Source: Okamejei kenojei (taxonomy: Eukaryota). Taken from it: a stretch of DNA of 64,000 nt. The notes beneath the pieces are model-generated. The model did not search any database and had not been told where the DNA came from. It saw nothing but the letters and a program-made list of their open reading frames with translations. Both the position numbers and the translations under genes were made by a program. The stretch spans positions 5,332,001 to 5,396,000 of the forward strand of contig CM069154.1 in the NCBI GenBank assembly GCA_035221665.1. The letters are read 5' to 3'. Shown here one piece after another: positions 1-64,000 of this stretch (its first letter is position 1; every line of letters starts with the position of its first letter).

Positions 1-49
1 GCTCATCTATCTCTCCCTCCTAACCCCATTCTCCTGCCTTCTCCCCATA

Positions 50-930
50 ACCCCTTTTGATTGCAGCCGGATCTGGATCGATTGACCTGTGTGGGCGGAG
101 CATTGGTTGATGGAATGTAATACAGAGAAGTGTGAGGTGTTGCATTTTTGGGATGTCGAACAAGGGCAGGACCTACACAGTAAATGGCAGGCCTCTGGGT
201 AGTGTTGTAGAGCAGAGGGATCTAGGATTTACAGGTGCACGATTCCTTGGAAGGTTGAGTCACAGGGTAGATAAAACGGTCAAAAAGACTTTTGGCACTT
301 TGGCCTTCATCAGTTCAGAGTATTGAGAATAGAAGTTCGGAGGTCATGTTGTTGTTGTCTAAGATGATGGTGAGACCGCATTTAGAATATTGTGTTCAGT
401 TCTGGGACACCATGATATAGGAAAGATACTGTCAAGCTTGAAAGGGTTCCGAAAAGATTTACGAGGATGTTGCCAGGACTAGAGTGTGTGAGCTATAGGG
501 TGAGGTTGATTAGGCAGGATCTCTATTCCATCGAGCCCAGGAGGATAAGGGGTGATCTGAAAGAGGTGTATAAGATCATGAAAGGAATAGGTTGGGTGGA
601 TGTACAAAGTCTTTTGCCCAGAGTAGGGGAATCGAGACCAGAGGACATAGGTCAAGGTGAAGGGGAAAAGATTTAATAGGAATCTGAGGGTATCTTTTTC
701 CACACAAAGGGTGGTGGTGTATGGAACAAGATGCCAGAGGAGGTAATTGAGGCTGGGACTATCCCATCATTTAGGAAACAGTTGGACAGATACATGGATA
801 GGACACATTTGGAGAGATATGGACCAAGCACAGGCAAGTGGGACTAGTGTACCTGGGACATTGTTGCGGGTGTGGGCAAGTTGGGCCGAAGGGCCTGTTT
901 CCACACTGTATCACTCTATGACTCTATGAC
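50..930 (+). mobile_element. CR1-type LINE 3' fragment
   Basis: Degenerate RT C-terminus ([11 protein letters not shown]-like, RGDLKEVYKIM) and ctctatga tandem tail. Confidence 0.8.
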
Positions 931-2264
931 ACTCTGACCACGCTCTCGTTTCACTCCTGCCATTGGGAAGAAGGTTGAGGAGCCTGAAAACGGTGACCTC
1001 CAGGTTCAAGAACAGCTTCTCAGAAGCAAAAATTAGGCTTTTGAACACTGCACACTAACCTAAACTATCAAGTATGGACAGTCTTTGGTTATTTTTTGTC
1101 CTTATTGGACTTATTAACTAAATTAATTTTTGTACATTATATATTAACTGTGTGCATTGTGTTTACAAGCACAATGAGGGGAAATAGATAGAATATGTGT
1201 TGCTCGTTTTAAAACCGAAGATAGACACAAAAACCTAGAGTTACTCATCGGGGGTCAGGCAGCATCTCTAGAGTAAAGGAATAGGTGATGTTTTGAGTCG
1301 AGACCTTTCTTCAGACAGAGTTCGGGGAAAGGGAAACAAGGGTAACAAGGGAAACAAGTCTCTTACCTAGCATAGGGAATCAAGACTCGGGGACAAGGCT
1401 TCAGGTGAAAACGAAAAGATTTAATAGGATCCTGAGGGGCATCATGTTTTTAACACAGTGAGTTGTGGGTGTATGGAATGAGCTAACTGATGAGGTAGTT
1501 GAGGCAGGTGCTACAAAAACATTTTTAAAGGCTTTTGGACAGTTACATGAATAGGACTGGTTTAGAAGGAATGGACAAACGCTGGCAGGAGGAACTAGAG
1601 TAGATGGGGCATCTTGGTCAACATGGACAAGTTGGGCTGAAGGGTGCGTTTCGTGCTGTATAATCTCTAAAGCTGCAGACTCGTTGTGCTCCTGAAACAA
1701 AGCGTTATATTGCACCCTTGTCGGTAAATATGACAATCAAGCACTCTTGACGCGTGCATTTAACAAAACAAAATCGACCAAATGTCCTCGACATGGATTC
1801 AGTTCCAGCGCATAAAAAAAGTTATGAGAAGAATATACCTTGCACTATATTTGTTTTGAGTACTGTTGATATCAATCTTGTAATTGGAGATAGTGTAATT
1901 GTCATTGGTTCTGTTATAAAAGTATATTTTATTGTTAATGTTTAATGTTTTTAGGTGTCATTCCTAATGTCACTGTATGTCATATTGTACTTGCGAGCGG
2001 AAGCAAGCCAAGGCAAATTCCTTGTATGTGAATACTTGGCCAATAAACCTATTCATTTCATAAACCTATTCATTCATTCATCATTCATTCATAAGATTAT
2101 TCAAGTTATATTGAGGCAAGGAAATAAAATTAAGTCTCAGCTGTTTTCACATGCAGTGAATAAAGAGAACAAGATTGTCAGGTGGAAACCCATTGCTTTG
2201 AGTAAAGTGCCAATTAGCTTGAGAGATATGGTGACCTTTTCTTTCAGTGGAATTGGACGTCTTA

Positions 2265-2580
2265 GTTGAGTTTAGTTTAGTTTAGAGATACAGCATAGAA
2301 ACAGGACCTTTGGCCCACATAGTTCACGCCAACCAGCGATCCCACCCGCACACCAGCACTATCCTGCACACACTAGGGTCAATTTACAGTTTTACCAAAG
2401 GCAATTAAACTACAAACCTGCACGTCTTTGGTGTGTGGGAAGAAACCAAAGATCTCAGAGAAAAGCCACTTGGTCATGGGGAGAACATGCAAACTCCGTA
2501 CAGACAGCATCCGTAGTCAGGATCAAAATCGCGTCTCTGGCGCTGAAATGAAGGCAGCAACTCCACTGCTGTACACACGT
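2265..2580 (-). mobile_element. tRNA-derived V-SINE (HE1-like)
   Basis: Same family as the copies at 4050, 4765, 23490, 27607, 30506 and 39255; (actaa)n tail. Confidence 0.7.
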
Positions 2581-2949
2581 ACACCCTATGTATCATTTAT
2601 ATTTTTGTGTGTCTACGTGTATGTGCCTGTGATGTTCCACAAGCGTGATTTTCATTGTACCTGCACCTCACCATACGTGCATATAAGAAAAAAGCCAGAC
2701 TTGACTTGAAAACTGCTCAGCAAAGTATATTACAATGATGTTCTCATGAGAAAAAGTATTTCCAGAACAATTGATCTGATGGGATGTCATAGGTTATAGT
2801 TTCCCTCCTTCTAAATATTCTTCACAGTTAAAACAATGAGGCATTTCCAGGATTGAATACAATTTATTCCTCATGACTGCAATACAAAATAATATAAATC
2901 ATTTGCTATGAAGGCTAGCAACATTGTTTAAATGGCACCTTTACTGAGT

Positions 2950-3325
2950 GAATAGATTCTTGCTATTGAGGGAATGCAGCGTAGGTTTACAAGGTTAATT
3001 CCCGGGATGGCGGGATTGTCATATGCTGAGAGAATGGAGCAGCTGGACTGTACACTCTGGAGTTCAGAAGGATGAGAAGATATCTCAATTGAAACATATA
3101 AGATTGTTAAGGGCTTGGATACGCTAGAGGCAGGAAACATGTTTCCCGATGTTGGGGGAGTCCAGAACCAGGGGCCACAGTTTAAGAATAAGGAGTAAGC
3201 CATTAAGAACGGAAACGAGGAAACACTTTTTCTCACAGAGAGTGGTGAGTCTGTGGAATTTTCTGCCTCAGAGGGCGGTGGAGGCAGGTGCTGGATGCTT
3301 TCAAGAGAGAGCTAGACAGGGCTCT
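2950..3325 (+). mobile_element. CR1 LINE 3' fragment
   Basis: MLGESRTRGHSLRI..FFSQRVVSLWN. Confidence 0.8.
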
Positions 3326-4049
3326 ACAACATTTACATCAAGCACTTCAGTTCATTCTGCACACAAACATCTTGTCAAGACCTATTGATATCATCTTCGT
3401 AGAGCATTGGTTTGGCCTGAATTTGTGAAATACTTTATGTAAACACTTTCCGTTTGTTTTATTTTATCAGCATGTTTGAAAGTATTAATGGACATCATTT
3501 GGAAGCAGTCATCGATTCTGATGATCTCTGCAAAACCTACCTTCCTTATACTTGTTGTTAGGTACTTCCCCCCCCCCCCCTCTGGTGAATGCTATGTACT
3601 TAACTCTTTTGTTTCTCTCCTGAGTGCAGGCCCCGTGGCTGGAAGTCGGAATCAAGGTGTTAAGGGCTCCTGTACCCGATTGCCAAGCTGTGTCAGGTGA
3701 TGGGTGACTCATCGGAACCTTAAATACCAGAAGCTCCCAGAAATCTCTCTCTCTTCGTCGACCCTGACTCGTGAGCAGGTTGCTGGTGTGAGCTGCAGGA
3801 GGCCTGGCCACATGGCATAAAACTTTGTGTATTATTACCTACATTTGTCGATTAATATGAATTGGGATGGATAAGGGCTGACCTGAGTGTTTTGTTTCAG
3901 GGTTATTTCCATTTAGGCAGGTTAGAGACTCTAGTTCGACGGCCCATTGCGAGGCTGGCTGGAGCACTGTTATCTTTGTTTATTAGTTTTATTCTTGTCT
4001 ACCATCGATTTTTCCAGCATCTGCAGTTCTGTCTTAAACCTACACCTAG

Positions 4050-4352
4050 TTTAGTTTAGTTTAGAGATACAGCGTGGAAACTGGCCCTTCAGCCCACCGT
4101 GTCCGCACAGAACAGCGATCCCCACGCATTAACATCCTACACGCACTGGGGACTATTTACACTTATACCAAGCCAACTAACCTACTAACCTATACGGTTT
4201 TGGAGTGTGGGAGGAAACTGAAGATCTTGGAGAAAACCCAGGCGGTCACGGGGAGAACGTACAAACTCCATACAGACAGCACCCGTAGTCGGGATCGAAC
4301 CCGACTGTAAACGCTGTAAGGCAGCAACTCTACCACTGCGCCACCGTGCCAC
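4050..4352 (-). mobile_element. V-SINE (HE1-like)
   Basis: tRNA-like A/B boxes on the minus strand (ggcacggtggcgcagtggtag..gggttcgatccc); (actaa)n tail. Confidence 0.8.
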
Positions 4353-4764
4353 CCTAGTCCACTAGTCCCACTTGCCCACGTTTGACCTGGTCATCTCCTC
4401 TTTGTTCTGCCATATATTGGTAAACATCCAGTTTTCAACCTCAGTCAGGAAGTAGTGTCTCGGCCGGAATACAAACATGCACTTTTTGCCTCCACAGATG
4501 CTTGCTTGACCCGTTGAGGATTTTCAGGGTGTTCTGCCTATTGTTCCAGATTCTAGTATATGCAATCTCCTTTGTCTTCTCCCTCACACAACCCCTAATC
4601 CTACCTCACAATAGTTATCTCACAGAAGCTGATGGGTACATGGAAGGAGCATGTCCAGAGGAGGTAGTGGGACGGGTACTATTAACAACATTTAAAAAGC
4701 ATTAGGACATGGTACGTGGATAGGAAATGTTTGTAGGGACAGGGGTCAAATGCAGGCCTGGTTT

Positions 4765-5040
4765 TTACGGTGGCGCAGCTGTAGAGTTGCTGCCTTACAT
4801 TGCATAACAGCGGCAGATACCCGGGTTCAATCCCGGCTTCAGGTGCTTGTCTGTACATAGTTTTCTTCCGAGAACTTCAGTTTCCTCCCACACTCCAAAG
4901 ATGTACAGGTTTGTAGGTTAATTGGGTTGGTGTAAATGTAAACATTTGTGTTGCTGTGCGGGGATCACTGGATGGTGCGGACACGGTGGGCCAGAGGGCC
5001 TGTTTCCGTATTGTATCTCTAAACGAAACTAAACTAAAGA
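4765..5040 (+). mobile_element. V-SINE (HE1-like)
   Basis: ggtggcgcagctgtagag..gggttcaatccc head and aaactaaactaa tail. Confidence 0.75.
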
Positions 5041-6079
5041 GGCACTAGCGTACATGGGGCATCTTGATCGGCATAGGCAAAGCTATTTCCTGCTGTATCA
5101 CTCCATGATTTTATGAATCACATCTTCAAACTAAGCTTTACCTGGTCTCCGATGCTCAAATATTGAATTGTCTTTCAAGGAGTTTATCTGGTGACATGAG
5201 TTGACTTATCTGATCGCATTTTACAATAGACAACAGACAATAGGTGCAGGAGTAGGCCATTCAGCTCTTCGAGCCAGCACCACTATTCAATGTGATCATG
5301 GCTGATCATCCACAATCAGTATCCCGTTCCTGCCTTCTCCCCATATCCCCTGACTCTGCTATCTTTTTTTTTTTAATGTCTTTATTAGAAGTAATGTACA
5401 TTACAATGATATAAGACAAAAATAACATAATACATTTCCTGTACCACTCCTTATTTTATATTTTAAGAAGAAGAAGAATAAGAAGAATAGAGAGAGTTAG
5501 ATAGGATAGTAAGTGCGTGAGAGAGTCATCTGGAAGAGCCCGCTATCTTTAAGAGCCCTATCTAGCTCTCTCTTGAAAGTATCCAGAGAACCGGCATCCA
5601 CCGCTCTCTGAAGCAGAGAATTCCAGAGACTCACAACACTCTGTGTGAAAAAAATGTTTCCTCATTTCCGTTCCGTTGGTGCCCTATTTCTCCCGGGTAA
5701 CGTTTCAAAACATGAGAAGCTGAGGAAGGCTGGACAAATTAGTGATACGCATTTTGAGGTGGGCAAATAGTTCACGTTCACACGTTTCCAGGAGTAAATA
5801 TGGCCATTCGGCCCATCGAGTCTACTCCGTCATTCAAGCATGGCTGATCTCTGCTCCTAATCCCATACATGTTCAGACACAGTGTGCCCGCATTTGAGGG
5901 AGGAGGTTGAGGTGGTGGGCAAGGGAATGTTTGCGGTGTGGACAGAGTGCCTGACAAGCGGGCAAACGTCACCAGGATGAAGCAGAGCTTTGAGGAGATG
6001 CTCCAATCCAGGCAACAGGAGAGCATTGCAGCCCACTCCTGATAGGTGCAATTGTTTGTGGTGAGGAGCTGGGGGAGGT

Positions 6080-6227
6080 GGCAAGTGAGTCACCAACCTA
6101 GTCTCGAACCACTGCAAAGTCATTTCCTGAGTAAACGGACATTGACTGTTTGGCTTCTGTTGTGGAATGAGGAAGAGGACAACTCAAACGCAGTGCAGGA
6201 ACCAAACCGATCCAACGCAGCCGAGAC
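6080..6227 (+). promoter_or_regulatory. Candidate promoter of copy A (homologue ~47835-47979)
   Basis: TGAGTCA (AP-1) and purine-rich Ets-type GAGGAAG motifs just upstream of the leader exon; both are retained in copy B. Confidence 0.35.
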
Positions 6228-6323
6228 ATGGCAGTGGGACAGGGAGAATTCACCCACCAGAAACAGCCCAGATCCAGGGAACAGTCGCTCTGTTGGTTCT
6301 TGTCGCTGTTGGTCTCACATCAG
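6228..6323 (+). CDS. Copy A exon 1, signal peptide (..GTVALLVLVAVGLTS/G)
   Basis: Hydrophobic leader ends at donor CAG|GTAAAA. ATG 6228 is out of frame by one G versus copy B (ccagggaa vs ccaggggaa), while upstream ATG 6167 is in frame. Confidence 0.75.
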
Positions 6324-7293
6324 GTAAAATCGTTGTTTTACAAAATGCTCTGTCCTTTAGAATTATTTACCAGTGCTTTGAATTATTTGTAAACACAGAC
6401 CTCTCTGTACTGTGTGGGAGCTGATGATGAAGTGCTCAACACTCATTAGTTCATGTAGAGACTTCCATCAGCGGTTGTTTGTCGTGTTGTGTGCAGCCAA
6501 ATTGCACACAGCTAGCTCCCTGTAGAAAATGACCCGACAGCTGGCCTTGTTGATCTTGGGTGTTGGGGTAACTCTTGCCCTGGACCAGAGAGTTTGCTCC
6601 ACTATTCTGGTGCAAACTATCTCCAGGTGAACTTTCTCAGTGACTTGACAGCAGATCAGCTAAATGCTTACCACTTGCATATCTCTTGACTTCCTCCCTC
6701 GCTGACTGTTGGTCTGAAGAAGGGTCTCAACCCAAAATGTCACCCATTGCTTCTCTCCAGAGATGCCGCCTGACCCGCTGAGTTACTCCAGCATTTAGTG
6801 TCCATCAAAGACACATGGCACTCCCTCCACGCACTGCAATGGGAAATGTTGAATCTAAATCTTAGCACATTCAAAGAAAAAACCTGTGAGAGCCAGCCAT
6901 TGGGAACAGGTGGGCATCTCAAATGAGGAAGCACCAGAGTGACTGTCCAATTTAGCATTTGGAGAAGTTGAGGTAATCTCTCCTGAGAAAAAACAGTGCT
7001 TTACAGACTCTGCTGCTCGAGCTGTTCTCCACACTGTGCTTTCCCCAGCCTCTGAGTTCTCCTTCAAGGCATTTGTCTTGTGGCTTGTGAGCGGACCTGG
7101 ACTGATTGATCATGTGTCTCCATCCCAGATCCTGAATCTGCAGAGTTTCACATGTGTTAGAGTCATAGTGATACAGTGTAGAAACAGGCTCTTCAGCCAA
7201 CTTGCCCACACCGGCCAACATGTCTCAGCAACACTAGTCCCACCTGTCCATGTTAGGTCCATGTCCCTACAAACCTGTCCTAATCCATGTACC

Positions 7294-8043
7294 CGGGGCC
7301 GGCCTTAAGCCGTTTGGACCGATTGCTCCCAATTGGGCCCCGCGAGTAAGGGGGCCCCACGCCAGAGTTATCTACTCTCGGCTCAGGTAGATCTACCCCG
7401 GTGGAGGGGGGAGAGAGGGGCGGAGATAGAGTAGAGAGGTGGAGGGGGAAGAAAGGGGTAGACGGGGAGGGGAAACGGAGAAGGGGGAGAAGGGGGAGAG
7501 GGGGAGGTGCGTCGTTTGCTCACGGCAGCGCTCCCGCCCCTCCAGTCGCCGTGCTTCCCACACAGCCCCAGCTCCACCCCTCTCTCTCCCCGGGAGATGC
7601 GGTGAACAATACAGGGAGGGCCGGGCCGGGGGTTGGAGCGACGTTTACAAACATCGGCCTCAGCTCACACCCATCCGCCCGGATCCCGGCCTCAGCTCCC
7701 GCCACGGGCCCTCTCCCTCCCTTCTCTCCTTCCCTCCCACACACACATCATGCACAGACAACTAACACACGCAACTAAGTTAGGATGGGGTAGAAGCCCA
7801 AAGGTAGGATGGGGCTGAAGCCCAAAAATGTAATGCCTGGATTGGTTTTTCACCAATGGTTATTGGTTTTCCAGGATCTATTTAATTAAATTACTTTTTT
7901 TTAAATCATTTCACAGTCACAAAAACATGTGGTATTGTAACTATGTGCTTTTCAGAGGTGATCTACACATTTTGTTTGTTACTTGTAGCCTTACATGTAT
8001 GCAATTTTATATTAAAATGTAGCTTAGATCAGTTTGGTCCATT
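7294..8043. mobile_element. Non-autonomous hAT-like DNA transposon, right end deleted in copy A
   Basis: Left end cggggccggcc follows catgtacc; complete homologue at 49663-50634. Confidence 0.65.
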
Positions 8044-8569
8044 GTGTGAAAAAGACACATCATAATTATTCCAGGTGGACGTGGAGTTTGAAACATCAGT
8101 GGCAGATCCAGCTTCCTCCACAGGCTGGGAACTTTAGTTCAATGGGGCACAAAGTGCTGGCGTAACTCAGTAGGTCAGGCAGTATCTCATGGTCTTTACT
8201 TGAAACGTCACCTATCCATGTTCTCCACAGATGCTGCCTGACCTGCTGAGTCACCACTGACACCACAGGCAGCTGGCTATTCAGCTTTAGTAAAGCACAA
8301 AGTGCTGGAGTAAGGCAGCAGGGCAGGCATCTCTGGAGAACATCGATAGGTGACGTTTTGGGTTGAGACCTGAATAAGGGGTAGGCCAGATGAGGAAAAA
8401 CCTTTTCACCCAGAGTTGTGAATCTGTAGAATTCTTTGCCACAGAGGGCAGTGGAGGCCAATTCACTGGATGTATTCAAGAGAGAGTTAGATATAGTTTC
8501 TTAGGGCTAATGGAATCATGGGATAGGGGGAGCAAGCAGAAGAGGGTACTGATTTTGGAATGATCAGCC

Positions 8570-9170
8570 ATGAACAGTCTGACCTTGTCACAAAACATCG
8601 CATCACTAGTAAAGAGAGCGCAGCAGCGTTTGCACTTTCTGCGCCGGATGAGAAGAGCTCACCTCCCCATCCCGTCCTCACCATTTCTACAGGGGCACCA
8701 TAGAGAGCATTTTGACCATTGCTGCATCTGTCTGGTTTGGGGACTGCAAAGCCTCCGACTGGAAGTCCGTGCAGAGAGTGGTGAGGACGGCTGAAAAAAT
8801 CATCGGGACTTCTCTTCCTTCAATCCGGGACATTGCGCGCAAACGTTGCTTGTCCAAGTCAACAGCATTATAAAAGACCCCACACATCTCCATCATGGAC
8901 TGTTTCACTCTGCTGCCCTCGGGCAAAAGGTATCGCAGTATAAGGAGTGAACGGCCAGGTTCTGCAACAGCTTCTTCCCCCGAGCCATCAGACTCTTGAA
9001 TTCCATATAATGTGCAGCCACTATTATCTATTTTATCTTTTTATCTATTTGATCTTTTTATATATTTTATCTTTTGTTATTTTATGTTGCACGGTGAGCC
9101 AGATGCAACGAAATTTCATTCCAACTTGAAGTTGTTGGTGTATTTTTGAATGACAATAAAGTCTTTGATT
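8570..9170 (+). mobile_element. Rex1/Babar-like LINE 3' fragment (homologue ~51280-51885)
   Basis: LVKRAQQRLHFLRRMRRAHLP C-terminal region. Confidence 0.7.
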
Positions 9171-9580
9171 GAAAATCATATTGAATGGCACTGCTGGCTC
9201 GAATGGCCGAATTGCCTACTTCTGCGCCTATTTTCTATGGTTATATATTTCTATGAATCGTAACCTATCCACTTTCTCCAGAGATAGTTCCTGACCCATT
9301 GAGTTACTCCAGCACTTTGTGTCCTTTTGTGTATTAACCAGCATCTGCAGTTCCTTGTTTCTACTAGTTCAATGGGATGTGGGTTGTAGTGAGATTGAAC
9401 ACTATTGTAGTGAGATTGAAACCCGTCGGTTTCTTCAGAGATGCTGCCTGTCCCGCTGAGTTACTCCAGCTCTTTGTGTCTATCTTTGGTGTAAACCAGC
9501 ACCTGCAGTTCCTTGCTGCACATGATCTTTGCGAAACCATGAAGCTGTCTGAACAGCACAAATTACATGTTTTTTATTGT

Positions 9581-11390
9581 TAACCAACCAACCAACCCAG
9601 CCAGACCCCAGTCTACAAAGAATGGACCCGGCATCCTCTCCTTCCATTCACCACTTCACACCTACTTAAGGCAAGACTCCAGTATGAAAATACTGTCACT
9701 TCACACCCACTCACAAAGACTGGGCCCTTCTACGCCCACCCCCCTCCAATCACCACTTCACACCAAATCACCCATACCCTCTGTGCTGCAAAACATCACT
9801 TATCAAATATCACAATAAAAATAGAGGAGGAGGAGAGGCATTTCAGAGGACAAAAAAGCCGGAAATCTCCAGGACTTGACAATGTTTCCCCCTTGACTCT
9901 TAAGCTCTGTGCCAAACAGCTGGCACCGGTCTACACAGACATTTTAAACCAGTCCCTGCAAACATGTACTGTCCCTGCCTGCTTCAAAGTCTCCACTATT
10001 GTCACTGCACCCAAAAAGGCAAGGATTACTTGTCTTAATGACTACAGGCCTGTCACACTGACCTCTGTAGTCATGAAGACACTCAAAAGGCATGTGCTGG
10101 CCAAGCTGAAAAATATCACAAACCCCTGCTGGACCCTCTGCAGTTTGCATATCGGGCCAATAGATCTGTGGATGATGCAGTCAACCTGGGCCTGCACTTC
10201 ATCCTAGACCACCAGGGGACCTATGCGAGGATCCTGTTTATTGATTTTAGCTCTGCATTCAACACCATTGTGCCAGAGCTACTACACTCCAAACTTTCCA
10301 AGTTGACTGTGCCTGAACCCCTCTGTCGGTGGATCACCAGCTTCCTGACAGACAGGAAGCAGCATGTGAGGCTGGGAAAGCACCTCGAACCCGCAAACGC
10401 TCAGCATAGAGGCACCGCAAGGCTGCGTACTCTCCCCTCTCCTCTACTCTCTCTCTGCACCAATGACTGCACCTCTACAGACTCCTCTGCCAAACTTCCC
10501 AAGTTTGCGGACGATACAACCCTGATTGGACTGATCCAGGATGGGGAGGAATCTGCTTACAGACAGGAAGTGTCACAGCTGGCATCCTGGTGCCGTAGCA
10601 ACAACCTAGAGCTCAATGCTCTTAAGACAGTGGAATTGATTGTAGACTTTAGGAGAGCTCCCCCTCCCCTCACCCCACTCACCATCAACAACACCACAGT
10701 CACATCTGTGGAGTCGTTTAAGTTCCTGGGAAATATCACCTCCAAGGACCTTAAGTGTGGGGCGACCATCAACTCCACAGTCAAAAAGGCACAACAGAGG
10801 ATGTACTTCCTGCGGCAGCTGAGGAAGCACAATCTGCCACAGGCAATGATGGTCCAATTCTACACGGCCATCGTAGAGTCTGTTCTCACCTTCTCCATCA
10901 TGGTCTGGTTTGGCTCAGCCACCAAGCACGACACCTGGAGGCTGCAACGAATCGTCCCGATCAGCTGAGAAGGTTATTGGCTGCAACCTTCCCTACATTG
11001 ATGAACTGTACACTGCAAGGGCCAGGAAGCGAGCAGGCAAGATCATCTCTGACCCCTCTCACCCTGGCCACAAACTCTTTGAATCACTTCCCTCAGGAAG
11101 GCGACTCCAGGCTGTCAAAACTGCCACATAAAAACTGTATTTATCCACGAGTAGTTGCTCTACTCAACAGCCAAAAATCTGTAGCCTCCCTTTGATCTGA
11201 TATTTTGTTGGTTCACATGCTTGATCAATGGTGTTTTGTCATTAATGTTTTTATTATTATTAATGTTTAGCATTTTTCTGAGTGATTCGTAACTGTCACT
11301 GTATGTCATGTTGTTACGTGTGGGCGGAGCACCAAGGCAAATTCCTTGTATGTGAATACTTGGCCAATAAACTTACTTACTTACTTACTT
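9581..11390 (+). mobile_element. Rex1/Babar-like LINE, 5'-truncated
   Basis: RT motifs NDYRPVTLTS, LFIDFSSAFNTI, KFADDTT, KAQQRMYFLR; AATAAA + (CTTA)n tail; the empty site is visible upstream of D2 (~12625). Confidence 0.9.
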
Positions 11391-11448
11391 AAACCTCAGC
11401 TTGTGTTGCTGCAGTGTGAGTGATCTTTCATCATTAATGTGCCCACAG

Positions 11449-11773
11449 GGTCAAGGGGAGTAACTGAACCCGAGGAGGTGAGGGGAGAGTTGGGGCAGTC
11501 GGTCACTGTGGAATTTCAGTATGATTCGAAATATAGAGATTACAACAAGCTGTGGAGTAAAGGTGATGATTACCAGTCATCTTCTACCGTGGTTTCTACT
11601 GATGACCCACGACAAGGGAGAACATCGATAACTGATGACAAAACACAACAGATAAATTTCAGTAACCATCAACAACCTGGAGAAGAGTGATGAAGGACAC
11701 TACTGGTGTGTGATAGCAAAGGGAAAACATTCACACAATGAATCGACCTCCATCTCATTGAAGGTTTCTGAAG
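11449..11773 (+). CDS. Copy A Ig V-set domain 1 exon (B-strand Cys->Phe, +1 frameshift)
   Basis: cacag|GG acceptor and GAAG|gtacgt donor; GQSVTVE(F)QY..KLWSKG..GRTSITD..LEKSDEGHYWC. Confidence 0.85.
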
Positions 11774-12686
11774 GTACGTTGACGATCTCTCCTCCTCACG
11801 CTCCCAGATGTGAAAATTCCAGCCAGGGAATTTCGGCCTCAGTCCTGATGGTGACTTGGTGCCACATCCCCGGGGGTCGAGGTGGACGGGGGGGGGGGGG
11901 TGGTGGTGGTGGTGGTGCATACATCATTTACTGGGCCCACTGTCCCAGGAGCAGTATAGGGGGGGGATGTCAGACACCAGCCCCACGGAAGATCCCAGCT
12001 ACCGCGGTTCTGCTGCTGAGGCTCATTTCCCGAAAGACGATCGCTCCGGGACCAGAACCTCCAGAACCAGGTGGGGGAAAACCAGCCCCTCACCCACCAG
12101 GGTGGAGAAAGGGGGTCAAGGGGGAAGGGGAGGGCGCAGGTTAGTAGAAGATAGTTAAAATTAGAGAATTCAACGTTCAAAAACCGTTGGGTTGTAAACT
12201 ACCTGAGCGTAATATGAGGTGCGGTTTCCTCCAACCTGCATGTGGCCTCACTCTGGCAATGGAGGAGGCCCAGGACAGAAGGTCAGTGTGGGAATGGGAA
12301 GGGATGTTGACAGGGTTGGCAACCAGGAGATCAAGAATGGTCCCGACCCGAAAAGGCCACCTACCCTTTTACTCCAGAGATGCTGCCTGATCTGCCATCA
12401 GTCCTGAAGAAGGGTCTTGACCCGAAACGTCGCCTATTTCCTTCACTCCATAGATGCTTCCGCCCTCACCAGCTGAGTTTCTCCAGCATTTTTGGCTACC
12501 TGCCGAGTTACTCCAGCACTTTGTGTCAATCTTTGGTGTAAACCAGCACCTGCAGTTCCTTGCTACACATGATCTATGCAAAACCATGAACCTGTCTGAA
12601 CAGCACAAATGACATGTTTTTTATTGTTAAACCTCAGCTTGTGTTGCTGCAGTGTGAGTGATCTTTCATCATTCATGTGCCAACAG

Positions 12687-13015
12687 GGTCAGGGGGAATA
12701 ACTGGACCCAAGGATGGTGACGAGAGAGTTGGGGCAGTCGGTCACTGTGGAATGTCGGTATGGTCAGGAATACAGTGACAACAGGAAGCTATGGAGTAAA
12801 GGTTATTATTACCGGTTATCTAAGACCGTGGTTTCTACTGATGACCCACGACAAGGGAGAACATCGATGACTGATAACAAAACACAACGGATACTTTCAG
12901 TAACCATCGACAACCTGGAGAAGAGTGATGAAGGACGCTACTGGTGTGTGATAGTAAAAAAGGAAATCTTTTTCAAGCAATGAAAGGACCTCCATCTCAT
13001 TGAAGGTTTCTGAAG
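12687..13015 (+). CDS. Copy A Ig V-set domain 2 exon (two +1 indels)
   Basis: GQSVTVECRY..KLWSKG..LSVTIDNLEKSDEGRYWC; same splice sites as D1. Confidence 0.85.
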
Positions 13016-13789
13016 GTACGTTGACGATCTCTCCTCACTCTCCCAGGTGAACATTTCCAGCCTGGGAATTCCCGGCCTCAGTCCTGACGGTGACTCGGTG
13101 CCACATCGCCAGGGGTCGGGGTGAAGGGGGGGGAGCACATTTACAGGGGTCCATGAGCCCACTGTCCAAGGAGCAGTGTGTGTGTATGTGTGTGTGAGGG
13201 GGGGGGGGGGACGGGGACGGGGAGGGGGGGACCTCGTGAACGGGGACCGGGCGGTTCTGCTGCTGGCGGCTCATTTCCCCAAAGACGATTGCTCCAGAAC
13301 CAGAAACTCTGCCGTCCCCTCACTGGGGCAGGAGGGGTGGAACCGCCCCCTCACCCTCTCCCCCTGCCCGTCACTGTCACACCCACACACACACATCATC
13401 TGAAGAAGGGTCCGAACCCTATACATCGTCCGTTCATTCCTTCCACAGATGCTGCCGGACCTGCTGAGTTACTCCAGCACTTTGTGTTTTGCTCAAGATT
13501 CCAGCACCTGCAATTCCTTGTGTCTCACAAACTTTGGTGATTCATGAGCTCAGTTTATTGTTGTCGTCTGTTCCGACGTACAGGGAAAAGCTTTTACCGT
13601 GTTTCCAATGAGGGCCAAGTCACTGGGTATTTTTAGGATTCACAGGTTCTCGATTAGTATGGGTGTCAAGCGATATGGGGAGAAGGGAAGAAAATGGGGT
13701 TGAGAGGGAGAGATAGATCAGCCATGATTTGAATGGCGGAGTAGACAAAATGGGCCAAATGAAACCTCATTCCTCCCCTAACACATGAA

Positions 13790-14425
13790 CTTCATTGCAA
13801 GAGGATTTCAGTACAGGAGTGGAGAGGTTCTTCTGCAGTTGTATTGGGGTCTGGTAAAGACCACATCTGGAGTGTTGTGTCCAGTTTTGGACTCCTAATT
13901 TGTGGAAGAACATCCTTGTGATTGAGGCAATGCAGCGTAGGTTCACGAGATTGATCCATGGGATGGCGGGACTGTCACACGAGGAAAGATTGAAAAAGAC
14001 TAGGCTCTAAACTGGAGTTTTAGGAGGATGAGTGGAGATCTTATAGAAACATATAAAATTATAAAAGGACTGGACAAGCTCGATGAAGGAAAAATGTTCC
14101 CAATGTTGGGCGAGTCCAGAACCAGGGGGCACAGTCTTAGAATAAAGGGGAGGCCATTTAAGACTGAGGTGAGAAAAAACTTTTTCACCCAGAGAGTTGT
14201 GAATTTGTGGAATTCCCTGCCACAGAGGGCAGTGGAGTCCAAATGACTGGATGGATTTAAGGAGAGTTAGATGGAGCTCTCGGGGCTAGTGGAATCAAGG
14301 GATATGGGGAGAAGGCAGGCATAGGTTATTGATTGGGGACGTTCAGCCCCTGATCACAATGAATGGCGATGCTGGCTCAAAGGGCCGAAAGGCCTCCTCC
14401 TGCACCTATTTTCTATGTTTCTTTA
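13790..14425 (+). mobile_element. CR1 LINE 3' fragment (homologue ~61030-61650)
   Basis: GDLIETYKIIKGLD..RTRGHSLRI..FFTQRVVNLWNSLP; ttctatgt tail. Confidence 0.85.
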
Positions 14426-14469
14426 ACTTATGAACGAAGAATCCTCATGAGATGACTGATATGTCATCT

Positions 14470-15420
14470 TCCGAACTTTTTGTATTATTATAGGGCAGTG
14501 CATATTAAGAATAATTTACTGCTTGGACAGTTCTACCCAACAGACAGAATGAATAAGAATGGAGAAAGAGGACTGTTCTCCTTGTAATATAGGAGCGATC
14601 CTCTTCTCCCCGATAAAACTGAACAACACAATATATAAGAATAACCTAATTATACATGAGACAATAAGAATTTGGAAACAAATAAAATTATCCTTAAAAT
14701 TAAGAAACCTATCTTTGTTAATGCCAATAGTGAATAACCCTTCATTTAAACCATCTCTTATTGATAAAACATATAATCAATGGGAAAGAATGGGAATTAA
14801 AAGGATCGGTGATATGTCTGAAATGGGAAATCTGTTATCATTCCAACAATTCCAATTAAAATTTTAACTGAAAAATAACCAATATTTTAAATATCTTCAG
14901 ATCTGCGACTTCATGAAGAAATACATACAAAGATATCAAAACATAACTTTAGATCCACTGGAAGAAGCAATGAACATTAAGGCTGACTCACAGAAATTAA
15001 TATCATATTTATATGATAGTATTTTAAAAATATTTTAAACCATCGACAGAGGCACTTAGAGAAGAGTGGGAATGAGAATTAATGATAAAAATTACGAAGG
15101 AAACATGGGAAACGTATTTGATATATACATAAATGTTTTTGATTAATGTAAGATAAAATTGAATAAAAATTTTACATAGATTATATTACTCAAAAACTAG
15201 ATTGAATAAATTCTATCCAAAACTTCCCCCATTTGTGATAAATGTCTATCCCAAAATTCAACGATAACACACTCTTTTGTCTCCTGCATAAAACGTTATA
15301 AATTCTGGAGTGATATTTTTGAAATATTTACAAAATTATTTAAGATAAAAATGGAACCTAATACTTAAATGATTGTATTTGGAGTAATGGCAGATGGGAA
15401 TAAATTGAACTTCATCTCAA
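14470..15420 (+). mobile_element. Older L1 ORF2 3' fragment, left part; interrupted by the younger L1 and resuming at 22220-22790
   Basis: ETIRIWKQIK..WERMGIKRIGD; contiguous in copy B at ~61690-63205 with an A-rich tail. Confidence 0.8.
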
Positions 15421-15430
15421 ATTTTATTTT

Positions 15431-18400
15431 ATTTTGTTTTAATTTTTTTTTTTTTAATTTTTTTATTATAGAAACAAAGTAATTACAAAATACACTCTTA
15501 TACAACGATAAAAAACTATATAATATTAATGATAAATTGATACTGTTTATATTATTTATAATATTATCAATAATACATATCAAGGTTAATTATTTTTGTA
15601 TAATTGGGAGTGTGTATAGTATCTTCCTAGTATTAGCATTATACTCATATTACTACTCATAATAATCCATATTTTCCTCTGATTTCAAAATACAAGTCCC
15701 CCATGTTATAATTGTATAATACACAATATTAACCGAACTTCTATAATATTCATTATATTTTCATAATAATAAGAGTGTTTGTATTATTATTGACCTTTTA
15801 TATTTTCTAAATTATTATATAGTTGAAACTACACAATTTTTATGTAATTAAAAAAATACAGGACATCAATAATATTTTCATACAAGTAATGATATCTATA
15901 TTCGCATTAATATTAAAAAATTTAATATAATGTGTTTTTCTATACTTTTTTTTAATTAAGGATAGAAAAAATAAAGAATAGAAAATAGAAAAGCGAGTGT
16001 TGAAAAGTTTGATGGAGATTGGAATATTATTCATTAATTCGTCCTTGGAGATATATTCATGATTTTTTATTATATATGTTTCTTCATCCATTCAGATATT
16101 CAGGCCTCAGTCAAGGTCTTCGCGCCGAACCGTTATGACCCTGTAAAATATTTAATATATGGAGACCAAATCTCTCTGAAGAGATCTATCCTATCCATAA
16201 GGACAAGCCTCAATCTCTCCAAATGAAGTGTCCTCAGACATTTCTGTATTCCACATTTTAATTGTTGGGGATGCAGGGCCTTTCCAAAATTTTAGTATTA
16301 ATTTTTTCCCAATTATTAGACAATAGTCGATTAAAAATTCTTTGGTTTCATTGTAATTAGTTGGTCCGTTTCAAGTATTCCAAGTATTATTAACTTTGGA
16401 TCAGAAATCATTGTAATTATTATTAACATTCGAAATTATCTTAAATATTTCGTTCCAATATTCTACAATCTTTATACAATTAGTGAATGAATGTGACAAA
16501 TTTGCTTCTGAGATTTGACATTTTATCACATATAGGCGATAATTTTGGAAATATTATTATGTAATTTAGATTTGGAATAATGTAGTCTATGTAGAATTTT
16601 AAACTGTATAAGAACCATGTTTAGCATTTAACGAACAATGATGTATGTGTTGTAAGCTTTTCGTCCCATATTTCTGAGCTTATTATTTGACCTAATTCCA
16701 TTTTCCCAAATATGTCTATGTGTTTCCCGTTGATGGGATATCTACTTTCCAATAAAATATTATAATAAATGATATCATAAAATTTTTTTTTCTGTATTTG
16801 GATGTTTATTCAAGCATTCATCTAAAATGTCAGTCTTTCTATTTCTAAGTTCTTGTGTATTTGCAGAGATATAGTTTCTGATTTGTAAATATCTAAAAAT
16901 ATTCATTTATTTTGTAGTCCATAAGTTTGTTGTAACTCTTGAAATGAAAAGAAAAGAGCTTTCCTTATAAAGATCCCCTATGTTTTAAAATTCCTTTATT
17001 TTTCCATTGTAATATCCATCGTTGAAGGTTTAAACGTAAAATTATTGGCAATGGTAAGACCTAACGGTTATAGATTTTAATTTTAATGTTTTCTTTATTT
17101 GTTTTCCCAAATGCGGATTCCGTTTTCTATTATCGGGTTTTTTTCACTATTAAATTTTTCTTAGTCACGTTTGTTTGTATTAGCAAATATTTTAGAACTA
17201 ATTTCAAATAGGAGAACAATTCTTCTTTTTCCATTTTTAACCAGTTTGGTTTGTTATCTATTTCTTCTAGCCAAAATTCATGTTTTTGATATTAACTGCC
17301 CAGTAATAAAACATAAAATTTGGTAATTGCTAATCCCCCATTTATTTTAGCTTTACATAAGTGTTTTTTTTTTTTTATTTATTCTGTGGTTCTTATAATC
17401 CCAAATAAGTTAGTAACTAGGGAGTCTAATTTTAAAAAAAAAAATCTTTAGGGAGAGATATATCGGTATTAATTGAAATAAATATAATAATTGTGGGAGA
17501 AAAATCATTTTTATCGCGTTGATTTTACCTAACATTGAAATAGGTAAACTTTTCCAGTATAAAATATTCTTATTTAATTTGTTCAGTAATAACGGGAAGT
17601 TAGATTTAAATAAAGAATCAAATCTTTTTGTAACGAAATTGCCAAGATATTTAATATTTTCATTTGTTATCTTGAAAGGAAATTGTTGTAATATCTGTAA
17701 ATTATTCATCGTTATTGGCATAAGTTCACTTTTATTCCAATTGATACTGTATCCTGAGATTAATCCAAATTCCGTTATTAGTTTTAACAAATTTCGGATA
17801 CTTATTTCCGGTTCAGTGATATAATAGTAATACATCGTCCGCATATAAGGAGATTTTATTCTTAGTATCTTTAGTATCATATCCATGTATTTCTGGATGT
17901 AATCTCACCCTTTGGGCGAGAGGGTTCTATTGCTAGCGCGAACAATAAAGGTGATAGAGGACAGCCTTGTCTACAACCTCGAGATAAACTAAATTTAGTA
18001 GATAACATACGGTTTGTTTTATTTCTAGCTGTTGGGTTTGCATATAACAATTTAATCCAAGTAGTAAAACTTCTCACCGAGCTTGAAAGCTTCCATCACC
18101 GAAAAATAGATAAGGCCATTCCACTTGGTCAAAAGCTTTTTCTGCATCCAGCGAGATAACTACTAAATCTTTTTTATCACTTCTTTTCGAATATATAATA
18201 TTAAATAACCGTCTTAGATTATATGAGGAATATCTTTTAGATATAAAATCCTGTTTGATCGGGATGAATTAATTCATTGACAACTGTACTTAATCTTTGT
18301 GCTAATATTTTTGTTAGAATCTTTTGATCCGTATTTAATAGAGCTATTGCTCTATATGATCCTGGTTCATCCAAGTCTTTATTTATTTTAGGTATAAGTG

Positions 18401-21400
18401 TGTTATAATAGACCTCGTTCAGCGTATCTGGTAATTTTCTGTTGTGTATATATCTGTTCATATAATGATTTCAAATATGGGACCATATGATCATGAAAAA
18501 TTTTATAAATTTCCGAGCCTATACCATCCGGTCCCGGTGTTTTACCATTTTTTAATGATCTAATAGATTCTTGGATTTCTTTTATTGAAATATCAGCATT
18601 TAATAGTTCTTTATTTTGTAAATCCAAACCTTTTAAGTTACATATTTTTTAAAAAGGCATCTATTTCTGTTTTATTTACTGTCGCTTTAACAGTATATAG
18701 ATTTTTATAATATTGCATAAAATCTTTCATTAATATCTTTAGGTTGTATTAATAAATCACCATTTTGTGATTTAATCCTATGTATAATTTTTTCAGCTTC
18801 AATTTCCTTAATTGTCGAGCTAATAATTTTTTGGGGTTTGTTCTCCAAATTCAAAACTGTAATTGTTTAGTATGTTGATAAAATTTTAAAACTTGATCAG
18901 TATATATTTTATTTAATTTATATTTCAATGCTACAATTTTATTATGTATTATTTATATCTGGTTTTGTTGCATTCTGTTATTCTAATTGTTTAATCTCCC
19001 TTTCCAAGTCCTGTTTGTTCCTTCCGAATCTTTTTTATTATGGAATGCTTGTGAAGAAATCATAATTCCTCGAAGATATGCTTTAAATGTTTCCCATAAT
19101 AAAAGAGCGAGATATTTCTGGTTGATCATTTATTTCAAAAAAAAATCTTAATTTGAGTTATAATATATTCCTGAGTGGGTTTTATTTTTTAAAATTTGTG
19201 GATTAAGTTTCCATTGTCCACAATTTTCTCTGTTTTTTTACCATTTATTTTAATTTTAAAATGTTAATGGTGCATGATCTGAGATTTATAATATTATGAT
19301 ATTTGGGTTCGTAAGTAAGTGAGATAAGCTTTGCATCTACCAGAAAATAATCTATTCTTAAGTAAGTTTTATGTACTGGTGAGTAAAAAGAGTATTCTCG
19401 ACCAGTAGGGTTTTCTATTCTCCAAACATCTTTAATATTAGTCGTTTGAAAATATGCATTTAATAAATCACTAGAATGTGATTTAGTTTTTCTTTGTTTT
19501 GATGATCTGTCTAGGTAAGGGTCTAATGTACAATTAAAATCTCCTCCAATTATCAAATTATAATGTGTTTAATTCCGGAATATTGTTAAGTACTTTCTTA
19601 AAAAACAAAGGGCTATCAAAATTTGGTCCATATATATTAACGAAAATCATTTTTCTGTGTTTATTTCTCCTATCACAATAATGTATCTACCATCTTTTAT
19701 CAGATATAGTTGATGTATGTTTAAATAAAGTACCTTTACGAAATAATATTGCTACACCTCTTGATTTATGCGTAAAAGAAGAATGATATATTTTGTCTAT
19801 CCAATTTAGGCTTTCAACCTGTTTTCAGCGTCTTTTTTTAAGTGGGTTTCTTGAATATAAATTACATCAGCTTTAATTGCCTTTAAATGTGTCAATATTT
19901 TTCCTCTCTTTATTGGTTCATTAATACCTTTAACGTTCCAACTGCAAAATGTTAATCCCTCATTCCCCGTATTTCTTTTTAAGTCTTGCATTTTAAGTTT
20001 GTGGGAATCTGCAATAGAGTCTAAGGGTCAGCGCAGTAGACCTAACCTTACACCCGAACACCGAATAGATGAATTTTAAATCTCTTTTATATACCTCACG
20101 AATATATCTCCATTGGTCCAATGTGTAACTCCATTCAAACTGAAAAATACATAGATATAAAAAGGATAGTAAAAGAATAGTTTTAAAGAAATTAATAAGT
20201 TTGTGTAAAAGAAGGAAAAAACTACAAATAAAGTATTTGTAGTTTGTGTTAGCCATATTAACTTGGCTATCCATCTAAGGACTTCCGGCATTGTTGTTAT
20301 TAACTTTGGCCAGCTCCTAGATTTGAGGGAATTATTATTCCATCAATATATTTTAACTGGGGTGTAATATTAAAGGAATGAAAAAAGTGGTGGTAATCGT
20401 CATATAAAGGGTATCTATATCTAAAATTAAATCTTAGAAATCTAAGCAGTATAATCATAAAAGAATATAATTTAAAGTACAAAATAAAAATTATTATTAG
20501 AAAAAAAGGATCTCCAAATGAGATCCATAGCTAAATTTAACTCCATTCATTAACGAGACATTAGTTATTAATTATTAGTGATATTAATTAGCAAAAGTGA
20601 GCAATCTTGATTAATAATAATCATAGTGATAATAAAACCGCGTTTGTGATTTTAATATGTGTGTTATTTGTTTATATTAGTTATATGTTAAGACTAATTG
20701 TCAGTATCCAGAAAACGTCTTCCAATCCAGTTTTTTCCTCTTCATTCCGTACGGCATTGTCCATTACTTCTAGTCCCATATTATCATATGAAATTCTCAC
20801 GAATGTTTGAGTGTCCGTTATTGGGTCTCTAAAAGTAGAAAAAGGTCAGTATGTTTTGCTTGTAGATACTTTTCAAGACTCGAGCTGCTTTGCGAAATCC
20901 AAGGCTGCTGGTAGTGTTGAGACTCCATGTTGGGTCTCTAAAAATAGTAAAAAGTCAGTATGTTTTGCTTTGTAAATACTTTTTCAAGGCTTGAACTGCT
21001 TTGCGAAATCCAAGGCTGCTTCTGGGGTTTTTAAAGAAATGCTCCACTGTGTTAAAAGTAACTCTTAGAATGGCTGGGTAATTCAAACCGTATCTCAGAT
21101 TTTCTACACCCCTCATTAGGCTTTTGGCTTCATTAAAAGCCTTCCCGTTTTCTAGCAACCTCTGGAGGGTAATCTCGATAGATACTGATCCTTTGTCCTT
21201 CAAATGTCAAATTCTTATTTCTCGCAGCTTTCCGCATAATCTCCTCCAGAACAAAAATCATATTGTAGCTTTATGATCATTTGTCTTGGGGGGGCATTTA
21301 TACTGGTCTGACGTCTGCCGACTCTATGTGCACCAGCTAATAAAGGCATTTTCATCCAGAGATAAAACATTTTGGAGTAGTTTAGCAGTGAATTCTCGAA

Positions 21401-22219
21401 GATCTTCGTGTTTCTCGCGACCTTCAGGAATCCCTTGCGATCCTCAAGTTCTGTCTTCTCTGATAGCCTTCTAGCTGAGTACATTTCTCTGTTGTTTTAG
21501 TCGGCAAAGTCATTAGACGTTCATGTTCTGTTATCAGCTTTGCTGTAGACTCAGTACTTGCCTCCGCTATCTGTTCAAAGTTCTTCATGCCATCTGCCTG
21601 TTGTTCCAGCACATTCTCAATAGGATTAATCTTATTTTGAAAGTCTTTTTTAACCTTTTCAAGTTTTTTCTCCATCTTACTTTCCATATCCTTAAGCATT
21701 TCAATAAGTTCTTTCTTCAAATCTTCCGATACTTTCTTGACCTTTTTTTCAATTTTTAACATTGTTTCTTTTTGAAATTCATTCAGTTGATTTTTCATCT
21801 GATCCATCTGATTGTTTATTTGACATATTTCTTCCTTTAATTCTTCCTTTATACCTTTCATTTCTTCCTTTAATTCTAGCTTTAAAATAGCCATCTGTTG
21901 AGATATAAAAGTTTTCAAATCCTCACCTTCCGCTTTTGTGCCTGGTTTCTTGGAAACATCTTCCATGGAGCTAGTCCTACTCGAATCCGAGGCTTCACCT
22001 CGGTTTTCTGTCGGGTTGAACGAGTTTTACTCTTGTCGGTAGGGCTCCGTGGCGTCGACATAGTTAGTCGCGCGGCTGATGACGTCACTCGGCACAGTCG
22101 GTATAGAAACGGAAGGCAGTGTGTAGCAGACAGCCGGTAAGTCTTTTAAAACCCCTTTTTTTCCGATTTTTTACGGAGCTGGCTGGGCGCTATCCTCTAG
22201 GGCTCCATAGCGCCACCGG
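15431..22219 (-). mobile_element. Apparently full-length L1-clade LINE (ORF1 ~20955-22040; ORF2 19991 to ~16100, frameshifted)
   Basis: Coiled-coil ORF1 with RRQNLRI; APE SWNVKG, IQETHL, IGGDFN, RIDYFL; [15 protein letters not shown]; poly(A) tail; TSD attttatttt at 15421-15430 and 22220-22229; absent from copy B. Confidence 0.95.
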
Positions 22220-22790
22220 ATTTTATTTTTTAATTATCGGTTAATAACGGCAAAAAACCGTATACTTAACTTTTGGAAAAATACAGCTGTACTAATGCTT
22301 AAAATGTGGATTTCAAACATGTTGGACACTGCACATCTTGAGGAAATGCGATTCCTCCTAATAGATAAATCAGACCAATTTTTAACGAGTTGGTCTCCAT
22401 TTGTCGATTTTTTGGAAGCATATGGTCCAACAAAATGGTAGAAGCTAACTGTTTTAGGATTGGGAGAGGGATGCTCACGAATATAGATAACGATCTCCTT
22501 AATCTCTTACTTTCTACTCTTTCTCTTTCTTTTTTCTTTTTCTTTCTCAACTTTCTTCTTTCACACTTTTTTCTTTCTCACACACTATATATCACATGTT
22601 TCTATCTTTTATTATCTTTTCTCTCTTTTTCTTTTTCATTATTAAAAAGAATAATAATAAGAAGCTGTACATAAAATGTAACGTCAATATATATTAGGCA
22701 CCTTGGTGCCATATTCCTGTACTTACTTTTAATAAAATAAAATTTAAAAGAAAATAAAATTTAAAAAAAAACTACAAAAATGCGATGACT
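22220..22790 (+). mobile_element. Older L1 3' end, right part, with A-rich tail
   Basis: Continues 14470-15420; matches 62654-63205. Confidence 0.75.
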
Positions 22791-23276
22791 GATATGGACT
22801 TTACACTGAGCCGCACAAACTGCACAAGATGAAATACTCAACGGGTTGGGCAGCATCTGTGGAGAGAGAACGAGAGTTAATGTTTCATGTAGATACCTCC
22901 AACCAAATTGTATTATTTCCAATTCAGTCCACTTAATTAAAATAGTCCATGAATCCACCCGCTCCCAAGTTCTTCTCCAACGTAGAAGACATGGGCCTAA
23001 CTCTAGCAGCAGGAAGATAACACAGCCTGTGGGACTCTGAAGGGCATGAAAGAAGTCTCTGAATGCTTGCGACCATCCGGTGGCATCTTAATGGGTGAGC
23101 CTCCTGTCTAGATCAAGAGGCTTGGTCCATCTATGGTGGCCTCAGAAGGATCTTTGCCCAAATATGTGTAGTGGGATTCAAACAAAGAATCTCCCCCCCA
23201 CACCACTAAAACTGGCACAGGAACGTGCTTTCAGACATTTAATGTTCAAAAACTTAATTTTCTTTATCTCCACAAG

Positions 23277-23436
23277 GGTCTCAAACACAACGCCCAGACA
23301 TGGTCACCACCACCTCTTACAACAATAAGCACAAGGGCTTCCACCACAACTACTCTCACCACCCTGACCTCAAGATGCACCAATCACCAAGAAAGCAAGT
23401 TCCGTTGAGTCTCTTGATTCAACACCTCCCAAACAG
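23277..23436 (+). CDS. Copy A Ser/Thr-rich mucin-like stalk exon
   Basis: tttctttatctccacaag| acceptor and AACAG|gttagt donor; homologous to the open stalk exon of copy B, with three 1-bp insertions (net +3). Confidence 0.75.
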
Positions 23437-23489
23437 GTTAGTAACTCGAAGAGCCAACTCAGCCTCACCTGGAAGAACAAAATTAGTTA

Positions 23490-23795
23490 AGTTCAATTCA
23501 GCTCAATTTAAAGATACAGTGTGGAAATGGACCCTTTGGCCCACTGAGTCCACTCTGAGCAGCGATCTCCCCATACACCAGTTCTGATCTACACACGAGG
23601 GACAATGTACAGAAGCCAATTAGCCTACCAACACGAACGTCTTTAGAATGTGGGAGGAAACTGGAGAAACTGGAAAAATCTCTTGCAATCACAGGGAGAA
23701 CGTACAAACTCTGTACAGACAGCACCGGTAGTCAGGATCGAACCCGGGTCTCCTGCGCTGTGAGGCAGCAACTCTACCACTGCGCCACCGTGCCA
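23490..23795 (-). mobile_element. V-SINE (HE1-like)
   Basis: tRNA-like head at the right end. Confidence 0.75.
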
Positions 23796-24056
23796 ACCCT
23801 AAATGGTCAGCATGGTCTCAATGGGCCAAAGGGCCTGTTGTCATATGGGCCAATGTCATATCTCTAAACTGTAAACTACCTTATAGTTCCTTACATACCA
23901 ATAGAATTATTCATAATGTTCTAGAATTTAACCTGCACTGCATTCAAGTCTAGTCCCACAATTTTACTTTCCGGATCGAAACACATGGTTCGTTACTGTG
24001 GAGGGAATCAGTCCTATTACCATGAGCTCGTCATTGTTTTTCCTTGTATTTTGCAG

Positions 24057-24172
24057 GGAGGCAGATATATTTTCATGGCAGGTTGTTCTTCCGATTGCCT
24101 TGACAATTGTCTTCCTTCTGTTCATCGCTGCCATTATCCTATGTGTAAAAACAAGGCAGAAAAAGAAAACTG
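24057..24172 (+). CDS. Copy A transmembrane exon (EADIFSWQVVLPIALTIVFLLFIAAIILCVKTRQKKKT)
   Basis: Polypyrimidine ttgcag| acceptor and G|gtaagt donor; ~22 hydrophobic residues with no charge, then a basic stop-transfer. Confidence 0.9.
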
Positions 24173-25769
24173 GTAAGTTGCGTTGAATGTACGTAAATAT
24201 CAAGGGGCACTCTTGTTGATTAACGTAGATTTGGCACTTCTCTCTGTGGTGCCTTTCACAAACTCAGACCATTCACCTAGCGTATAACAGCAGGGAAAGA
24301 CACCAAGTGCTGGAGTAACTCAGCGGGTCAGGCAGCATCAGGGCGGCACAGTGGCAAAGTGGGAGAGTTGCTGCCTTACAACGCCAGAAACCCGGGTTCG
24401 ATCCTGACTATGGGTGCTGTCTGTATGGAGTTTGTACGTTTTCCCTGTGAACGTGTGGGTTTACACCAGAGAGACAGGTCCTTTGGCCCAACTCGTCCTT
24501 ACTGACGCCCAAGGTGCTTCCCTACGCTAGTCCCACTTACCTCTGCTTGTCCCACATCACTCTTAAAGCTTTCTTCTCCATGTATCTCTCCAAATGTCTT
24601 TTAAACGCTGGAATTGGACTTGCCTTTACCACTTTCTCTGTTGGTTTGATCCGTGTGATGAGAGTGGTCAAATCTGGGGTGAATTGACAGGAAGATGGGG
24701 CGAATAAAATGGGATTGTGGAGATGAATGGAAATGGCTGCTTGATGGGCCAGCATGAGCTTTAAGGGCCAAAGGGCCTGCTTCCATACTGATGGTTCTGT
24801 GAAAACCATCTGGTTGGAAGCTGCAATAATATGCAGAAGTGCGTCAGTCTTATCTAGATTGAACAAGAATGTTTTTATCTGCAAATGGTACAGAGGAAGT
24901 GATGGCCACAGGAAGCCAGGAGACGATGATTCAGAAGCAGAAGGAGACAAACATATTTCCCAGCAGGTTCAGACATCGACGTCCTGTTATTTAGCTTAGT
25001 GATGACACGTCAAACCCACTGAATCTCCATGCAGTGAAATTATCCGGAAATTGTAAAGCGGTTTTGAAGTAGAACCTTTGGAAATGTCCAGGAGCGGTGG
25101 ATGTAAGATCTGCAGGAGGAGGCAGGAGAGATGACTGGTGACAACTTTACTGAATTCATCAAGTCATAGAACTATACAGCACTGGCCATGCACTGAAGTT
25201 TAAATGTGTTCTGCTCCTTCTCTGTTCACAATCTAATGCGTCACACCAGAAGCAAAGTTCAGCTCATTTGTAAATGACTAAATTAGTATTTGGTTTAGTT
25301 TAAAAAAGAACTGCCGGATAGTCGGTAGCCCCAAGTCGGCCGACCTGAGGGTCGGAGACAATTCCCTGCTACTTTTCCTCGATGCAATAGATTATATTAG
25401 ACAGACACATCTTCTCTCCAGAGATGTTGCTTGTCCCGCTGAGTTACTCCAGCATTTTGTGTCTACCTTCGGTGCAAACCAGCATCTACAGTTCCTTCCT
25501 ACACAGATTATATTAGAGTTGCGGGAAGTAACTTCATGAAAACATGTTTGTCCTGCATCCAATCCTCCTCCGCAAAGAGTGAACCATACAACTGTGCCTT
25601 ACAGCGCCAGAGACCAGGGTTCGATCCTGACTATGGGTCCGGTCTTTATGGAGTTTGTATGTTCTCCCCATGACCGCATGTATTTTCTCTGAGAACTTTG
25701 GTATCCTCCCACACTCCAAAGACGTACAGGTTTGCAGATTAATTGGCTTGGTATAAATGTAAATTGTAT

Positions 25770-26780
25770 ACAGGCCACCAAACAGCAGTAGGGAGGTTGG
25801 GGATAGCTTCATGCAGGAAACTAGGGATGCATGTAGCAAAGGTACAGCGGTTATCATGGGTGACTTTTTGGTAACAACACTGAGAAGGAGGATTTCCTGG
25901 AATGTATACGGGATGGGTTTTTAAACCAATATGTAGAGGAACCGACTAGAGGGCAGGCCATCCTAGACTGGGTATTGTGTAATGAGGAAGGTTTAGTTAG
26001 CGACTTTGTTGTGCAAGGCCCCTTGGGCAACAGCGACCATAATATAGTGGAATCCTGCATTAGGATGGCAGGTGACACGGTTAATTCAGAGACTAAGGTC
26101 CTGAACTTGATTAAAGGAGACTTGGCTAGGATAGACTGGCAAACTATACTTAAAGGGTTCACAGTGGAGATGCAATGGCAAAGGTTTAAAGACCGCAAGG
26201 ATGAACTCCAGAAATTGTTCATCTCTGTCTAGCGAACAAATAAAACTGGGAAGGCGGCTCAAACGTGACTGACGAGGGAAGTCAAGGATAGTGTTAAACC
26301 CAAGGAAGAGGCATTTAAATTGGCCAGAAGAAGTGGCAAACCAGAGGACTGGGAGAAATTTAGAACTCAACAGAGGAGGACAAAGGGGTTGATTAAGAGG
26401 GGGGACGGAAAGAGCAAGAATGAAAGCTTGGAGAATATAAAAACTGACTGTAAAAGCTTATTTCGTTATGTAAGAAGGAAAAGATTAGTGAAGACTTATG
26501 TAGGTCCCTTACAGTCAGAGACAGGTGGATTTATAATGGGAAACAAGGAATGACAGAACAGTTAAACGAGTACTTTGGTTCTGTTCACTAAGGAATACAC
26601 AAACAATCTCCCGGAAATACTGGGGACCGAGGATCTAGTGGGAGGGAGGAACTGAAGGGAATCCACACTAGCCAGAAAATGGTGTTAGGTAAACTGTTGG
26701 GACTGAAGACAGATAATTCCCCGGAGCCTGATGGTCTGCATCCCAGAGTACTCAAGGAGGTGGCCCTAGAAATCGTGAAG
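25770..26780 (+). mobile_element. CR1 LINE internal fragment (endonuclease C-terminus and tether)
   Basis: YVEEPTRGQAILDWVLCN, PLGNSDHN, SPEPDGLHPRVLKE. Confidence 0.85.
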
Positions 26781-27056
26781 TAAAAATTCACAGCGACCAT
26801 AATGAGGCCGCGACTAGTTCCCAGAATGCGGGAACTCCTCACGACCATGAAGGCGACTCCCCGGTAACCACCCGCGAACATGTGGCGACTGCATAGTCTC
26901 CTGCAGTCGCCTAAATAGTCTCCTAAGTGGGACAGGCACATAAGTTTCATGAAAGTGCATCAAGTGTGACATCAATGGATAAAATGCAACATTATCCTTT
27001 GTGTGTTTGACTTCAATGAAGTCCATATGAGAATTAATTATCATTATATTTTTCAG

Positions 27057-27103
27057 GCTCAAATGGCCAGATAAGTCAGGAAAATCCAGCCGAAAGTTTC
27101 ACG
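27057..27103 (+). CDS. Copy A short cytoplasmic exon (GSNGQISQENPAESFT)
   Basis: tttttcag| acceptor and ACG|gtaagg donor; phase 1 in and phase 0 out links the TM exon to the ITIM exon in frame. Confidence 0.75.
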
Positions 27104-27606
27104 GTAAGGCAATGCCACAGCATGTTGTAGCCCCAGGGAAATAAAACAACCTTACTGGGATTCATCCCTGAAGGGTCACACATCACATGACATATCGATC
27201 ACTTGACCGCTTATAACATGGCACCTAAATGATCGAGTGCCCATCCTTGGCCTTCTCCACTGCCTTGGTGAGGCCAGGCACAAACTAAAAGCACAACATC
27301 TGGGTTCGATTCTGACCACAGGTGCTGTCTGTGTGGAGTTTGCAGGTTCTTCCTGTGACCACCTGGGTTTCGTCTGGATGCTCCCACATCCCAAAGACGG
27401 GCGGGTTTGTAAGTGAATTGCCCTCCATAAATTTCCCCCAGTGTGTAGGGAGTGGATGAGAAAGTGGGATAACATAGATCTAAGGTGGACAGGTGATCGA
27501 TGGTCGCTGTGAGGCAGTAGGTCTACCAGCTGCACCACTGAGCCCATCCTTTCACTTCCTTTGTTGCCATTAATGGTCTCGACTGAGTTCACTCCTGTTG
27601 TCAGTG

Positions 27607-27915
27607 GGCGGCACAGTGGCGCAGCGGTAGAGCTACTGCCTCACAGCGCCAGAGACCCGAGTTCCATCCTGACCTCGGATGTTGTCTGTGCAGTGTTTGC
27701 GCGTTCTCCCTGTGACCGGGTGGTCCGGTTTGCTCCCACATTCCAAAGATGTGCAGGTTTGTAGATTAATTGGCTTCTGTAAATTGCCCCCAGTGTGTAG
27801 GATGCAAAAGTGGGATAACATGGAACGACTGTGAACGGGTGATCGATGGTCAGCGTGGACTTGGTGGGCCAAGGGGCCTGATTCCATTCAGCATCTTTAA
27901 ACTAAACTAAACTAA
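27607..27915 (+). mobile_element. V-SINE (HE1-like)
   Basis: ggcacagtggcgcagcggtagag head and (actaa)n tail. Confidence 0.8.
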
Positions 27916-28181
27916 GTAATTATGTTTAGGTCTGAAGAAGGGTCTCGACCCAAAATGCCACCTATTCCTTTTCTCCAGAGATGTTACTCCTGCATTTTGT
28001 GTATGCAGTGCCCAAAAAGGCAGTCAGTATCATCGGAGACCCACAGCACCCTGGCCACGCTCTTATTTCACCTCTGCCATCGGCAGTCCAAAAACTGGAA
28101 CGTCCAGGTTCAGGAACAGCTTCATCCCTACAGCCATCAGGCTATTAAACACAATAACCTCAAATATGGTCCAAACTAATT

Positions 28182-28394
28182 NNNNNNNNNNNNNNNNNNN
28201 NNNNNNNNNNNNNNNNNNNNNNNNNNNNNNNNNNNNNNNNNNNNNNNNNNNNNNNNNNNNNNNNNNNNNNNNNNNNNNNNNNNNNNNNNNNNNNNNNNNN
28301 NNNNNNNNNNNNNNNNNNNNNNNNNNNNNNNNNNNNNNNNNNNNNNNNNNNNNNNNNNNNNNNNNNNNNNNNNNNNNNNNNNNNNNNNNNNNNN
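28182..28394. other. Assembly gap (213 N)
   Basis: N run. Confidence 1.
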
Positions 28395-28424
28395 TGACAA
28401 TGAAACACTCCTGACACTATCTTT

Positions 28425-28756
28425 GAGAAAGAACTGCAGATGCTGGAAAAATCGAAGGTAGACAAAAATGCTGGAGAAGCTCAGCGGGTGAGGCAGCATC
28501 TATGGAGCGAAGGAATAGGTGAAGTTCCGTGTTGGAGATGTCAATGTTCAAGTAACCGTTGCTCTCCCTCTCTCTCCATCCCTCCCCTTTCCCAGTTCTC
28601 CCACCAGTCTTACTGTCTCCGACTACATTTTATTTCTGTAATGCCCACTCCCCTGACATCAGTCTGAAGAAGGGTCTAGACCCGAAACGTCACCTATTCC
28701 TTCGCTCCATAGATGCTGCCTGACCCGCTGAGTTTCTCCACCAATTTGTCTACCTT
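28425..28756. mobile_element. Short Penelope-type foldback element carrying a hammerhead-like motif
   Basis: 14-bp TSD ctgacactatcttt (28411-28424 and 28757-28770); inverted repeat 28461-28522 vs 28690-28750; CTGAAGA-A-GGGTC-TA-GACCC-GAAAC-GTC at 28664-28691. Confidence 0.7.
28660..28697 (+). ncRNA. Minimal type I hammerhead ribozyme-like motif
   Basis: Intact CUGAnGA and GAAA core, 5-bp stem II, GUC triplet, stem III reduced to palindromic ACGU. Confidence 0.5.
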
Positions 28757-28801
28757 CTGACACTATCTTTAAGTAATTATGTTTCTCACTTGACTCCAAA
28801 G

Positions 28802-28957
28802 GAAACCCCTGTCATTTATACCACCGTGACAACCCGTTCTCCAGCTAGCACGGAGAATAATTACATGAACCTTCAGGATCTGAACACACAAGGACAAGCC
28901 AAGAGGCAAGGTGCCGCAGAAGTTGTGTACGCAACAATTCTCACTGATAATAATTAA
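28802..28957 (+). CDS. Copy A terminal cytoplasmic exon: ETPVIYTTVTTRSPASTENNYMNLQDLNTQGQAKRQGAAEVVYATILTDNN*
   Basis: Acceptor AG at 28800-28801; two ITIM matches (VIYTTV, VVYATI) and YMNL; TAA at 28955-28957. Confidence 0.85.
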   Translation, partial: ETPVIYTTVTTRSPASTENNYMNLQDLNTQGQAKRQGAAEVVYATILTDNN

Positions 28958-29835
28958 TTCAAGCACCGGAGAACACCAAGAATGCATTGGAAACGGACAG
29001 TCTGGTAAAATTGTCTTTGCTTACCCACAAATCCAGACATTTGCGTTCAGATCTCACCAAGAACAGTGCATGGTCATCAAGATAACTGCAGATTTGGGCA
29101 ATCTGATAAAGATAGAACATAGATAAGTACAACCGGCCCTTCGGCCCACAATATCCGTGCCGAAAATGAAAAATGCAAAAACACTCAGCAGGTCAAGCAG
29201 CACCTGTGCAGATAGAAACAGAGATAACATGATAGTTTGGTGACCTTAAGGTGAGGGGGTAAAGATTTAGTAGGAACCCGAGGTTCAACCTTTTCATTCA
29301 GAGGGTGGTGGGTGTAAGGAACAAGCTGCTAGAGGAGGTAGTTGAGGCAGCTCCTTATTAGCATTAACAACATTTAAAAGACATTTGGATAGATACATGG
29401 ATAGGAAAGGTTTAGAGGGATATGGGCCAAATGCGGGAAGGTGGGACTATCATAGATGGGTTGGCAAGGACAAATTGGGCCAAATGGCCTGGTTCGTGCT
29501 GTATGTCTCTTGTTGAGTTTTGTTTTCAACGTAAATAAGAGCAGAAATAGGCCATTCAGCCAATTCCGCCATTCATGGCTGATCTGCCTCCAACCTCATC
29601 TCCTCTCCTGTGCCAGTTCCTCAATGCCCTCGACTCCCTGCCCCTTCAAACTCTTCTTTAAATATCCCTAATGATCCAGCCTCAATAACCTCCCAGTTGC
29701 AGGTTATTCCAGGGATTCATCACTCCGTTCCGCTTTCCACAAATGCCGCCAAACATGTTGAGATTTTCCACCATTTTTCTTTTGCCTCAATTAGAACAGC
29801 TGTGGAATTTGAACTGCTATTAATTTGTGATTAAA

Positions 29836-30161
29836 AATAAATATGTAAATGTACTGTTGGACACAAAACTGTCGGCTTGTTGTTAAAACTCACTGGTTGA
29901 CTTTCCACCATCCAGTTTACCAAGAAAAACAGCTCTGTTACTAAGTCATAGAGTCATACAGTGCGGAAACAGGTCCACGTGCTTTCCAGCCAATTGCTTT
30001 AATTTCCCTGTATTTTGTGAATGTTTACGCAAAGCGCAGTGGCTTGCAAATATGTGTATGAAGAACAGGAACCGCAAGTGAGAGATTGTGTAAATATGTT
30101 CAAATGTTTTGTAGTGAAACATCTACAGATGACATGGGAGATGTTGTAAGCATACAATAAA
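29836..30161 (+). terminator. Candidate polyadenylation signals for copy A (AATAAA at 29836 and 30156)
   Basis: Canonical hexamers 0.9-1.2 kb downstream of the stop codon. Confidence 0.35.
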
Positions 30162-30505
30162 GTGCACTTGTCTTCTGAATACCTGGTGAGCCCAAGATCT
30201 TACCGACTTTGTCGAAGGTGGTTTTGCGGATGGACTAGAAACACAGAACAGCACAGGGACAGGCATTCGGCCCACATTGTCCATGCCAAACATGAGGGAA
30301 AGTTAAACTGATCTCATCTGCCTGCACATAGTCCCACTATCCCTCCAACCCCCTGCATGTCCATGTGCCTATCTTATACTTGTACTGAAATGTATACAAA
30401 AATGAATTTCACTGTACCTCGTTACATGACAAATAACGTACCATACCATACTATCTAAAAGCCTCAGTGGGCCGAAGGGCCTCTATCTCTAAAGTCTAAA
30501 GCAAA

Positions 30506-30785
30506 GTGCCACAGCGGTAGATTTGCTGCCTCATGGCGCAGGAGACCCAGCTACGATCCTGACCACGGGTGCTGTCTGTGTGGAGTTTGTACGTTTTCCC
30601 TGTGATCGCGTGGGCTTTCTCTGGCCTTCTCCTGCATTCCAAAGACGTGCAGGTTAATTGGTTTCTGTAAATTGCCCGTAGTGTGTAGGATAGAACTAGT
30701 GTGTGGGCGATCGCTGGTCGATGTGGACTCAGCGGGCCGAAGGACCCGTTTTCCACACTGTATTTCTAAACTAAAACACAACTAA
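30506..30785 (+). mobile_element. V-SINE (HE1-like)
   Basis: Same consensus as the other copies. Confidence 0.7.
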
Positions 30786-31294
30786 AGCATTACATATTAG
30801 ATGGGAAATGGGATAAATCAACAGCTGAAGCAAAGTCAGCTGCATCAGAGGACCATCGGTCTACAATCGAGCTTCACTACTCATGTGGAAAGAGAAGTTG
30901 TTTCAATAGCATGTCCTCCAAGCAGCAAACTCTACCGCTGCGTCACCGTGCTGCCTCGTGAAAAAGCTCTGGTTATTAAAACTGGAAGAGACGTGGGGAG
31001 TGGGGGGGGCACAAAATGTGGTGAGTGATGGGTGGATACAGGTGAGGAGGGGTGGGGGGGTTGATTGAATGCAATTATTGTTTAATGACCATCCAAACAA
31101 CTTTAAATATTTAAACAACACACACATTTCCGCTGGCAATTCTCATTGCTCTTGTTCGTCTAGCAGAAGGAGAACAGACACATTTAGTTGTATTTAACAG
31201 TTTTTCAAGTTGTCAAAAAATTTAAAAAATGCCTCACTATCAGTGCAGCACTGTCACAAAATGCCGTCACTGTGGTTTTCCTGCAGGTATGGGA

Positions 31295-32029
31295 GCTAAG
31301 AATGTTTAAAGTTTCTAATAAGATCCCCTCTCATCCTTCTAACTTCCAGCGAATACAAGCCCAGTTGAACCATTCTTTCATCATATGTCAGTCCTGTCAT
31401 CCTGGGAATTAACCTGGTGAACATACACTGCACTCACTCAATAGCAATAATGTACTTCCTCAAATTAGGAGACCAAAACTGGACACAATACTCCAGGTGT
31501 GGTCTCACCAGGGCCCTGTACAACTGCAGTAGAACTTCCTTGCTCCAAAACTCAAATCCTCTCGCAATGATGGCCAATGATTGGCTTTCTTCACTGCCTG
31601 CTGTACCTGCATGCTTACTTTCAGTGACTGATGTACAAGCACACCCAGGTCTTGTTGCTCCTCCCCTTCTCCTAATCTGACACCATTCAGATAATAATCT
31701 GCCTTCCTGTTCTTGCCACCAAAGTGGATAACCTCACATTTATCACATTTATCCACATTATACTCCATCTGCCATAATGTTACATTTAATTCCCTCATCT
31801 AAATTGATAATATATATTGTAAATAACTGGGGTCTCAGCACCACGCCTTGTGGCACCCCACATGTCACTGCCTGCCATTCTGAAAAAGACCCGTTAATTC
31901 CTACCCTTTGCTTCCTGTCTGCCAGCCAGTTCTCTATCCATGTCAATGCCCTACGCCCAATACTGTGCTCTAATTTTGTACACTAATCTCTTGTGTGGGA
32001 CCTTGTCAAAAGCTTTTTTAAAGTCCAGA
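31295..32029 (-). mobile_element. CR1 LINE RT fragment, split by an L1 and resuming at 38495-38725
   Basis: WIENWLADRKQRV..GVPQGVVL..QLFTIYI. Confidence 0.85.
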
Positions 32030-35000
32030 GACCGGGAGAAGGCCTGGGAGAAAGCCTCGGACTCCAGTAGGGCCAGCTCCTTGGAAGACGTCTCCAGGAA
32101 AGCAGACACAGGAGGGTGAGGACTTGAAAACTTTTATTTCTCATCAGATGGCTGATTTAAAACGTGAGTTCAAGGCAGAAATGAAAGATATAAAGAAAGA
32201 AATGAAAGAAATAAAGGGAGATATAAAGGAAGAAATCTCTCAAATTAAATAATCAGATGGACTTGATGAAAAATCAATGGTGTGAATTTCAAAAAAGATA
32301 CAAAGACACAAATTGATAATAAGTTCAAGAAAGAATCAGAAATATTGAAGAATGAAATCATTGATATGATTAATAATCTGGAACGCAAGATGGAGGGTAA
32401 ACTTGAAAATGTTAAAAAAAGACTTTAAACATAAGATTGACCCTATTGCAAATGTGGGTCGAACAACAAGTTGATGGCATTAAAAACCTTGAAAAAAGAT
32501 AGCGGAGGCTAGTTACTGTGTCTACAGCAAAGCTGATAAACAGAACAAGAACGTCTACTGGAGTTGTTATCCAAAGTAACAGATAAATGCACGCAGCTGG
32601 AAGGCTATCAAAGAAGGCAGAACTTGAGGATTGCAGGGATTCCTGAAGGTCTAGAGAAACACGAAGACACTCGAGAATTCACTGCTAAATTACTGCAAGC
32701 TGTTTTATCTTTGGATGATATGCCTGTTTTAGCTCGTGCACATCGAGTCGCAGAAGACAGACCAGTACAAACGCCCCCCCCCCAAGACAAATCATCGTCA
32801 AGTTACAATATGATTTCACCCTCGAGGATATTATGCGAAGAGCCTCGAGAACAAAGAATCTGACGTTTCAAGGACAAAGAATCAGTATCTATCGAGGACT
32901 ATCCCCCAGAGGTTGCCAGAAAACGAAAAGCGTTTAACGAAGCCAAAAAACCTTATGAGGGGTGTAGAAAACTTGAGATACGGTCTGAATTACCCAGCCA
33001 TCCTAAGAGTTACTTATAACAGCGTGGAACACTTTTTCAAGACTCCAACAGAAGCAATGGAATTTGCAAAGCAGTTTGATACTTGAAAACCATCTACAAG
33101 CAAATATATTGCCTTTTACTATTTTTAAAGACCTAGTACGGTCTCTTAACATTTTATGAAACTTTTATACGACAATATGGAATTAGAAGAAATCAGAAGG
33201 AATGGACAATGTCGTATGGAACAAAATGTTTTCCCGGATTGGAAGAAGCTCACCGAACATTGACAATTACTCATAATATACAACTAACACAAACAAATAA
33301 CAACACATACTAAAATTATAACGCGGTTTTATTATTACTATGACTGTTATTAAACCAAGACTGTGCACTATTGCTAATTAATACTACTAATAATTAATAT
33401 CTTATGTCTTGTTACATTTGGAGATATCCTCCCCCTTAATGTATTTCTCCCTCTTTTAATAATGACTTCTATTTTTTGTATTTAAAAAAAAAAAAATTCT
33501 TTAACTGTGGCTTTATAATTAGATTTTTTAAACTAATCTTAGATATATATATACTTTTATGATGATTAATATCACTCTTTTCATTTCTTTAATACTATAT
33601 TCCCGTTAAAATATTATCATGGAATAATAATTCCTTAAAATTAGGAGCTGGCTAAATTAATAACATCAATGCCGGAAGCCTTTAGATTAATAGCCAATAT
33701 AGCTTGGCTTTCACAAACTACAAATAATTTTATTTGTAGTTTTTCTATTCTTTATACACCTTACTAAGCTTTTTACTCACTTTTCATTATTTTTTTTTAT
33801 GTTTACTATATCTTTCAGTTTGAATGGAGCTATATACTGGAAACAATGGAGATACATTCGTGAAGCACATAAAAGAGATCTAAAATTCATCTATTCGGTG
33901 TTCGGGTTGTAAGGTTAGGTCTACTGCGCGGACCCTTGGACCCTATTCTAGATTCCCACAAACCTAAAATGCAGGATTTAAAAAGAAATATGGGGAACGA
34001 GGGATTAACCTTTTGCAGTTGGAATGTTAAAGGTATCAATGAACCAATAAAAAGAGGAAAAAATATTGACACACATAAAGGCAATGAAAGCTGATGTAAT
34101 TTATATTCAAGAAAACTCACCTAAAGAAAGACGCTGAAAATAGGCTGAAAGCTAAGTGGTATAGATAAAAATAATATCACTCTTCCTTTACGCATAAATC
34201 AAGAGGCGTAGCAATATTATTTCGTAAAGGTACTTTATTTAAGCATATATCTACTATATCTGATAAAGATGGCAGATACATTATTGTAATAGGAGAAATA
34301 AATAGGGAAAAAATGATTTTTGTTAACATCTATGGACCAAATTTTTGATAGTCCTTTATTCTTTAAGAAAGTACTTAATAATATTCCAGAATTAAACACA
34401 TTACAATTTGATAATTGGAGGAGATTTTAATTGTACATTAGACCCTTATTTAGATAGATCTTCAAAACAAAGGAAAACTAAATCGCATTCTAGTGATTTA
34501 TTAAACGCATACATTCAAACGACTAACATTAAAGATGTTTGGAGAACAGAAAATCCTACTGGTCGAGAATATTCCTTCTACTCGCCAGTACATAAAACCT
34601 ATTCAAGAATAGATTACTTCCTAGTAGATGCAAAGCTTATTTCACTTACTTACGAATCCAAATATCATAATATTATAATTTCAGAATCACGCACCATTAA
34701 CATTTAAAATTAAAATAAATGGTAAAACAGGAAATCTAGGACAATGGAAACTTAATCCACAAATTTTAAAAAATAAAACAACTCAGGAATACATCATAAC
34801 TCAGATTAAGATGTTTTTTGAAATAAATGATCAACCAGAAATATCTCGCTCTTTATTATGGGAAACATTTAAAGCATATCTTCGTGGAATTATGATTTCT
34901 TCACAAGCATTCCATAATAAGAAGATTCGGAAGGAACAACATGACTTAGAAAGGGAGATTAAACAATTAGATATACAGAATGCAACAAAATCAGATATAA

Positions 35001-38000
35001 TAATACATAATAAAATTGTAGCATTGAAGTATAAATTAAATAAAATATATACTGATCAAGTTTTAAAATACTACCAACATACTAAACAATTGTTGTTTGA
35101 ATTTGGAGACAAACCACAAAAACTATTGGCTCGACAATTAAGGAAAATTGAAGCGGAAAAAAATTATACATAGGATTAAAATCACAAAACGGTGAATTAT
35201 TAATACAACCCCAAGGATATTAATGAAAGATTTATGCAATATTATAAAAATTTGTATACTGGTAACACAACAGTAAATAAAACAGAAATAGATGCCTTTT
35301 TAAATGTATGTAACTTAAAAAAGAATTAGATTTACAAAATAGAGAATTTTTAAATGCCGATATTTCAATAAAAGAAATCCAAAGAATCTATTAAATCTTT
35401 AAAAAAATGGTAAAACTCCAGGACCAGATGGTATAGGCTCGGAATTTTATAAAATTTTTCATGCCCAAATGGTCCCATATTTAAAAATCATTATATGAAC
35501 AGATATATACACAAGAGAAATTACCAGACACATTGAACAAATCTATTATAACATTTATACCCAAAATAAATAAAGATTTGGATGACCCAGGATCGTATAG
35601 AGCAATTGCTTTATTAAATACGGATCAAAAAATTTTAACAAAAATTCTTGCACAAAGACTAAGCAAAATTGTTAACGAATTAATTCATCCTGATCAAACA
35701 GGATTTATACCTAAAAGATATTCTTCATATAATTTAAGACGGTTATTTAATATCATATATTCGAAAAGAAGTGATAAAAAAAGGCTTAGTAGTCATCTCG
35801 TTGGATGCAGAAAAAGCTTTTGACCAGGTGGAATGGCCTTATCTATTTTCGGTGATGGAAGCCTTTAAGCTTGGTGATAAGTTTACTACTTGGATTAAAT
35901 TATTATATGCAAATCCAACAGCTAGAATAATAACAAATCATATGTTATCAACTAAGTTTAGTTTATCTCGAGGTTGTAGACAAGGCTGTCCTTTATCACC
36001 ATTACTGTTTGCGTAGCAATCGAACCTCTTGCTCAAAGGGTAAGATTACATCCAGAAATATATGGATACGATACTAAAGATACTAAGAATAAAATCTCGT
36101 TATATGCGGACGATATATTACTTTATATTACTAAACCGGAAATAAGTATCTGTAATTTGTTAAAACTAATAACGGAATTTGGTTTTAATTTCAGGATACA
36201 GTATCAATTGGAATAAAGTGAACTTATGCCAATAACCATGAATAATTTTACAGATATTACAACAATTTCCCTTTTAAGATAACAAATGAAAATATTAAAT
36301 ATCTTGGTATTTTTGTTACAAAAAGATTTGACTCTTTATTTAAATCTAATTTCCCGTTATTATTGAATAAATTAAATAAAAATATCTTATATTGGAAAAG
36401 CTTACCTATCTCAATGTTAGGTAAAATAAACGCAATAAAAATGATTTTCCTCCCACAATTATTATATTTATTTCAATCAATCCCGATATATCTCTCTAAA
36501 AATTTCTTTAAAAAAGTAGATTCAATAGTCACTAACTTTATTTGGGATTATAAAAATCATAGAATAAATAAAAAACATTTATGTAAAGCTAAAATAAACG
36601 GGGGCTTAGCTTTACCAAATTTTATGTTTTATTATTGGGCAGTTAACATTAGAAATATGAATTTTTGGTTAGGAGAAATAGATAATAAACCAAATTGCTT
36701 AAAAATGGAAAGAGAAGACTGTTTTCCATTTGAAAATTAGCTCTATAATAATTTGCTAATACTAATGTACCTAAGAAAATTTATAGTGAAAATTTGATAA
36801 TAGAAAAGTGGAATACGTATTTGGAAACAAATAAAGAAAACACTAAAACTAAAATTTATACCGCTAGCTCTTACAATTGCCAACAACTTTACGTTTAAAC
36901 CGTCAATGATGGATAAAGCTTTTATTACAATGGAAAAATAAAGGAATTTTAAAATATAGGGGATCTTTATAAGGATAATTCTTTTCTTTCATTTCAAGAA
37001 TTACAACAAACTTACGGGCTTCATAATAATGAATATTTCAGATATTTACAAATCAGAAACTATATCTCTGCAAATACACAAGAACTTAGAAATAGAAAGA
37101 GTGAAATTTTAGATGAAATGCTTGAATAAACATCCAAATACAGAAAAAATGATATCATAACATTTACAATATTTTGTTGGAAAGTGATATCCCATCATCG
37201 GAAATACATAGACAGCGCTGGGAAAATGAACTAAGTCAAATAATAAGTCCAGAAATATGGGAAGAAAGCCTACAACATATACATTACTGCTCTTTAAATG
37301 CTAAACATGCACTTATACAGTTTAAAATCTTACATAGATTACATTATTCTAAATCTAAACTACATAATATATTTTCCAAAACTATCACCTATATGTGATA
37401 AATGTCAAATCATGGAAGCAACTCTGTCACACTCATTTACTAATTGTACGAAAATTTTAGAATATTGGAATGAAATATTCAAAATAATCTCGAAAGTTAT
37501 TAATATTACTATGATTTATGACCCAAAGTTAATCATACTTGGAATACCGGAAACGGAACAAATAATTACAAGGAATCATAGAACTTTTATCGACTATTCT
37601 TTAATAATTGGGAAAAAATTAATATTAAAATTTTGGAAAGGCCCTGTATCCCCAACAATTAAAATGTGGAATACAGAAATGACGGAGACACTTCACTTGG
37701 AGAGATTGAGACTTGTCCTTATGGACAGGTTAGATCTCTTCAAGGAGATATGGTCTCCCTATATTAAATATCTACAGGGTCACAATGGTTCGGCGCAGGG
37801 ACTTGACTGAGGCCTGAATATCTGAATGGATGAAGAAATACACATAACAAATCATGAATGTATCTCCAAGATTGGATTATTTAGTAATACTTCAATCTCC
37901 ATCAAACTTTTCACATTTTCTTTTCTATTTTCTATTCTTTTTCTCTATCTTTCTATCTTTAATTAAGGAAAAAATTATAGAAACATATTATATACATTTT

Positions 38001-38494
38001 TAATATACGTACACACTTATTTCTGTTCGTATGAAAAGATTATAGATGTCTTAAAACTTGTAATTATATAAAACTATGTATTTTCAATTATACAATAATT
38101 ATGAAATATAAAATTAACAATAATACAAACATTATTAATATTTTGATAACATTATGAATATCAAAAAAACTTTGTTTAAGATTGGGTACTACGTAGTTAT
38201 ATTAGCGGGGATTTCTATTTGGTAATTAGAAGAATATCTATGATTTGAGAAATCTAAGTGTATTACTTATTTTAGGAATATACTACATTATACTCCCAAT
38301 TATATAAAATAAATAACAATGAAATGTATAATGGATAATACTACAATTATCATAAATAGTATTAATCAATAATCAATATGTTATAATTTTATACATTATA
38401 TAACTCTCAATGTCGTATAAGAGTGTACTTGGTATATATTGTTTCTACAATAAAAAATTTTTTAAAAAAATAAAAATAAAAAAAAATAAATAAA
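32030..38494 (+). mobile_element. Near full-length L1 (5' end truncated within ORF1; ORF1 to ~33085; ORF2 33969-37810, frameshifted)
   Basis: Same family as the 15431-22219 element; LYADD; C-terminal CxxC..H...C; poly(A); TSD aaagtccaga at 32020-32029 and 38495-38504. Confidence 0.95.
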
Positions 38495-39254
38495 AAAGTC
38501 CAGATACTCCACATCCACTGGCACTCCCTTATCCATTCTACCTGTTACATCCTCAAAAAATTCCAAAAGATTAGTCAAGCATGATTTCCCCTTCATAAAT
38601 CCATGCTGACTTTGACCGATCCTGTCACTGCGTTCCAAATGCGCTGCTATAACATCCTTAATAATCTATTCCAGCATCTTCCCCACTACCAATGTAAGAC
38701 TAACAGGTCTATAATTCCTCGTTTTCACATTCGCGAGTGGTCCCCGTAACCTTTGACTCTCTTACCCTGAGTCAATCATGCTTACAATCTTCGCAATGTA
38801 AAGTTCTGCGATTGGAGCTCACGTTCCTGGTCACACTATGCTTGACACTTTCCCAGCACCGCTGACATGCAGTAAATGATTGCATTCATTGCACAACCAC
38901 CATTTTTAACTCATACCAATAACAAATTGCTCAAAACTGCAAACCAAACCAGAACTGCCCATTGAAGTCAAGGCACAGTACTCTCCTTATTACTGAAATG
39001 GCCACTCAGCTGACACTGGCATTTAAGTTTGGTTTAGTTTAGAGGAACAGTGGCGGTGGAGGCCGGTTCTCTGGATACTTTCAAGAGAGAGCAAGATAGG
39101 GTTCTTAACGATGGCGGAGTCAGGGGATATGGGGAGAAGGCAGGAACGGGGTACTGATTGGGGATGATCAGCCATTGAATGGCGGTGCTGGCTCAAAGGG
39201 CCGAATGGCCTACTCCTGTACCTATTGTCTATTGTCTATTGTCTATTGAACCAA

Positions 39255-39517
39255 CCCCTTCGGCCCACCAGGTCTGCGGCGACCAGCGATCCCTGCACAC
39301 TAACACCATCCTACACATCAGGGACAATTTGCAATTACACCAAGCCCATTAGCCTACAAACCTGCACGTCTTTGGAGTGTGGGAGGAAACTGGAGATCCT
39401 GAAGAAAAACCCACGCAGGTTACGGGAAGGACGTACAAACTCCATATAGACAAGCACCCGTAGTTAGGATCGAACCCGGGTGTCTGGTGCTGTAAGGCAG
39501 CAACTCTACCACTGCAC
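39255..39517 (-). mobile_element. V-SINE (HE1-like)
   Basis: Same consensus as the other copies. Confidence 0.7.
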
Positions 39518-40091
39518 CCCAAGATATTATGATACCTTAAGATATTCCAAGTCTGTCTACATTGAGATAGAAGAGGACCTTGCAGCATGTCACCGCAGCA
39601 ACCATTCCTATCCATGTACCAGTCCAATTGTCTTGTTATTGTAGCTCGCTTAGCTACCTCCTTTGGCAGCTCGTTCCATATACCCACCACATTCACATCC
39701 ACATGAGTGAAAAGCTTGCCCCTTAGGTTCCTATTAAATCCCTCCCCCCTCAATTTAAACTTGTCTGGATTTTGATTCCCCTTTTACTCTGGGTAAAAGA
39801 CTCTGTGAACTCACCCTATCAATTCCTCCTCATGATTGTATACCCCTCTATAAGATCACCCCTCAGCCTCCTGTGCTCCAAGGAATAAAGTCCTAGATTA
39901 TCCAAATTTAGTTTAGTTTATCATTTAGTTTATCACATGGACCAAGGCACAATGAAACACTTTTTTCTTGCATGCCATCCAGTCAGCAAAAGGACAATAC
40001 GTGATTACAATCAAGCCACCCGCAGTGTACAGATACAGGATAAAGGGAAATACTGTAGGTTTAGTGCAAGTTAAAGTCCAGTAAAGTCCAA

Positions 40092-42690
40092 TTTTACTTC
40101 GGAGTCACGTGAGTGACTACGTGAAGAACCCCGCCTCAACGCTGGCAAACGGCATTAACGTCGACGCTGACGGCGGAAGGAGAGGACTGCAGTAAGGAGC
40201 AGCTCCTCGCAGCGGTCGGAAACGGCCCCGCAGGTAAGTGCAGCAAAGTCGGGATGTTTTTTAGCGTACGCTGGGTGGGTCCAGCAGTAAAAATAAAGTA
40301 AAATAAAAAGTCAGAGTCACGTTAAAGTGCTGTTTAGCACAGATTAAATGAAAGAAATGGAGAAAATCGGCAAAGAAAATTCGCGGGTAAAAAGAGCTTC
40401 CCGGGGTGAAAATTAAAAAAAAATACGGGAAAAAAGCTAGTGCGGATCCGGTTCCGATACCGGTGGCCGCTGATATACCCGTTAGTGAGTTCTAGATTCT
40501 CCAGAAGTTATAACCACGGAGAGAAATGCTCCTAAAAATGTAAAGAAATCTGAGAGGCCCGTGGTTCTGATGACTCTGAAAGTCCTCCAGATAATTAAAC
40601 TATATGGAACTAATAATGGAGCATATGGAGAAAGTTCTCCAAAAAATTATGAGACTAGGGTCACAGTACCCAGAAGGTTCCCAAAAAAAGCCCTGAGGGG
40701 TTTAATTAATCTGATATGGCTGTGGGCCTAATTGGGAGTTGGAACTCCGGACCCAGGATTTGGGCCGAAGGAAGTCTCATGGGATGAAATCCCAATTGAT
40801 TTAGGGCTGCAGAAGGCAGACCCTGCTGATGGTGATTTGCACTTGAAAACACACCACAAAATAAAAGAAAGGCCAAATGTGCCTGAGATAGCAAAAGAAT
40901 TTGCTATATATAAAGGAAGTGGTGAGGCTATGGAAGAAAACCTAGCTGCCAATATTAATATATGATATCTCACCAACTCATGATTCTGTGATGATTGAAA
41001 CATCAGAATTATAAACGCACAGGAAATTGTGCCTCATTGAAAGTGCCTACGGTTTATCCGTTGATATGGGCATCCATGACCCCCAAATATGAGAGTTCAA
41101 GAAGTGAGGTTCAAAAATCCTCACAAATTATTCTGCTACCATTATGGTTTTGGGGAGATGGATAGTTTAAAAAAGGAGGGCCTATTGTGCAAATTCTTTC
41201 TATGAAATTATTGTATGAGGAAAATGGCTATTCGGCCCATATTTCACCCAAGGTTTGCAAGCTTGTGTGGTTCAAGCAAGTGGTGTTCAAGCACCTGGTT
41301 ATCTGTTTGGAGTAAATCTGCCTAAATTATTAAAAATTGGATGAAGAAGCTAAAAATTTTTAACTGCATGAAACCTTCGTCTTAGGACAAAAAAGGTATT
41401 TTTTCGCCCAGAAGGGGATTTGATTTTGGAAATAAAGGCAGAAATATGTCAAGGAAATATTATTGTACTGCACAGGCCAATACTTACCCGTATTCGGGGA
41501 AAAGGAGACCACCACGCTCATATGGAGAGGTATTAAAGACTTGTTCTATCTTTAAAGAAAACTGCGGATTAATCTCCAGTTGGAGGGAGATTACAAAAGT
41601 TTTATAAAGACTGGCTTACTATTATTTCTGATCGGTTTATTTTTACAAGCAGTTTCAGGAGCCACTATTACATTTAAAGAAGGGGTTAATCCTCCAGTAC
41701 AGGTAAACCTGCCTATGCTTTCGTGTTTACTGCAATTGGAAAAGCATGAGATTAATGTGGAAATTGACAAATTATCTGAAAAGATGTTATTGGGAAAAAA
41801 CTTATGAACACGAGTCAAATTGTGTCTAAGATATTTCAAAAGACATAAAAAAAGATGGTGTTTGCAGAATTATTCTGGACCTTACAGATCTAAATAAGTG
41901 GTAGAATACAAATTTTTAAATGGAAAACATTTAAATACTGCAAGATATTTAATATCAGCAGGTTGTTATATGGCTACGATTGATTTGAGAAATGCCTATT
42001 ATTCTGTACCAATACATCAGTTTCTGGATGTACTTAAAATTGAATTGGCTGGGACAATTATGGCAGTTTAAAGCTTTGCAAATGGATTGAGTTCAGCTTC
42101 CAGGCTCTCTTTACTAAACTGTTGAAACCAGTTTTTAGACCCAATTAAGAGTACAAAAACACATCGTTATGGCTTATCTCGATGACATTCTAATCATTAT
42201 GGCAATTAAGAGTCAGCTGAGAATTAGTTTCAGTACAAAAGCTTTGTTAAAGCTAGGGTTCTTGATTCATCCAATTAAATTTCCAGCTGCAGCCAGAACA
42301 ATCAATTAACTATTTGCAGTTTGTAATTAACTCAGAAACTATGTTAATACTTTCCCAACAAAGATAAAAGTTGATGATTTTTGGTGACTTGTAATAATCT
42401 CATTCACAAACTTATCCTTCCATCCGAAAAGTAGTGAAAACTATTGGTAAACTAGTAGCACATTTCCTGCAGTAGAATTTGGTCCATTACATTAAATCAA
42501 AATCTTCAAAGGGACAAAATAAGAGCTCTCAAAGAGAGGGCAGGCCACTTTATAGGCCTATGCAATTAACAAAAGAAGTTTTGTTGGAATTACCCATGGT
42601 GGGGTTATAAATATCCCACAAGCTGCTAAAAAACATTCTGATTAAACACAGCCTGAAATTGTTTATAAATAGATGCTAATGCTCTCGTAT

Positions 42691-42734
<44 letters not shown>

Positions 42735-45131
42735 AGGTAAACAAGGATTCATCCTCCAGTTTGGAGGTAAGATGGAAAGACAAGAAGAAAGTTTCTTCAA
42801 ACTTATGGTTATTAACTATTAGACGTTATTGGGTGCTTTCTTGGTCTAAAAGATATTGCTGTTCAAAAAAGGGTCTAATGTATTAATACAGTTTAGACAA
42901 TTTAAAACGGTGTTGTCATATATTAATAACATCGGGGGAGTCTGATCAGTTATCTGTGATTGTTGGTCAATGAAATATGGCAATGGTGTATTGATCGCCA
43001 AATTTGGATTTCAGCAAACTATTTCCAGTTAAAGACAATGTAGTGCAGATAAAAGATCAAGGATATTAAAGTTAAACACCAGATGGATGCTTAATACTAC
43101 TATATTTTAAGATTATTGTAACTCATGTGGTTTACCAAGAAATTGATTTGTTTGCATCAGGCTTACTCTCAATTGCCTAAATATGTGTCATGGGAACAAC
43201 GATCCAGATGCTAGGTAGCAGTATGAGTGCTTTTTAATTGACTGGGGGTATATTGTTCTTTTATGCTTTTCCACCTTTTGCTTTGGTTACAGCATTGTCT
43301 GAAGGATAATAGAACATGAATTTTATTGCCCACAGAGGGTTGGTGAGAGTCAATAATTTGGACCAAAAACACTTGGTTCCCATTAATGCGGTAATATGAT
43401 TTAAGAACCTATATATGTCGCTATGACCAAACTGTAGTTGATATTTTGATTATTTAATCCGAGTAACCAATGAATTTTATGAATTCTTATGCATATATGA
43501 ATTTATTAATCTGCAGGTTTTGACCAGACCACATACAGGAGCTGGATTGTCGGACATAACTTTGGAGGTTATAGTAGACTCATGGCGAGATAAAAACACA
43601 AAAAAACAATATATGACATGTATGGTTAAGAATGGGAAAGGAATTTGCACTACAGTCAAATATTTATTATGATGCGGTGAATATTGCTTGTCTTGATATT
43701 GTGATACTGTGATATTGCATTGGAAAATGTATTGGGAGTCGTGCTTAAATTGCCTATTTTGAGCCAACAATTAAGTTTACAGTGCTACTTACACTGCACG
43801 CAGTGCTGATATTATGTAGGACTTCTTGTCTGACCAGTAATCAATTCGGATCGGCATCCAATAAGATCTTGATTCATTGAAGGAATCTGTAATATTATCC
43901 ACCCAAACCTAGATACAACAGAGATTTGGGATTCTGTTGTGAGCATTGTTACTTACCTTACTTAGCAGTGGCTCCAAGTGAAGGATTGTCAGTGAAAGAT
44001 TAACAATTCAAATTTAATATTGTTATATCATTGGATTGTCAGCTCAAAGAGTGCAAATGTTACATATGTTGCGTTTAGATGTATGCATGTGACTACTGAT
44101 CAACATTGTGTTCTATGTTTACGATATGATCAAACAAAGCAGACCTGGGTGGATATGGAGATATGGTAACCTTTCACGCTTATCCTATTTGATCCTACTT
44201 TGTGAGTGGTTAAAATTTGAATCAATATGTTAAAGTTACTGAACTCTTCGAGGAAAGAAAAATCGTTGATGATTTACGCATAAAAAGGCCACACACACAA
44301 AGTTCAGTTAAATCTATCTCAAATGTTTGAATCAAGGTTGTTCCTTTTAGCAGACAGTAGACACTGATGGTTCAAATTCACTCCACCAGGGCTGCAGCTA
44401 CGTCCGGGGCGAAGGGGCGGGACGTACCACTTCGAGCTATTTAAAAAATCGCAGCAGGGTGGAGTAATGAAGAAACTTATTCAAAGTTCTACATAAACCT
44501 GTTCACCACTATGACATGCTTTTGGCACGCGGTGTTGGGATCAATATAATCCACCTGCTGTGTATACTGATTTGATCACCTAGAACCAATTAAGTAGTCA
44601 ATTATATCTCTTTACCACTTGTATCATTCCCTGGATATAGGAGGGCGTTATTATATGTTCTTTAAACATTAAAAAGTTAATTATGGAAAGAACTAATATG
44701 TAGTCTGGTTTCTCATGTATATGATTTACTTAGCCGGACTGTCGTACTAAATTAAATACTACGTGACATAAAAACACAGAAAGTTTAAAATCTTCGTAGT
44801 CACTCAAGTGACTCGAAGGTAAAATAGTAAGATTAAACGGATCTTCCAGTTCGCGAAGTTTGATCGTTATTTTGAGGAGTTTAAGCTTGAGGGATTACTG
44901 TGCCCTCCCCTCCACCCTCATAAAATAAAATGTTCCAATCTGGTAGTTCTAAAGTTTTTATGAGCCTTACTTGTTACTTCGGCTATTTTGGTGTTCTGTG
45001 TTTTTCATGCGTGCTTTGAGTATGCCGTTTGCCAGGTGAGGGAGGGGTTCTTCACGTAATCCCTAATCGTAACTCCTTCATAAACATATCGGATAAACTT
45101 CGGAACTGGTAAGTCTGTTTAATCTTATATT
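40092..45131 (+). mobile_element. DIRS1-like tyrosine-recombinase retrotransposon, full-length but degenerate
   Basis: RT MAYLDDILI (~42170); RNase H DA....WG (~42672); methyltransferase IDLFAS (~43142) and YAFPPF (~43262); YR HSTRAAATS (~44379) and AGWS..KFY; inverted termini with an internal complementary region at ~44790-44900. Confidence 0.9.
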
Positions 45132-45176
45132 AAAGATGGTGCAAATGGTTCCCAATGAGGTAGATGGTAGGTCAGG

Positions 45177-45676
45177 NNNNNNNNNNNNNNNNNNNNNNNN
45201 NNNNNNNNNNNNNNNNNNNNNNNNNNNNNNNNNNNNNNNNNNNNNNNNNNNNNNNNNNNNNNNNNNNNNNNNNNNNNNNNNNNNNNNNNNNNNNNNNNNN
45301 NNNNNNNNNNNNNNNNNNNNNNNNNNNNNNNNNNNNNNNNNNNNNNNNNNNNNNNNNNNNNNNNNNNNNNNNNNNNNNNNNNNNNNNNNNNNNNNNNNNN
45401 NNNNNNNNNNNNNNNNNNNNNNNNNNNNNNNNNNNNNNNNNNNNNNNNNNNNNNNNNNNNNNNNNNNNNNNNNNNNNNNNNNNNNNNNNNNNNNNNNNNN
45501 NNNNNNNNNNNNNNNNNNNNNNNNNNNNNNNNNNNNNNNNNNNNNNNNNNNNNNNNNNNNNNNNNNNNNNNNNNNNNNNNNNNNNNNNNNNNNNNNNNNN
45601 NNNNNNNNNNNNNNNNNNNNNNNNNNNNNNNNNNNNNNNNNNNNNNNNNNNNNNNNNNNNNNNNNNNNNNNNNNNN
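45177..45676. other. Assembly gap (500 N, probably a fixed-size placeholder)
   Basis: N run of round length. Confidence 1.
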
Positions 45677-47979
45677 CCCCCCCCCCCCCCCTGTAGACCG
45701 ATACAGCACAGAAACAGGCCCCTTCTTCCCTAACTTGACACATGCGTGACCATATTGCTTACCTTTCTCTTGTTTAGTATACAGTTAAAGCGTGGGAAAC
45801 TGGCCCTTCGTGCCCACATATGTCCGCATAGAACAGCAATCCCACGCTTTAAACACTACCCTAACGCAGTAGGACTATTTACGACTTTTACCAAGCAACT
45901 AACCTACTTTGCCATATACGATTTTTGGAGTGTGGGGAGGAACTGAAGGAACCTTGGAGAAACCCGGCGGTTCAGGGGTGATCGTACAAACTACATACAG
46001 ACAGACCCGTAGTCGGGATCAAACCGACTGTAAACGTCTTGGTAAGGCAGCAGATCTACCTTGCGCCACCGTGCTGCCCCTAGGCCACTTGTCCCACTTG
46101 CCCGCGTTTGACCCCATCTCCTCTTTGTTCTGCCTTATTTGGTAAAATCAGTTTTCTACCTCAGTCAGGACAGTAGTGTCTCGGCCGGAATTTCAACATG
46201 CACTTTTTGCCTCCAATGATGCTGCTTGACCCGTTGAGTTTTTCAGGTGTTCTGCTATGTTCCAGTTTCTAGTATTTGCAATATCCTTTGGCTTCTCCCT
46301 ACACAACCCTTATCCTACTCAACAATGTTCTTCTCACAGAAGCTGATGGGTACATGGAGGAGCAGTCCTGAGGAGGTAGTGGAGAACTGGTACCTTTTAA
46401 CAACATTTTAAAGCATTAGACATGGTACGCGGATAGGAAGGTTTGTAGGGTCAGGGTCAAATGCAGCCTGGTTTTTATGGTGGCGCAGCTGCTAGAGGTG
46501 CTGCCTTACATTGCATTAACAGCGGAGATACCGGTTCATCCCGGCTTCAGGTGCTTGTCTGTACATAGTCTGTACTTTCTCCCCAGTGACCTGCGTGGGT
46601 TTTCTCCGAGAACTTCAGTTTCCTCCCACACTCATAGATGTACAGGTTTGTTGGTTAAATTGGGTTGGTGTAAATGTTTAACTTTTGTGTTGCTGTGCGG
46701 GGATCACTGGATGGTGCGGTACACGGTGGCCAGAGGGCCTGTTTCTTGACTGTATCTCTAAACGAAACTAAACGAAAGAGGGATTGCGTACATGGGACTT
46801 CTTCATCGGCATGGCAGCTGTTTCCGTGCTGTATCACTCCATGATTTTATGAAATCCCCCACCATTCCCCTCCCCCATAACAAGCTTTACCTGGTCTCCC
46901 GATGCATATATTTGAATTGTCTTTCAAGGACTTTATGGTGTCATTGAGTTGAACTTATTGATCGCATTTTTCAATAGACACAGACATAGGTGCTGTGTAG
47001 CCATTCAGCCCTTCGAGCCAGCTCTCTATTCAATGTGATCTTGGACCTGATCATCCACATCAGTACCCCGTTCCTGCCTTTCTCCTCATATCCCCCTTGA
47101 CTTCTGCTTTCTTTTTTTATTAAAATGTCTTTATTAGAGTAATGTACATTAACAATGATTATAAGCCAAAATAATTAATACATTTCCGGTACCACTTCTT
47201 ATTTTTTATTTTAAGACGAAGAAGAATATGAAGAATTAGAGAGAGTTAGATAGGATTGTAGTGCGTGAGAGGCGTTATCTGGAGGAGCCGCTACTTTAAG
47301 AGCCTATCTAGCTCTCTCTGATAGTATCCAGAGATCCGGCATCCACCGCTCTCTGAAGAGAGAATCTCCAGAGACTCACACACTCTGTGTGAAAAAAAAT
47401 GTTTCCTCATTTCCGTTCGTTGGTGCCTATTTATCCCGGGTAACTGTTTCAAAACTTGAGAAGCTGAGGAAGGCTGGACAAAATTAGTGATTCGCATTTT
47501 GAGTTGGGCATAATTGTCACAAGTTCACCACGTTTCAGGAGTAGAATATGGCCTTTCGGCCATCGAGTCTCCTCCGCCATTAAGCATGGATGATCTTGCC
47601 ACCAATCCATACATGTTCAGACACAGTGTGCCCGCTTTTGATGGGAGGGGGTTGAGGTGGTTGAGGTGGTGGGCACAGGGAATGTTTGCGTGGTGGACAG
47701 AGTGCCTGCAAAGCGGGCAAAACGTCACCAGGATGAAGCAGGCTTTGAGGAGATTACTCAATCAGGCAACAGGGGAGCATTGCAGCCACTCCTGATAGGT
47801 GCATTGTCCGTGGTGAGGAGGCTGGGGAGGTGGCAATGTGAGTCACCAAATTTAGTCTCGAACCACTGCAAAGTCATTTCTGAGCAAACGGGAATTGACT
47901 GTTTGACTTCTGTTGTGAATGAGGAAGAGGACAACTCAAACGCAGTGCAGGGTCCAAACCGATCCAACGCAGCCAAGAC

Positions 47980-48076
47980 ATGGCGGTGGGACAGGGAGAA
48001 TTCACCCACCAGAAACGGCCCAGATCCAGGGGAACAGTCGCTCTGTTGGTTCTTGTCGCTGTTGGTCTCACATCAG
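47980..48076 (+). CDS. Copy B signal-peptide exon
   Basis: gacATGG start context; 32 codons + 1 nt; CAG|gtaaat donor. Confidence 0.8.
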
Positions 48077-51000
48077 GTAAATCGTTGTTTTACAAAATGC
48101 TCTGTCCTTTAGAATTATTTACCAGTGCCTTGAATTATTTGTAAATACAGACCTGTCTGTACTGTGTGGGGAGCTGATGATGAATTGCTCAACACTCGTT
48201 AGTTCCTGTAGAGACTTCCATCAGCGGTTGTTGTCGTGTTGTGTGCAGCCAAATTGCACACAGCTCGCTCCCTGTGGAGAAGGGAGATAACTACCTACAG
48301 CTTGCCTTGCCTTGTGGACCTCACTGAAACTTACCAAATAGTGAAAGGCCTGGATAGAGTGGATGGTGGAGGATGTTTCCACTTGCGGAGAGTCTAGGAT
48401 CAGAGGTCACAGCCTCAGAATTAAAGAACGTTCCTTTAGGAAGGAGATGGGGAGGCAATTTCTTTAGTTAGGTGGTGAATCTGTGGAATTCATTGCTACA
48501 GGAGGCTGTGGAGGGCATGTCTATAGATATTTCTAAGGCCGAGATTAGATCGATTCTTGATCAGTAACTGGTGTTAGGAGTCTGGGGAGAAGACAGAAAG
48601 ATAGATCAGCATGATTGAATGGTGGAGAGTAGACTTGATGGGCCAAATGGCCTAATTCTGCTCCTAGTACTAATTAACTTAGATCTGTTCTTCAGAAATT
48701 TTACTAGCACTTGAATTATTTTGAGAACAGAGCAGACTACTGGGCTACGAGCTGCTAAAGATAAAAGTGCTTGCAGACTCTGTTCTTTCCTGCACTAATG
48801 ACTGTTGTGATGCTGTGCGCAGCCAACTTGCACACAGCTAACTCCTGTAGAAAATGATCCGACAGCCGGCCTTGTTTTGATCTTGGGTGTTGGGGTAACT
48901 CTTTGCCCTGGACCAGAGAGTTAGCTCCACTATTTCTGGTGCAAACTATCTCCCAGGTTAACTTTTCTCAGTGACTTGACAGCAGATCAGCTAAATGCTG
49001 TTACCCCTTGCATATCTCTTGACTTTTTCCATCCCTCGCTGACTGTTGGTCTGAAGACGGGTCTCGACCTGAAACATCACCATTGCTTCTCTCCAGAGAT
49101 GCCGCCTGACCCGCTGAGTTACTCTACGCAGCCATTTTTAGTGTCCATCAAAGACACACGGCACTCCCTCACGCACTGCAATGGGAAATGTTGAATTAAA
49201 TCTTAGCACATTCAAAGAAAAAACCTGTGAGACCAGCCTTTGGGAACAGATGGGCATTTTCAAAATTTTTTTTTTGGAGGGAAGCACCAGTGTGACTGTC
49301 CAATTTAGCATTTTGGAGAAGTTGAGAGTAATCTCTCCTGAGAAAAAAAACAGCTGCCTTTACAGGACTCTGCTGCTCGAGCTGTTCTCACACTGTGCTT
49401 TCCCCAGCCTCTGAGTTCCTCCTTCAAGGCATTTGTATTTGTGGCTCGTGTGAGACGGACCTGGACTGATCTGATCATGTGTCTCCATCCCAGATCTGAA
49501 TCTGAGAGTTTCACATGGTGGTTAGAGTCTAGGGATACAGTGTAGAAAACAGGCCCTTCATGCCCAACTTGCCCATCACCGGCCAACCATGTCTCAGCAA
49601 CACTAGTCCCACCTGTCCATGTTAGGATCAATGTCCCTACAAACCTGTCCTATCCATGTACCCAGGGCCGGCCTTAAGCCGTTTGGACGATTGCTCCCAA
49701 TTGGGCCGCGCGAGTACGTGGGCCCCACGCCAGAGTTATCTACTCTCGGCTCAGGTAGATCTACCTGGGTGGAGGGGGCGGCGGATAGAGAGGGGCGGAG
49801 ATAGAGTAGAGGGGGAGGGGGAAGAAAGGGGTAGACGGGGTAGATTGGGGAACGGAGAAGGGGGAGAAGGGGGAGAGGGGGAGGTGGGTCGTGTTTGCTC
49901 ACGGCAGCGCTCCCGCCCTTCCAGTCGCCGTGCTTCCCACACAGCCCCAGCTCCACCCCTCTCTCTCCCGGGGAGATGCGATAGTGAACAATACAGGGAG
50001 GGCCGGGCCGGGGGTTGGTTTCCCCCCCCCCTCCCCTGAGCGACGTTTACAAACATTCGGCCTCAGCTCACACCCCATCCGCCTGGACCCCGGCCTCAGC
50101 TCCCGCCACGGGCCCTCTCCCTCCTTCTTCTCTTCCCTCCCACACACCATCATGCACAGACCAACTAACACACACAACTAAGTTAGGATGGGGTAGAAGC
50201 CCAAAGGGTAGGATGGGGCTGAAGCCCAAAATCTAATGCCTGGATTGGTTTTTCACCAATGGTTATTGGTTTTCCAGGATCTATTTAATTAAATTACCCC
50301 CCCCTTTTTTTTTTAATCTTTTCACAGTCACAAAACCATTGTGGTATTGTAACTATGTACTTTTCAGAGGTGATCTACACATTTTGTTTGTTACTTGTAG
50401 GCTTACACGTATGCAATTTTATATTTAAAATGTAGCTTAGATCAGTTTGGTCCATTAAGTCGGCATGCACTTTTTAAGTGCAAAATGTTGATTACTTTGC
50501 ATTCTACCATAGAGATATGAAGTCCAGAATTAGACTTTAATTATATTTCTATGAATCTAGACCTTGGCTGGGAACCTGGGGCTCAACCAAATCGTTACCA
50601 CTTGGGCCCCACAACTCCTTTGGCCGCCCACCTGCATGTACCTGTCTAACTGTTTCTTAAAATGATGGGATAGTCCCTGCCTCAATTACCTCCTCTGGCA
50701 GCTTCATCCATACACCCACCCAGCCTTTGTGTGAAAAAGACACATCATAATTATTCCAGGTGGACGTTGGGACTGGAGTTTGAAAACATCAGTGGCAGAT
50801 CCAGCTTCCTCCACAGGCGGGAAGTTTAGTTCAATGGGGCACAAAGTGCTGGCATAACTCAGTAGGTCAGGCAGTATCTCATGGTCTTTACTGAAATGTC
50901 ACCTATCCATGTTCTCCACAGATGCTGCCTGACCTGGCTGAGTCACCACTGGCATCACAGGCAGCTGGCTATTCAGCTTTAGTAAAGCACAAAGTGCTGG

Positions 51001-54000
51001 AGAGGTAGGGTGAAGCAGCAGGGCAGGCAGATCTCTGGAGAACATCGATAGGTGACGTTTTGGGTTGAGACCTGAATTAGGGGAAGGCCAGATGAGGAAA
51101 AACCTTTTCACCCAGAGTTGTGAATCTGTAGGAATTCTTTGCCACAGAGGGCAGTGGAGGCCAAATTCACTGGATGTATTCAAGAGAGAGTTAGATATAG
51201 CTCTTAGGGCTAATGAAAATTCATGGGATAGGGGGATGCAAGCAGAACAAGGTACTGATTTTGGATGATCAGCCATGAACAAGTAGGACCTTGTCACCAA
51301 AACATCGCATCACTAGTAAAGAGAGCGCAGCAGCGTTTGCACTTTCTGCGCCGGATGAGAAGAGCTCACCTCCATCCCGTCCTCACCACTTTCTAAGGGG
51401 CACCATAGAGAGCATTTTGACAGCTGATCTGTCTGGTTGGGGACTGCAAAGCCTCCGACTGGAAGTCCGTGCACGAGAGTGGTGAGGACGGCTGAAAAAA
51501 ATCATGGGGACTTCTCTTCCTTCAATCCGGGACATTGCGCGCAAACGTTGCTTGTCCAAGGCCAACAGCATTATTAAAAAGACCCCACACATCTTTCCAT
51601 CATGGACTGTTCACTCTGCTGCCTCGGGCAAAAGGTTATCGCAGGTATAAGGAGCAGAAGGCCAGGTTCTGCAACAGCCTCTTCCCAGAGCCATCAGACT
51701 CTTGAATTCCATATAATGTGCCGCCACATATTATACTATTTTATCTTTTTATCTATTGATCTTTTTATATATTTTATCCTTTTGTTATTTTTATGTTAAC
51801 ACGGTGAGCCAGATGCAACGAAATTTCATTCCAACTTGCATGTTGTTGGTTGTATTTTTGAATGACAATAAAGTCTTTGATTGAAAATCATATTGAATGG
51901 CAGCAGTGCTGGCTCGAAGGGCCGAATTGCCTACTCCTGCGCCTTATTCTATGGTTATACTTTCTATGAATCGTTACCTATCACTTTCTCCAAGAGATAG
52001 TTCCTGACCCGTTGAGTTACTCCAGCACTTGAGTCCTTTGTGTATTAACCAGCATCTGCAGTTCCTTTGTTTCTACTAGTTCAATGGGGATGTGGGTTGT
52101 AGTGAGATTGAACACTATTGTAGTGTGATTGAAACCCGTCGGTTTTCTCCAGAGATGCTGCCTGTCCCGCTGAGTTACTCCAGCTCTTACATAGAAAGAA
52201 ACATAGAACAACATAGAAATTAGGTGCAGGAGTAGGCCATTCAGCCCTTCGAGCCTGCACCGCCATTCAATATGATCATGGTGATCATCCAACTCAGTAT
52301 CCCGTACCTGCCTTCTCTCCATACCCTCTGATCCCATAGCCACAAGGGCCACATCCAACCACTCTTAAATATAGCCAATGAACTGGCCTCAACTACCATG
52401 TGTGGGCAGAGAGTTCCAGAGGACTCACCACCCTCTGTGTGAAGAAAGTCTTCTCATCTCGGTCTTAAGGATTTCCCCCTTATCCTTAAGCTGTGACCCA
52501 TTGTCCTGGACTTCCCCAACATCGGGAACAATCTTCCTGCCATCTAGCCTGTCCAACCCCTTAAGAATTTTGTTAAGTTTAAATTTCTATAAGATCCCCT
52601 CTTAATCTCCTAAATTCCAGAGAGTATTAACCGTAGTCTATCCAGTCTTTCTTCATAAGGACAGTCCTGACATCCCAGGAAGAATCAGTCTGGTGAACCT
52701 TCTCTGCACTCCCTCTATGGCAATAATGTCCTTCCTCAGATTTGGAGAGACCAAAAACTGCACGCAATACTCAGGTGTGGTCTCACCAAGACCCTGTACA
52801 ACTGAAGTAGAACCTCCCCTGCTCCTGTACTCAAAATCCTTTTGCTATGAAAGCTAACATACCATTCGCTTTTTTTTTTTTTTTCACTGCCTGCTGCACC
52901 TGCATGCCTACTTTCTCAATGACTGGTGTACCATGACACCAGGTCTCGCTGCATCTCCCTTTTCCTAATCGGCCACCATTTTAATAATAGTCTGCTTTCC
53001 TGTTTTTGCACCAAAGTGGATACCTCACATTTATCCACATTATACTGCATCTGCCAAACATTTGCCACTCACCCAGCCTATCCAAGTCACCTTGCAGTCT
53101 CCTAGCATCCCTCCACAGCGAACACTGCCCCCCAGCTTAGTGTCATCCGCAAACTTGGAGTATTGCCTTCAATTCCTCATCCAGATCATTAATATATATT
53201 GTAAAAGCTGGGGTCCAGCACTGAGCCCTGCGGTACCCACTAGTTAACTGCCTGCCATTGTATTTTAACGTGAAAAGGACCGTTTACTCCTACTCTTTAC
53301 TTCCTGTTTGCCAGCCAGTTCTCTATCCACATCAATACTGAACCCTAATACCGTATGCTTTAAGTTTGTATACTAATATCTTATGTGGGACCTTGTCGAA
53401 AGCCTTCTGGAAGTCCAGATATACCACATCACTGGTTTCTCCTTATCCACGCTACTAGTTACATCCTCGAAATAATTCACATGATTCGTCAGACATGATT
53501 TACCTTTGTAAATCCATGCTGACTTTGTCAATGATTTCACACTTTCCAAATGTGCTGCTATCCCATCTTTAATAAATGACTCTAGCAGTTTCCCACTACC
53601 GATGTTAGACTAACTGGTCTGTAATTCCCCGTTTTCTCTCTCCCTCCCTTCTTAAAAAGAGGGTTACATTTGCTACCCGCCAATCCTCAGGAACTACTCC
53701 AGAATCTAAAGAGTTTTGAAAGATTATCACTAATGCATCCATATTTCCTGAGCTACTTCCTTAAGTACTCTGGATGCAGCCTATCTGGCCCTGGGGATTT
53801 ATCGGCCTTTAATCTATTCAATTTTACCCAAACACCACTTCCCGACTGACCTGGGGATTTCACTCAATTCCTCTTTGACCCACAGTCCCCTGCTATTTCA
53901 GGCAGATTATTTATGTTTTCCTTAGTGAAGACGGAACCCAAAGTAGTTATTCAATTGGTCCGCCATATCCTTGTTCCCCATGATAACTCACCTGTTTCTG

Positions 54001-57000
54001 ACTGCAAGGGACCTACATTTGTTTTAACTAACCTCTTTCTCTTCAATATCTATAAAAACTTTTGCAGTCAGTTTTTATGTTCCCTGCCAGTTCTCTTTCA
54101 TAATCTATTTTTCCTTCCTAATTAAGCCCTTGTCCTCCTCTGCTGGGTCTCTGAATTTTCTCCAGTCCTCTGGTATGCTGCTTTTTCTGGCTACTTTGTA
54201 CGCATCATCCTTTGCTTTGATACTATCCCCTGATTTTCCCTTGTTATCCACGGATGCACTACCTTCCCCGATTTATTCTTTGTGCCAAACTGGGATGAAA
54301 CAATTTTTGTAGTTCATCCATGCAGTCTTTAAATGTCTTCCATTTGTATATATCCACCGTCAACCCTTTTAGAATTAATTGCCAGTCAATCTTGGCCAAT
54401 TCACGTCTCATACCCTCAAAAAGTTACCTTTCTTTAAGTTCAGAACCATTGTTTCTGAATTAAACAATGTCACTCTCCATCCTAATGGAGAACTCAACCA
54501 TATATTATGGTCACTCTTGCCCAAGGGGGCACGTACAACAAGACGGCTAATTACCCCTTCCTCATACTCAAACCCAGTCTAAAATAGCTGCTCTCTCGTT
54601 GGTTCCTCTACATGTTGATTTAGATAACTATCCCGCATACCATTCCAAAAAATCCTCTTCCTCAGCACCCCTGCCCAATTTGATTAACCCAATCTATATG
54701 TAGATTGAAGTCACCCATTATAACTGTTTTGCCTTTGTCGCACGCATTTCTAATTTCCTGTTTGATACCATCCCCAACTTTCTCTGCTAACTGTTAGGTG
54801 GCCTGTACACAACACCCACCAGCGTTTTCTGCCCCTTAGTGTTTTGTAGCTCTACCCATACCGATTCCACATCCTCCAAGCTAATGTCCTTCCTTTCCAT
54901 TGCTTTAAATGGTGGCCGATTAGGAAAAGGGGAGATGCAGCGAGACCTGGGTGTCATGGTACACCAGTCATTGAAAGTAGGCATGCAGGTGCAGCAGGCA
55001 GTGAAAAAAAGCGAATGGTATGTTAGCTTTCATAGCAAAAGGATTTGAGTACAGGGGAGCAGGGAGGTGTCTACTTCAGTTGTACAGGGTCTTGGTGAGA
55101 CCACACCTGGAGTATTGCGTGCAGTTTTGGGTCTCCAATCTGAGGAAGGACATTATTGCCATAGAGGGAGTGCAGAGAAGGTTCACCAGACTGATTCCTG
55201 GGATGTCAGGACTGTCTTATGAAGAAAGACTGGATAGACTCGGTTTATTACTCTCTGGAATTTAGGAGATTAAGAGGGGATCTTATAGAAACTTACAAAA
55301 TTCTTAAGGGGTTGGACAGGCTAGATGCAGGAAGATTGTTCCCGATGTTGGGGAAGTCCAGGACAAGGGGGTCACAGCTTAAGGATAAAGGGGGGAAAAT
55401 CCTTTAAGACCGAGATGAGAAAGACTTTCTTCACACAGAGAGTGGTGAGTTCTCTGGAAACTCTCTGCCACAGAGGGTAGTTGAGGCCAGTTCATTGGCT
55501 ATATTTAAGTGAGTTGGATGTGGCCCTTGTGGCTAAGGGGATCAGAGGGTATGGAGAGAAGGCAGGTACGGGATACTGAGTTGGATGATCAGCCATGATC
55601 ATATTGAATGGCGGTGCAGGCTCGAAGGGCTGAATGGCCTACTCCTGCACCTAATTTCTATGTTTCTATGTTTCTATGTTTTAATCTCCTCTCTAACCAG
55701 CAACGCTACTCCACCTCCTTTTCGTTTCTCTCTATCCCTCCTGAATATTGAATATCCCTGGATGTTCAGCTCCCAGCCTACGTCACCCTGGAGCCATGTC
55801 TCCGTGATCCCAACTATATCATAATCATTAATATCTATCTGCACGTTCAACTCGTCCACCTTATTACGAATACTCCTTGCATTGAGACACAAAGCCTTCA
55901 GGCTTGTCTTTACAACGCATTTTACTCCTTATACAATTTTGCTGAAAAGTGGCCCTTTTTGATTTTAGCCCTGGTTTTGTCTGCCTGCCACTTTTACCTT
56001 TCACCTTGCTACCTAATGCTTCTACCTCATTTTACACCCTCCTGCCTCTCTGCTCTTGTACCCATCCCCTGCCACATTAGTTTAAATCCTCCCCGACAGC
56101 ACTAGCAAACACTCCCCCAAGAACATTGGTTCCATTCCATTCCAGGTGCAAACCGTCCTGTTTGTACCGGTCCCACCTCCCCCAGAACTGGTCCCAGTGC
56201 CCTAAAAAATTTGAATCCCTCCCCCTTGCACCACTTTTCAAGCCACGTATTCATTTGCATTATCCTCCTATTTCTACTCTGACTGGCCCGTGGTACTGGT
56301 AGTAATCCGGAGATTACTACCTTTGAGGTCCTACTTTTAAGTTTATCTCCTAGCTCCCTAAATTCACCTTGTAGGACCTCATCCCTTTTTTTACCTATAT
56401 CGTTGGTGCCAACATGCACCACGACAACTGGCTGTTCACCCTCCCCCTCCAGAATGTTCTGCAGCCGTTCAGTGACATCCCTGACCTTTGCCCAGGGAGG
56501 CAACATACCATCCTGGAGTCTCGTTTGCGGCCGCAGAAACGCCTATCTATTCCCCTGACAATTTGAATCCCCTATTACTATTGCCCTTCCCCTCTTTTTT
56601 CCCCCCTCATGTGCTGCAGAGCCACCCATGGTGCCATGAACCTGCCTGCTGCTGCATTCCCCTGATGAGCCATCTCCCTCAACAGTATCCAAAATGGTAT
56701 ACCTGTTTAGGAGGGTAGATGACCGCAGGGACTCTTTGTGTCTATCTTTGGTGTAAACCAGCACCTGCAGTTCCTTGATGCTGCACATGATCTTTGCGAA
56801 ACCATGAAGCTGTCTGAACAGCACAAATTACATGTTTTTTTATTGTTAACCAACCAACCAACCCAGCCAGACCACAGTCTACAAAGAATGGACCCGGCAT
56901 CCTCTCCTTCCCATTCACCACTTCACACCTACTTAAGGCAAGACTCCAGTATGAAAATACTGTCACTTCACACCCACTCACAAAGACTGGGCCCTTCTAC

Positions 57001-60000
57001 GCCCACCCCCCTCCAATCACCACTTCACACCAAATCACCCACACCCTCTGTCACTTATCAAATATCAACAATAAAAATAGAGGAGGAGGAGAGGCATTTC
57101 AGAGGACAAAAAAGCCGGAAATCTCCAGGACTTGACAATGTTTCCCCCTCGACTCTTAAGCTCTGTGCCAAACAGCTGGCACCGGTCTACACAGACATTT
57201 TAAACCAGTCCCTGCAAACATGTACTGTCCCTGCCTGCTTCAAAGTCTCCACTATTGTCACTGCACCCAAAAAGGCAAGGATTACTTGTCTTAATGACTA
57301 CAGGCCTGTCACACTGACCTCTGTAGTCATGAAGACACTCTAAAGGCATGTGCTGGCCAAGCTGAAAAATATCACAAACCCAGTGCTGGACCCTCTGCAA
57401 TTTGCATATCGGGCCAATAGATCTGTGGATGATGCAGTCAACCTGGGCCTGCACTTCATCCTAGACCACCAGGGGACCTATGCGAGGATCCTGTTTATTG
57501 ATTTTAGCTCTGCATTCAACACCATTGTGCCAGAGCTACTACACTCCAAACTTTCCAAGTTGACTGTGCCTGAACCCCTCTGTCGGTGGATCACCAGCTT
57601 CCTGACAGACAGGAAGCAGCATGTGAGGCTGGGAAAGCACATCTCGGACCCCCAAACGCTCAGCATAGAGGCACCGCAAGGCTGCGTACTCTCCCCTCTC
57701 CTCTACTCTCTCTGCACCAATGACTGCACCTCTACAGACTCCTCTGCCAAACTTCCCAAGTTTGCGGACGATACAACCCTGATTGGACTGATCCAGGATG
57801 GGGAGGAATCTGCCTACAGACAGGAAGTGTCACAGCTGGCGTCCTGGTGCCGTAGCAACAACCTAGAGCTCAATGCTCTTAAGACAGTGAAATTGATTGT
57901 GGACTTTAGGAGAGCTCCCCCTCCCCTCATCTCACTCACCATCAACAACACCACAGTCACATCTGTGGAGTCGTTTAAGTTCCTGGGAAATATCACCTCC
58001 AAGGACCTTAAGTGTGGGCGACCATCAACTCCACAGTCAAAAAGGCACAACAGAGGATGTACTTCCTACGGCAGCTGAGGAAGCACAATCTGCCACAGGC
58101 AATGATGGTCCAATTCTACACGGCCATCGTAGAGTCTGTTCTCACCTTCTCCATCATGGTCTGGTTTGGCTCAGCACCAAGCACGACACCTGGAGGCTGC
58201 AGCGAATCGTCCGATCAGCTGAGAAGGTTATTGGCTGCAACCTTCCCTCCATTGATGAACTGTACACTGCAAGGGCCAGGAAGCGAGCGGGCAAGATCAT
58301 CTCTGACCCCTCTCACCCTGGCCACAAACTCTTTGAATCACTTCCCTCTGGAAGGCGACTCAAAGCTGCCACATAAAAAACTGTTTTTATCCACGAGTAG
58401 TTGCTCTACTCAACAGCCAAAAATCTGTAGCCTCCCTTTGATCTGATATTTTGTTGGTTCACATGCTTAATCAATGGTGTTTTATCATTAATGTTTTATT
58501 ATTATTAATGTTTAGTATTTTCTGAGTGATTCGTAACTGTCACTGTATGTCATGTTGTTACGTGTGGGCGGAGCACCAAGGCAAATTCCTTGTATGTGAA
58601 TACTTGGCCAATAAACTTACTTACTTACTTAAACCTCAGCTTGTGTTGCTGCAGTGTGAGTGATCTTTCATCATTAATGTGCCCACAGGGTCAAGGGGAG
58701 TAACTGAACCCGAGGAGGTGAGGGGAGAGTTGGGGCAGTCGGTCACTGTGGAATGTCAGTATGATTGGAAATATAGAGATTACAGCAAGCTGTGGAGTAA
58801 AGGTGATGATTACCAGTCATCTTCTACCGTGGTTTCTACTGATGACCCACGACAAGGGAGAACATCGATAACTGATGACAAAACACAACAGATAGTTTCA
58901 GTAACCATCAACAACCTGGAGAAGAGTGATGAAGGACACTACTGGTGTGTGATAGCAAAGGGAAAACATTCACACAATGAATCGACCCCCATCTCATTGG
59001 TGGTTTCTGAAGGTACGTTGACGATCTCTCTCCTCACGCTCCCAGATGTGAAAATTCCCAGCCTGGGAATTTCGGCCTCAGTCCAGATGGTGACTCGGTG
59101 CCACATCCCCGGGGGTCGAGGTGGATGGGGAGGGGGGGGGGGGGTGGTGGTGGTGGTGGTGCATACATCATTTACTGGGCCCACTGTCCCAGGAGCAGTA
59201 TAGGGGGGGGATGTCAGACACCAGCCCCACGGAAGATCCCAGCTACCGCGGTTCTGCTGCTGAGGCTCATTTCCCGAAAGACGATCGCTCTGGGACCAGA
59301 ACCTCCAGAACCAGGTGGGGGAAAACCGGCCCCTCACCCACCAGGGTGGAGAAAGGGAGAAAGGGGTCAAGGGGGAAGGGGAGGGCGCAGGTTAGTAGAA
59401 GATAGTTAAAATTAGAGAATTCAACGTTCAAACCGTTGGGTTGTAAACTACCTGAGCGTAATATGAGGTGCGGTTCCTCCAACCTGCATGTGGCCTTACT
59501 CTGGCAATGGAGGAGGCCCAGGACAGACAGGTCAGTGTGGGAATGGGAAGGGACGTTGACAGGGTTGGCAACCGGGAGATCAAGAAGGGTCCCGACCCGA
59601 AAAGGCCACCTACCCTTTTACTCCAGAGATGCTGCCTGATCTGTCATCAGTCTGAAGAAGGGTCTTGACCCGAAACGTCGCCTATTTCCTTCACTCCATA
59701 GATGCTTCCGCCCTCACCAGCTGAGTTTCTCCAGCATTTTTGTCTACCTGCCGAGTTACTCCAGCACTTTGTGTCAATCTTTGGTGTAAACCAGCACCTG
59801 CAGTTCCTTGCTACACATGATCTATGCAAAACCATGAACCTGTCTGAACAGCACAAATGACATGTTTTTTATTGTTAAACCTCAGCTTGTGTTGCTGCAG
59901 TGTGAGTGATCTTTCATCATTCATGTGCCCACAGGGTCAGGGGGAATAACTGGACCAAAGGAGGTGAGGGGACAGTTGGGGCAGTCGGTCACAGTGGAAT

Positions 60001-63000
60001 GTCGGTATCGTCAGGAATACAGTGACAACAGCAAGCGATGGCTTAAAGGTTATTATTACCGGTTATCTAAGACCGTGGTTTCTACTGATGACCCACGACA
60101 AGGGAGAACATCGATAACTGATAACAAAACACAACGGATACTTTCAGTAACCATCGACAACCTGGAGAAGAGTGATGAAGGACACTACTGGTGTGCGATA
60201 CACGTACGATGGAACTTCGATGAAAGGACATCCATCTCATTGAAGGTTTCTGAAGGTACGTTGAAGATCTCTCCTCACTCTCCCAGATGTGAACATTCCA
60301 GCCTGGGAATTCCTGGCCTCGGTCCTGACGGTGATTCGGTGCCACATCGCCGGGAGTCAGGGTGAAGGGGGGGAGCACATTTACAGGGGTCCATGAGCCC
60401 ACTGTCCAAGGAGCAGTGTGTGTATGTGTGTGTGTGGGGGGGGGGGGGGGACGGGGACGGGGAGGGGGGGACCTCGTGAACGGGGACCGGCGGTTCTGCT
60501 GCTGGCGGCTCATTTCCCCAAAGACGATCGCTCCAGGACCAGAACCTCTGCCGTCCCCTCACTGTGGCAGGAGGGGTGGAACCGCCCCCTCACCCTCTCC
60601 CCCTGCCCGTCACTGTCACACCCACACACACACATCATCTGAAGAAAGGTCCCAACCCTATACATCGTCCGTTCATTCCTTCCACAGATGCTGCCGGACC
60701 TGCTGAGTTACTCCAGCACTTTGTGTTTTGCTCAAGATTCCAGCACCTGCAATTCCTTGTGTCTCACAAACTTTGGTGATTCATGAGCTCAGTTTATTGT
60801 TGTCGTCTGTTCCGACGTACAGGGAAAAGCTTTTACCGTGTTTCCAATGAGGGCCAAGTCACTGGGTATTTTTAGGATTCACAGGTTCTCGATTAGTATG
60901 GGTGTCAAGCGATATGGGGAGAAGGGAAGAAAATGGGGTTGAGAGGGAGAGATAGATCAGCCATGATTGAATGGCGGAGTAGACAAAAATGGGCCAAATG
61001 ACCTCATTCCTCCCCTAACACATGAACTTCATTGCAAGAGGATTTCAGTACAGGAGTGGAGAGGTTCTTCTGCAGTTGTATAGGGGTCTGGTAAGACCAC
61101 ATCTGGAGTGTTGTGTCCAGTTTAGGTCCCCTAATTTGAGGAAGGACATCCTTGTGATTGAGGCAGAATCACGAGATTGATCCATGGGAAGGCGGGACTG
61201 TCACACGAGGAAAGATTGAAAAGACTCGGCTCTAAACTGGAGTTTAGGAGGATGAGTGGAGATCTTATAGAAACATATAAAATTATAAAAGGACTGGACA
61301 AGCTCGATGAAGGAAAAATGTTCCCAATGTTGGGCGAGTCCAGAACCAGGGGGCACAGTCTTAGAATAAAGGGGAGGCCATTTAAGACTGAGGTGAGAAA
61401 AAACTTTTTCACCCAGAGAGTTGTGAATCTGTGGAATTCTCTGCCACAGAGGGCAGTGGAGTCCAAATGACTGGATGGATTTAAGAGAGAGTTAGATGGA
61501 GCTCTCGGGGCTAGTGGAATCAAGGGATATGGGGAGAAGGCAGGCATAGGTTATTGATTGGGGACGTTCAGCCCTGATCACAATGAATGGCGATGCTGGC
61601 TCAAAGGGCCGAAAGGCCTCCTCCTGCACCTATTTTCTATGTTTCTATAACTTATGAACGAAGAATCCTCATGAGATGACTGATATGTCATCTTCCGAAC
61701 TTTTTGTATTATTATAGGGCAGTGCATATAAAGGATAATTTACTGCTTGGACAGTTCTACCCAACAGACAGAATGAATAAGAATGGAGAAAGAGGACTGT
61801 TCTCCTTGTAATATAGGAGCGATCCTCTTCTCCCCGATAAAACTGAACAACACAATATATAAGAATAACCTAATTATACATGATACAATAAGAATTTGGA
61901 AACAAATAAAATTATCCTTAAAATTAAGAAACCTATCTTTGTTAATGCCAATAGTGAATAACCCTTCATTTAAACCATCTCTTATTGATAAAACATATAA
62001 TCAATGGGAAAGAATGGGAATTAAAAGGATCGGTGATAATGTATGAAATGGGAAATCTGTTATCATTCCAAAATTCCAATTAAAATTTTAACTGAAAAAT
62101 AACCAATATTTTAAATATCTTCAGATCTGCGACTTCATGAAGAAATACATACAAAGATATCAAAACAACTTTAGATCCACTGGAAGAAGCAATGAACATT
62201 AAGGCTGACTCACAGAAATTAATATCATATTTATATGATAGTATTTTAAATATAGATTTACCATCGACAGAGGCACTTAGAGAAGAGTGGGAATGAGAAT
62301 TAATGATAAAAATTACGAAGGAAACATGGGAAAACGTATTTGGTATATATACATAAATGTTCAATTAATGTAAGATAAAATTGAATAAAAATTTTACATA
62401 GATTATATTACTCAAAAACTAGATTGAATAAATTCTATCCAAATATTTCCCCCATTTGTGATAAATGTCTATCCCAAAATGCAACGATAACACACTCTTT
62501 TGTCTCCTGCATAAAACTGCATATAAATTCTGGAGTGATATTTTTGAAATATTTACAAAATCTATTTATCTATTTAAGATAAAAATGGAACCTAATACTG
62601 AAATGATTGTATTTGGAGTAATGGCAGATGGGAATAAATTGAACTCATCTCAAATTTTATTTTTTAATTATCGGTTAATAATGGCAAAAAAACGTATACT
62701 TTTGGAAAAATACAGCCATACTAATGCTTAAAATGTGGATTTCAAACATGTTGGACACTGCACATCTTGAGGAAACGCGATTCCTCCTAATAGATAAATC
62801 AGACCAATTTTTAACGAGTTGGTCTCCATTTGTCGACTTTTTGGAAGCATATGGTGCAACAAAATGGTAGAAGCTAACTGTTTCAGGATTGGGAGAGGGA
62901 TGGTCACGAATATAGATAACGATCTCCTTAATCTCTTACTTTCTACTCTTTCTCTTTCTTTTTTCTTTTTCTTTCTCAACTTTCTTCTTTCACACTTTTT

Positions 63001-63867
63001 TTCTTTCTCACACACTATATATCACATGTTTCTATCTTTTATTATCTTTTCTCTCTTTTTCTTTTTCATTATTAAAAAGAATAATAATAAGAAGCTGTAC
63101 ATACAATGTAACATGTCAATATATATTAGGCACCTTGATGCCATATTCCTGTACTTACTTTTAATAAAATAAAAAATAAAAAAAAATAAAATTTAAAAAA
63201 AAATACAAAAATGAGATGACTGATATGGACTTTACACTGAGCCGCACAAACTGCACAAGATGAAATACTCAACGGGTTGGGCAGCATCTGTGGAGAGAGA
63301 ACGAGAGTTAATGTTTCATGTAGATACCTCCAACCAAATTGCATTATTTCCAATTCAGTCCACTTAATTAAAATAGTCCATGAATCCACCCGCTCCCACT
63401 TTAAGTTCTTCTCCAACGTAGAAGACATGTGCCTAACTCTAGCAGCAGGAAGATAACACAGCCCGTGGGACTCTGAAGGGCATGAAAGAAGTCTCTGAAT
63501 GCTTGCGACCATCCGGTGGCATCTTAATGGGTGAGCCTCCTGTCTAGATCAAGAGGCATGGTCCATCCATGGTGGCCTCAGAAGGATCTTTGCCCAAATA
63601 TGTGTAGTGGGATTCAAACAAAGAATCTCCCCCCCACACCACTAAAGTGGCACAGAATGTGCTTTCAGACATTTAATGTTCAAAAACTTCATTTTCTTTA
63701 TCTCCACAAGGGTCTCAAACAAGCCGCCCAGACATGGTCACCTCCATCTCTACAACAATAAGCACAAGGGCTTCCACCACAACCACTCTCACCACCCTGA
63801 CTCAAGATGCACCAACCACCAAGAAAGCAAGTTCCATTGAGTCTCCTGGTTCAACACCTCCAAACAG
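47980..63867 (+). CDS. CD300/pIgR(CMRF35)-like receptor, copy B, 5' part; exons 47980-48076, 58689-59012, 59935-60255, 63711-63867; continues past the window
   Basis: Spliced frame is open: MAVGQGEFTHQKRPRSRGTVALLVLVAVGLTS / IgV1 (108 codons) / IgV2 (107 codons) / GSQTSRPDMVTSISTTISTRASTTTTLTTLTQDAPTTKKASSIESPGSTPPN. Confidence 0.88.
49663..50634. mobile_element. Non-autonomous hAT-like DNA transposon
   Basis: 8-bp TSD catgtacc (49655-49662 and 50635-50642); imperfect TIRs CAGGGCCGGCC / GGCCGCCCACCTG. Confidence 0.75.
52189..56731 (-). mobile_element. CR1 LINE, 4.5 kb, with SGNH-esterase ORF1 and APE-RT ORF2; present only in copy B
   Basis: IVIGDS and VVVHVGTNDIG; CLNARSIRNK..DIVGITETWL; (ttctatgt)n tail; ctctt repeated at 52184-52188 and 56732-56736; empty site at ~9470. 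Confidence 0.92.
54906..55680 (+). mobile_element. Nested CR1 3' fragment inserted in opposite orientation into the endonuclease region of the host CR1
   Basis: [22 protein letters not shown]; (tttctatg)3 tail; tttaa at both junctions. Confidence 0.88.
56848..58630 (+). mobile_element. Rex1/Babar-like LINE (duplicate of 9581-11390)
   Basis: ORF 57350-58078 RT: LDPLQFAYR, APQGCVLSPLLY, KFADDTT. Confidence 0.9.
58689..59012 (+). CDS. Copy B Ig V-set domain 1 exon (intact)
   Basis: VTVECQY..KLWSKG..DEGHYWCVI; canonical B-F Cys pair, C-strand Trp and DxGxYxC. Confidence 0.92.
59935..60255 (+). CDS. Copy B Ig V-set domain 2 exon (intact)
   Basis: VTVECRY..KRWLKG..DEGHYWCAIHVRWNFDERTSISLKVSE. 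Confidence 0.92.
61690..63205 (+). mobile_element. Older L1 3' fragment, uninterrupted (empty site at ~62654)
   Basis: Equals 14470-15420 joined to 22220-22790. Confidence 0.8.
63711..63867 (+). CDS. Copy B mucin-like stalk exon
   Basis: Open S/T/P-rich frame, phase 1 in and phase 2 out, matching the TM exon phase seen in copy A. Confidence 0.85.
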
Positions 63868-64000
63868 GTTAGTAACTTGAAGAGCCAACTCAGCCTCACC
63901 TGAGAACAAATTAGTTAAGTTCAATTCAGCTCAATTTAAAGATACAGTGTGGAAATGGACCCTTTGGCCCACTGAGTCCGCTCTGAGCAGCGATCTCCCC

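Follow-up and report, generated by a model that had tools for sequence, protein, structure and literature searches.

CD300 proteins are type I receptors in which a V domain is carried on a Ser/Thr-rich stalk, and their gene cluster contains inhibitory members with several ITIMs as well as activating members with a charged transmembrane segment (TM). pIgR proper is a single-copy transport receptor that binds polymeric Ig; it has a sorting/transcytosis tail and no ITIM. Related multigene families have been described in fish. The PIGRL genes of zebrafish form one such family (Kortum et al. 2014, cited in PMC9321927), for which PMC4016189 notes 25 copies in tandem, carrying 2-3 Ig domains. Clearnose skate MDIR is another, consisting of activating and inhibitory Ig receptors (Cannon et al. 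2006, cited in PMC3031540) which, according to PMC3031540, vary in domain number and have domains resembling those of CD300, TREM and pIgR.

We analysed a 64,000-nucleotide stretch (the window) of contig CM069154.1 of Okamejei kenojei. A preliminary description made from the letters alone had placed the DNA in a cartilaginous fish, and the organism is a skate. The window probably contains a tandem pair of paralogues from an elasmobranch CD300/pIgR-like paired-receptor family, with copy 1 decayed and the front of copy 2 intact. The gene plan has seven exons, encoding a signal peptide, two V-type Ig domains (D1 and D2), a Ser/Thr stalk, a TM and two cytoplasmic segments (cyt1 and cyt2). All eleven exons located (seven of copy 1, four of copy 2) are on the plus strand and bounded by AG/GT splice sites, and their phases are compatible. 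The features are as follows.

4054-23572, plus strand: duplicated unit 1 (blastn), with promoter region, copy 1 leader to stalk, and LINE pieces common to both units
6228-6323, plus strand: copy 1 leader, broken; 96 nt versus 97 in copy 2
9470-11200, plus strand: LINE fragment with a reverse-transcriptase ORF, in intron 1 directly 5' of D1; present in both copies
11449-11773, plus strand: copy 1 Ig D1, broken; first canonical Cys lost, +1 insertion, then stops
12687-13015, plus strand: copy 1 Ig D2, broken; +1 at 12715, +7 at 12971, in-frame stops
15422-22220, minus strand: AT-rich L1-like LINE insert, in copy 1 intron 3 only
23277-23436, plus strand: copy 1 stalk, broken; 160 nt versus 157 in copy 2
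24057-24172, plus strand: copy 1 TM exon, intact; phase 2 to 1
27057-27103, plus strand: copy 1 cyt1, intact; 47 nt, phase 1 to 0
28182-28394, no strand: assembly gap within the cyt1-cyt2 intron (last intron) of copy 1; no exon affected
28802-28957, plus strand: copy 1 cyt2, intact; phase 0, terminates in a stop
45177-45676, no strand: assembly gap between the copies, ending 95 nt before unit 2 homology
45772-64000, plus strand: duplicated unit 2 (blastn), continuing past the window end
47980-48076, plus strand: copy 2 leader, open; phase 0 to 1, with ATG, basic n-region and hydrophobic core
52188-56732, no strand: copy-2-specific insert of ~4.5 kb in intron 1, containing a GDSL-lipase/OSK-type LINE ORF1 on the minus strand
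56732-58446: copy 2 counterpart of the LINE fragment at 9470-11200
58689-59012, plus strand: copy 2 Ig D1, open; 324 nt, phase 1 to 1
59935-60255, plus strand: copy 2 Ig D2, open; 321 nt, phase 1 to 1
63711-63867, plus strand: copy 2 stalk, open; 157 nt, phase 1 to 2

Comparison of the two window halves by blastn revealed a tandem duplication (4054-23572 versus 45772-64000) with 87-98% identity, rising by segment from 87.8% at the 5' end to 98.5% near D1. In each unit the plus strand encodes a leader, a pair of V-set Ig domains and a stalk rich in Ser/Thr, one exon apiece. The ATG to ATG distance is 41,752 nt and the four downstream exons within the window are all open, which bears out the second, open copy reported in the preliminary description. 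Neither N gap interrupts an exon or a reading frame. The putative linkage of the ITIM exon (28802-28957) to copy 1 depends on the scaffold join across the first gap, and the putative tandem adjacency of the copies on the scaffold join at the second. The window contains this receptor family and transposons, and nothing else.

The seven copy 1 exons proposed earlier as phase-compatible were placed within a few bases and have the expected splice sites, but they do not form a single open frame, four of them being broken. A 1-nt deletion at 6276 shifts the frame of the leader, so that its hydrophobic core no longer reads on from the ATG at 6228 and the exon closes in phase 0, not 1. A TGT to TTT change replaces the first canonical Cys of D1 with Phe, and the D1 frameshift is due to the insertion at 11654; D2, in addition to its two insertions, has an FG loop that differs in type. 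The stalk has three +1 insertions (23317, 23368 and 23433) and remains open, although its middle part reads a shifted non-mucin peptide. As leader, both Ig exons and stalk are frameshifted or stopped and the first Cys of D1 is gone, copy 1 is, as assembled, a pseudogene, and with its front end decayed it most likely is one in fact; its inhibitory back end is intact. The only copy 1 exons free of lesions are TM, cyt1 and cyt2. The TM is an uncharged 22-residue hydrophobic span followed by a basic stop-transfer stretch, and the last exon encodes, in this order, an ITIM (VIYTTV), a YxN motif (YMNL) and a second ITIM (VVYATI). The back end of copy 1 thus has the hallmark of an inhibitory receptor, at least one (S/I/V/L)xYxx(I/V/L) after an uncharged TM. 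The exon layout confirms the suggested order of leader, two IgV domains, Ser/Thr stalk, uncharged TM and ITIM tail. The ITIM-bearing character holds for copy 1, with its two ITIMs. It may or may not extend to the open copy, whose TM and tail lie beyond the window; the skate paralogues P0175 and P0176, in which leader and stalk are alike, carry an Arg-containing TM (Arg-TM) instead. With the copy 1 front broken and the copy 2 back end past the window, the window as assembled shows no complete intact ITIM-bearing gene.

Four copy 2 exons fall within the window, and the TM and tail exons lie past its end. The stalk is composed of 25 Ser/Thr and 5 Pro out of 51 residues. A public run from the same organism (X6; run type unrecorded) has depth in the bins of copy 2 D1, D2 and stalk, and a depth of 0 to 2 in unique intron bins, where X1 and X2, both DNA runs, show coverage. 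One X6 contig is identical to copy 2 D1 over 58826-58940 (115 nt) and another to copy 2 at 63760-63868 (109 nt), in both cases where copy 1 differs; the latter diverges past the stalk donor, where DNA contigs continue into the intron. The X6 evidence consists of bin depth and contig edges, the exon-exon junction table being swamped by repeats and displaying no junction. The front end of copy 2 is intact, and the copy appears to be transcribed and in working order.

The Ig domains match Pfam V-set over the full profile (E 7e-15 for D1 and 1e-13 for D2), and with 1951 library proteins matched at E<=0.001 the similarity is not due to chance. Both copy 2 domains carry GQSVTVEC, K-x-W and DEGHYWC, and with these the canonical Cys...Trp...DxGxYxC core. 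In a search of solved structures, the highest-ranked matches are pIgR chains, with a two-domain teleost pIgR (PDB 5f1s) at 4e-23. However, high whole-chain pIgR scores arise because they are summed over five domains: the best single pIgR stretch in the one displayed alignment, D5, reaches 50 bits, against 64-68 bits per domain (1e-16 to 1e-17) for CD300f/CLM-1. Other CD300 chains score 1e-9 to 1e-13, and weaker matches were found for NKp44 (1e-7), antibody V domains (1e-7) and TREM (1e-4 to 1e-5). Judged by sequence similarity, the window domains are nearer to CD300/pIgR than to the other V-set families tested, in agreement with the domain type assigned in the preliminary description. The C-C' second disulfide (WC...C...VVST) is typical of CD300/pIgR domains, rather than strictly defining. 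Both positions are non-Cys in window D1, window D2 and all skate models, and the Cys pair is present in bird pIgR and in Heterodontus, Hemitrygon and Mobula domains.

The family had been called hidden, which is true just of the prokaryote-style ORF track: RefSeq already models it, under the names "pIgR-like" or "CMRF35-like", in Amblyraja, Leucoraja, Rhinoraja, Pristis, Narcine, Hemitrygon, Mobula and several sharks. Exon-by-exon tblastn of these models finds the parts in the same order as in the window gene, which has the common leader, V domain(s), a Ser/Thr stalk ending in PNR and, in copy 1, the inhibitory back end. Family members end in one of two ways: with an uncharged TM and an ITIM-YxN-ITIM tail, or with an Arg-TM. 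The skate models P0157 (Amblyraja radiata, "CMRF35-like molecule 3"), P0155 and P0002 (the latter XP_055510911.1; both Leucoraja erinacea, "polymeric immunoglobulin receptor-like") and Rhinoraja longicauda P0153 and P0154 ("pIgR-like") match in exon order, V-domain type, stalk and uncharged TM. Identity to skate models is 88-97% for the leader and 82-94% for the ITIM-YxN-ITIM tail, and the copy 1 TM exon is 81-85% identical to its skate orthologues. The Ig domains are only 65-81% identical, so the window gene comes from another species or is another paralogue. P0157 likewise has two Ig domains, with 97% identity to the copy 2 leader and 84% to the copy 1 TM, but unlike copy 1 it ends in an alternative last exon without ITIM. 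The tail of P0155 is 94% identical to the copy 1 exon at 28802-28957.

Skate models have 1 to 4 Ig domains, some with an Arg-containing TM and short tail, and the range across the family is 1 to 5. Heterodontus, Heptranchias and Carcharodon have kept all three Tyr motifs and the uncharged TM seen in skates. A domain tree unites all skate domains, window D1 and D2 included, in one clade (100/96). Within it, window D1 groups with Amblyraja and Leucoraja D1-type domains (98/95) and window D2 with Amblyraja D2 (95/81), D1 and D2 of P0157 pairing one-to-one with those of the window. On this phylogenetic evidence, the split into D1-type and D2-type predates the separation of the skate genera, and lineage-specific duplications of domains have occurred in a family found across elasmobranchs. 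The expansion had been proposed to be lineage-specific, which is overstated for the two-domain layout: that layout also occurs in an Amblyraja model.

The lesions of copy 1 could in principle stem from noisy long-read assembly of a duplicated region. Copy 1 would then be intact, giving the window a complete ITIM receptor gene with two Ig domains and the first part of another. Between the units, indels are unusually frequent relative to substitutions throughout (ratio ~0.4-0.5) and 5/7 exon indels are single bases adjoining short homopolymers, so some copy 1 lesions could be assembly errors. TM, cyt1 and cyt2 are undamaged, and DNA runs over copy 2, at <1x coverage, contain no copy-1-type indel among the rows listed. 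However, copy 1 carries all seven exon indels between the units and copy 2 carries none, a distribution with ~0.8% probability if errors were evenly spread, and the Cys to Phe change, the 7-nt insertion and a non-homopolymer T insertion in D2 are atypical of read errors. We consider an intact copy 1 unlikely. Conversely, both copies might be dead, unexpressed birth-and-death relics, the exon-shaped X6 coverage being derived from close paralogues elsewhere; some X6 contigs (records 25 and 27) do differ by 3 to 7 letters from both copies. This is improbable given the two X6 contigs that match copy 2 exactly, and 4/4 copy 2 exons are open where the same exons in copy 1 have gained indels at a non-coding-like rate (3-19 per kb, within or below the non-coding range of 7-29 per kb).

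Copy 2 is possibly, though rather doubtfully, of the activating type (Arg-TM, short tail), with a decayed inhibitory gene beside a live activating gene, as the Amblyraja/Leucoraja models P0175, P0176 and P0002 combine a matching leader and stalk with a terminal Arg-TM exon. Against this, the units are ~97.8% identical over 22220-23276, immediately before the stalk, and 95.8% identical by blastn to the window end, while the inhibitory TM exon of copy 1 starts only 620 nt past its stalk exon. A search for an Arg-TM exon over the whole length of the window detected none. A more speculative proposal, to which we give little credence, is that the skate genes stem from a dual-cassette ancestor, with an inhibitory TM exon and, directly after it, an activating Arg-TM exon, copy 1 retaining a decayed activating relic at 24177-24284. 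This putative relic starts 5 nt past the inhibitory TM exon, and the Rhinoraja model P0153 has an inhibitory TM followed by the Arg-TM type in one reading frame. If such an ancestor existed, one gene could yield either paired-receptor partner by exon choice. The idea that the locus is the cartilaginous-fish orthologue of pIgR itself, a two-domain epithelial IgM carrier as in teleosts, is very improbable. It draws on the pIgR chains heading the solved-structure list, on the "pIgR-like" names of many relatives, and on the presence of J chain in cartilaginous fish (PMC9321927), in which no pIgR is identified according to PMC4016189. Set against these are the stronger per-domain match to CD300f, the ITIM-YxN-ITIM tail, the multiple copies, the Arg-TM partners and the variable domain number, the last four of which indicate paired signalling receptors and not a single-copy transport receptor.

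Taking CD300a/CD300f as the analogue, we infer for an intact member of such a paired-receptor family the cell type, the ligand and the recruitment of phosphatases. The receptor would sit on leukocytes, with its membrane-distal V domains recognising a ligand that is probably an exposed polar lipid or some other conserved surface cue. The two ITIM tyrosines would be phosphorylated by Src-family kinases, and the phospho-ITIMs would recruit SHP-1, SHP-2 or SHIP, dampening activating signals. The stalk would be O-glycosylated, and Grb2 could be recruited by the central YxN.

Mammalian CD300 proteins (CD300A and CD300LF/CLM-1) are the closest per-domain match to the window domains, but they have one Ig domain where the window gene has two, and their domains possess the C-C' disulfide that the window domains lack. 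In the case of pIgR, the V-domain subtype is common to both and teleost pIgR likewise has two domains; the window family differs from pIgR proper in being multi-copy, in its ITIM tail and in the Arg-TM partners among its relatives. By description, MDIR is, like the window family, a skate Ig receptor family; no protein of that name was among the matches listed in our protein searches. Zebrafish PIGRL, also compared by description, is likewise a lineage-specific expansion, but an independent, teleost one. The window gene pair is an ordinary new member of a receptor family already annotated in skates, rays and sharks.

V-set immunoglobulin domains were detected in four open reading frames of the window, with Pfam E values of 7e-15 and 1e-13 for the copy 2 pair, and the corresponding exon borders in the DNA are clean AG/GT sites. 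The back-end exons of copy 1, encoding the transmembrane segment (TM) and the cytoplasmic tail (cyt1 and cyt2), were located by hydropathy scan, motif scan and homologue-guided tblastn. This agrees with the exon map and order of parts proposed in the preliminary description, and RefSeq models aligned on the window exon by exon reproduce the gene model. The exons and assembly gaps are as follows.

Exons of the two receptor copies and assembly gaps in the window
6228-6323, 11449-11773, 12687-13015 and 23277-23436: copy 1 leader, first Ig domain (D1), second Ig domain (D2) and stalk, homologous to the copy 2 exons
24057-24172: copy 1 TM exon, phase 2 to 1; an uncharged 22-residue span, then a basic stretch
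27057-27103: copy 1 cyt1 exon, 47 nt, phase 1 to 0
28182-28394: assembly gap in the last intron of copy 1, 1078 nt past the cyt1 donor and 407 nt before the cyt2 acceptor
28802-28957: copy 1 last exon (cyt2), phase 0; VIYTTV, YMNL and VVYATI ahead of the stop
45177-45676: assembly gap between the copies, 95 nt before the start of unit 2 homology
47980-48076: copy 2 leader; ATG, basic n-region and hydrophobic core, ending in phase 1
58689-59012: copy 2 D1, 324 nt, phase 1 to 1
59935-60255: copy 2 D2, 321 nt, phase 1 to 1
63711-63867: copy 2 stalk, 157 nt, phase 1 to 2; 25 Ser/Thr and 5 Pro among 51 residues

All four copy 2 exons that lie within the window are open, bearing out the earlier proposal of an open second copy approximately 41 kb downstream; the measured spacing of 41.75 kb, like the tandem adjacency of the copies, depends on the scaffold join at 45177-45676. 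The seven exons previously proposed to be spliced in copy 1 are all present, with TM, cyt1 and cyt2 intact, but the leader, D1, D2 and stalk exons are damaged and copy 1 is therefore not open. When lesions are scored relative to copy 2 and all orthologues, a one-base deletion at 6276 in the leader leaves the hydrophobic core out of frame with the ATG at 6228 and an end phase of 0. In D1 a Phe codon replaces the first canonical Cys codon, and stops follow a +1 insertion at 11654. D2 carries a +1 insertion at 12715 and a +7 insertion at 12971 as well as stops, while three +1 insertions garble the mucin-like middle of the stalk. Neither gap interrupts an exon or a reading frame. The ITIM exon is assigned to copy 1 on the strength of the scaffold join at 28182-28394, and cyt1 and cyt2 have the same order and strand as in orthologous mRNA models.

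Assembly errors may contribute to the copy 1 lesions, given that the indel-to-substitution ratio is high throughout the duplication and that most exon indels are found beside short homopolymers. Exon indels occur at 3-19 per kb, which is within or below the 7-29 per kb seen in duplicated non-coding sequence. Of the exon indels, 7 of 7 fall in copy 1 and 0 in copy 2. So uneven a distribution speaks for genuine decay of copy 1, with constraint relaxed, and for a copy 2 kept open through selection. In the three back-end exons of copy 1, approximately 2.5 indels would be expected and none is present, which is not significant alone.

The stretch is absent from all runs recorded as RNA. We aligned X6, a public run from the same organism whose type is not on record, to 58500-64000. 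Depth was present in the bins covering D1, D2 and the stalk and 0 to 2 in unique intron bins, the latter being covered in two DNA runs (X1 and X2). Contigs from X6 are exact to copy 2 over 58826-58940 and 63760-63868; the fit of the stalk contig ends at the predicted donor, whereas DNA contigs run into the intron, and the contigs at the 5' edge of D1 stop at the acceptor. This pattern fits spliced RNA of copy 2 or of an identical paralogue and, on the basis of the exon-shaped coverage and contig ends, copy 2 is likely expressed.

Comparison of the window with itself identifies a tandem segmental duplication on the same strand, with 4054 to ~23572 (unit 1) matching 45772-64000, the window end (unit 2). 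Around the first Ig exon the units are 98.5% identical, compared with 87.8% across the 5' flank and the leader. It climbs stepwise (87.8%, 93.7%, 94.7% and 98.5% over 4860-15430 versus 46599-62663), with a break at 9470, the start of a common LINE. The stepwise rise suggests partial homogenisation of the units after the original duplication. Both units share a LINE fragment with reverse transcriptase immediately 5' of the first Ig exon, and each holds a private LINE insert (15422-22220 in unit 1, 52188-56732 in unit 2). The remaining long ORFs of the window are pieces of LINE reverse transcriptase, endonuclease and ORF1. An AT-rich, L1-like LINE is present as an inverted pair (15422-21995, minus strand, and 32052-38495, plus strand; 80-84% identical), comprising endonuclease, RT and a coiled-coil ORF1 and flanking the copy 1 back end on both sides; the pair is a possible inversion substrate. 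In addition, the plus-strand segments 190-330 nt 5' of each leader ATG (5884-6039 and 47654-47764) show 54-63% amino acid identity to the C-terminus of the Rhinoraja pIgR-like model P0153, which seems to run from an Arg-containing TM exon into the region ahead of the next gene.

Codon differences are overwhelmingly non-synonymous, with 4 synonymous versus 29 non-synonymous between the copies and 5 versus 32 between D1 and D2. The D2 exons (12687-13015 and 59935-60255) are 91.6% identical, compared with ~98% in introns, and the D2 FG loop is of the Amblyraja D2 type in copy 2 and of the Leucoraja 'KGIF' type in copy 1. Together these differences suggest mosaic evolution by conversion or selection. 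A non-synonymous excess and a divergent exon of this kind are what diversifying selection or patchy conversion usually leave in arrays of immune receptors. The intron sequences flanking D1 and D2 are nearly identical, as might follow if the second Ig exon had arisen by a recent duplication within the gene. In the domain tree, however, the window's D1 joins the D1-type domains of Amblyraja and Leucoraja (98/95) and its D2 joins Amblyraja D2 (95/81), all within a single skate clade (100/96). As D1-type and D2-type domains are thus separate lineages shared with Amblyraja, gene conversion is a more likely explanation of the matching introns than such a duplication. The same grouping across genera implies that the two-domain plan is older than the split of these skates. 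Domains multiplied independently in Narcine, Hemitrygon and Mobula.

A full-library search retrieved 1951 relatives of the D1 exon at E<=0.001; searches were made exon by exon rather than with the joined spliced protein. A separate homologue search with D1 by itself, restricted by protein length, gave no match, which has no bearing on the family. Among the 1951 relatives are RefSeq models named 'polymeric immunoglobulin receptor-like' or 'CMRF35-like molecule' from skates and rays (Leucoraja, Amblyraja, Rhinoraja, Narcine, Hemitrygon, Mobula and Pristis) and sharks (Heterodontus, Heptranchias, Scyliorhinus and Carcharodon). The Amblyraja 'CMRF35-like molecule 3' (P0157) likewise has two Ig domains, its leader and TM being 97% and 84% identical to the window, while the tails of the pIgR-like models P0155 (Leucoraja) and P0154 (Rhinoraja) are 94% and 82% identical to exon 28802-28957. 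The uncharged TM and three tyrosine motifs (ITIM, YxN, ITIM) are kept from skates to three shark orders. The ITIMs and uncharged TM of copy 1 are as given in the preliminary description. The family is hidden only to a prokaryote-style ORF track, as it is already annotated in related species, and the locus is without novelty in kind.

Skate models P0002, P0175 and P0176 have the same leader and stalk but an Arg-containing TM and short tail, and the family is therefore a paired activating/inhibitory one. Within the window, neither a motif scan nor permissive tblastn found an Arg-TM exon. An open plus-strand stretch at 24177-24284, five bases past the copy 1 inhibitory TM donor, resembles such an exon (LNVR ... 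G.L ... LL); its score is matched by 0-7 of 2000 shuffles and ranks ~7th of 1274 open stretches, which is not significant window-wide. Rhinoraja P0153 carries both TM types, in the same order as the copy 1 TM and this stretch; a dual TM cassette may have left the stretch behind as a relic. An alternative acceptor (tccag|ACATTT) opens a plus-strand segment at 29033-29078, 75 nt beyond the ITIM-exon stop. P0157 ends in a short peptide 87% identical to this segment in place of the ITIM exon, and an ITIM-less isoform may therefore exist.

The encoded plan is of the type I membrane protein kind: two V domains, a stalk of the O-glycosylation type, an uncharged TM, and a tail in which two consensus ITIMs surround YxN and which is conserved between sharks and batoids. 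By analogy with CD300a/CD300f and other ITIM receptors, ligand engagement would lead to tyrosine phosphorylation of the tail, and the phosphorylated tail would recruit SHP-1, SHP-2 or SHIP, with Grb2 at YxN. The recruited SHP-1, SHP-2 or SHIP would damp signals from activating partners, including Arg-TM paralogues, for which an adaptor with an acidic TM would be the partner. By analogy with CD300, the most plausible candidate ligands are polar lipids.

Taken together, the two paralogues in the window belong to a known, annotated elasmobranch receptor family, one of them decayed and the other apparently live, which partly confirms the preliminary observation and partly supports its interpretation. 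As a resolved member of that family, the locus is of modest significance. It offers a close view of birth-and-death evolution, with a live and a decaying copy, partial homogenisation, exon differences that almost all change amino acids, and a second disulfide that skates have lost. It also adds to the CD300/pIgR-type paired receptors of cartilaginous fish and bears on the origin of the CD300/pIgR/Fc-alpha-mu receptor domain type.

Among solved structures, the best match for each domain is CD300f/CLM-1 (64-68 bits), in line with the CD300/pIgR-type assignment made earlier, followed by pIgR D5 (50 bits in a single alignment), other CD300 chains, NKp44 and TREM. The second (C-C') cysteine pair, whose disulfide is typical for domains of this type, is missing in all skate domains of the family and in Pristis and Scyliorhinus, in contrast to Heterodontus, Hemitrygon, Mobula and bird pIgR, where it is kept; Narcine and Heptranchias keep only its first Cys. 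The ITIM tail, the multi-copy state and the paired forms make a pIgR orthologue very unlikely. According to PMC3031540, citing Cannon 2006, the clearnose skate MDIRs form a multigene family with activating and inhibitory members, whose domains resemble those of CD300, TREM and pIgR. In zebrafish, pIgR-like genes encoding two or three domains are arranged in tandem (PMC4016189; PMC9321927, citing Kortum 2014). Sharks yielded no homologue of pIgR in a survey from 2014 (PMC4016189); current RefSeq models, together with the present locus, show an abundance of pIgR-type V domains in elasmobranchs, in CD300-like signalling receptors.

Follow-up and report, generated by a model that had tools for sequence, protein, structure and literature searches.

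The C-C' disulfide, the second bond of the immunoglobulin (Ig) domain, is regarded as a hallmark of CD300, pIgR and TREM domains. pIgR, which is encoded by a single-copy gene, has a tail without paired ITIMs. In the CD300/CMRF35-like receptors the second disulfide is found together with a YWC(R) motif, and the N-domain of carp SITR has a single cysteine pair (PMC3031540). The Cys36-Cys44 bond of CD300lf is the floor of the cleft for phosphocholine and norovirus (PMC6166816). Human pIgR D2 is devoid of the bond and the orientation of its C and C' strands is unchanged (PMC4786434).

Organization of the skate locus and its relation to CD300, pIgR and MDIR

The window, a 64,000-nucleotide stretch of the genome of the skate Okamejei kenojei, includes an upstream copy (gene 1) and a second gene (gene 2, 47980-64000+) that continues past its end. 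Gene 2 is a CD300-like receptor with two Ig domains, a stalk, a transmembrane (TM) segment and an ITIM-type tail; it has an intact 403-amino acid ORF and canonical splice sites, and its Ig domains have Pfam V-set scores of 57 and 53 bits. The tail motifs VIYTTV and VVYATI are called ITIM-type after the ITIM consensus and, judging from sequence, gene 2 is likely an inhibitory receptor. Across the positions of the C-C' cysteines (the C and C' slots), D1 reads KLWSKGDDYQSSSTVV and D2 reads KRWLKGYYYRLSKTVV. The features are as follows.

6228..6319, + strand: gene 1 leader exon, frameshifted in the assembly
11449..11773, + strand: gene 1 Ig exon D1, Ser/Ser in the C/C' slots, B-strand Cys replaced by Phe, one 1-nt insertion
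12687..13015, + strand: gene 1 Ig exon D2, Ser/Ser in the C/C' slots, two 1-nt insertions
23276..23436, + strand: gene 1 stalk exon, frameshifted
24064..24171, + strand: gene 1 transmembrane exon
28802..28954, + strand: gene 1 last cytoplasmic exon, with ITIM-type motifs VIYTTV and VVYATI
47980..48076, + strand: gene 2 leader exon, 97 nt
58689..59012, + strand: gene 2 Ig V-set exon D1, open frame, AG/GT ends, B-F Cys present, Ser/Ser in the C/C' slots
58796..58798, + strand: D1 C-strand Cys slot (equivalent of CD300lf Cys36), AGT, Ser
58820..58822, + strand: D1 C' Cys slot (equivalent of CD300lf Cys44), TCT, Ser
59935..60255, + strand: gene 2 Ig V-set exon D2, open frame, B-F Cys present, Leu/Ser in the C/C' slots
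60042..60044, + strand: D2 C-strand Cys slot, CTT, Leu
60066..60068, + strand: D2 C' Cys slot, TCT, Ser
63711..63867, + strand: gene 2 Ser/Thr-rich stalk exon
G000:C24:5396477-5403420, just past the window end: gene 2 TM exon and two tail exons with ITIM-type motifs

Gene 2 has a V-type domain in common with mouse CD300lf (CLM-1) and human CD300f (IREM-1), at 38% identity, as well as the stalk, the TM segment and the inhibitory tail with tyrosine motifs. Unlike CD300lf it has two Ig domains and lacks the Cys36-Cys44 bond, and the DPM found at the end of CDR3 in CD300lf is DER in D2 and NES in D1. The AlphaFold2 model of D2 has mouse CD300lf (VIA) as its top structural match, with a Z score of 20 and an rmsd of 1.2 Å over 105 residues, and predicted models give Foldseek TM scores of 0.90-0.94 to the CD300lf fold. 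The slots of D1 and D2 are in exact register with Cys36 and Cys44; an earlier, sequence-only reading of this DNA had proposed a superposition on CD300lf or pIgR D1. The fold is thus predicted by the models to stay CD300lf-like without the bond. In the 15 intact domains of this genome the position matching the metal-binding CDR3 residue Asp98 is occupied by D (4 domains), N (9), H (1) or I (1), when the loop register is counted from strand G. By analogy with CD300lf, the most likely ligand would be the head group of a lipid or else a mimic made by microbes.

The traits shared with CD300 are a V-type Ig domain with the B-F disulfide, the stalk and TM segment, an ITIM tail or partner forms with a charged TM and, by predicted model, the CD300lf fold. 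On the other hand, the C-C' disulfide is missing (0/24 scorable copies) and there are two Ig exons in gene 2 instead of a single V domain; because of the missing disulfide we file the gene as CD300-like and not as CD300. Human pIgR D2 is, like the skate domains, a V domain of the family without the C-C' bond. It is, however, an inner domain of a five-domain Ig transporter, while in the skate subfamily every ectodomain is bondless, and mouse pIgR D2 retains both cysteines. The ITIM-type tail and the 25 exon loci in tandem genes also differ from pIgR. The database label 'pIgR-like' rests on similarity only.

MDIR3 and MDIR5 of the skate Rostroraja eglanteria (P0226, P0269) correspond to the same chromosomal cluster as the window subfamily and, as in that cluster, include inhibitory and non-inhibitory tails. 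A flanking subfamily (C24:5.84-6.29 Mb) is 57-90% identical to MDIR3/5, whereas the window subfamily reaches no more than 34-40% identity in this comparison, which covered MDIR3 and MDIR5. MDIR1, 2 and 4 were not among the matches listed. MDIR3/5 keep the C-C' cysteines that the window subfamily lacks, and the MDIR type has a mixed layout of V and constant-like domains while the window subfamily has V domains only.

The C-C' cysteines in skates and other lineages

Both C-C' cysteines are absent from the four V-type Ig exons of the window, as the sequence-only reading had claimed. That reading assigned all four domains to 58689..60255, a range that does hold the two of gene 2; the gene 1 pair lies outside it (11449-11773 and 12687-13015). 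Its description of the slots as Ser codons, AGT and TCT, one step from TGT, applies to seven of the eight, including AGT/TCT in both gene 1 domains; at the remaining slot there is a Leu codon, CTT, which is two substitutions away from TGT. The B-F pair is indeed kept in three of the four domains, the exception being gene 1 D1, where the B-strand codon (11514-11516) is TTT (Phe). The frames, said to be still open, are so in gene 2, but both gene 1 Ig exons (325 and 329 nt) are frameshifted in this assembly.

The cluster includes 25 exon loci in tandem genes with 1-3 Ig exons per gene; 10 of the 25 are broken, and some sibling genes have an Arg-bearing alternative TM. No cysteine occupies either slot in any of the 24 scorable sibling exons of this genome's cluster, and the TCT codon is retained in 22 of these 24 copies. 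Since 23 of 24 other Ig matches in the same genome have both cysteines (all but one on contig C30, an Ig domain unrelated to these), their lack in the cluster is not due to chance. Among other skate domains 17 of 18 are without both cysteines and one, a thorny-skate domain that lies nested within Ser copies, retains that of the C strand; the Cys-less state is common to annotated proteins of three other skate genera. In this genome the whole skate subfamily is without the C-C' disulfide; the most likely cause is a loss that is old and was tolerated in a rapidly evolving ligand pocket.

Contigs from three species contain spliced family members. In runs X2, X9 and X14 the contigs contain leader-Ig junctions and junctions of an Ig exon with the stalk or with a further Ig exon, and the cover ends at the exon end, unlike in the DNA run X1, where it continues past it; in run X2 the first slot reads AG in 147/147 depth, that is, non-Cys. 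Between these spliced contigs and the exon in the window there are 7-41 letter differences in the pieces listed, and the kind of run is unrecorded; the contigs therefore speak for the family and not for gene 2 itself. For the D2 exon no run of RNA was listed, a blank that is given no weight here. Runs X7 and X21 are DNA-like.

Alignment with chondrichthyan homologues, a step that the sequence-only reading had put forward, indicates that both cysteines are ancestral: they are kept in the flanking subfamilies, in 18/18 stingray and manta domains and in most sharks, and also in outgroup subfamilies and Polypterus. The C' cysteine is missing in skates, electric ray, sawfish, sevengill shark, sawshark and catshark, with intermediate one-Cys forms in the electric ray, sevengill shark and sawshark. 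Over 103 rows, 62 have both cysteines, 34 neither and 7 that of the C strand only; the C' cysteine is never found alone. A tree built with the loop columns removed places all 33 skate rows in a single clade (100/98), so the four window domains represent one inherited loss and not four independent data points.

In the AU test a single clade is rejected both when it holds the rows with double loss (p = 5e-13) and when it holds every row without the C' cysteine (p = 2e-4), and therefore the loss recurs across sharks and rays; the trees, with about 98 columns and weakly supported deep nodes, cannot separate loss from regain. Neither batoid monophyly (p = 0.50) nor a grouping of sawfish with stingrays (p = 0.30) is rejected. 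The horn shark pair P0029/P0030 (Cys/Cys and Arg/Ser) has five differences in about 105 domain residues, two of which are these cysteines, a double hit with a chance of about 0.002 by hand calculation; the branch on which this loss falls is very short. Sturgeon and paddlefish CMRF35/pIgR-like domains (P0077, P0080, P0091) also have a double Cys-to-Ser change (WSKG/WSRG...S); they belong to bony-fish lineages, at 42-44% identity, and stand outside the trees, so their independence is inferred. The loss is not special to these genes. Of 449 family domains 341 were scored (108 unscored), and both cysteines are present in 289 and neither in 35, the latter in 18 of 141 proteins.

The Cys-less forms of horn shark and catshark carry an Arg-type TM, and a link of the loss to the type of tail was considered and ruled out: sawfish and skate ITIM forms are bondless too, and stingray forms of both types are bonded. 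A search of the open-access literature found no paper on C-C' loss in elasmobranchs. The loss is likely to be one that recurs and is tolerated, in a pocket that evolves fast, and not a one-off invention.

Excess amino-acid change in the CC' loop

In the Cys-less family the comparison of models M2a and M1a gives a likelihood ratio of 96, with an omega of 11.7 for the CC' loop; the signal is significant in each half of the data, each with its own tree, and the fast sites include the slot on the C strand itself (posterior 1.0). Pairwise counts give a pN of 0.34 and a pS of 0.065 for the CC' loop, with intron divergence of 0.02-0.09. Only this 6-codon signal survives the pairwise control, because in the BC and FG loops pS is as high as pN (0.23 vs 0.21 and 0.35 vs 0.33). 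Framework omega is 1.7, not below 1, and leader and TM have pN below pS. Selected sites occupy 6 of 10 pocket-equivalent positions as compared with 16 of 96 elsewhere (p = 0.005), with the reservation that the pocket set was picked after the site list was seen and that removal of the FG loop gives p = 0.048. Gene conversion, FG-loop misalignment and assembly errors may inflate the selection signal. The MDIR3/5-type neighbours, which keep the bond, also diversify the CC' loop (omega 3.4, likelihood ratio 59); therefore diversification does not need the loss. The proposal that the loop is part of a remodelled ligand surface is supported in so far as that surface diversifies.

Explanations for the bond-free state

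The reading that we favor, with moderate confidence, is that the bondless subfamily represents an old, tolerated loss and that its ligand pocket was reshaped under diversifying selection, gene 2 being an intact CD300-like member. The C' cysteine would have changed to Ser first and the unpaired C-strand cysteine would then have been replaced (by Ser, Arg or Leu), with the B-F bond and the C/C' hairpin probably holding the fold. The slot may now form part of the lining of a pocket that lies between the CC' and FG loops and varies, and which diversifying selection would reshape in a paired inhibitory/activating cluster, probably pressed by microbes that use pockets of this kind. A less probable but serious possibility is that the bond does little, so that the C' cysteine would turn into Ser by drift, the thiol left unpaired would be eliminated and the binding of ligand would stay the same, loop diversification being a separate matter. 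Human pIgR D2 with its unaltered strand geometry, the 35 scored domains without either cysteine, the bond-keeping paralogues that diversify the same loop and the one-step changes from TGT to TCT, AGT or CGT all agree with such neutrality; yet in CD300lf the bond makes up the pocket floor, the C-strand slot is one of the fast sites, and retention of both cysteines in 289 of 341 domains indicates that the bond is usually constrained. It is improbable that the C' cysteine was lost at the base of the elasmobranch subfamily, or of the batoids, and regained in stingrays and most galeomorph sharks, which would make the skate state older than skates and the bond a switch operating both ways. The range of lineages without the C' cysteine, the single step from TCT to TGT, the two groupings that the AU test does not reject and the nested thorny-skate domain would fit; the outgroups and Polypterus with both cysteines, the short-branch loss in the horn shark and the weak deep nodes speak against it.

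The sequence-only reading itself, in which losing both cysteines made a new, Tyr-rich and more flexible surface, appears highly improbable. Many skate domains do have an aromatic-rich loop (1-3 Y/F/W), and the omega of the loop is higher in the Cys-less family than in the bond-keepers, but D1 has one Tyr, and horn shark (WCKGYYYLSC), whale shark (WCKGYHYITC) and zebra shark combine a Tyr-rich loop with both cysteines; since the bond-keeping horn shark loop is already of this kind, the Tyr-rich loop predates the loss, and a Tyr enrichment brought about by the loss is not supported. Greater flexibility finds no support, as the models are CD300lf-like and confident in the loop (pLDDT 93-96 across residues 31-50, although pLDDT is no measure of dynamics) and human pIgR D2 is a precedent for unchanged geometry. 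Decay in pseudogenes can hardly be the explanation. The broken exon loci, both gene 1 Ig exons among them, and the framework omega are what decay would leave, but gene 2 is intact, the state is common to three other skate genera, 22 of 24 copies retain TCT, and leader and TM have pN below pS; the 403-amino acid ORF and the spliced family contigs uphold the earlier statement that this is not random decay.

A speculative and rather unlikely extension is that the C-C' disulfide acts as an evolutionary switch in elasmobranch CD300-like pockets, taken out step by step many times over, and perhaps put back, as pathogens press on it, since viruses mimic the pocket floor that it makes, and that a whole family of paired receptors with another ligand specificity expanded in skates from the bond-free state. 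The surprise is limited, because the loss is known in human pIgR D2 and occurs in about one in ten of the family domains scored. Elasmobranchs supply natural pairs with and without the bond, and its role in folding and ligand choice is therefore directly testable.

Ig exons and the positions of the second disulfide

The window includes four V-set Ig exons spread over two tandem genes, and the following features were located:

11449-11773, + strand, gene 1 D1
12687-13015, + strand, gene 1 D2
47980-48076, + strand, gene 2 leader
58689-59012, + strand, gene 2 D1
59935-60255, + strand, gene 2 D2
63711-63867, + strand, gene 2 stalk
immediately beyond the window end, + strand, gene 2 TM and two tail exons

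The gene 2 exons, ordered leader, D1, D2, stalk, TM and two tail exons, are spliced at canonical sites to give an uninterrupted 403-amino acid protein, whose nearest named proteins are from skates (72-80% identity; labeled CMRF35-like or pIgR-like). Its tail includes VIYTTV, YMNL and VVYATI, which from their consensus we take to be ITIM-type motifs. The D2 FG loop includes WNFD (60210-60221), presumably resembling the WFND motif of the TIM phosphatidylserine receptors.

The domains align in gap-free register with mouse CD300lf (skate K33-R-W35-L36...S44-K-T-V versus CD300lf K33-Y-W35-C36...C44-K-T-L), whose Cys36 and Cys44 define slots C and C′ of the second (C-C′) disulfide. As the sequence-only reading had proposed, both cysteines are missing in all four domains and the canonical B-F pair is present in three. 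The serine codons it described, AGT and TCT, occur in three domains, the fourth having CTT and TCT. The frames it considered open are so in both gene 2 exons but not in the two gene 1 exons, located outside the region it had covered (58689-60255), which carry one and two single-base insertions. An inverted near-twin of gene 1 (6228-28954) is found on the same contig, C24, at G000:C24:5578586-5596601 (-), with more gap openings than mismatches between them (14 versus 12 in 2 kb; 17 versus 9 in 1.1 kb); assembly errors may account for the frameshifts of gene 1, or the near-twin may represent a second haplotype. Decayed LINE-type reverse-transcriptase elements, identified from translations, lie in introns and intergenic DNA at 10042-11130, 57100-58370, 15400-22000 (-) and 32500-38500; duplication of the gene included the pair upstream of D1.

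The cluster on contig C24

Over 643 kb of the contig there are 26 exon matches at 25 loci, 15 of them intact. Both slots lack Cys in all 24 copies that could be scored; the codons are AGT (16), CTT (5), CGT, GGT and ACA (one each) at slot C and TCT (22) or CCA (2) at slot C′. The flanking subfamilies have both Cys in 23 of 24 matches, the lone exception being an unrelated domain on a different contig. The large flanking subfamily is like MDIR3/5, receptors of the skate Rostroraja eglanteria (57-90% identity), while the window subfamily is 34-40% identical to them. A third, divergent exon type with both Cys (FLCKVVSVNSC; G000:C24:5114089-5114352, 5281749-5281979 and 5734223-5734486) flanks and interrupts the cluster.

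The B-strand Cys is replaced by Phe (TTT) in three copies, at C24:5591010-5591350 (locus L017), window 11514-11516 and C24:5650773. The L017 copy has an open frame and Arg/Ser at the C/C′ slots and so would carry no disulfide; a search for tail exons in its gene found none. Locus L005 (G000:C24:5550011-5550328) is an intact domain with an additional FG-loop Cys (WCVICIR).

Cluster genes have either an ITIM-type tail or an alternative TM bearing Arg, probably a paired-receptor layout. The Arg TM exon (WGVLRWVLF) replaces the tail in about half of the genes (G000:C24:5149728-5683144), and the same inhibitory/activating layout occurs in sharks and rays.

Contigs from runs X2, X9 and X14 (three organism codes, kind unrecorded, with no run at all recorded as RNA) end at the Ig exon 3′ end, with loose ends of leader, stalk or next-Ig letters; DNA run X1 reads on into the intron. 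Among the matches listed, AG at the first slot has a depth of 147/147 in X2, 31.5/43.8 in X9 and 66.6/84.1 in X14. These contigs are family members distinct from the exact gene 2.

History of the loss

Both Cys are absent from 17 of 18 domains of other skates (three genera), and one has the C-strand Cys. In a tree with loop columns removed, the 33 skate rows all fall into a single clade (100/98), so the loss in the four window domains is one inherited event. The Amblyraja protein P0012 has a domain with the C-strand Cys nested among Ser copies; this may be a reversion, with the thiol left unpaired. Among orthologous domains, those of stingrays and mantas (18 of 18 rows) have both Cys, as do those of whale, zebra, bamboo, epaulette, basking, white and smooth-hound sharks, whereas sawfish, catshark and one of the horn shark paralogues have neither. 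Electric ray (4 of 4), sevengill shark and sawshark have the C-strand Cys alone. AU tests, for which 39 rows were selected from 103 plus three additional sharks, rejected a single clade of double-loss rows (p 5e-13) and of C′-less rows (p 2e-4). A lone C′ Cys was seen in none of the 103 rows, which suggests that it was lost before the C-strand Cys, regains being also compatible with the trees. In horn shark, 5 of about 105 residues distinguish the domain with WCKGYYYLSC from that with WREGYYYLSS, so both changes occur together; the Tyr-rich loop, earlier attributed to the loss, is older than it, being present with both Cys. In the wider family (341 domains scorable, 108 of 449 unscored) 35 have no Cys at the slots, 17 have one and 289 two or more, and the Cys-less cases include sturgeon and paddlefish (WSKG/WSRG...S).

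Fold, loop diversification and meaning

The AF2 models have mean pLDDT of 94.8 (D2) and 91.7 (D1). The best match of D2 is mouse CD300lf (TM 0.90-0.94; Z 20, rmsd 1.2 Å over 105 residues). The more flexible surface previously proposed is disfavored: residues 31-50 are modeled at pLDDT 93-96, a confidence that does not gauge dynamics, and human pIgR D2, already known to have lost the bond, has a similar C/C′ orientation (PMC4786434). Other reports describe a single Cys pair in the carp SITR N-domain (PMC3031540) and positively selected pIgR codons mostly in domain 2 (PMC9716071). In the literature searched, no report of the elasmobranch pattern of C-C′ loss was found.

Selection was analyzed on the 15 intact exons using our own codon models, not codeml, with a fixed tree and scaled branch lengths. 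M2a was favored over M1a (LRT 96, omega2 ~9), also in both halves with separate trees (LRT 34 and 41), and omega was 11.7 in CC′, 9.0 in FG, 4.8 in BC and 1.7 in the framework. Several results weigh on the other side. Framework omega is not below 1, and the CC′ loop of the bond-keeping neighbors also diversifies (omega 3.4, LRT 59). In pairwise counts pS reaches the level of pN in the BC and FG loops; only the six-codon CC′ loop (pN 0.34 versus pS 0.065) exceeds both pS and intron divergence (0.02-0.09). In the leader and TM, but not in the alternative TM, pN falls below pS. Fast sites occupy 6 of 10 pocket-equivalent positions, a set picked after the fact, versus 16 of 96 others (p 0.005; p 0.048 without the FG loop). 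The main rival, neutral loss with the ligand unchanged, is in our judgment rather unlikely.

PMC6166816 places Cys36-Cys44, Met100, Tyr34, Trp89, Gln41 and Arg42 at the floor of the CD300lf phosphocholine cleft, which murine norovirus also uses; pathogen pressure may act on the skate pocket. We lean, by a little, toward a C-C′ bond that would be dispensable for the fold. It would have disappeared in steps, with one loss in the skate lineage or earlier and several more in other lineages, and its former site would now probably contribute to a variable pocket. The receptor would be inhibitory and have partners of the activating type.

Follow-up and report, generated by a model that had tools for sequence, protein, structure and literature searches.

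A mosaic of paralogue types in the second V domain of a skate CD300/pIgR-like receptor gene, probably due to gene conversion and selection at a predicted ligand cleft

Copies A and B, two genes in a 64-kb window (the whole stretch of Okamejei kenojei DNA that was analysed), are two-V-domain, inhibitory-type CD300/pIgR-like receptor genes of a skate cluster. The second V-set exon (D2) of copy B is quite probably a mosaic of paralogue types produced by short gene-conversion tracts, with selection likely favouring variety at the predicted ligand cleft. The exons of both copies are listed below, in window positions unless otherwise stated.

47980..48078, + strand: copy B signal-peptide exon, open
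58689..59012, + strand: copy B D1 V-set exon, open, with a loop of the GKHSHNE class
59935..60255, + strand: copy B D2, a V-set Ig exon of 106 codons, open, mosaic of paralogue types
60033..60050, + strand: copy B D2 C-strand stretch (KRWLKG), shared unchanged with four other paralogues and 3 letters away from each A-type exon
60191..60232, + strand: copy B D2 FG (CDR3-like) segment, short RWNFDE class
63710..63868, + strand: copy B stalk exon, Thr/Ser/Pro-rich, open
C24:5396478-5403417, outside the 64-kb window: copy B transmembrane and tyrosine-motif tail exons
6228..6327, + strand: copy A signal-peptide exon, reading frame shifted in the assembly
11449..11773, + strand: copy A D1 exon, with a single +1 frameshift and Phe in place of the B-strand Cys
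12687..13015, + strand: copy A D2 exon of the long GIFSSNE class, with FG at about 12945-12984 and two +1 frameshifts in this assembly, one of them near the 5' end
23273..23438, + strand: copy A stalk exon, two or more frameshifts in the assembly
24056..24174, + strand: copy A uncharged transmembrane exon (inhibitory type)
28799..28954, + strand: copy A last exon, tyrosine motifs VIYTTV, YMNL and VVYATI (ITIM-like)

The cluster holds 23 close V exons, together with transmembrane exons of both the ITIM type and the Arg type. Between C24:5072001 and 5736000 there are six uncharged transmembrane exons, seven tyrosine-motif tail exons and nine Arg-bearing transmembrane exons, and the cluster would therefore contain paired inhibitory (ITIM tail) and activating (charged transmembrane, short tail) members, as far as signalling can be predicted from such motifs. 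Several neighbours have one V domain and one neighbour has three. The V domain matches the Pfam V-set profile above the cut-off, and its structure model (pLDDT 95) has CD300lf and CD300f as best folds, the predicted fold being nearest CD300lf (TM 0.91-0.93). A Pro/Ser/Thr-rich stalk is also encoded, as in CD300-like receptors. Somatic rearrangement is unlikely, the D2 exon having normal splice sites and forming a full V-J-like unit in the germline.

Patchwork gene conversion had been put forward in the original prediction and is borne out by the nearest neighbours of B D2, which switch by segment. At 59935-60032 and 60051-60190 these are the A-type exons (2 differences from A), at 60033-60050 four other paralogues (0 differences), and at 60191-60232 the exon at C24:5651105, which is of equal length and has the same letter at 39 of 42 positions (3 differences, against 16-17 plus a length difference for the A-type exons). 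The FG tract lies between A-type letters, at 60141 on one side and about 60349 on the other. B D2 thus has a short tract common to another paralogue between flanks of its own type, as in a gene-conversion mosaic, and judged from these letters conversion is the most likely mechanism. The PHI test over 23 exons gave p 0.0006, and was not significant without the FG segment (p 0.27). Triplet tests gave p 0.0001-0.019 for six of nine parent pairs and were not significant for three, all nine having been picked after the alignment was seen. In AU tests of the framework, the grouping of B with seven short-loop exons was rejected (0.011); in those of the FG segment, the grouping of B with six long-loop two-domain exons was rejected (3.5e-6), whereas the fairer constraint of B with all seven long-loop exons gave 0.06 and is not formally rejected. 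Convergent evolution of the B loop is ruled out by its equal length and letter match.

The flanking introns of A and B are near-identical, as had been claimed (100 of 6285 aligned letters differ, 1.6%), and the open B D2 exon does carry CAIHVRWNFDE (60192-60224). The FG loops are indeed unlike in letters and length (14 of 27 FG letters differ), but the A loop quoted in the original prediction, CVIVKKEIFF(S)NE, comes from reading through a frameshift, since the A loop is 7 letters longer than that of B; the open near-twin of the A D2 exon, C24:5590113, reads CVIVKKGIFSSNE. The frameshifts of A in this assembly had been overlooked. For D2 outside FG the count of 10 amino-acid-changing versus 3 silent codon differences is exact, and for D1 it is corrected from 5 versus 0 to 6 versus 0. 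The supposed concentration of changes in loops is found family-wide but not between A and B, where the BC, CC' and C'D loops together hold just 2 of the 10 codons that changed outside FG (P 0.73). Exon divergence exceeds that of the introns in D2 outside FG (14/291, P 0.0005) but not in D1 (7/324, P 0.27). Diversifying selection stands for the family of exons and not on the A/B counts from which it had been argued: D2 has pN 0.049 and pS 0.045 (pN/pS 1.1, P 0.59), D1 gives P 0.18 and both domains pooled P 0.27, and the A/B pairwise dN/dS, not being significant, was dropped as evidence.

Across 15 open exons dN/dS is about 1.6-2.3 by tree-free methods and 2.9 by M0. Tree-free N/S is 1.64-2.03 (P 0.016-0.0008), 2.31 without FG and 3.28 for variants found in two or more exons; this larger excess among shared variants speaks against sequencing errors as the source of the high dN/dS, and GC-biased conversion was rejected as there is no W>S excess (26 vs 26). 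The M0 omega of 2.86 compares with at most 2.03 in 52 neutral patchwork simulations. In five two-domain genes the divergence at D2 N sites is 0.106 versus 0.047 in introns (P 0.0013), and D1 N sites show no excess over introns (P 0.17). The stalk exon also has N/S 3.25 (P 0.035), so that the amino-acid-changing excess is not unique to the V domains. The site models M2a and M8, run in our own implementation with branch lengths scaled from a nucleotide tree, gave an LRT of 95, which none of the neutral patchwork simulations reached; these models are not taken as proof because 51 of the 52 simulations passed the 5% level. Along the C, F and G strands, where outward and inward residues alternate, 6 of 7 outward positions vary and 0 of 10 inward ones. 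The variation lies on the predicted cleft face, which by analogy would correspond to the lipid- and norovirus-binding face of mouse CD300lf. Selection is likely to favour variety at this cleft, which is predicted to comprise the C strand, the CC' loop and the FG loop, with a putative binding role by homology to mouse CD300lf. Short conversion tracts would shuffle patches among related cluster genes, and pathogen mimicry of a self ligand is a candidate selective agent.

Both loop classes are present in another skate genus. The Amblyraja protein P0011 combines a D1 GKHS loop, a D2 AIRVRWNFSE loop and an uncharged transmembrane segment; its loop is nearest that of B (8/10) and its framework nearest other exons. 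Amblyraja P0013, P0014, P0008 and P0009 have GI(L/F)SS loops. The loop is therefore old: gene conversion shuffled or spared it, and it did not arise by fresh mutation.

The same data could be read as neutral gene conversion with relaxed constraint in a birth-and-death cluster, in which the mosaic would be real and no variant favoured. We consider this improbable, although 8 of the 23 close V exons are broken in the assembly, the B-strand Cys is Phe in three exons (copy A D1 and two other paralogues), the A/B pN/pS is 1.1, silent variants are likewise enriched in loops (P 0.03) and site-model tests are unreliable for this dataset. Relaxation would give dN/dS near 1, and 1.6-3.3 is seen, with an M0 omega above all 52 neutral simulations; moreover, inward strand positions are invariant while outward ones vary, and the loop classes persist across genera.

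An assembly artefact, with B D2 a read chimera of several paralogues and A a duplicated haplotype with consensus errors, is very improbable. The assembly has four 500-N stretches within the cluster, and 1-base indels between A and B are very dense in the 5' parts. The alignment of copy A with the gene at C24:5574549-5599887 extends over 25.6 kb and contains 246 mismatches and 467 gap openings. Copy A has the look of a poor-quality near-twin to another gene of the cluster; its frameshifts are likely an assembly artefact, and the loop classes remain regardless. Five letters in or beside B D2 are absent from all other 22 exons and some of these are missing from four other runs, in whose contigs, none of which spans the exon, the B letter at 60009 or 59957 was not seen. 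The best public DNA runs have about half of the words in common and are present as contigs only, and no RNA run is among the listed holders. Nevertheless every B exon is open and in phase, one contig of run X2 reads through an FG loop of the short class, and read mixing would not yield a loop that is 3 letters off its nearest paralogue and resembles the Amblyraja protein more than this paralogue does. A further alternative is that the FG loop was rewritten by fast point mutation, under diversifying selection, once A and B had duplicated. This would suit introns 1.6% apart against about 50% in the loop and a family dN/dS above 1, but it is most improbable and largely refuted by the shared loop classes, the B loop agreeing in length and letters with other paralogues, both classes occurring in Amblyraja and the loops of six A-type exons differing by only 0-2 letters.

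Within the preferred reading, a mosaic made by gene conversion, the direction of change may be the reverse of the "wholly replaced" FG loop originally proposed. There is about an even chance that the RWNF loop of B is an old one, retained while A-type genes overwrote the introns, D1 and the D2 framework around it; it is possible that an A-type gene gained the loop in a single tract some 35-200 bases long, and unlikely that the entire exon came from a donor absent from the assembly. The KRWL stretch is a separate short patch under either direction.

Tandem V domains make A and B similar to pIgR, which gives the top PDB sequence matches by summed score, and skate and ray relatives are named "pIgR-like" in databases. 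pIgR binds and transcytoses polymeric Ig and is a single gene in the IL10 cluster region; the skate genes, in contrast, form a multigene paired cluster with Arg-type transmembrane members and tyrosine-motif tails, and their single-domain score and fold are nearer CD300lf. The profile of EBP50_C, presumably a neighbour family of the CD300 locus, matched on contig C22 only, and a protein search restricted to near-equal length gave no match. Published synteny markers of CD300 are GPRC5C and RAB37, and loss of the C-C' second disulfide is reported for some primates (PMC12447643). In CD300lf the floor of the cleft is formed by the C-C' cysteine pair Cys36-Cys44, which is lacking from the entire close skate clade (0 of 15 close exons aligned) and present in 6 of 6 distant cluster members aligned. 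The lipid and virus cleft of CD300lf sits between CDR3 and CC' (PMC6166816). By register, D95 of B would match Asp98 of CD300lf (CDR3, metal-dependent phospholipid binding), with Asn in long-loop and D1 exons. Unlike the mammalian CD300 pairs (CD300A/CD300C; CD300lf/CD300ld), which have single V domains, conversion in skate shuffles or spares sub-domain patches of old loop classes and does not homogenise pairs.

The clearnose skate MDIR genes are reported as a multigene set of activating and inhibitory receptors related to CD300, TREM and pIgR (PMC3031540), a description that the present cluster resembles, and no MDIR-named protein (Raja eglanteria MDIR1-4) was among the matches of our sequence searches. 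CEACAM N-domains are described as having undergone repeated gene conversion with selection at pathogen-contact surfaces (PMC8860441), and CEACAM32 conversion in introns but not in Ig exons (PMC7042247), which parallels a spared loop in skate B. CEACAM is another Ig family, in which pathogen ligands were tested. Our literature searches, whose coverage did not extend to the original MDIR paper, found no paper on such conversion or selection in this cartilaginous-fish CD300-like cluster; the mechanism is known from mammalian paired receptors and the lineage is new.

A more specific proposal, which we regard as rather doubtful, is that skates maintain a small trans-species set of FG-loop cassettes (RWNF/PLNF/SYF-Asp, GIFSS-Asn, GKHS-Asn and GRDS) and C-strand patches, moved by conversion between inhibitory and activating receptors, a cassette swap toggling the metal-holding Asp and switching ligand class. 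If true, this would be germline CDR3-like shuffling in a CD300-like clade that lost the cleft disulfide. A and B in any case offer a natural loop-swap, two receptors with nearly the same scaffold and unlike cleft loops, with Asp versus Asn at the CD300lf metal position, and they show that near-identical introns can mislead as to how old a coding difference is. The paired-receptor pattern of conversion with diversifying selection would thereby be extended to a CD300-like cluster in cartilaginous fish.

One gene is present twice within the window, as copy A (about 6.2-29 kb) and as copy B, which starts at 48 kb and extends past the window end, in a genome of 2.76 Gb. Both copies have signal, two V, Thr/Ser/Pro stalk, uncharged transmembrane (TM) and tail exons, with VIYTTV, YMNL and VVYATI in the tail. 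The uncharged TM and the tyrosine-motif tail lead us to infer that A and B are inhibitory-type receptors. V-set Ig domains were identified in D1 and D2 of B, and the structure model of B D2 (pLDDT 95) is closest in fold to mouse CD300lf (TM-score 0.91-0.93). The closest proteins are skate and ray entries labelled CMRF35-like or pIgR-like, with 72-80% identity across three skate genera. The D2 exon has 26 matches over 664 kb of C24 (23 full-length, 15 of those open), and the same 664 kb holds six uncharged and nine Arg-bearing TM exons. V exons of a more distant kind go on to about 6.29 Mb; a second block of about 25 (31-40% identity) occupies C24:5773817-6288928. The KYWC...C cysteine pair is present in all six members aligned from this block, and the FG loop of several members ends in DP, as in CD300lf. 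Other features of the two copies are (window coordinates):

15430-22220, about 6.8 kb of the A D2-stalk intron, absent from B and related to 32052-38495
52188-56732, about 4.5 kb of the B first intron, absent from A, with an inverted repeat (52197-52984 / 54904-55675)
57080-58400, a decayed reverse-transcriptase-like stretch, recognized by eye and presumably LINE-type, immediately upstream of D1 in both copies

The original prediction of patchwork gene conversion is supported, since the nearest relatives of B D2 switch along its length:

60033-60050 (KRWLKG), identical in four other exons and 3 letters off every A-type exon
60051-60190, 2 letters from A
60191-60232, equal in length to C24:5651105 and C24:5222566 and differing by 3 and 5 letters, respectively

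The FG segments of the six A-type D2 exons are 0-2 letters apart, whereas B differs from each at 10-14 of 24-27; A-type introns flank B D2 on both sides, and those of A and B are nearly identical, as predicted (100 of 6285 letters differ). C24:5651105 belongs to an Arg-TM gene that has one V domain, and the FG loop of this exon contains a stop codon. Informative letters place the FG tract limits at 60141 and about 60349. The PHI test gave p 0.0006 over all 23 exons, and no significant recombination signal without FG on the 17 non-D1 exons (p 0.27). Six of nine triplet tests fell under 0.02, the triplets having been picked after data inspection. In AU tests, the framework rejected a grouping of B with the short-loop exons (0.011). 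The FG segment rejected its grouping with six long-loop exons (3.5e-6) but not with the full set of seven (0.06). B D2 thus reads as a real mosaic. The B stalk exon (63701-63875) shares 99.4% identity with its counterpart in a neighbouring Arg-TM gene (C24:5494102-5494276), and most of the B TM exon exactly matches the TM exon at C24:5129063, so patchwork exchange appears to reach past the V exons.

The loop of B is CAIHVRWNFDE, as quoted in the prediction. In Amblyraja protein P0011 the D1 loop is of the GKHS type, the D2 loop reads AIRVRWNFSE and the TM is uncharged; GI(L/F)SS loops occur in further proteins from Amblyraja and Leucoraja. Both loop classes therefore predate this skate lineage. 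The loops do differ, as the claim of whole replacement had it, but rewriting after the A/B split is very unlikely. The P0011 loop is nearest that of B (8/10), its framework nearest the C24:5550009 and C24:5651105 exons. Among six uncharged TM exons only that of B starts E-T-W, and P0011 has D-T-W. This combination favours retention of an old loop by B, with the remainder overwritten through conversion from A-type genes. A single short import of the loop into B would be a simpler event, and comes close behind.

Copy A is unreliable in this assembly. Its FG loop is 7 letters longer than that of B, so the different length stands but the CVIVKKEIFF(S)NE quoted for A reads across a frameshift. Copy A is also frameshifted in its signal, D1 and stalk exons and at the beginning of D2. 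Over 25.6 kb matched to an inverted gene 250 kb off (window 1-31300, C24:5574549-5602612) there are 246 mismatches, about 1%, and 467 gap openings, twice as many; this indel excess suggests consensus errors and, perhaps, haplotype duplication. The pair may represent a duplicated haplotype, or else an inverted duplication of very recent origin. The V exons of the near-twin are open, with the loop CVIVKKGIFSSNE, and 500-N stretches lie near both. In their 5' parts (4054-9474 and 45772-52188), A and B are separated by very dense 1-base indels, climbing towards the N stretch 45177-45676, a pattern expected of low-coverage consensus. In A D1, Phe (TTT, 11514-11516) takes the place of the canonical B-strand Cys, as in the C24:5591345 and C24:5651105 exons, and is hence a shared variant rather than an error; it would abolish the sole disulfide of the affected domains.

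Pairwise counts between A and B are weak evidence of selection. Outside FG, the predicted 10 amino-acid-changing and 3 silent codons in D2 were exact; D1 gave 6:0 upon recount instead of 5:0. Concentration in loops was not confirmed between A and B, with only two of the ten codons in the BC, CC' or C'D loops, two in the C strand and two in the F strand. With 224 nonsynonymous (N) and 67 synonymous (S) sites, D2 outside FG has pN/pS 1.1 (P 0.59); D1 gives P 0.18 and both pooled P 0.27. Across the family the diversifying signal does appear real. Counting variants once per codon in 15 open exons, which is robust to shuffling, gave 107.5 N and 20.5 S steps and an N/S ratio of 1.64-2.03 depending on transition bias (P 0.016-0.0008; intron bias near 3). 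The ratio was 2.31 without FG, 3.28 for variants found in at least two exons, 0.4-1.0 in signal, TM and tail exons, and 3.25 in the stalk exon, from five sequences. N variants are concentrated in the BC, CC', C'D and FG loops (P ~5e-8; 0.002 without FG), and S variants are also weakly enriched there (P 0.03). In five two-domain genes N-site variation in D2 exceeds that of introns (0.106 vs 0.047, P 0.0013), with no significant excess in D1 (P 0.17). An M0 fit, made with our own implementation, gave omega 2.86, above all neutral patchwork-genealogy simulations (n=52, peak 2.03). The M1a-M2a test is untrustworthy for these data because 51 of 52 such simulations also pass it.

In CD300lf, as described in PMC6166816, phosphatidylcholine and norovirus capsid share one cleft between CDR3 and CC', with a floor of Cys36-Cys44, Tyr34, Trp89 and Met100 and a metal held by Asp98. 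Residues 74-107 of CD300lf align, without any length difference, with a distant cluster member. Through it and alignment A2, with residue pairs taken from ranges and not from a printed alignment, B R34, L36, D95 and R97 would be in register with Tyr34, Cys36, Asp98 and Met100, thus placing both foreign patches of B D2 at the predicted cleft. Positions 34, 36, 83, 87, 97 and 99 are variable and ten alternate positions, presumed inward from strand alternation, are invariant. Asp is kept at the D95 equivalent in most short-loop exons, with Asn in long-loop and D1 exons; the C-C' cysteines are missing from the close clade and kept by distant members.

Conversion between CD300A and CD300C in primates (PMC12447643), conversion together with selection in CEACAMs (PMC8860441, PMC7042247) and skate MDIRs as CD300/TREM/pIgR-like families with activating and inhibitory members (PMC3031540) have been reported. 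Literature searches on conversion in, or paired receptors of, the CD300 type in cartilaginous fish found no paper, and a wider one only unrelated items. A and B differ from strict CD300 in the second disulfide and domain number. The receptor would likely be inhibitory, for a putative self ligand, its predicted cleft may be under pressure from putative microbial mimics, and Arg-TM partner genes would exchange patches with it. By analogy, the skate cluster would function as a CD300-type paired-receptor cluster, in which conversion with selection, as already known elsewhere, would operate.
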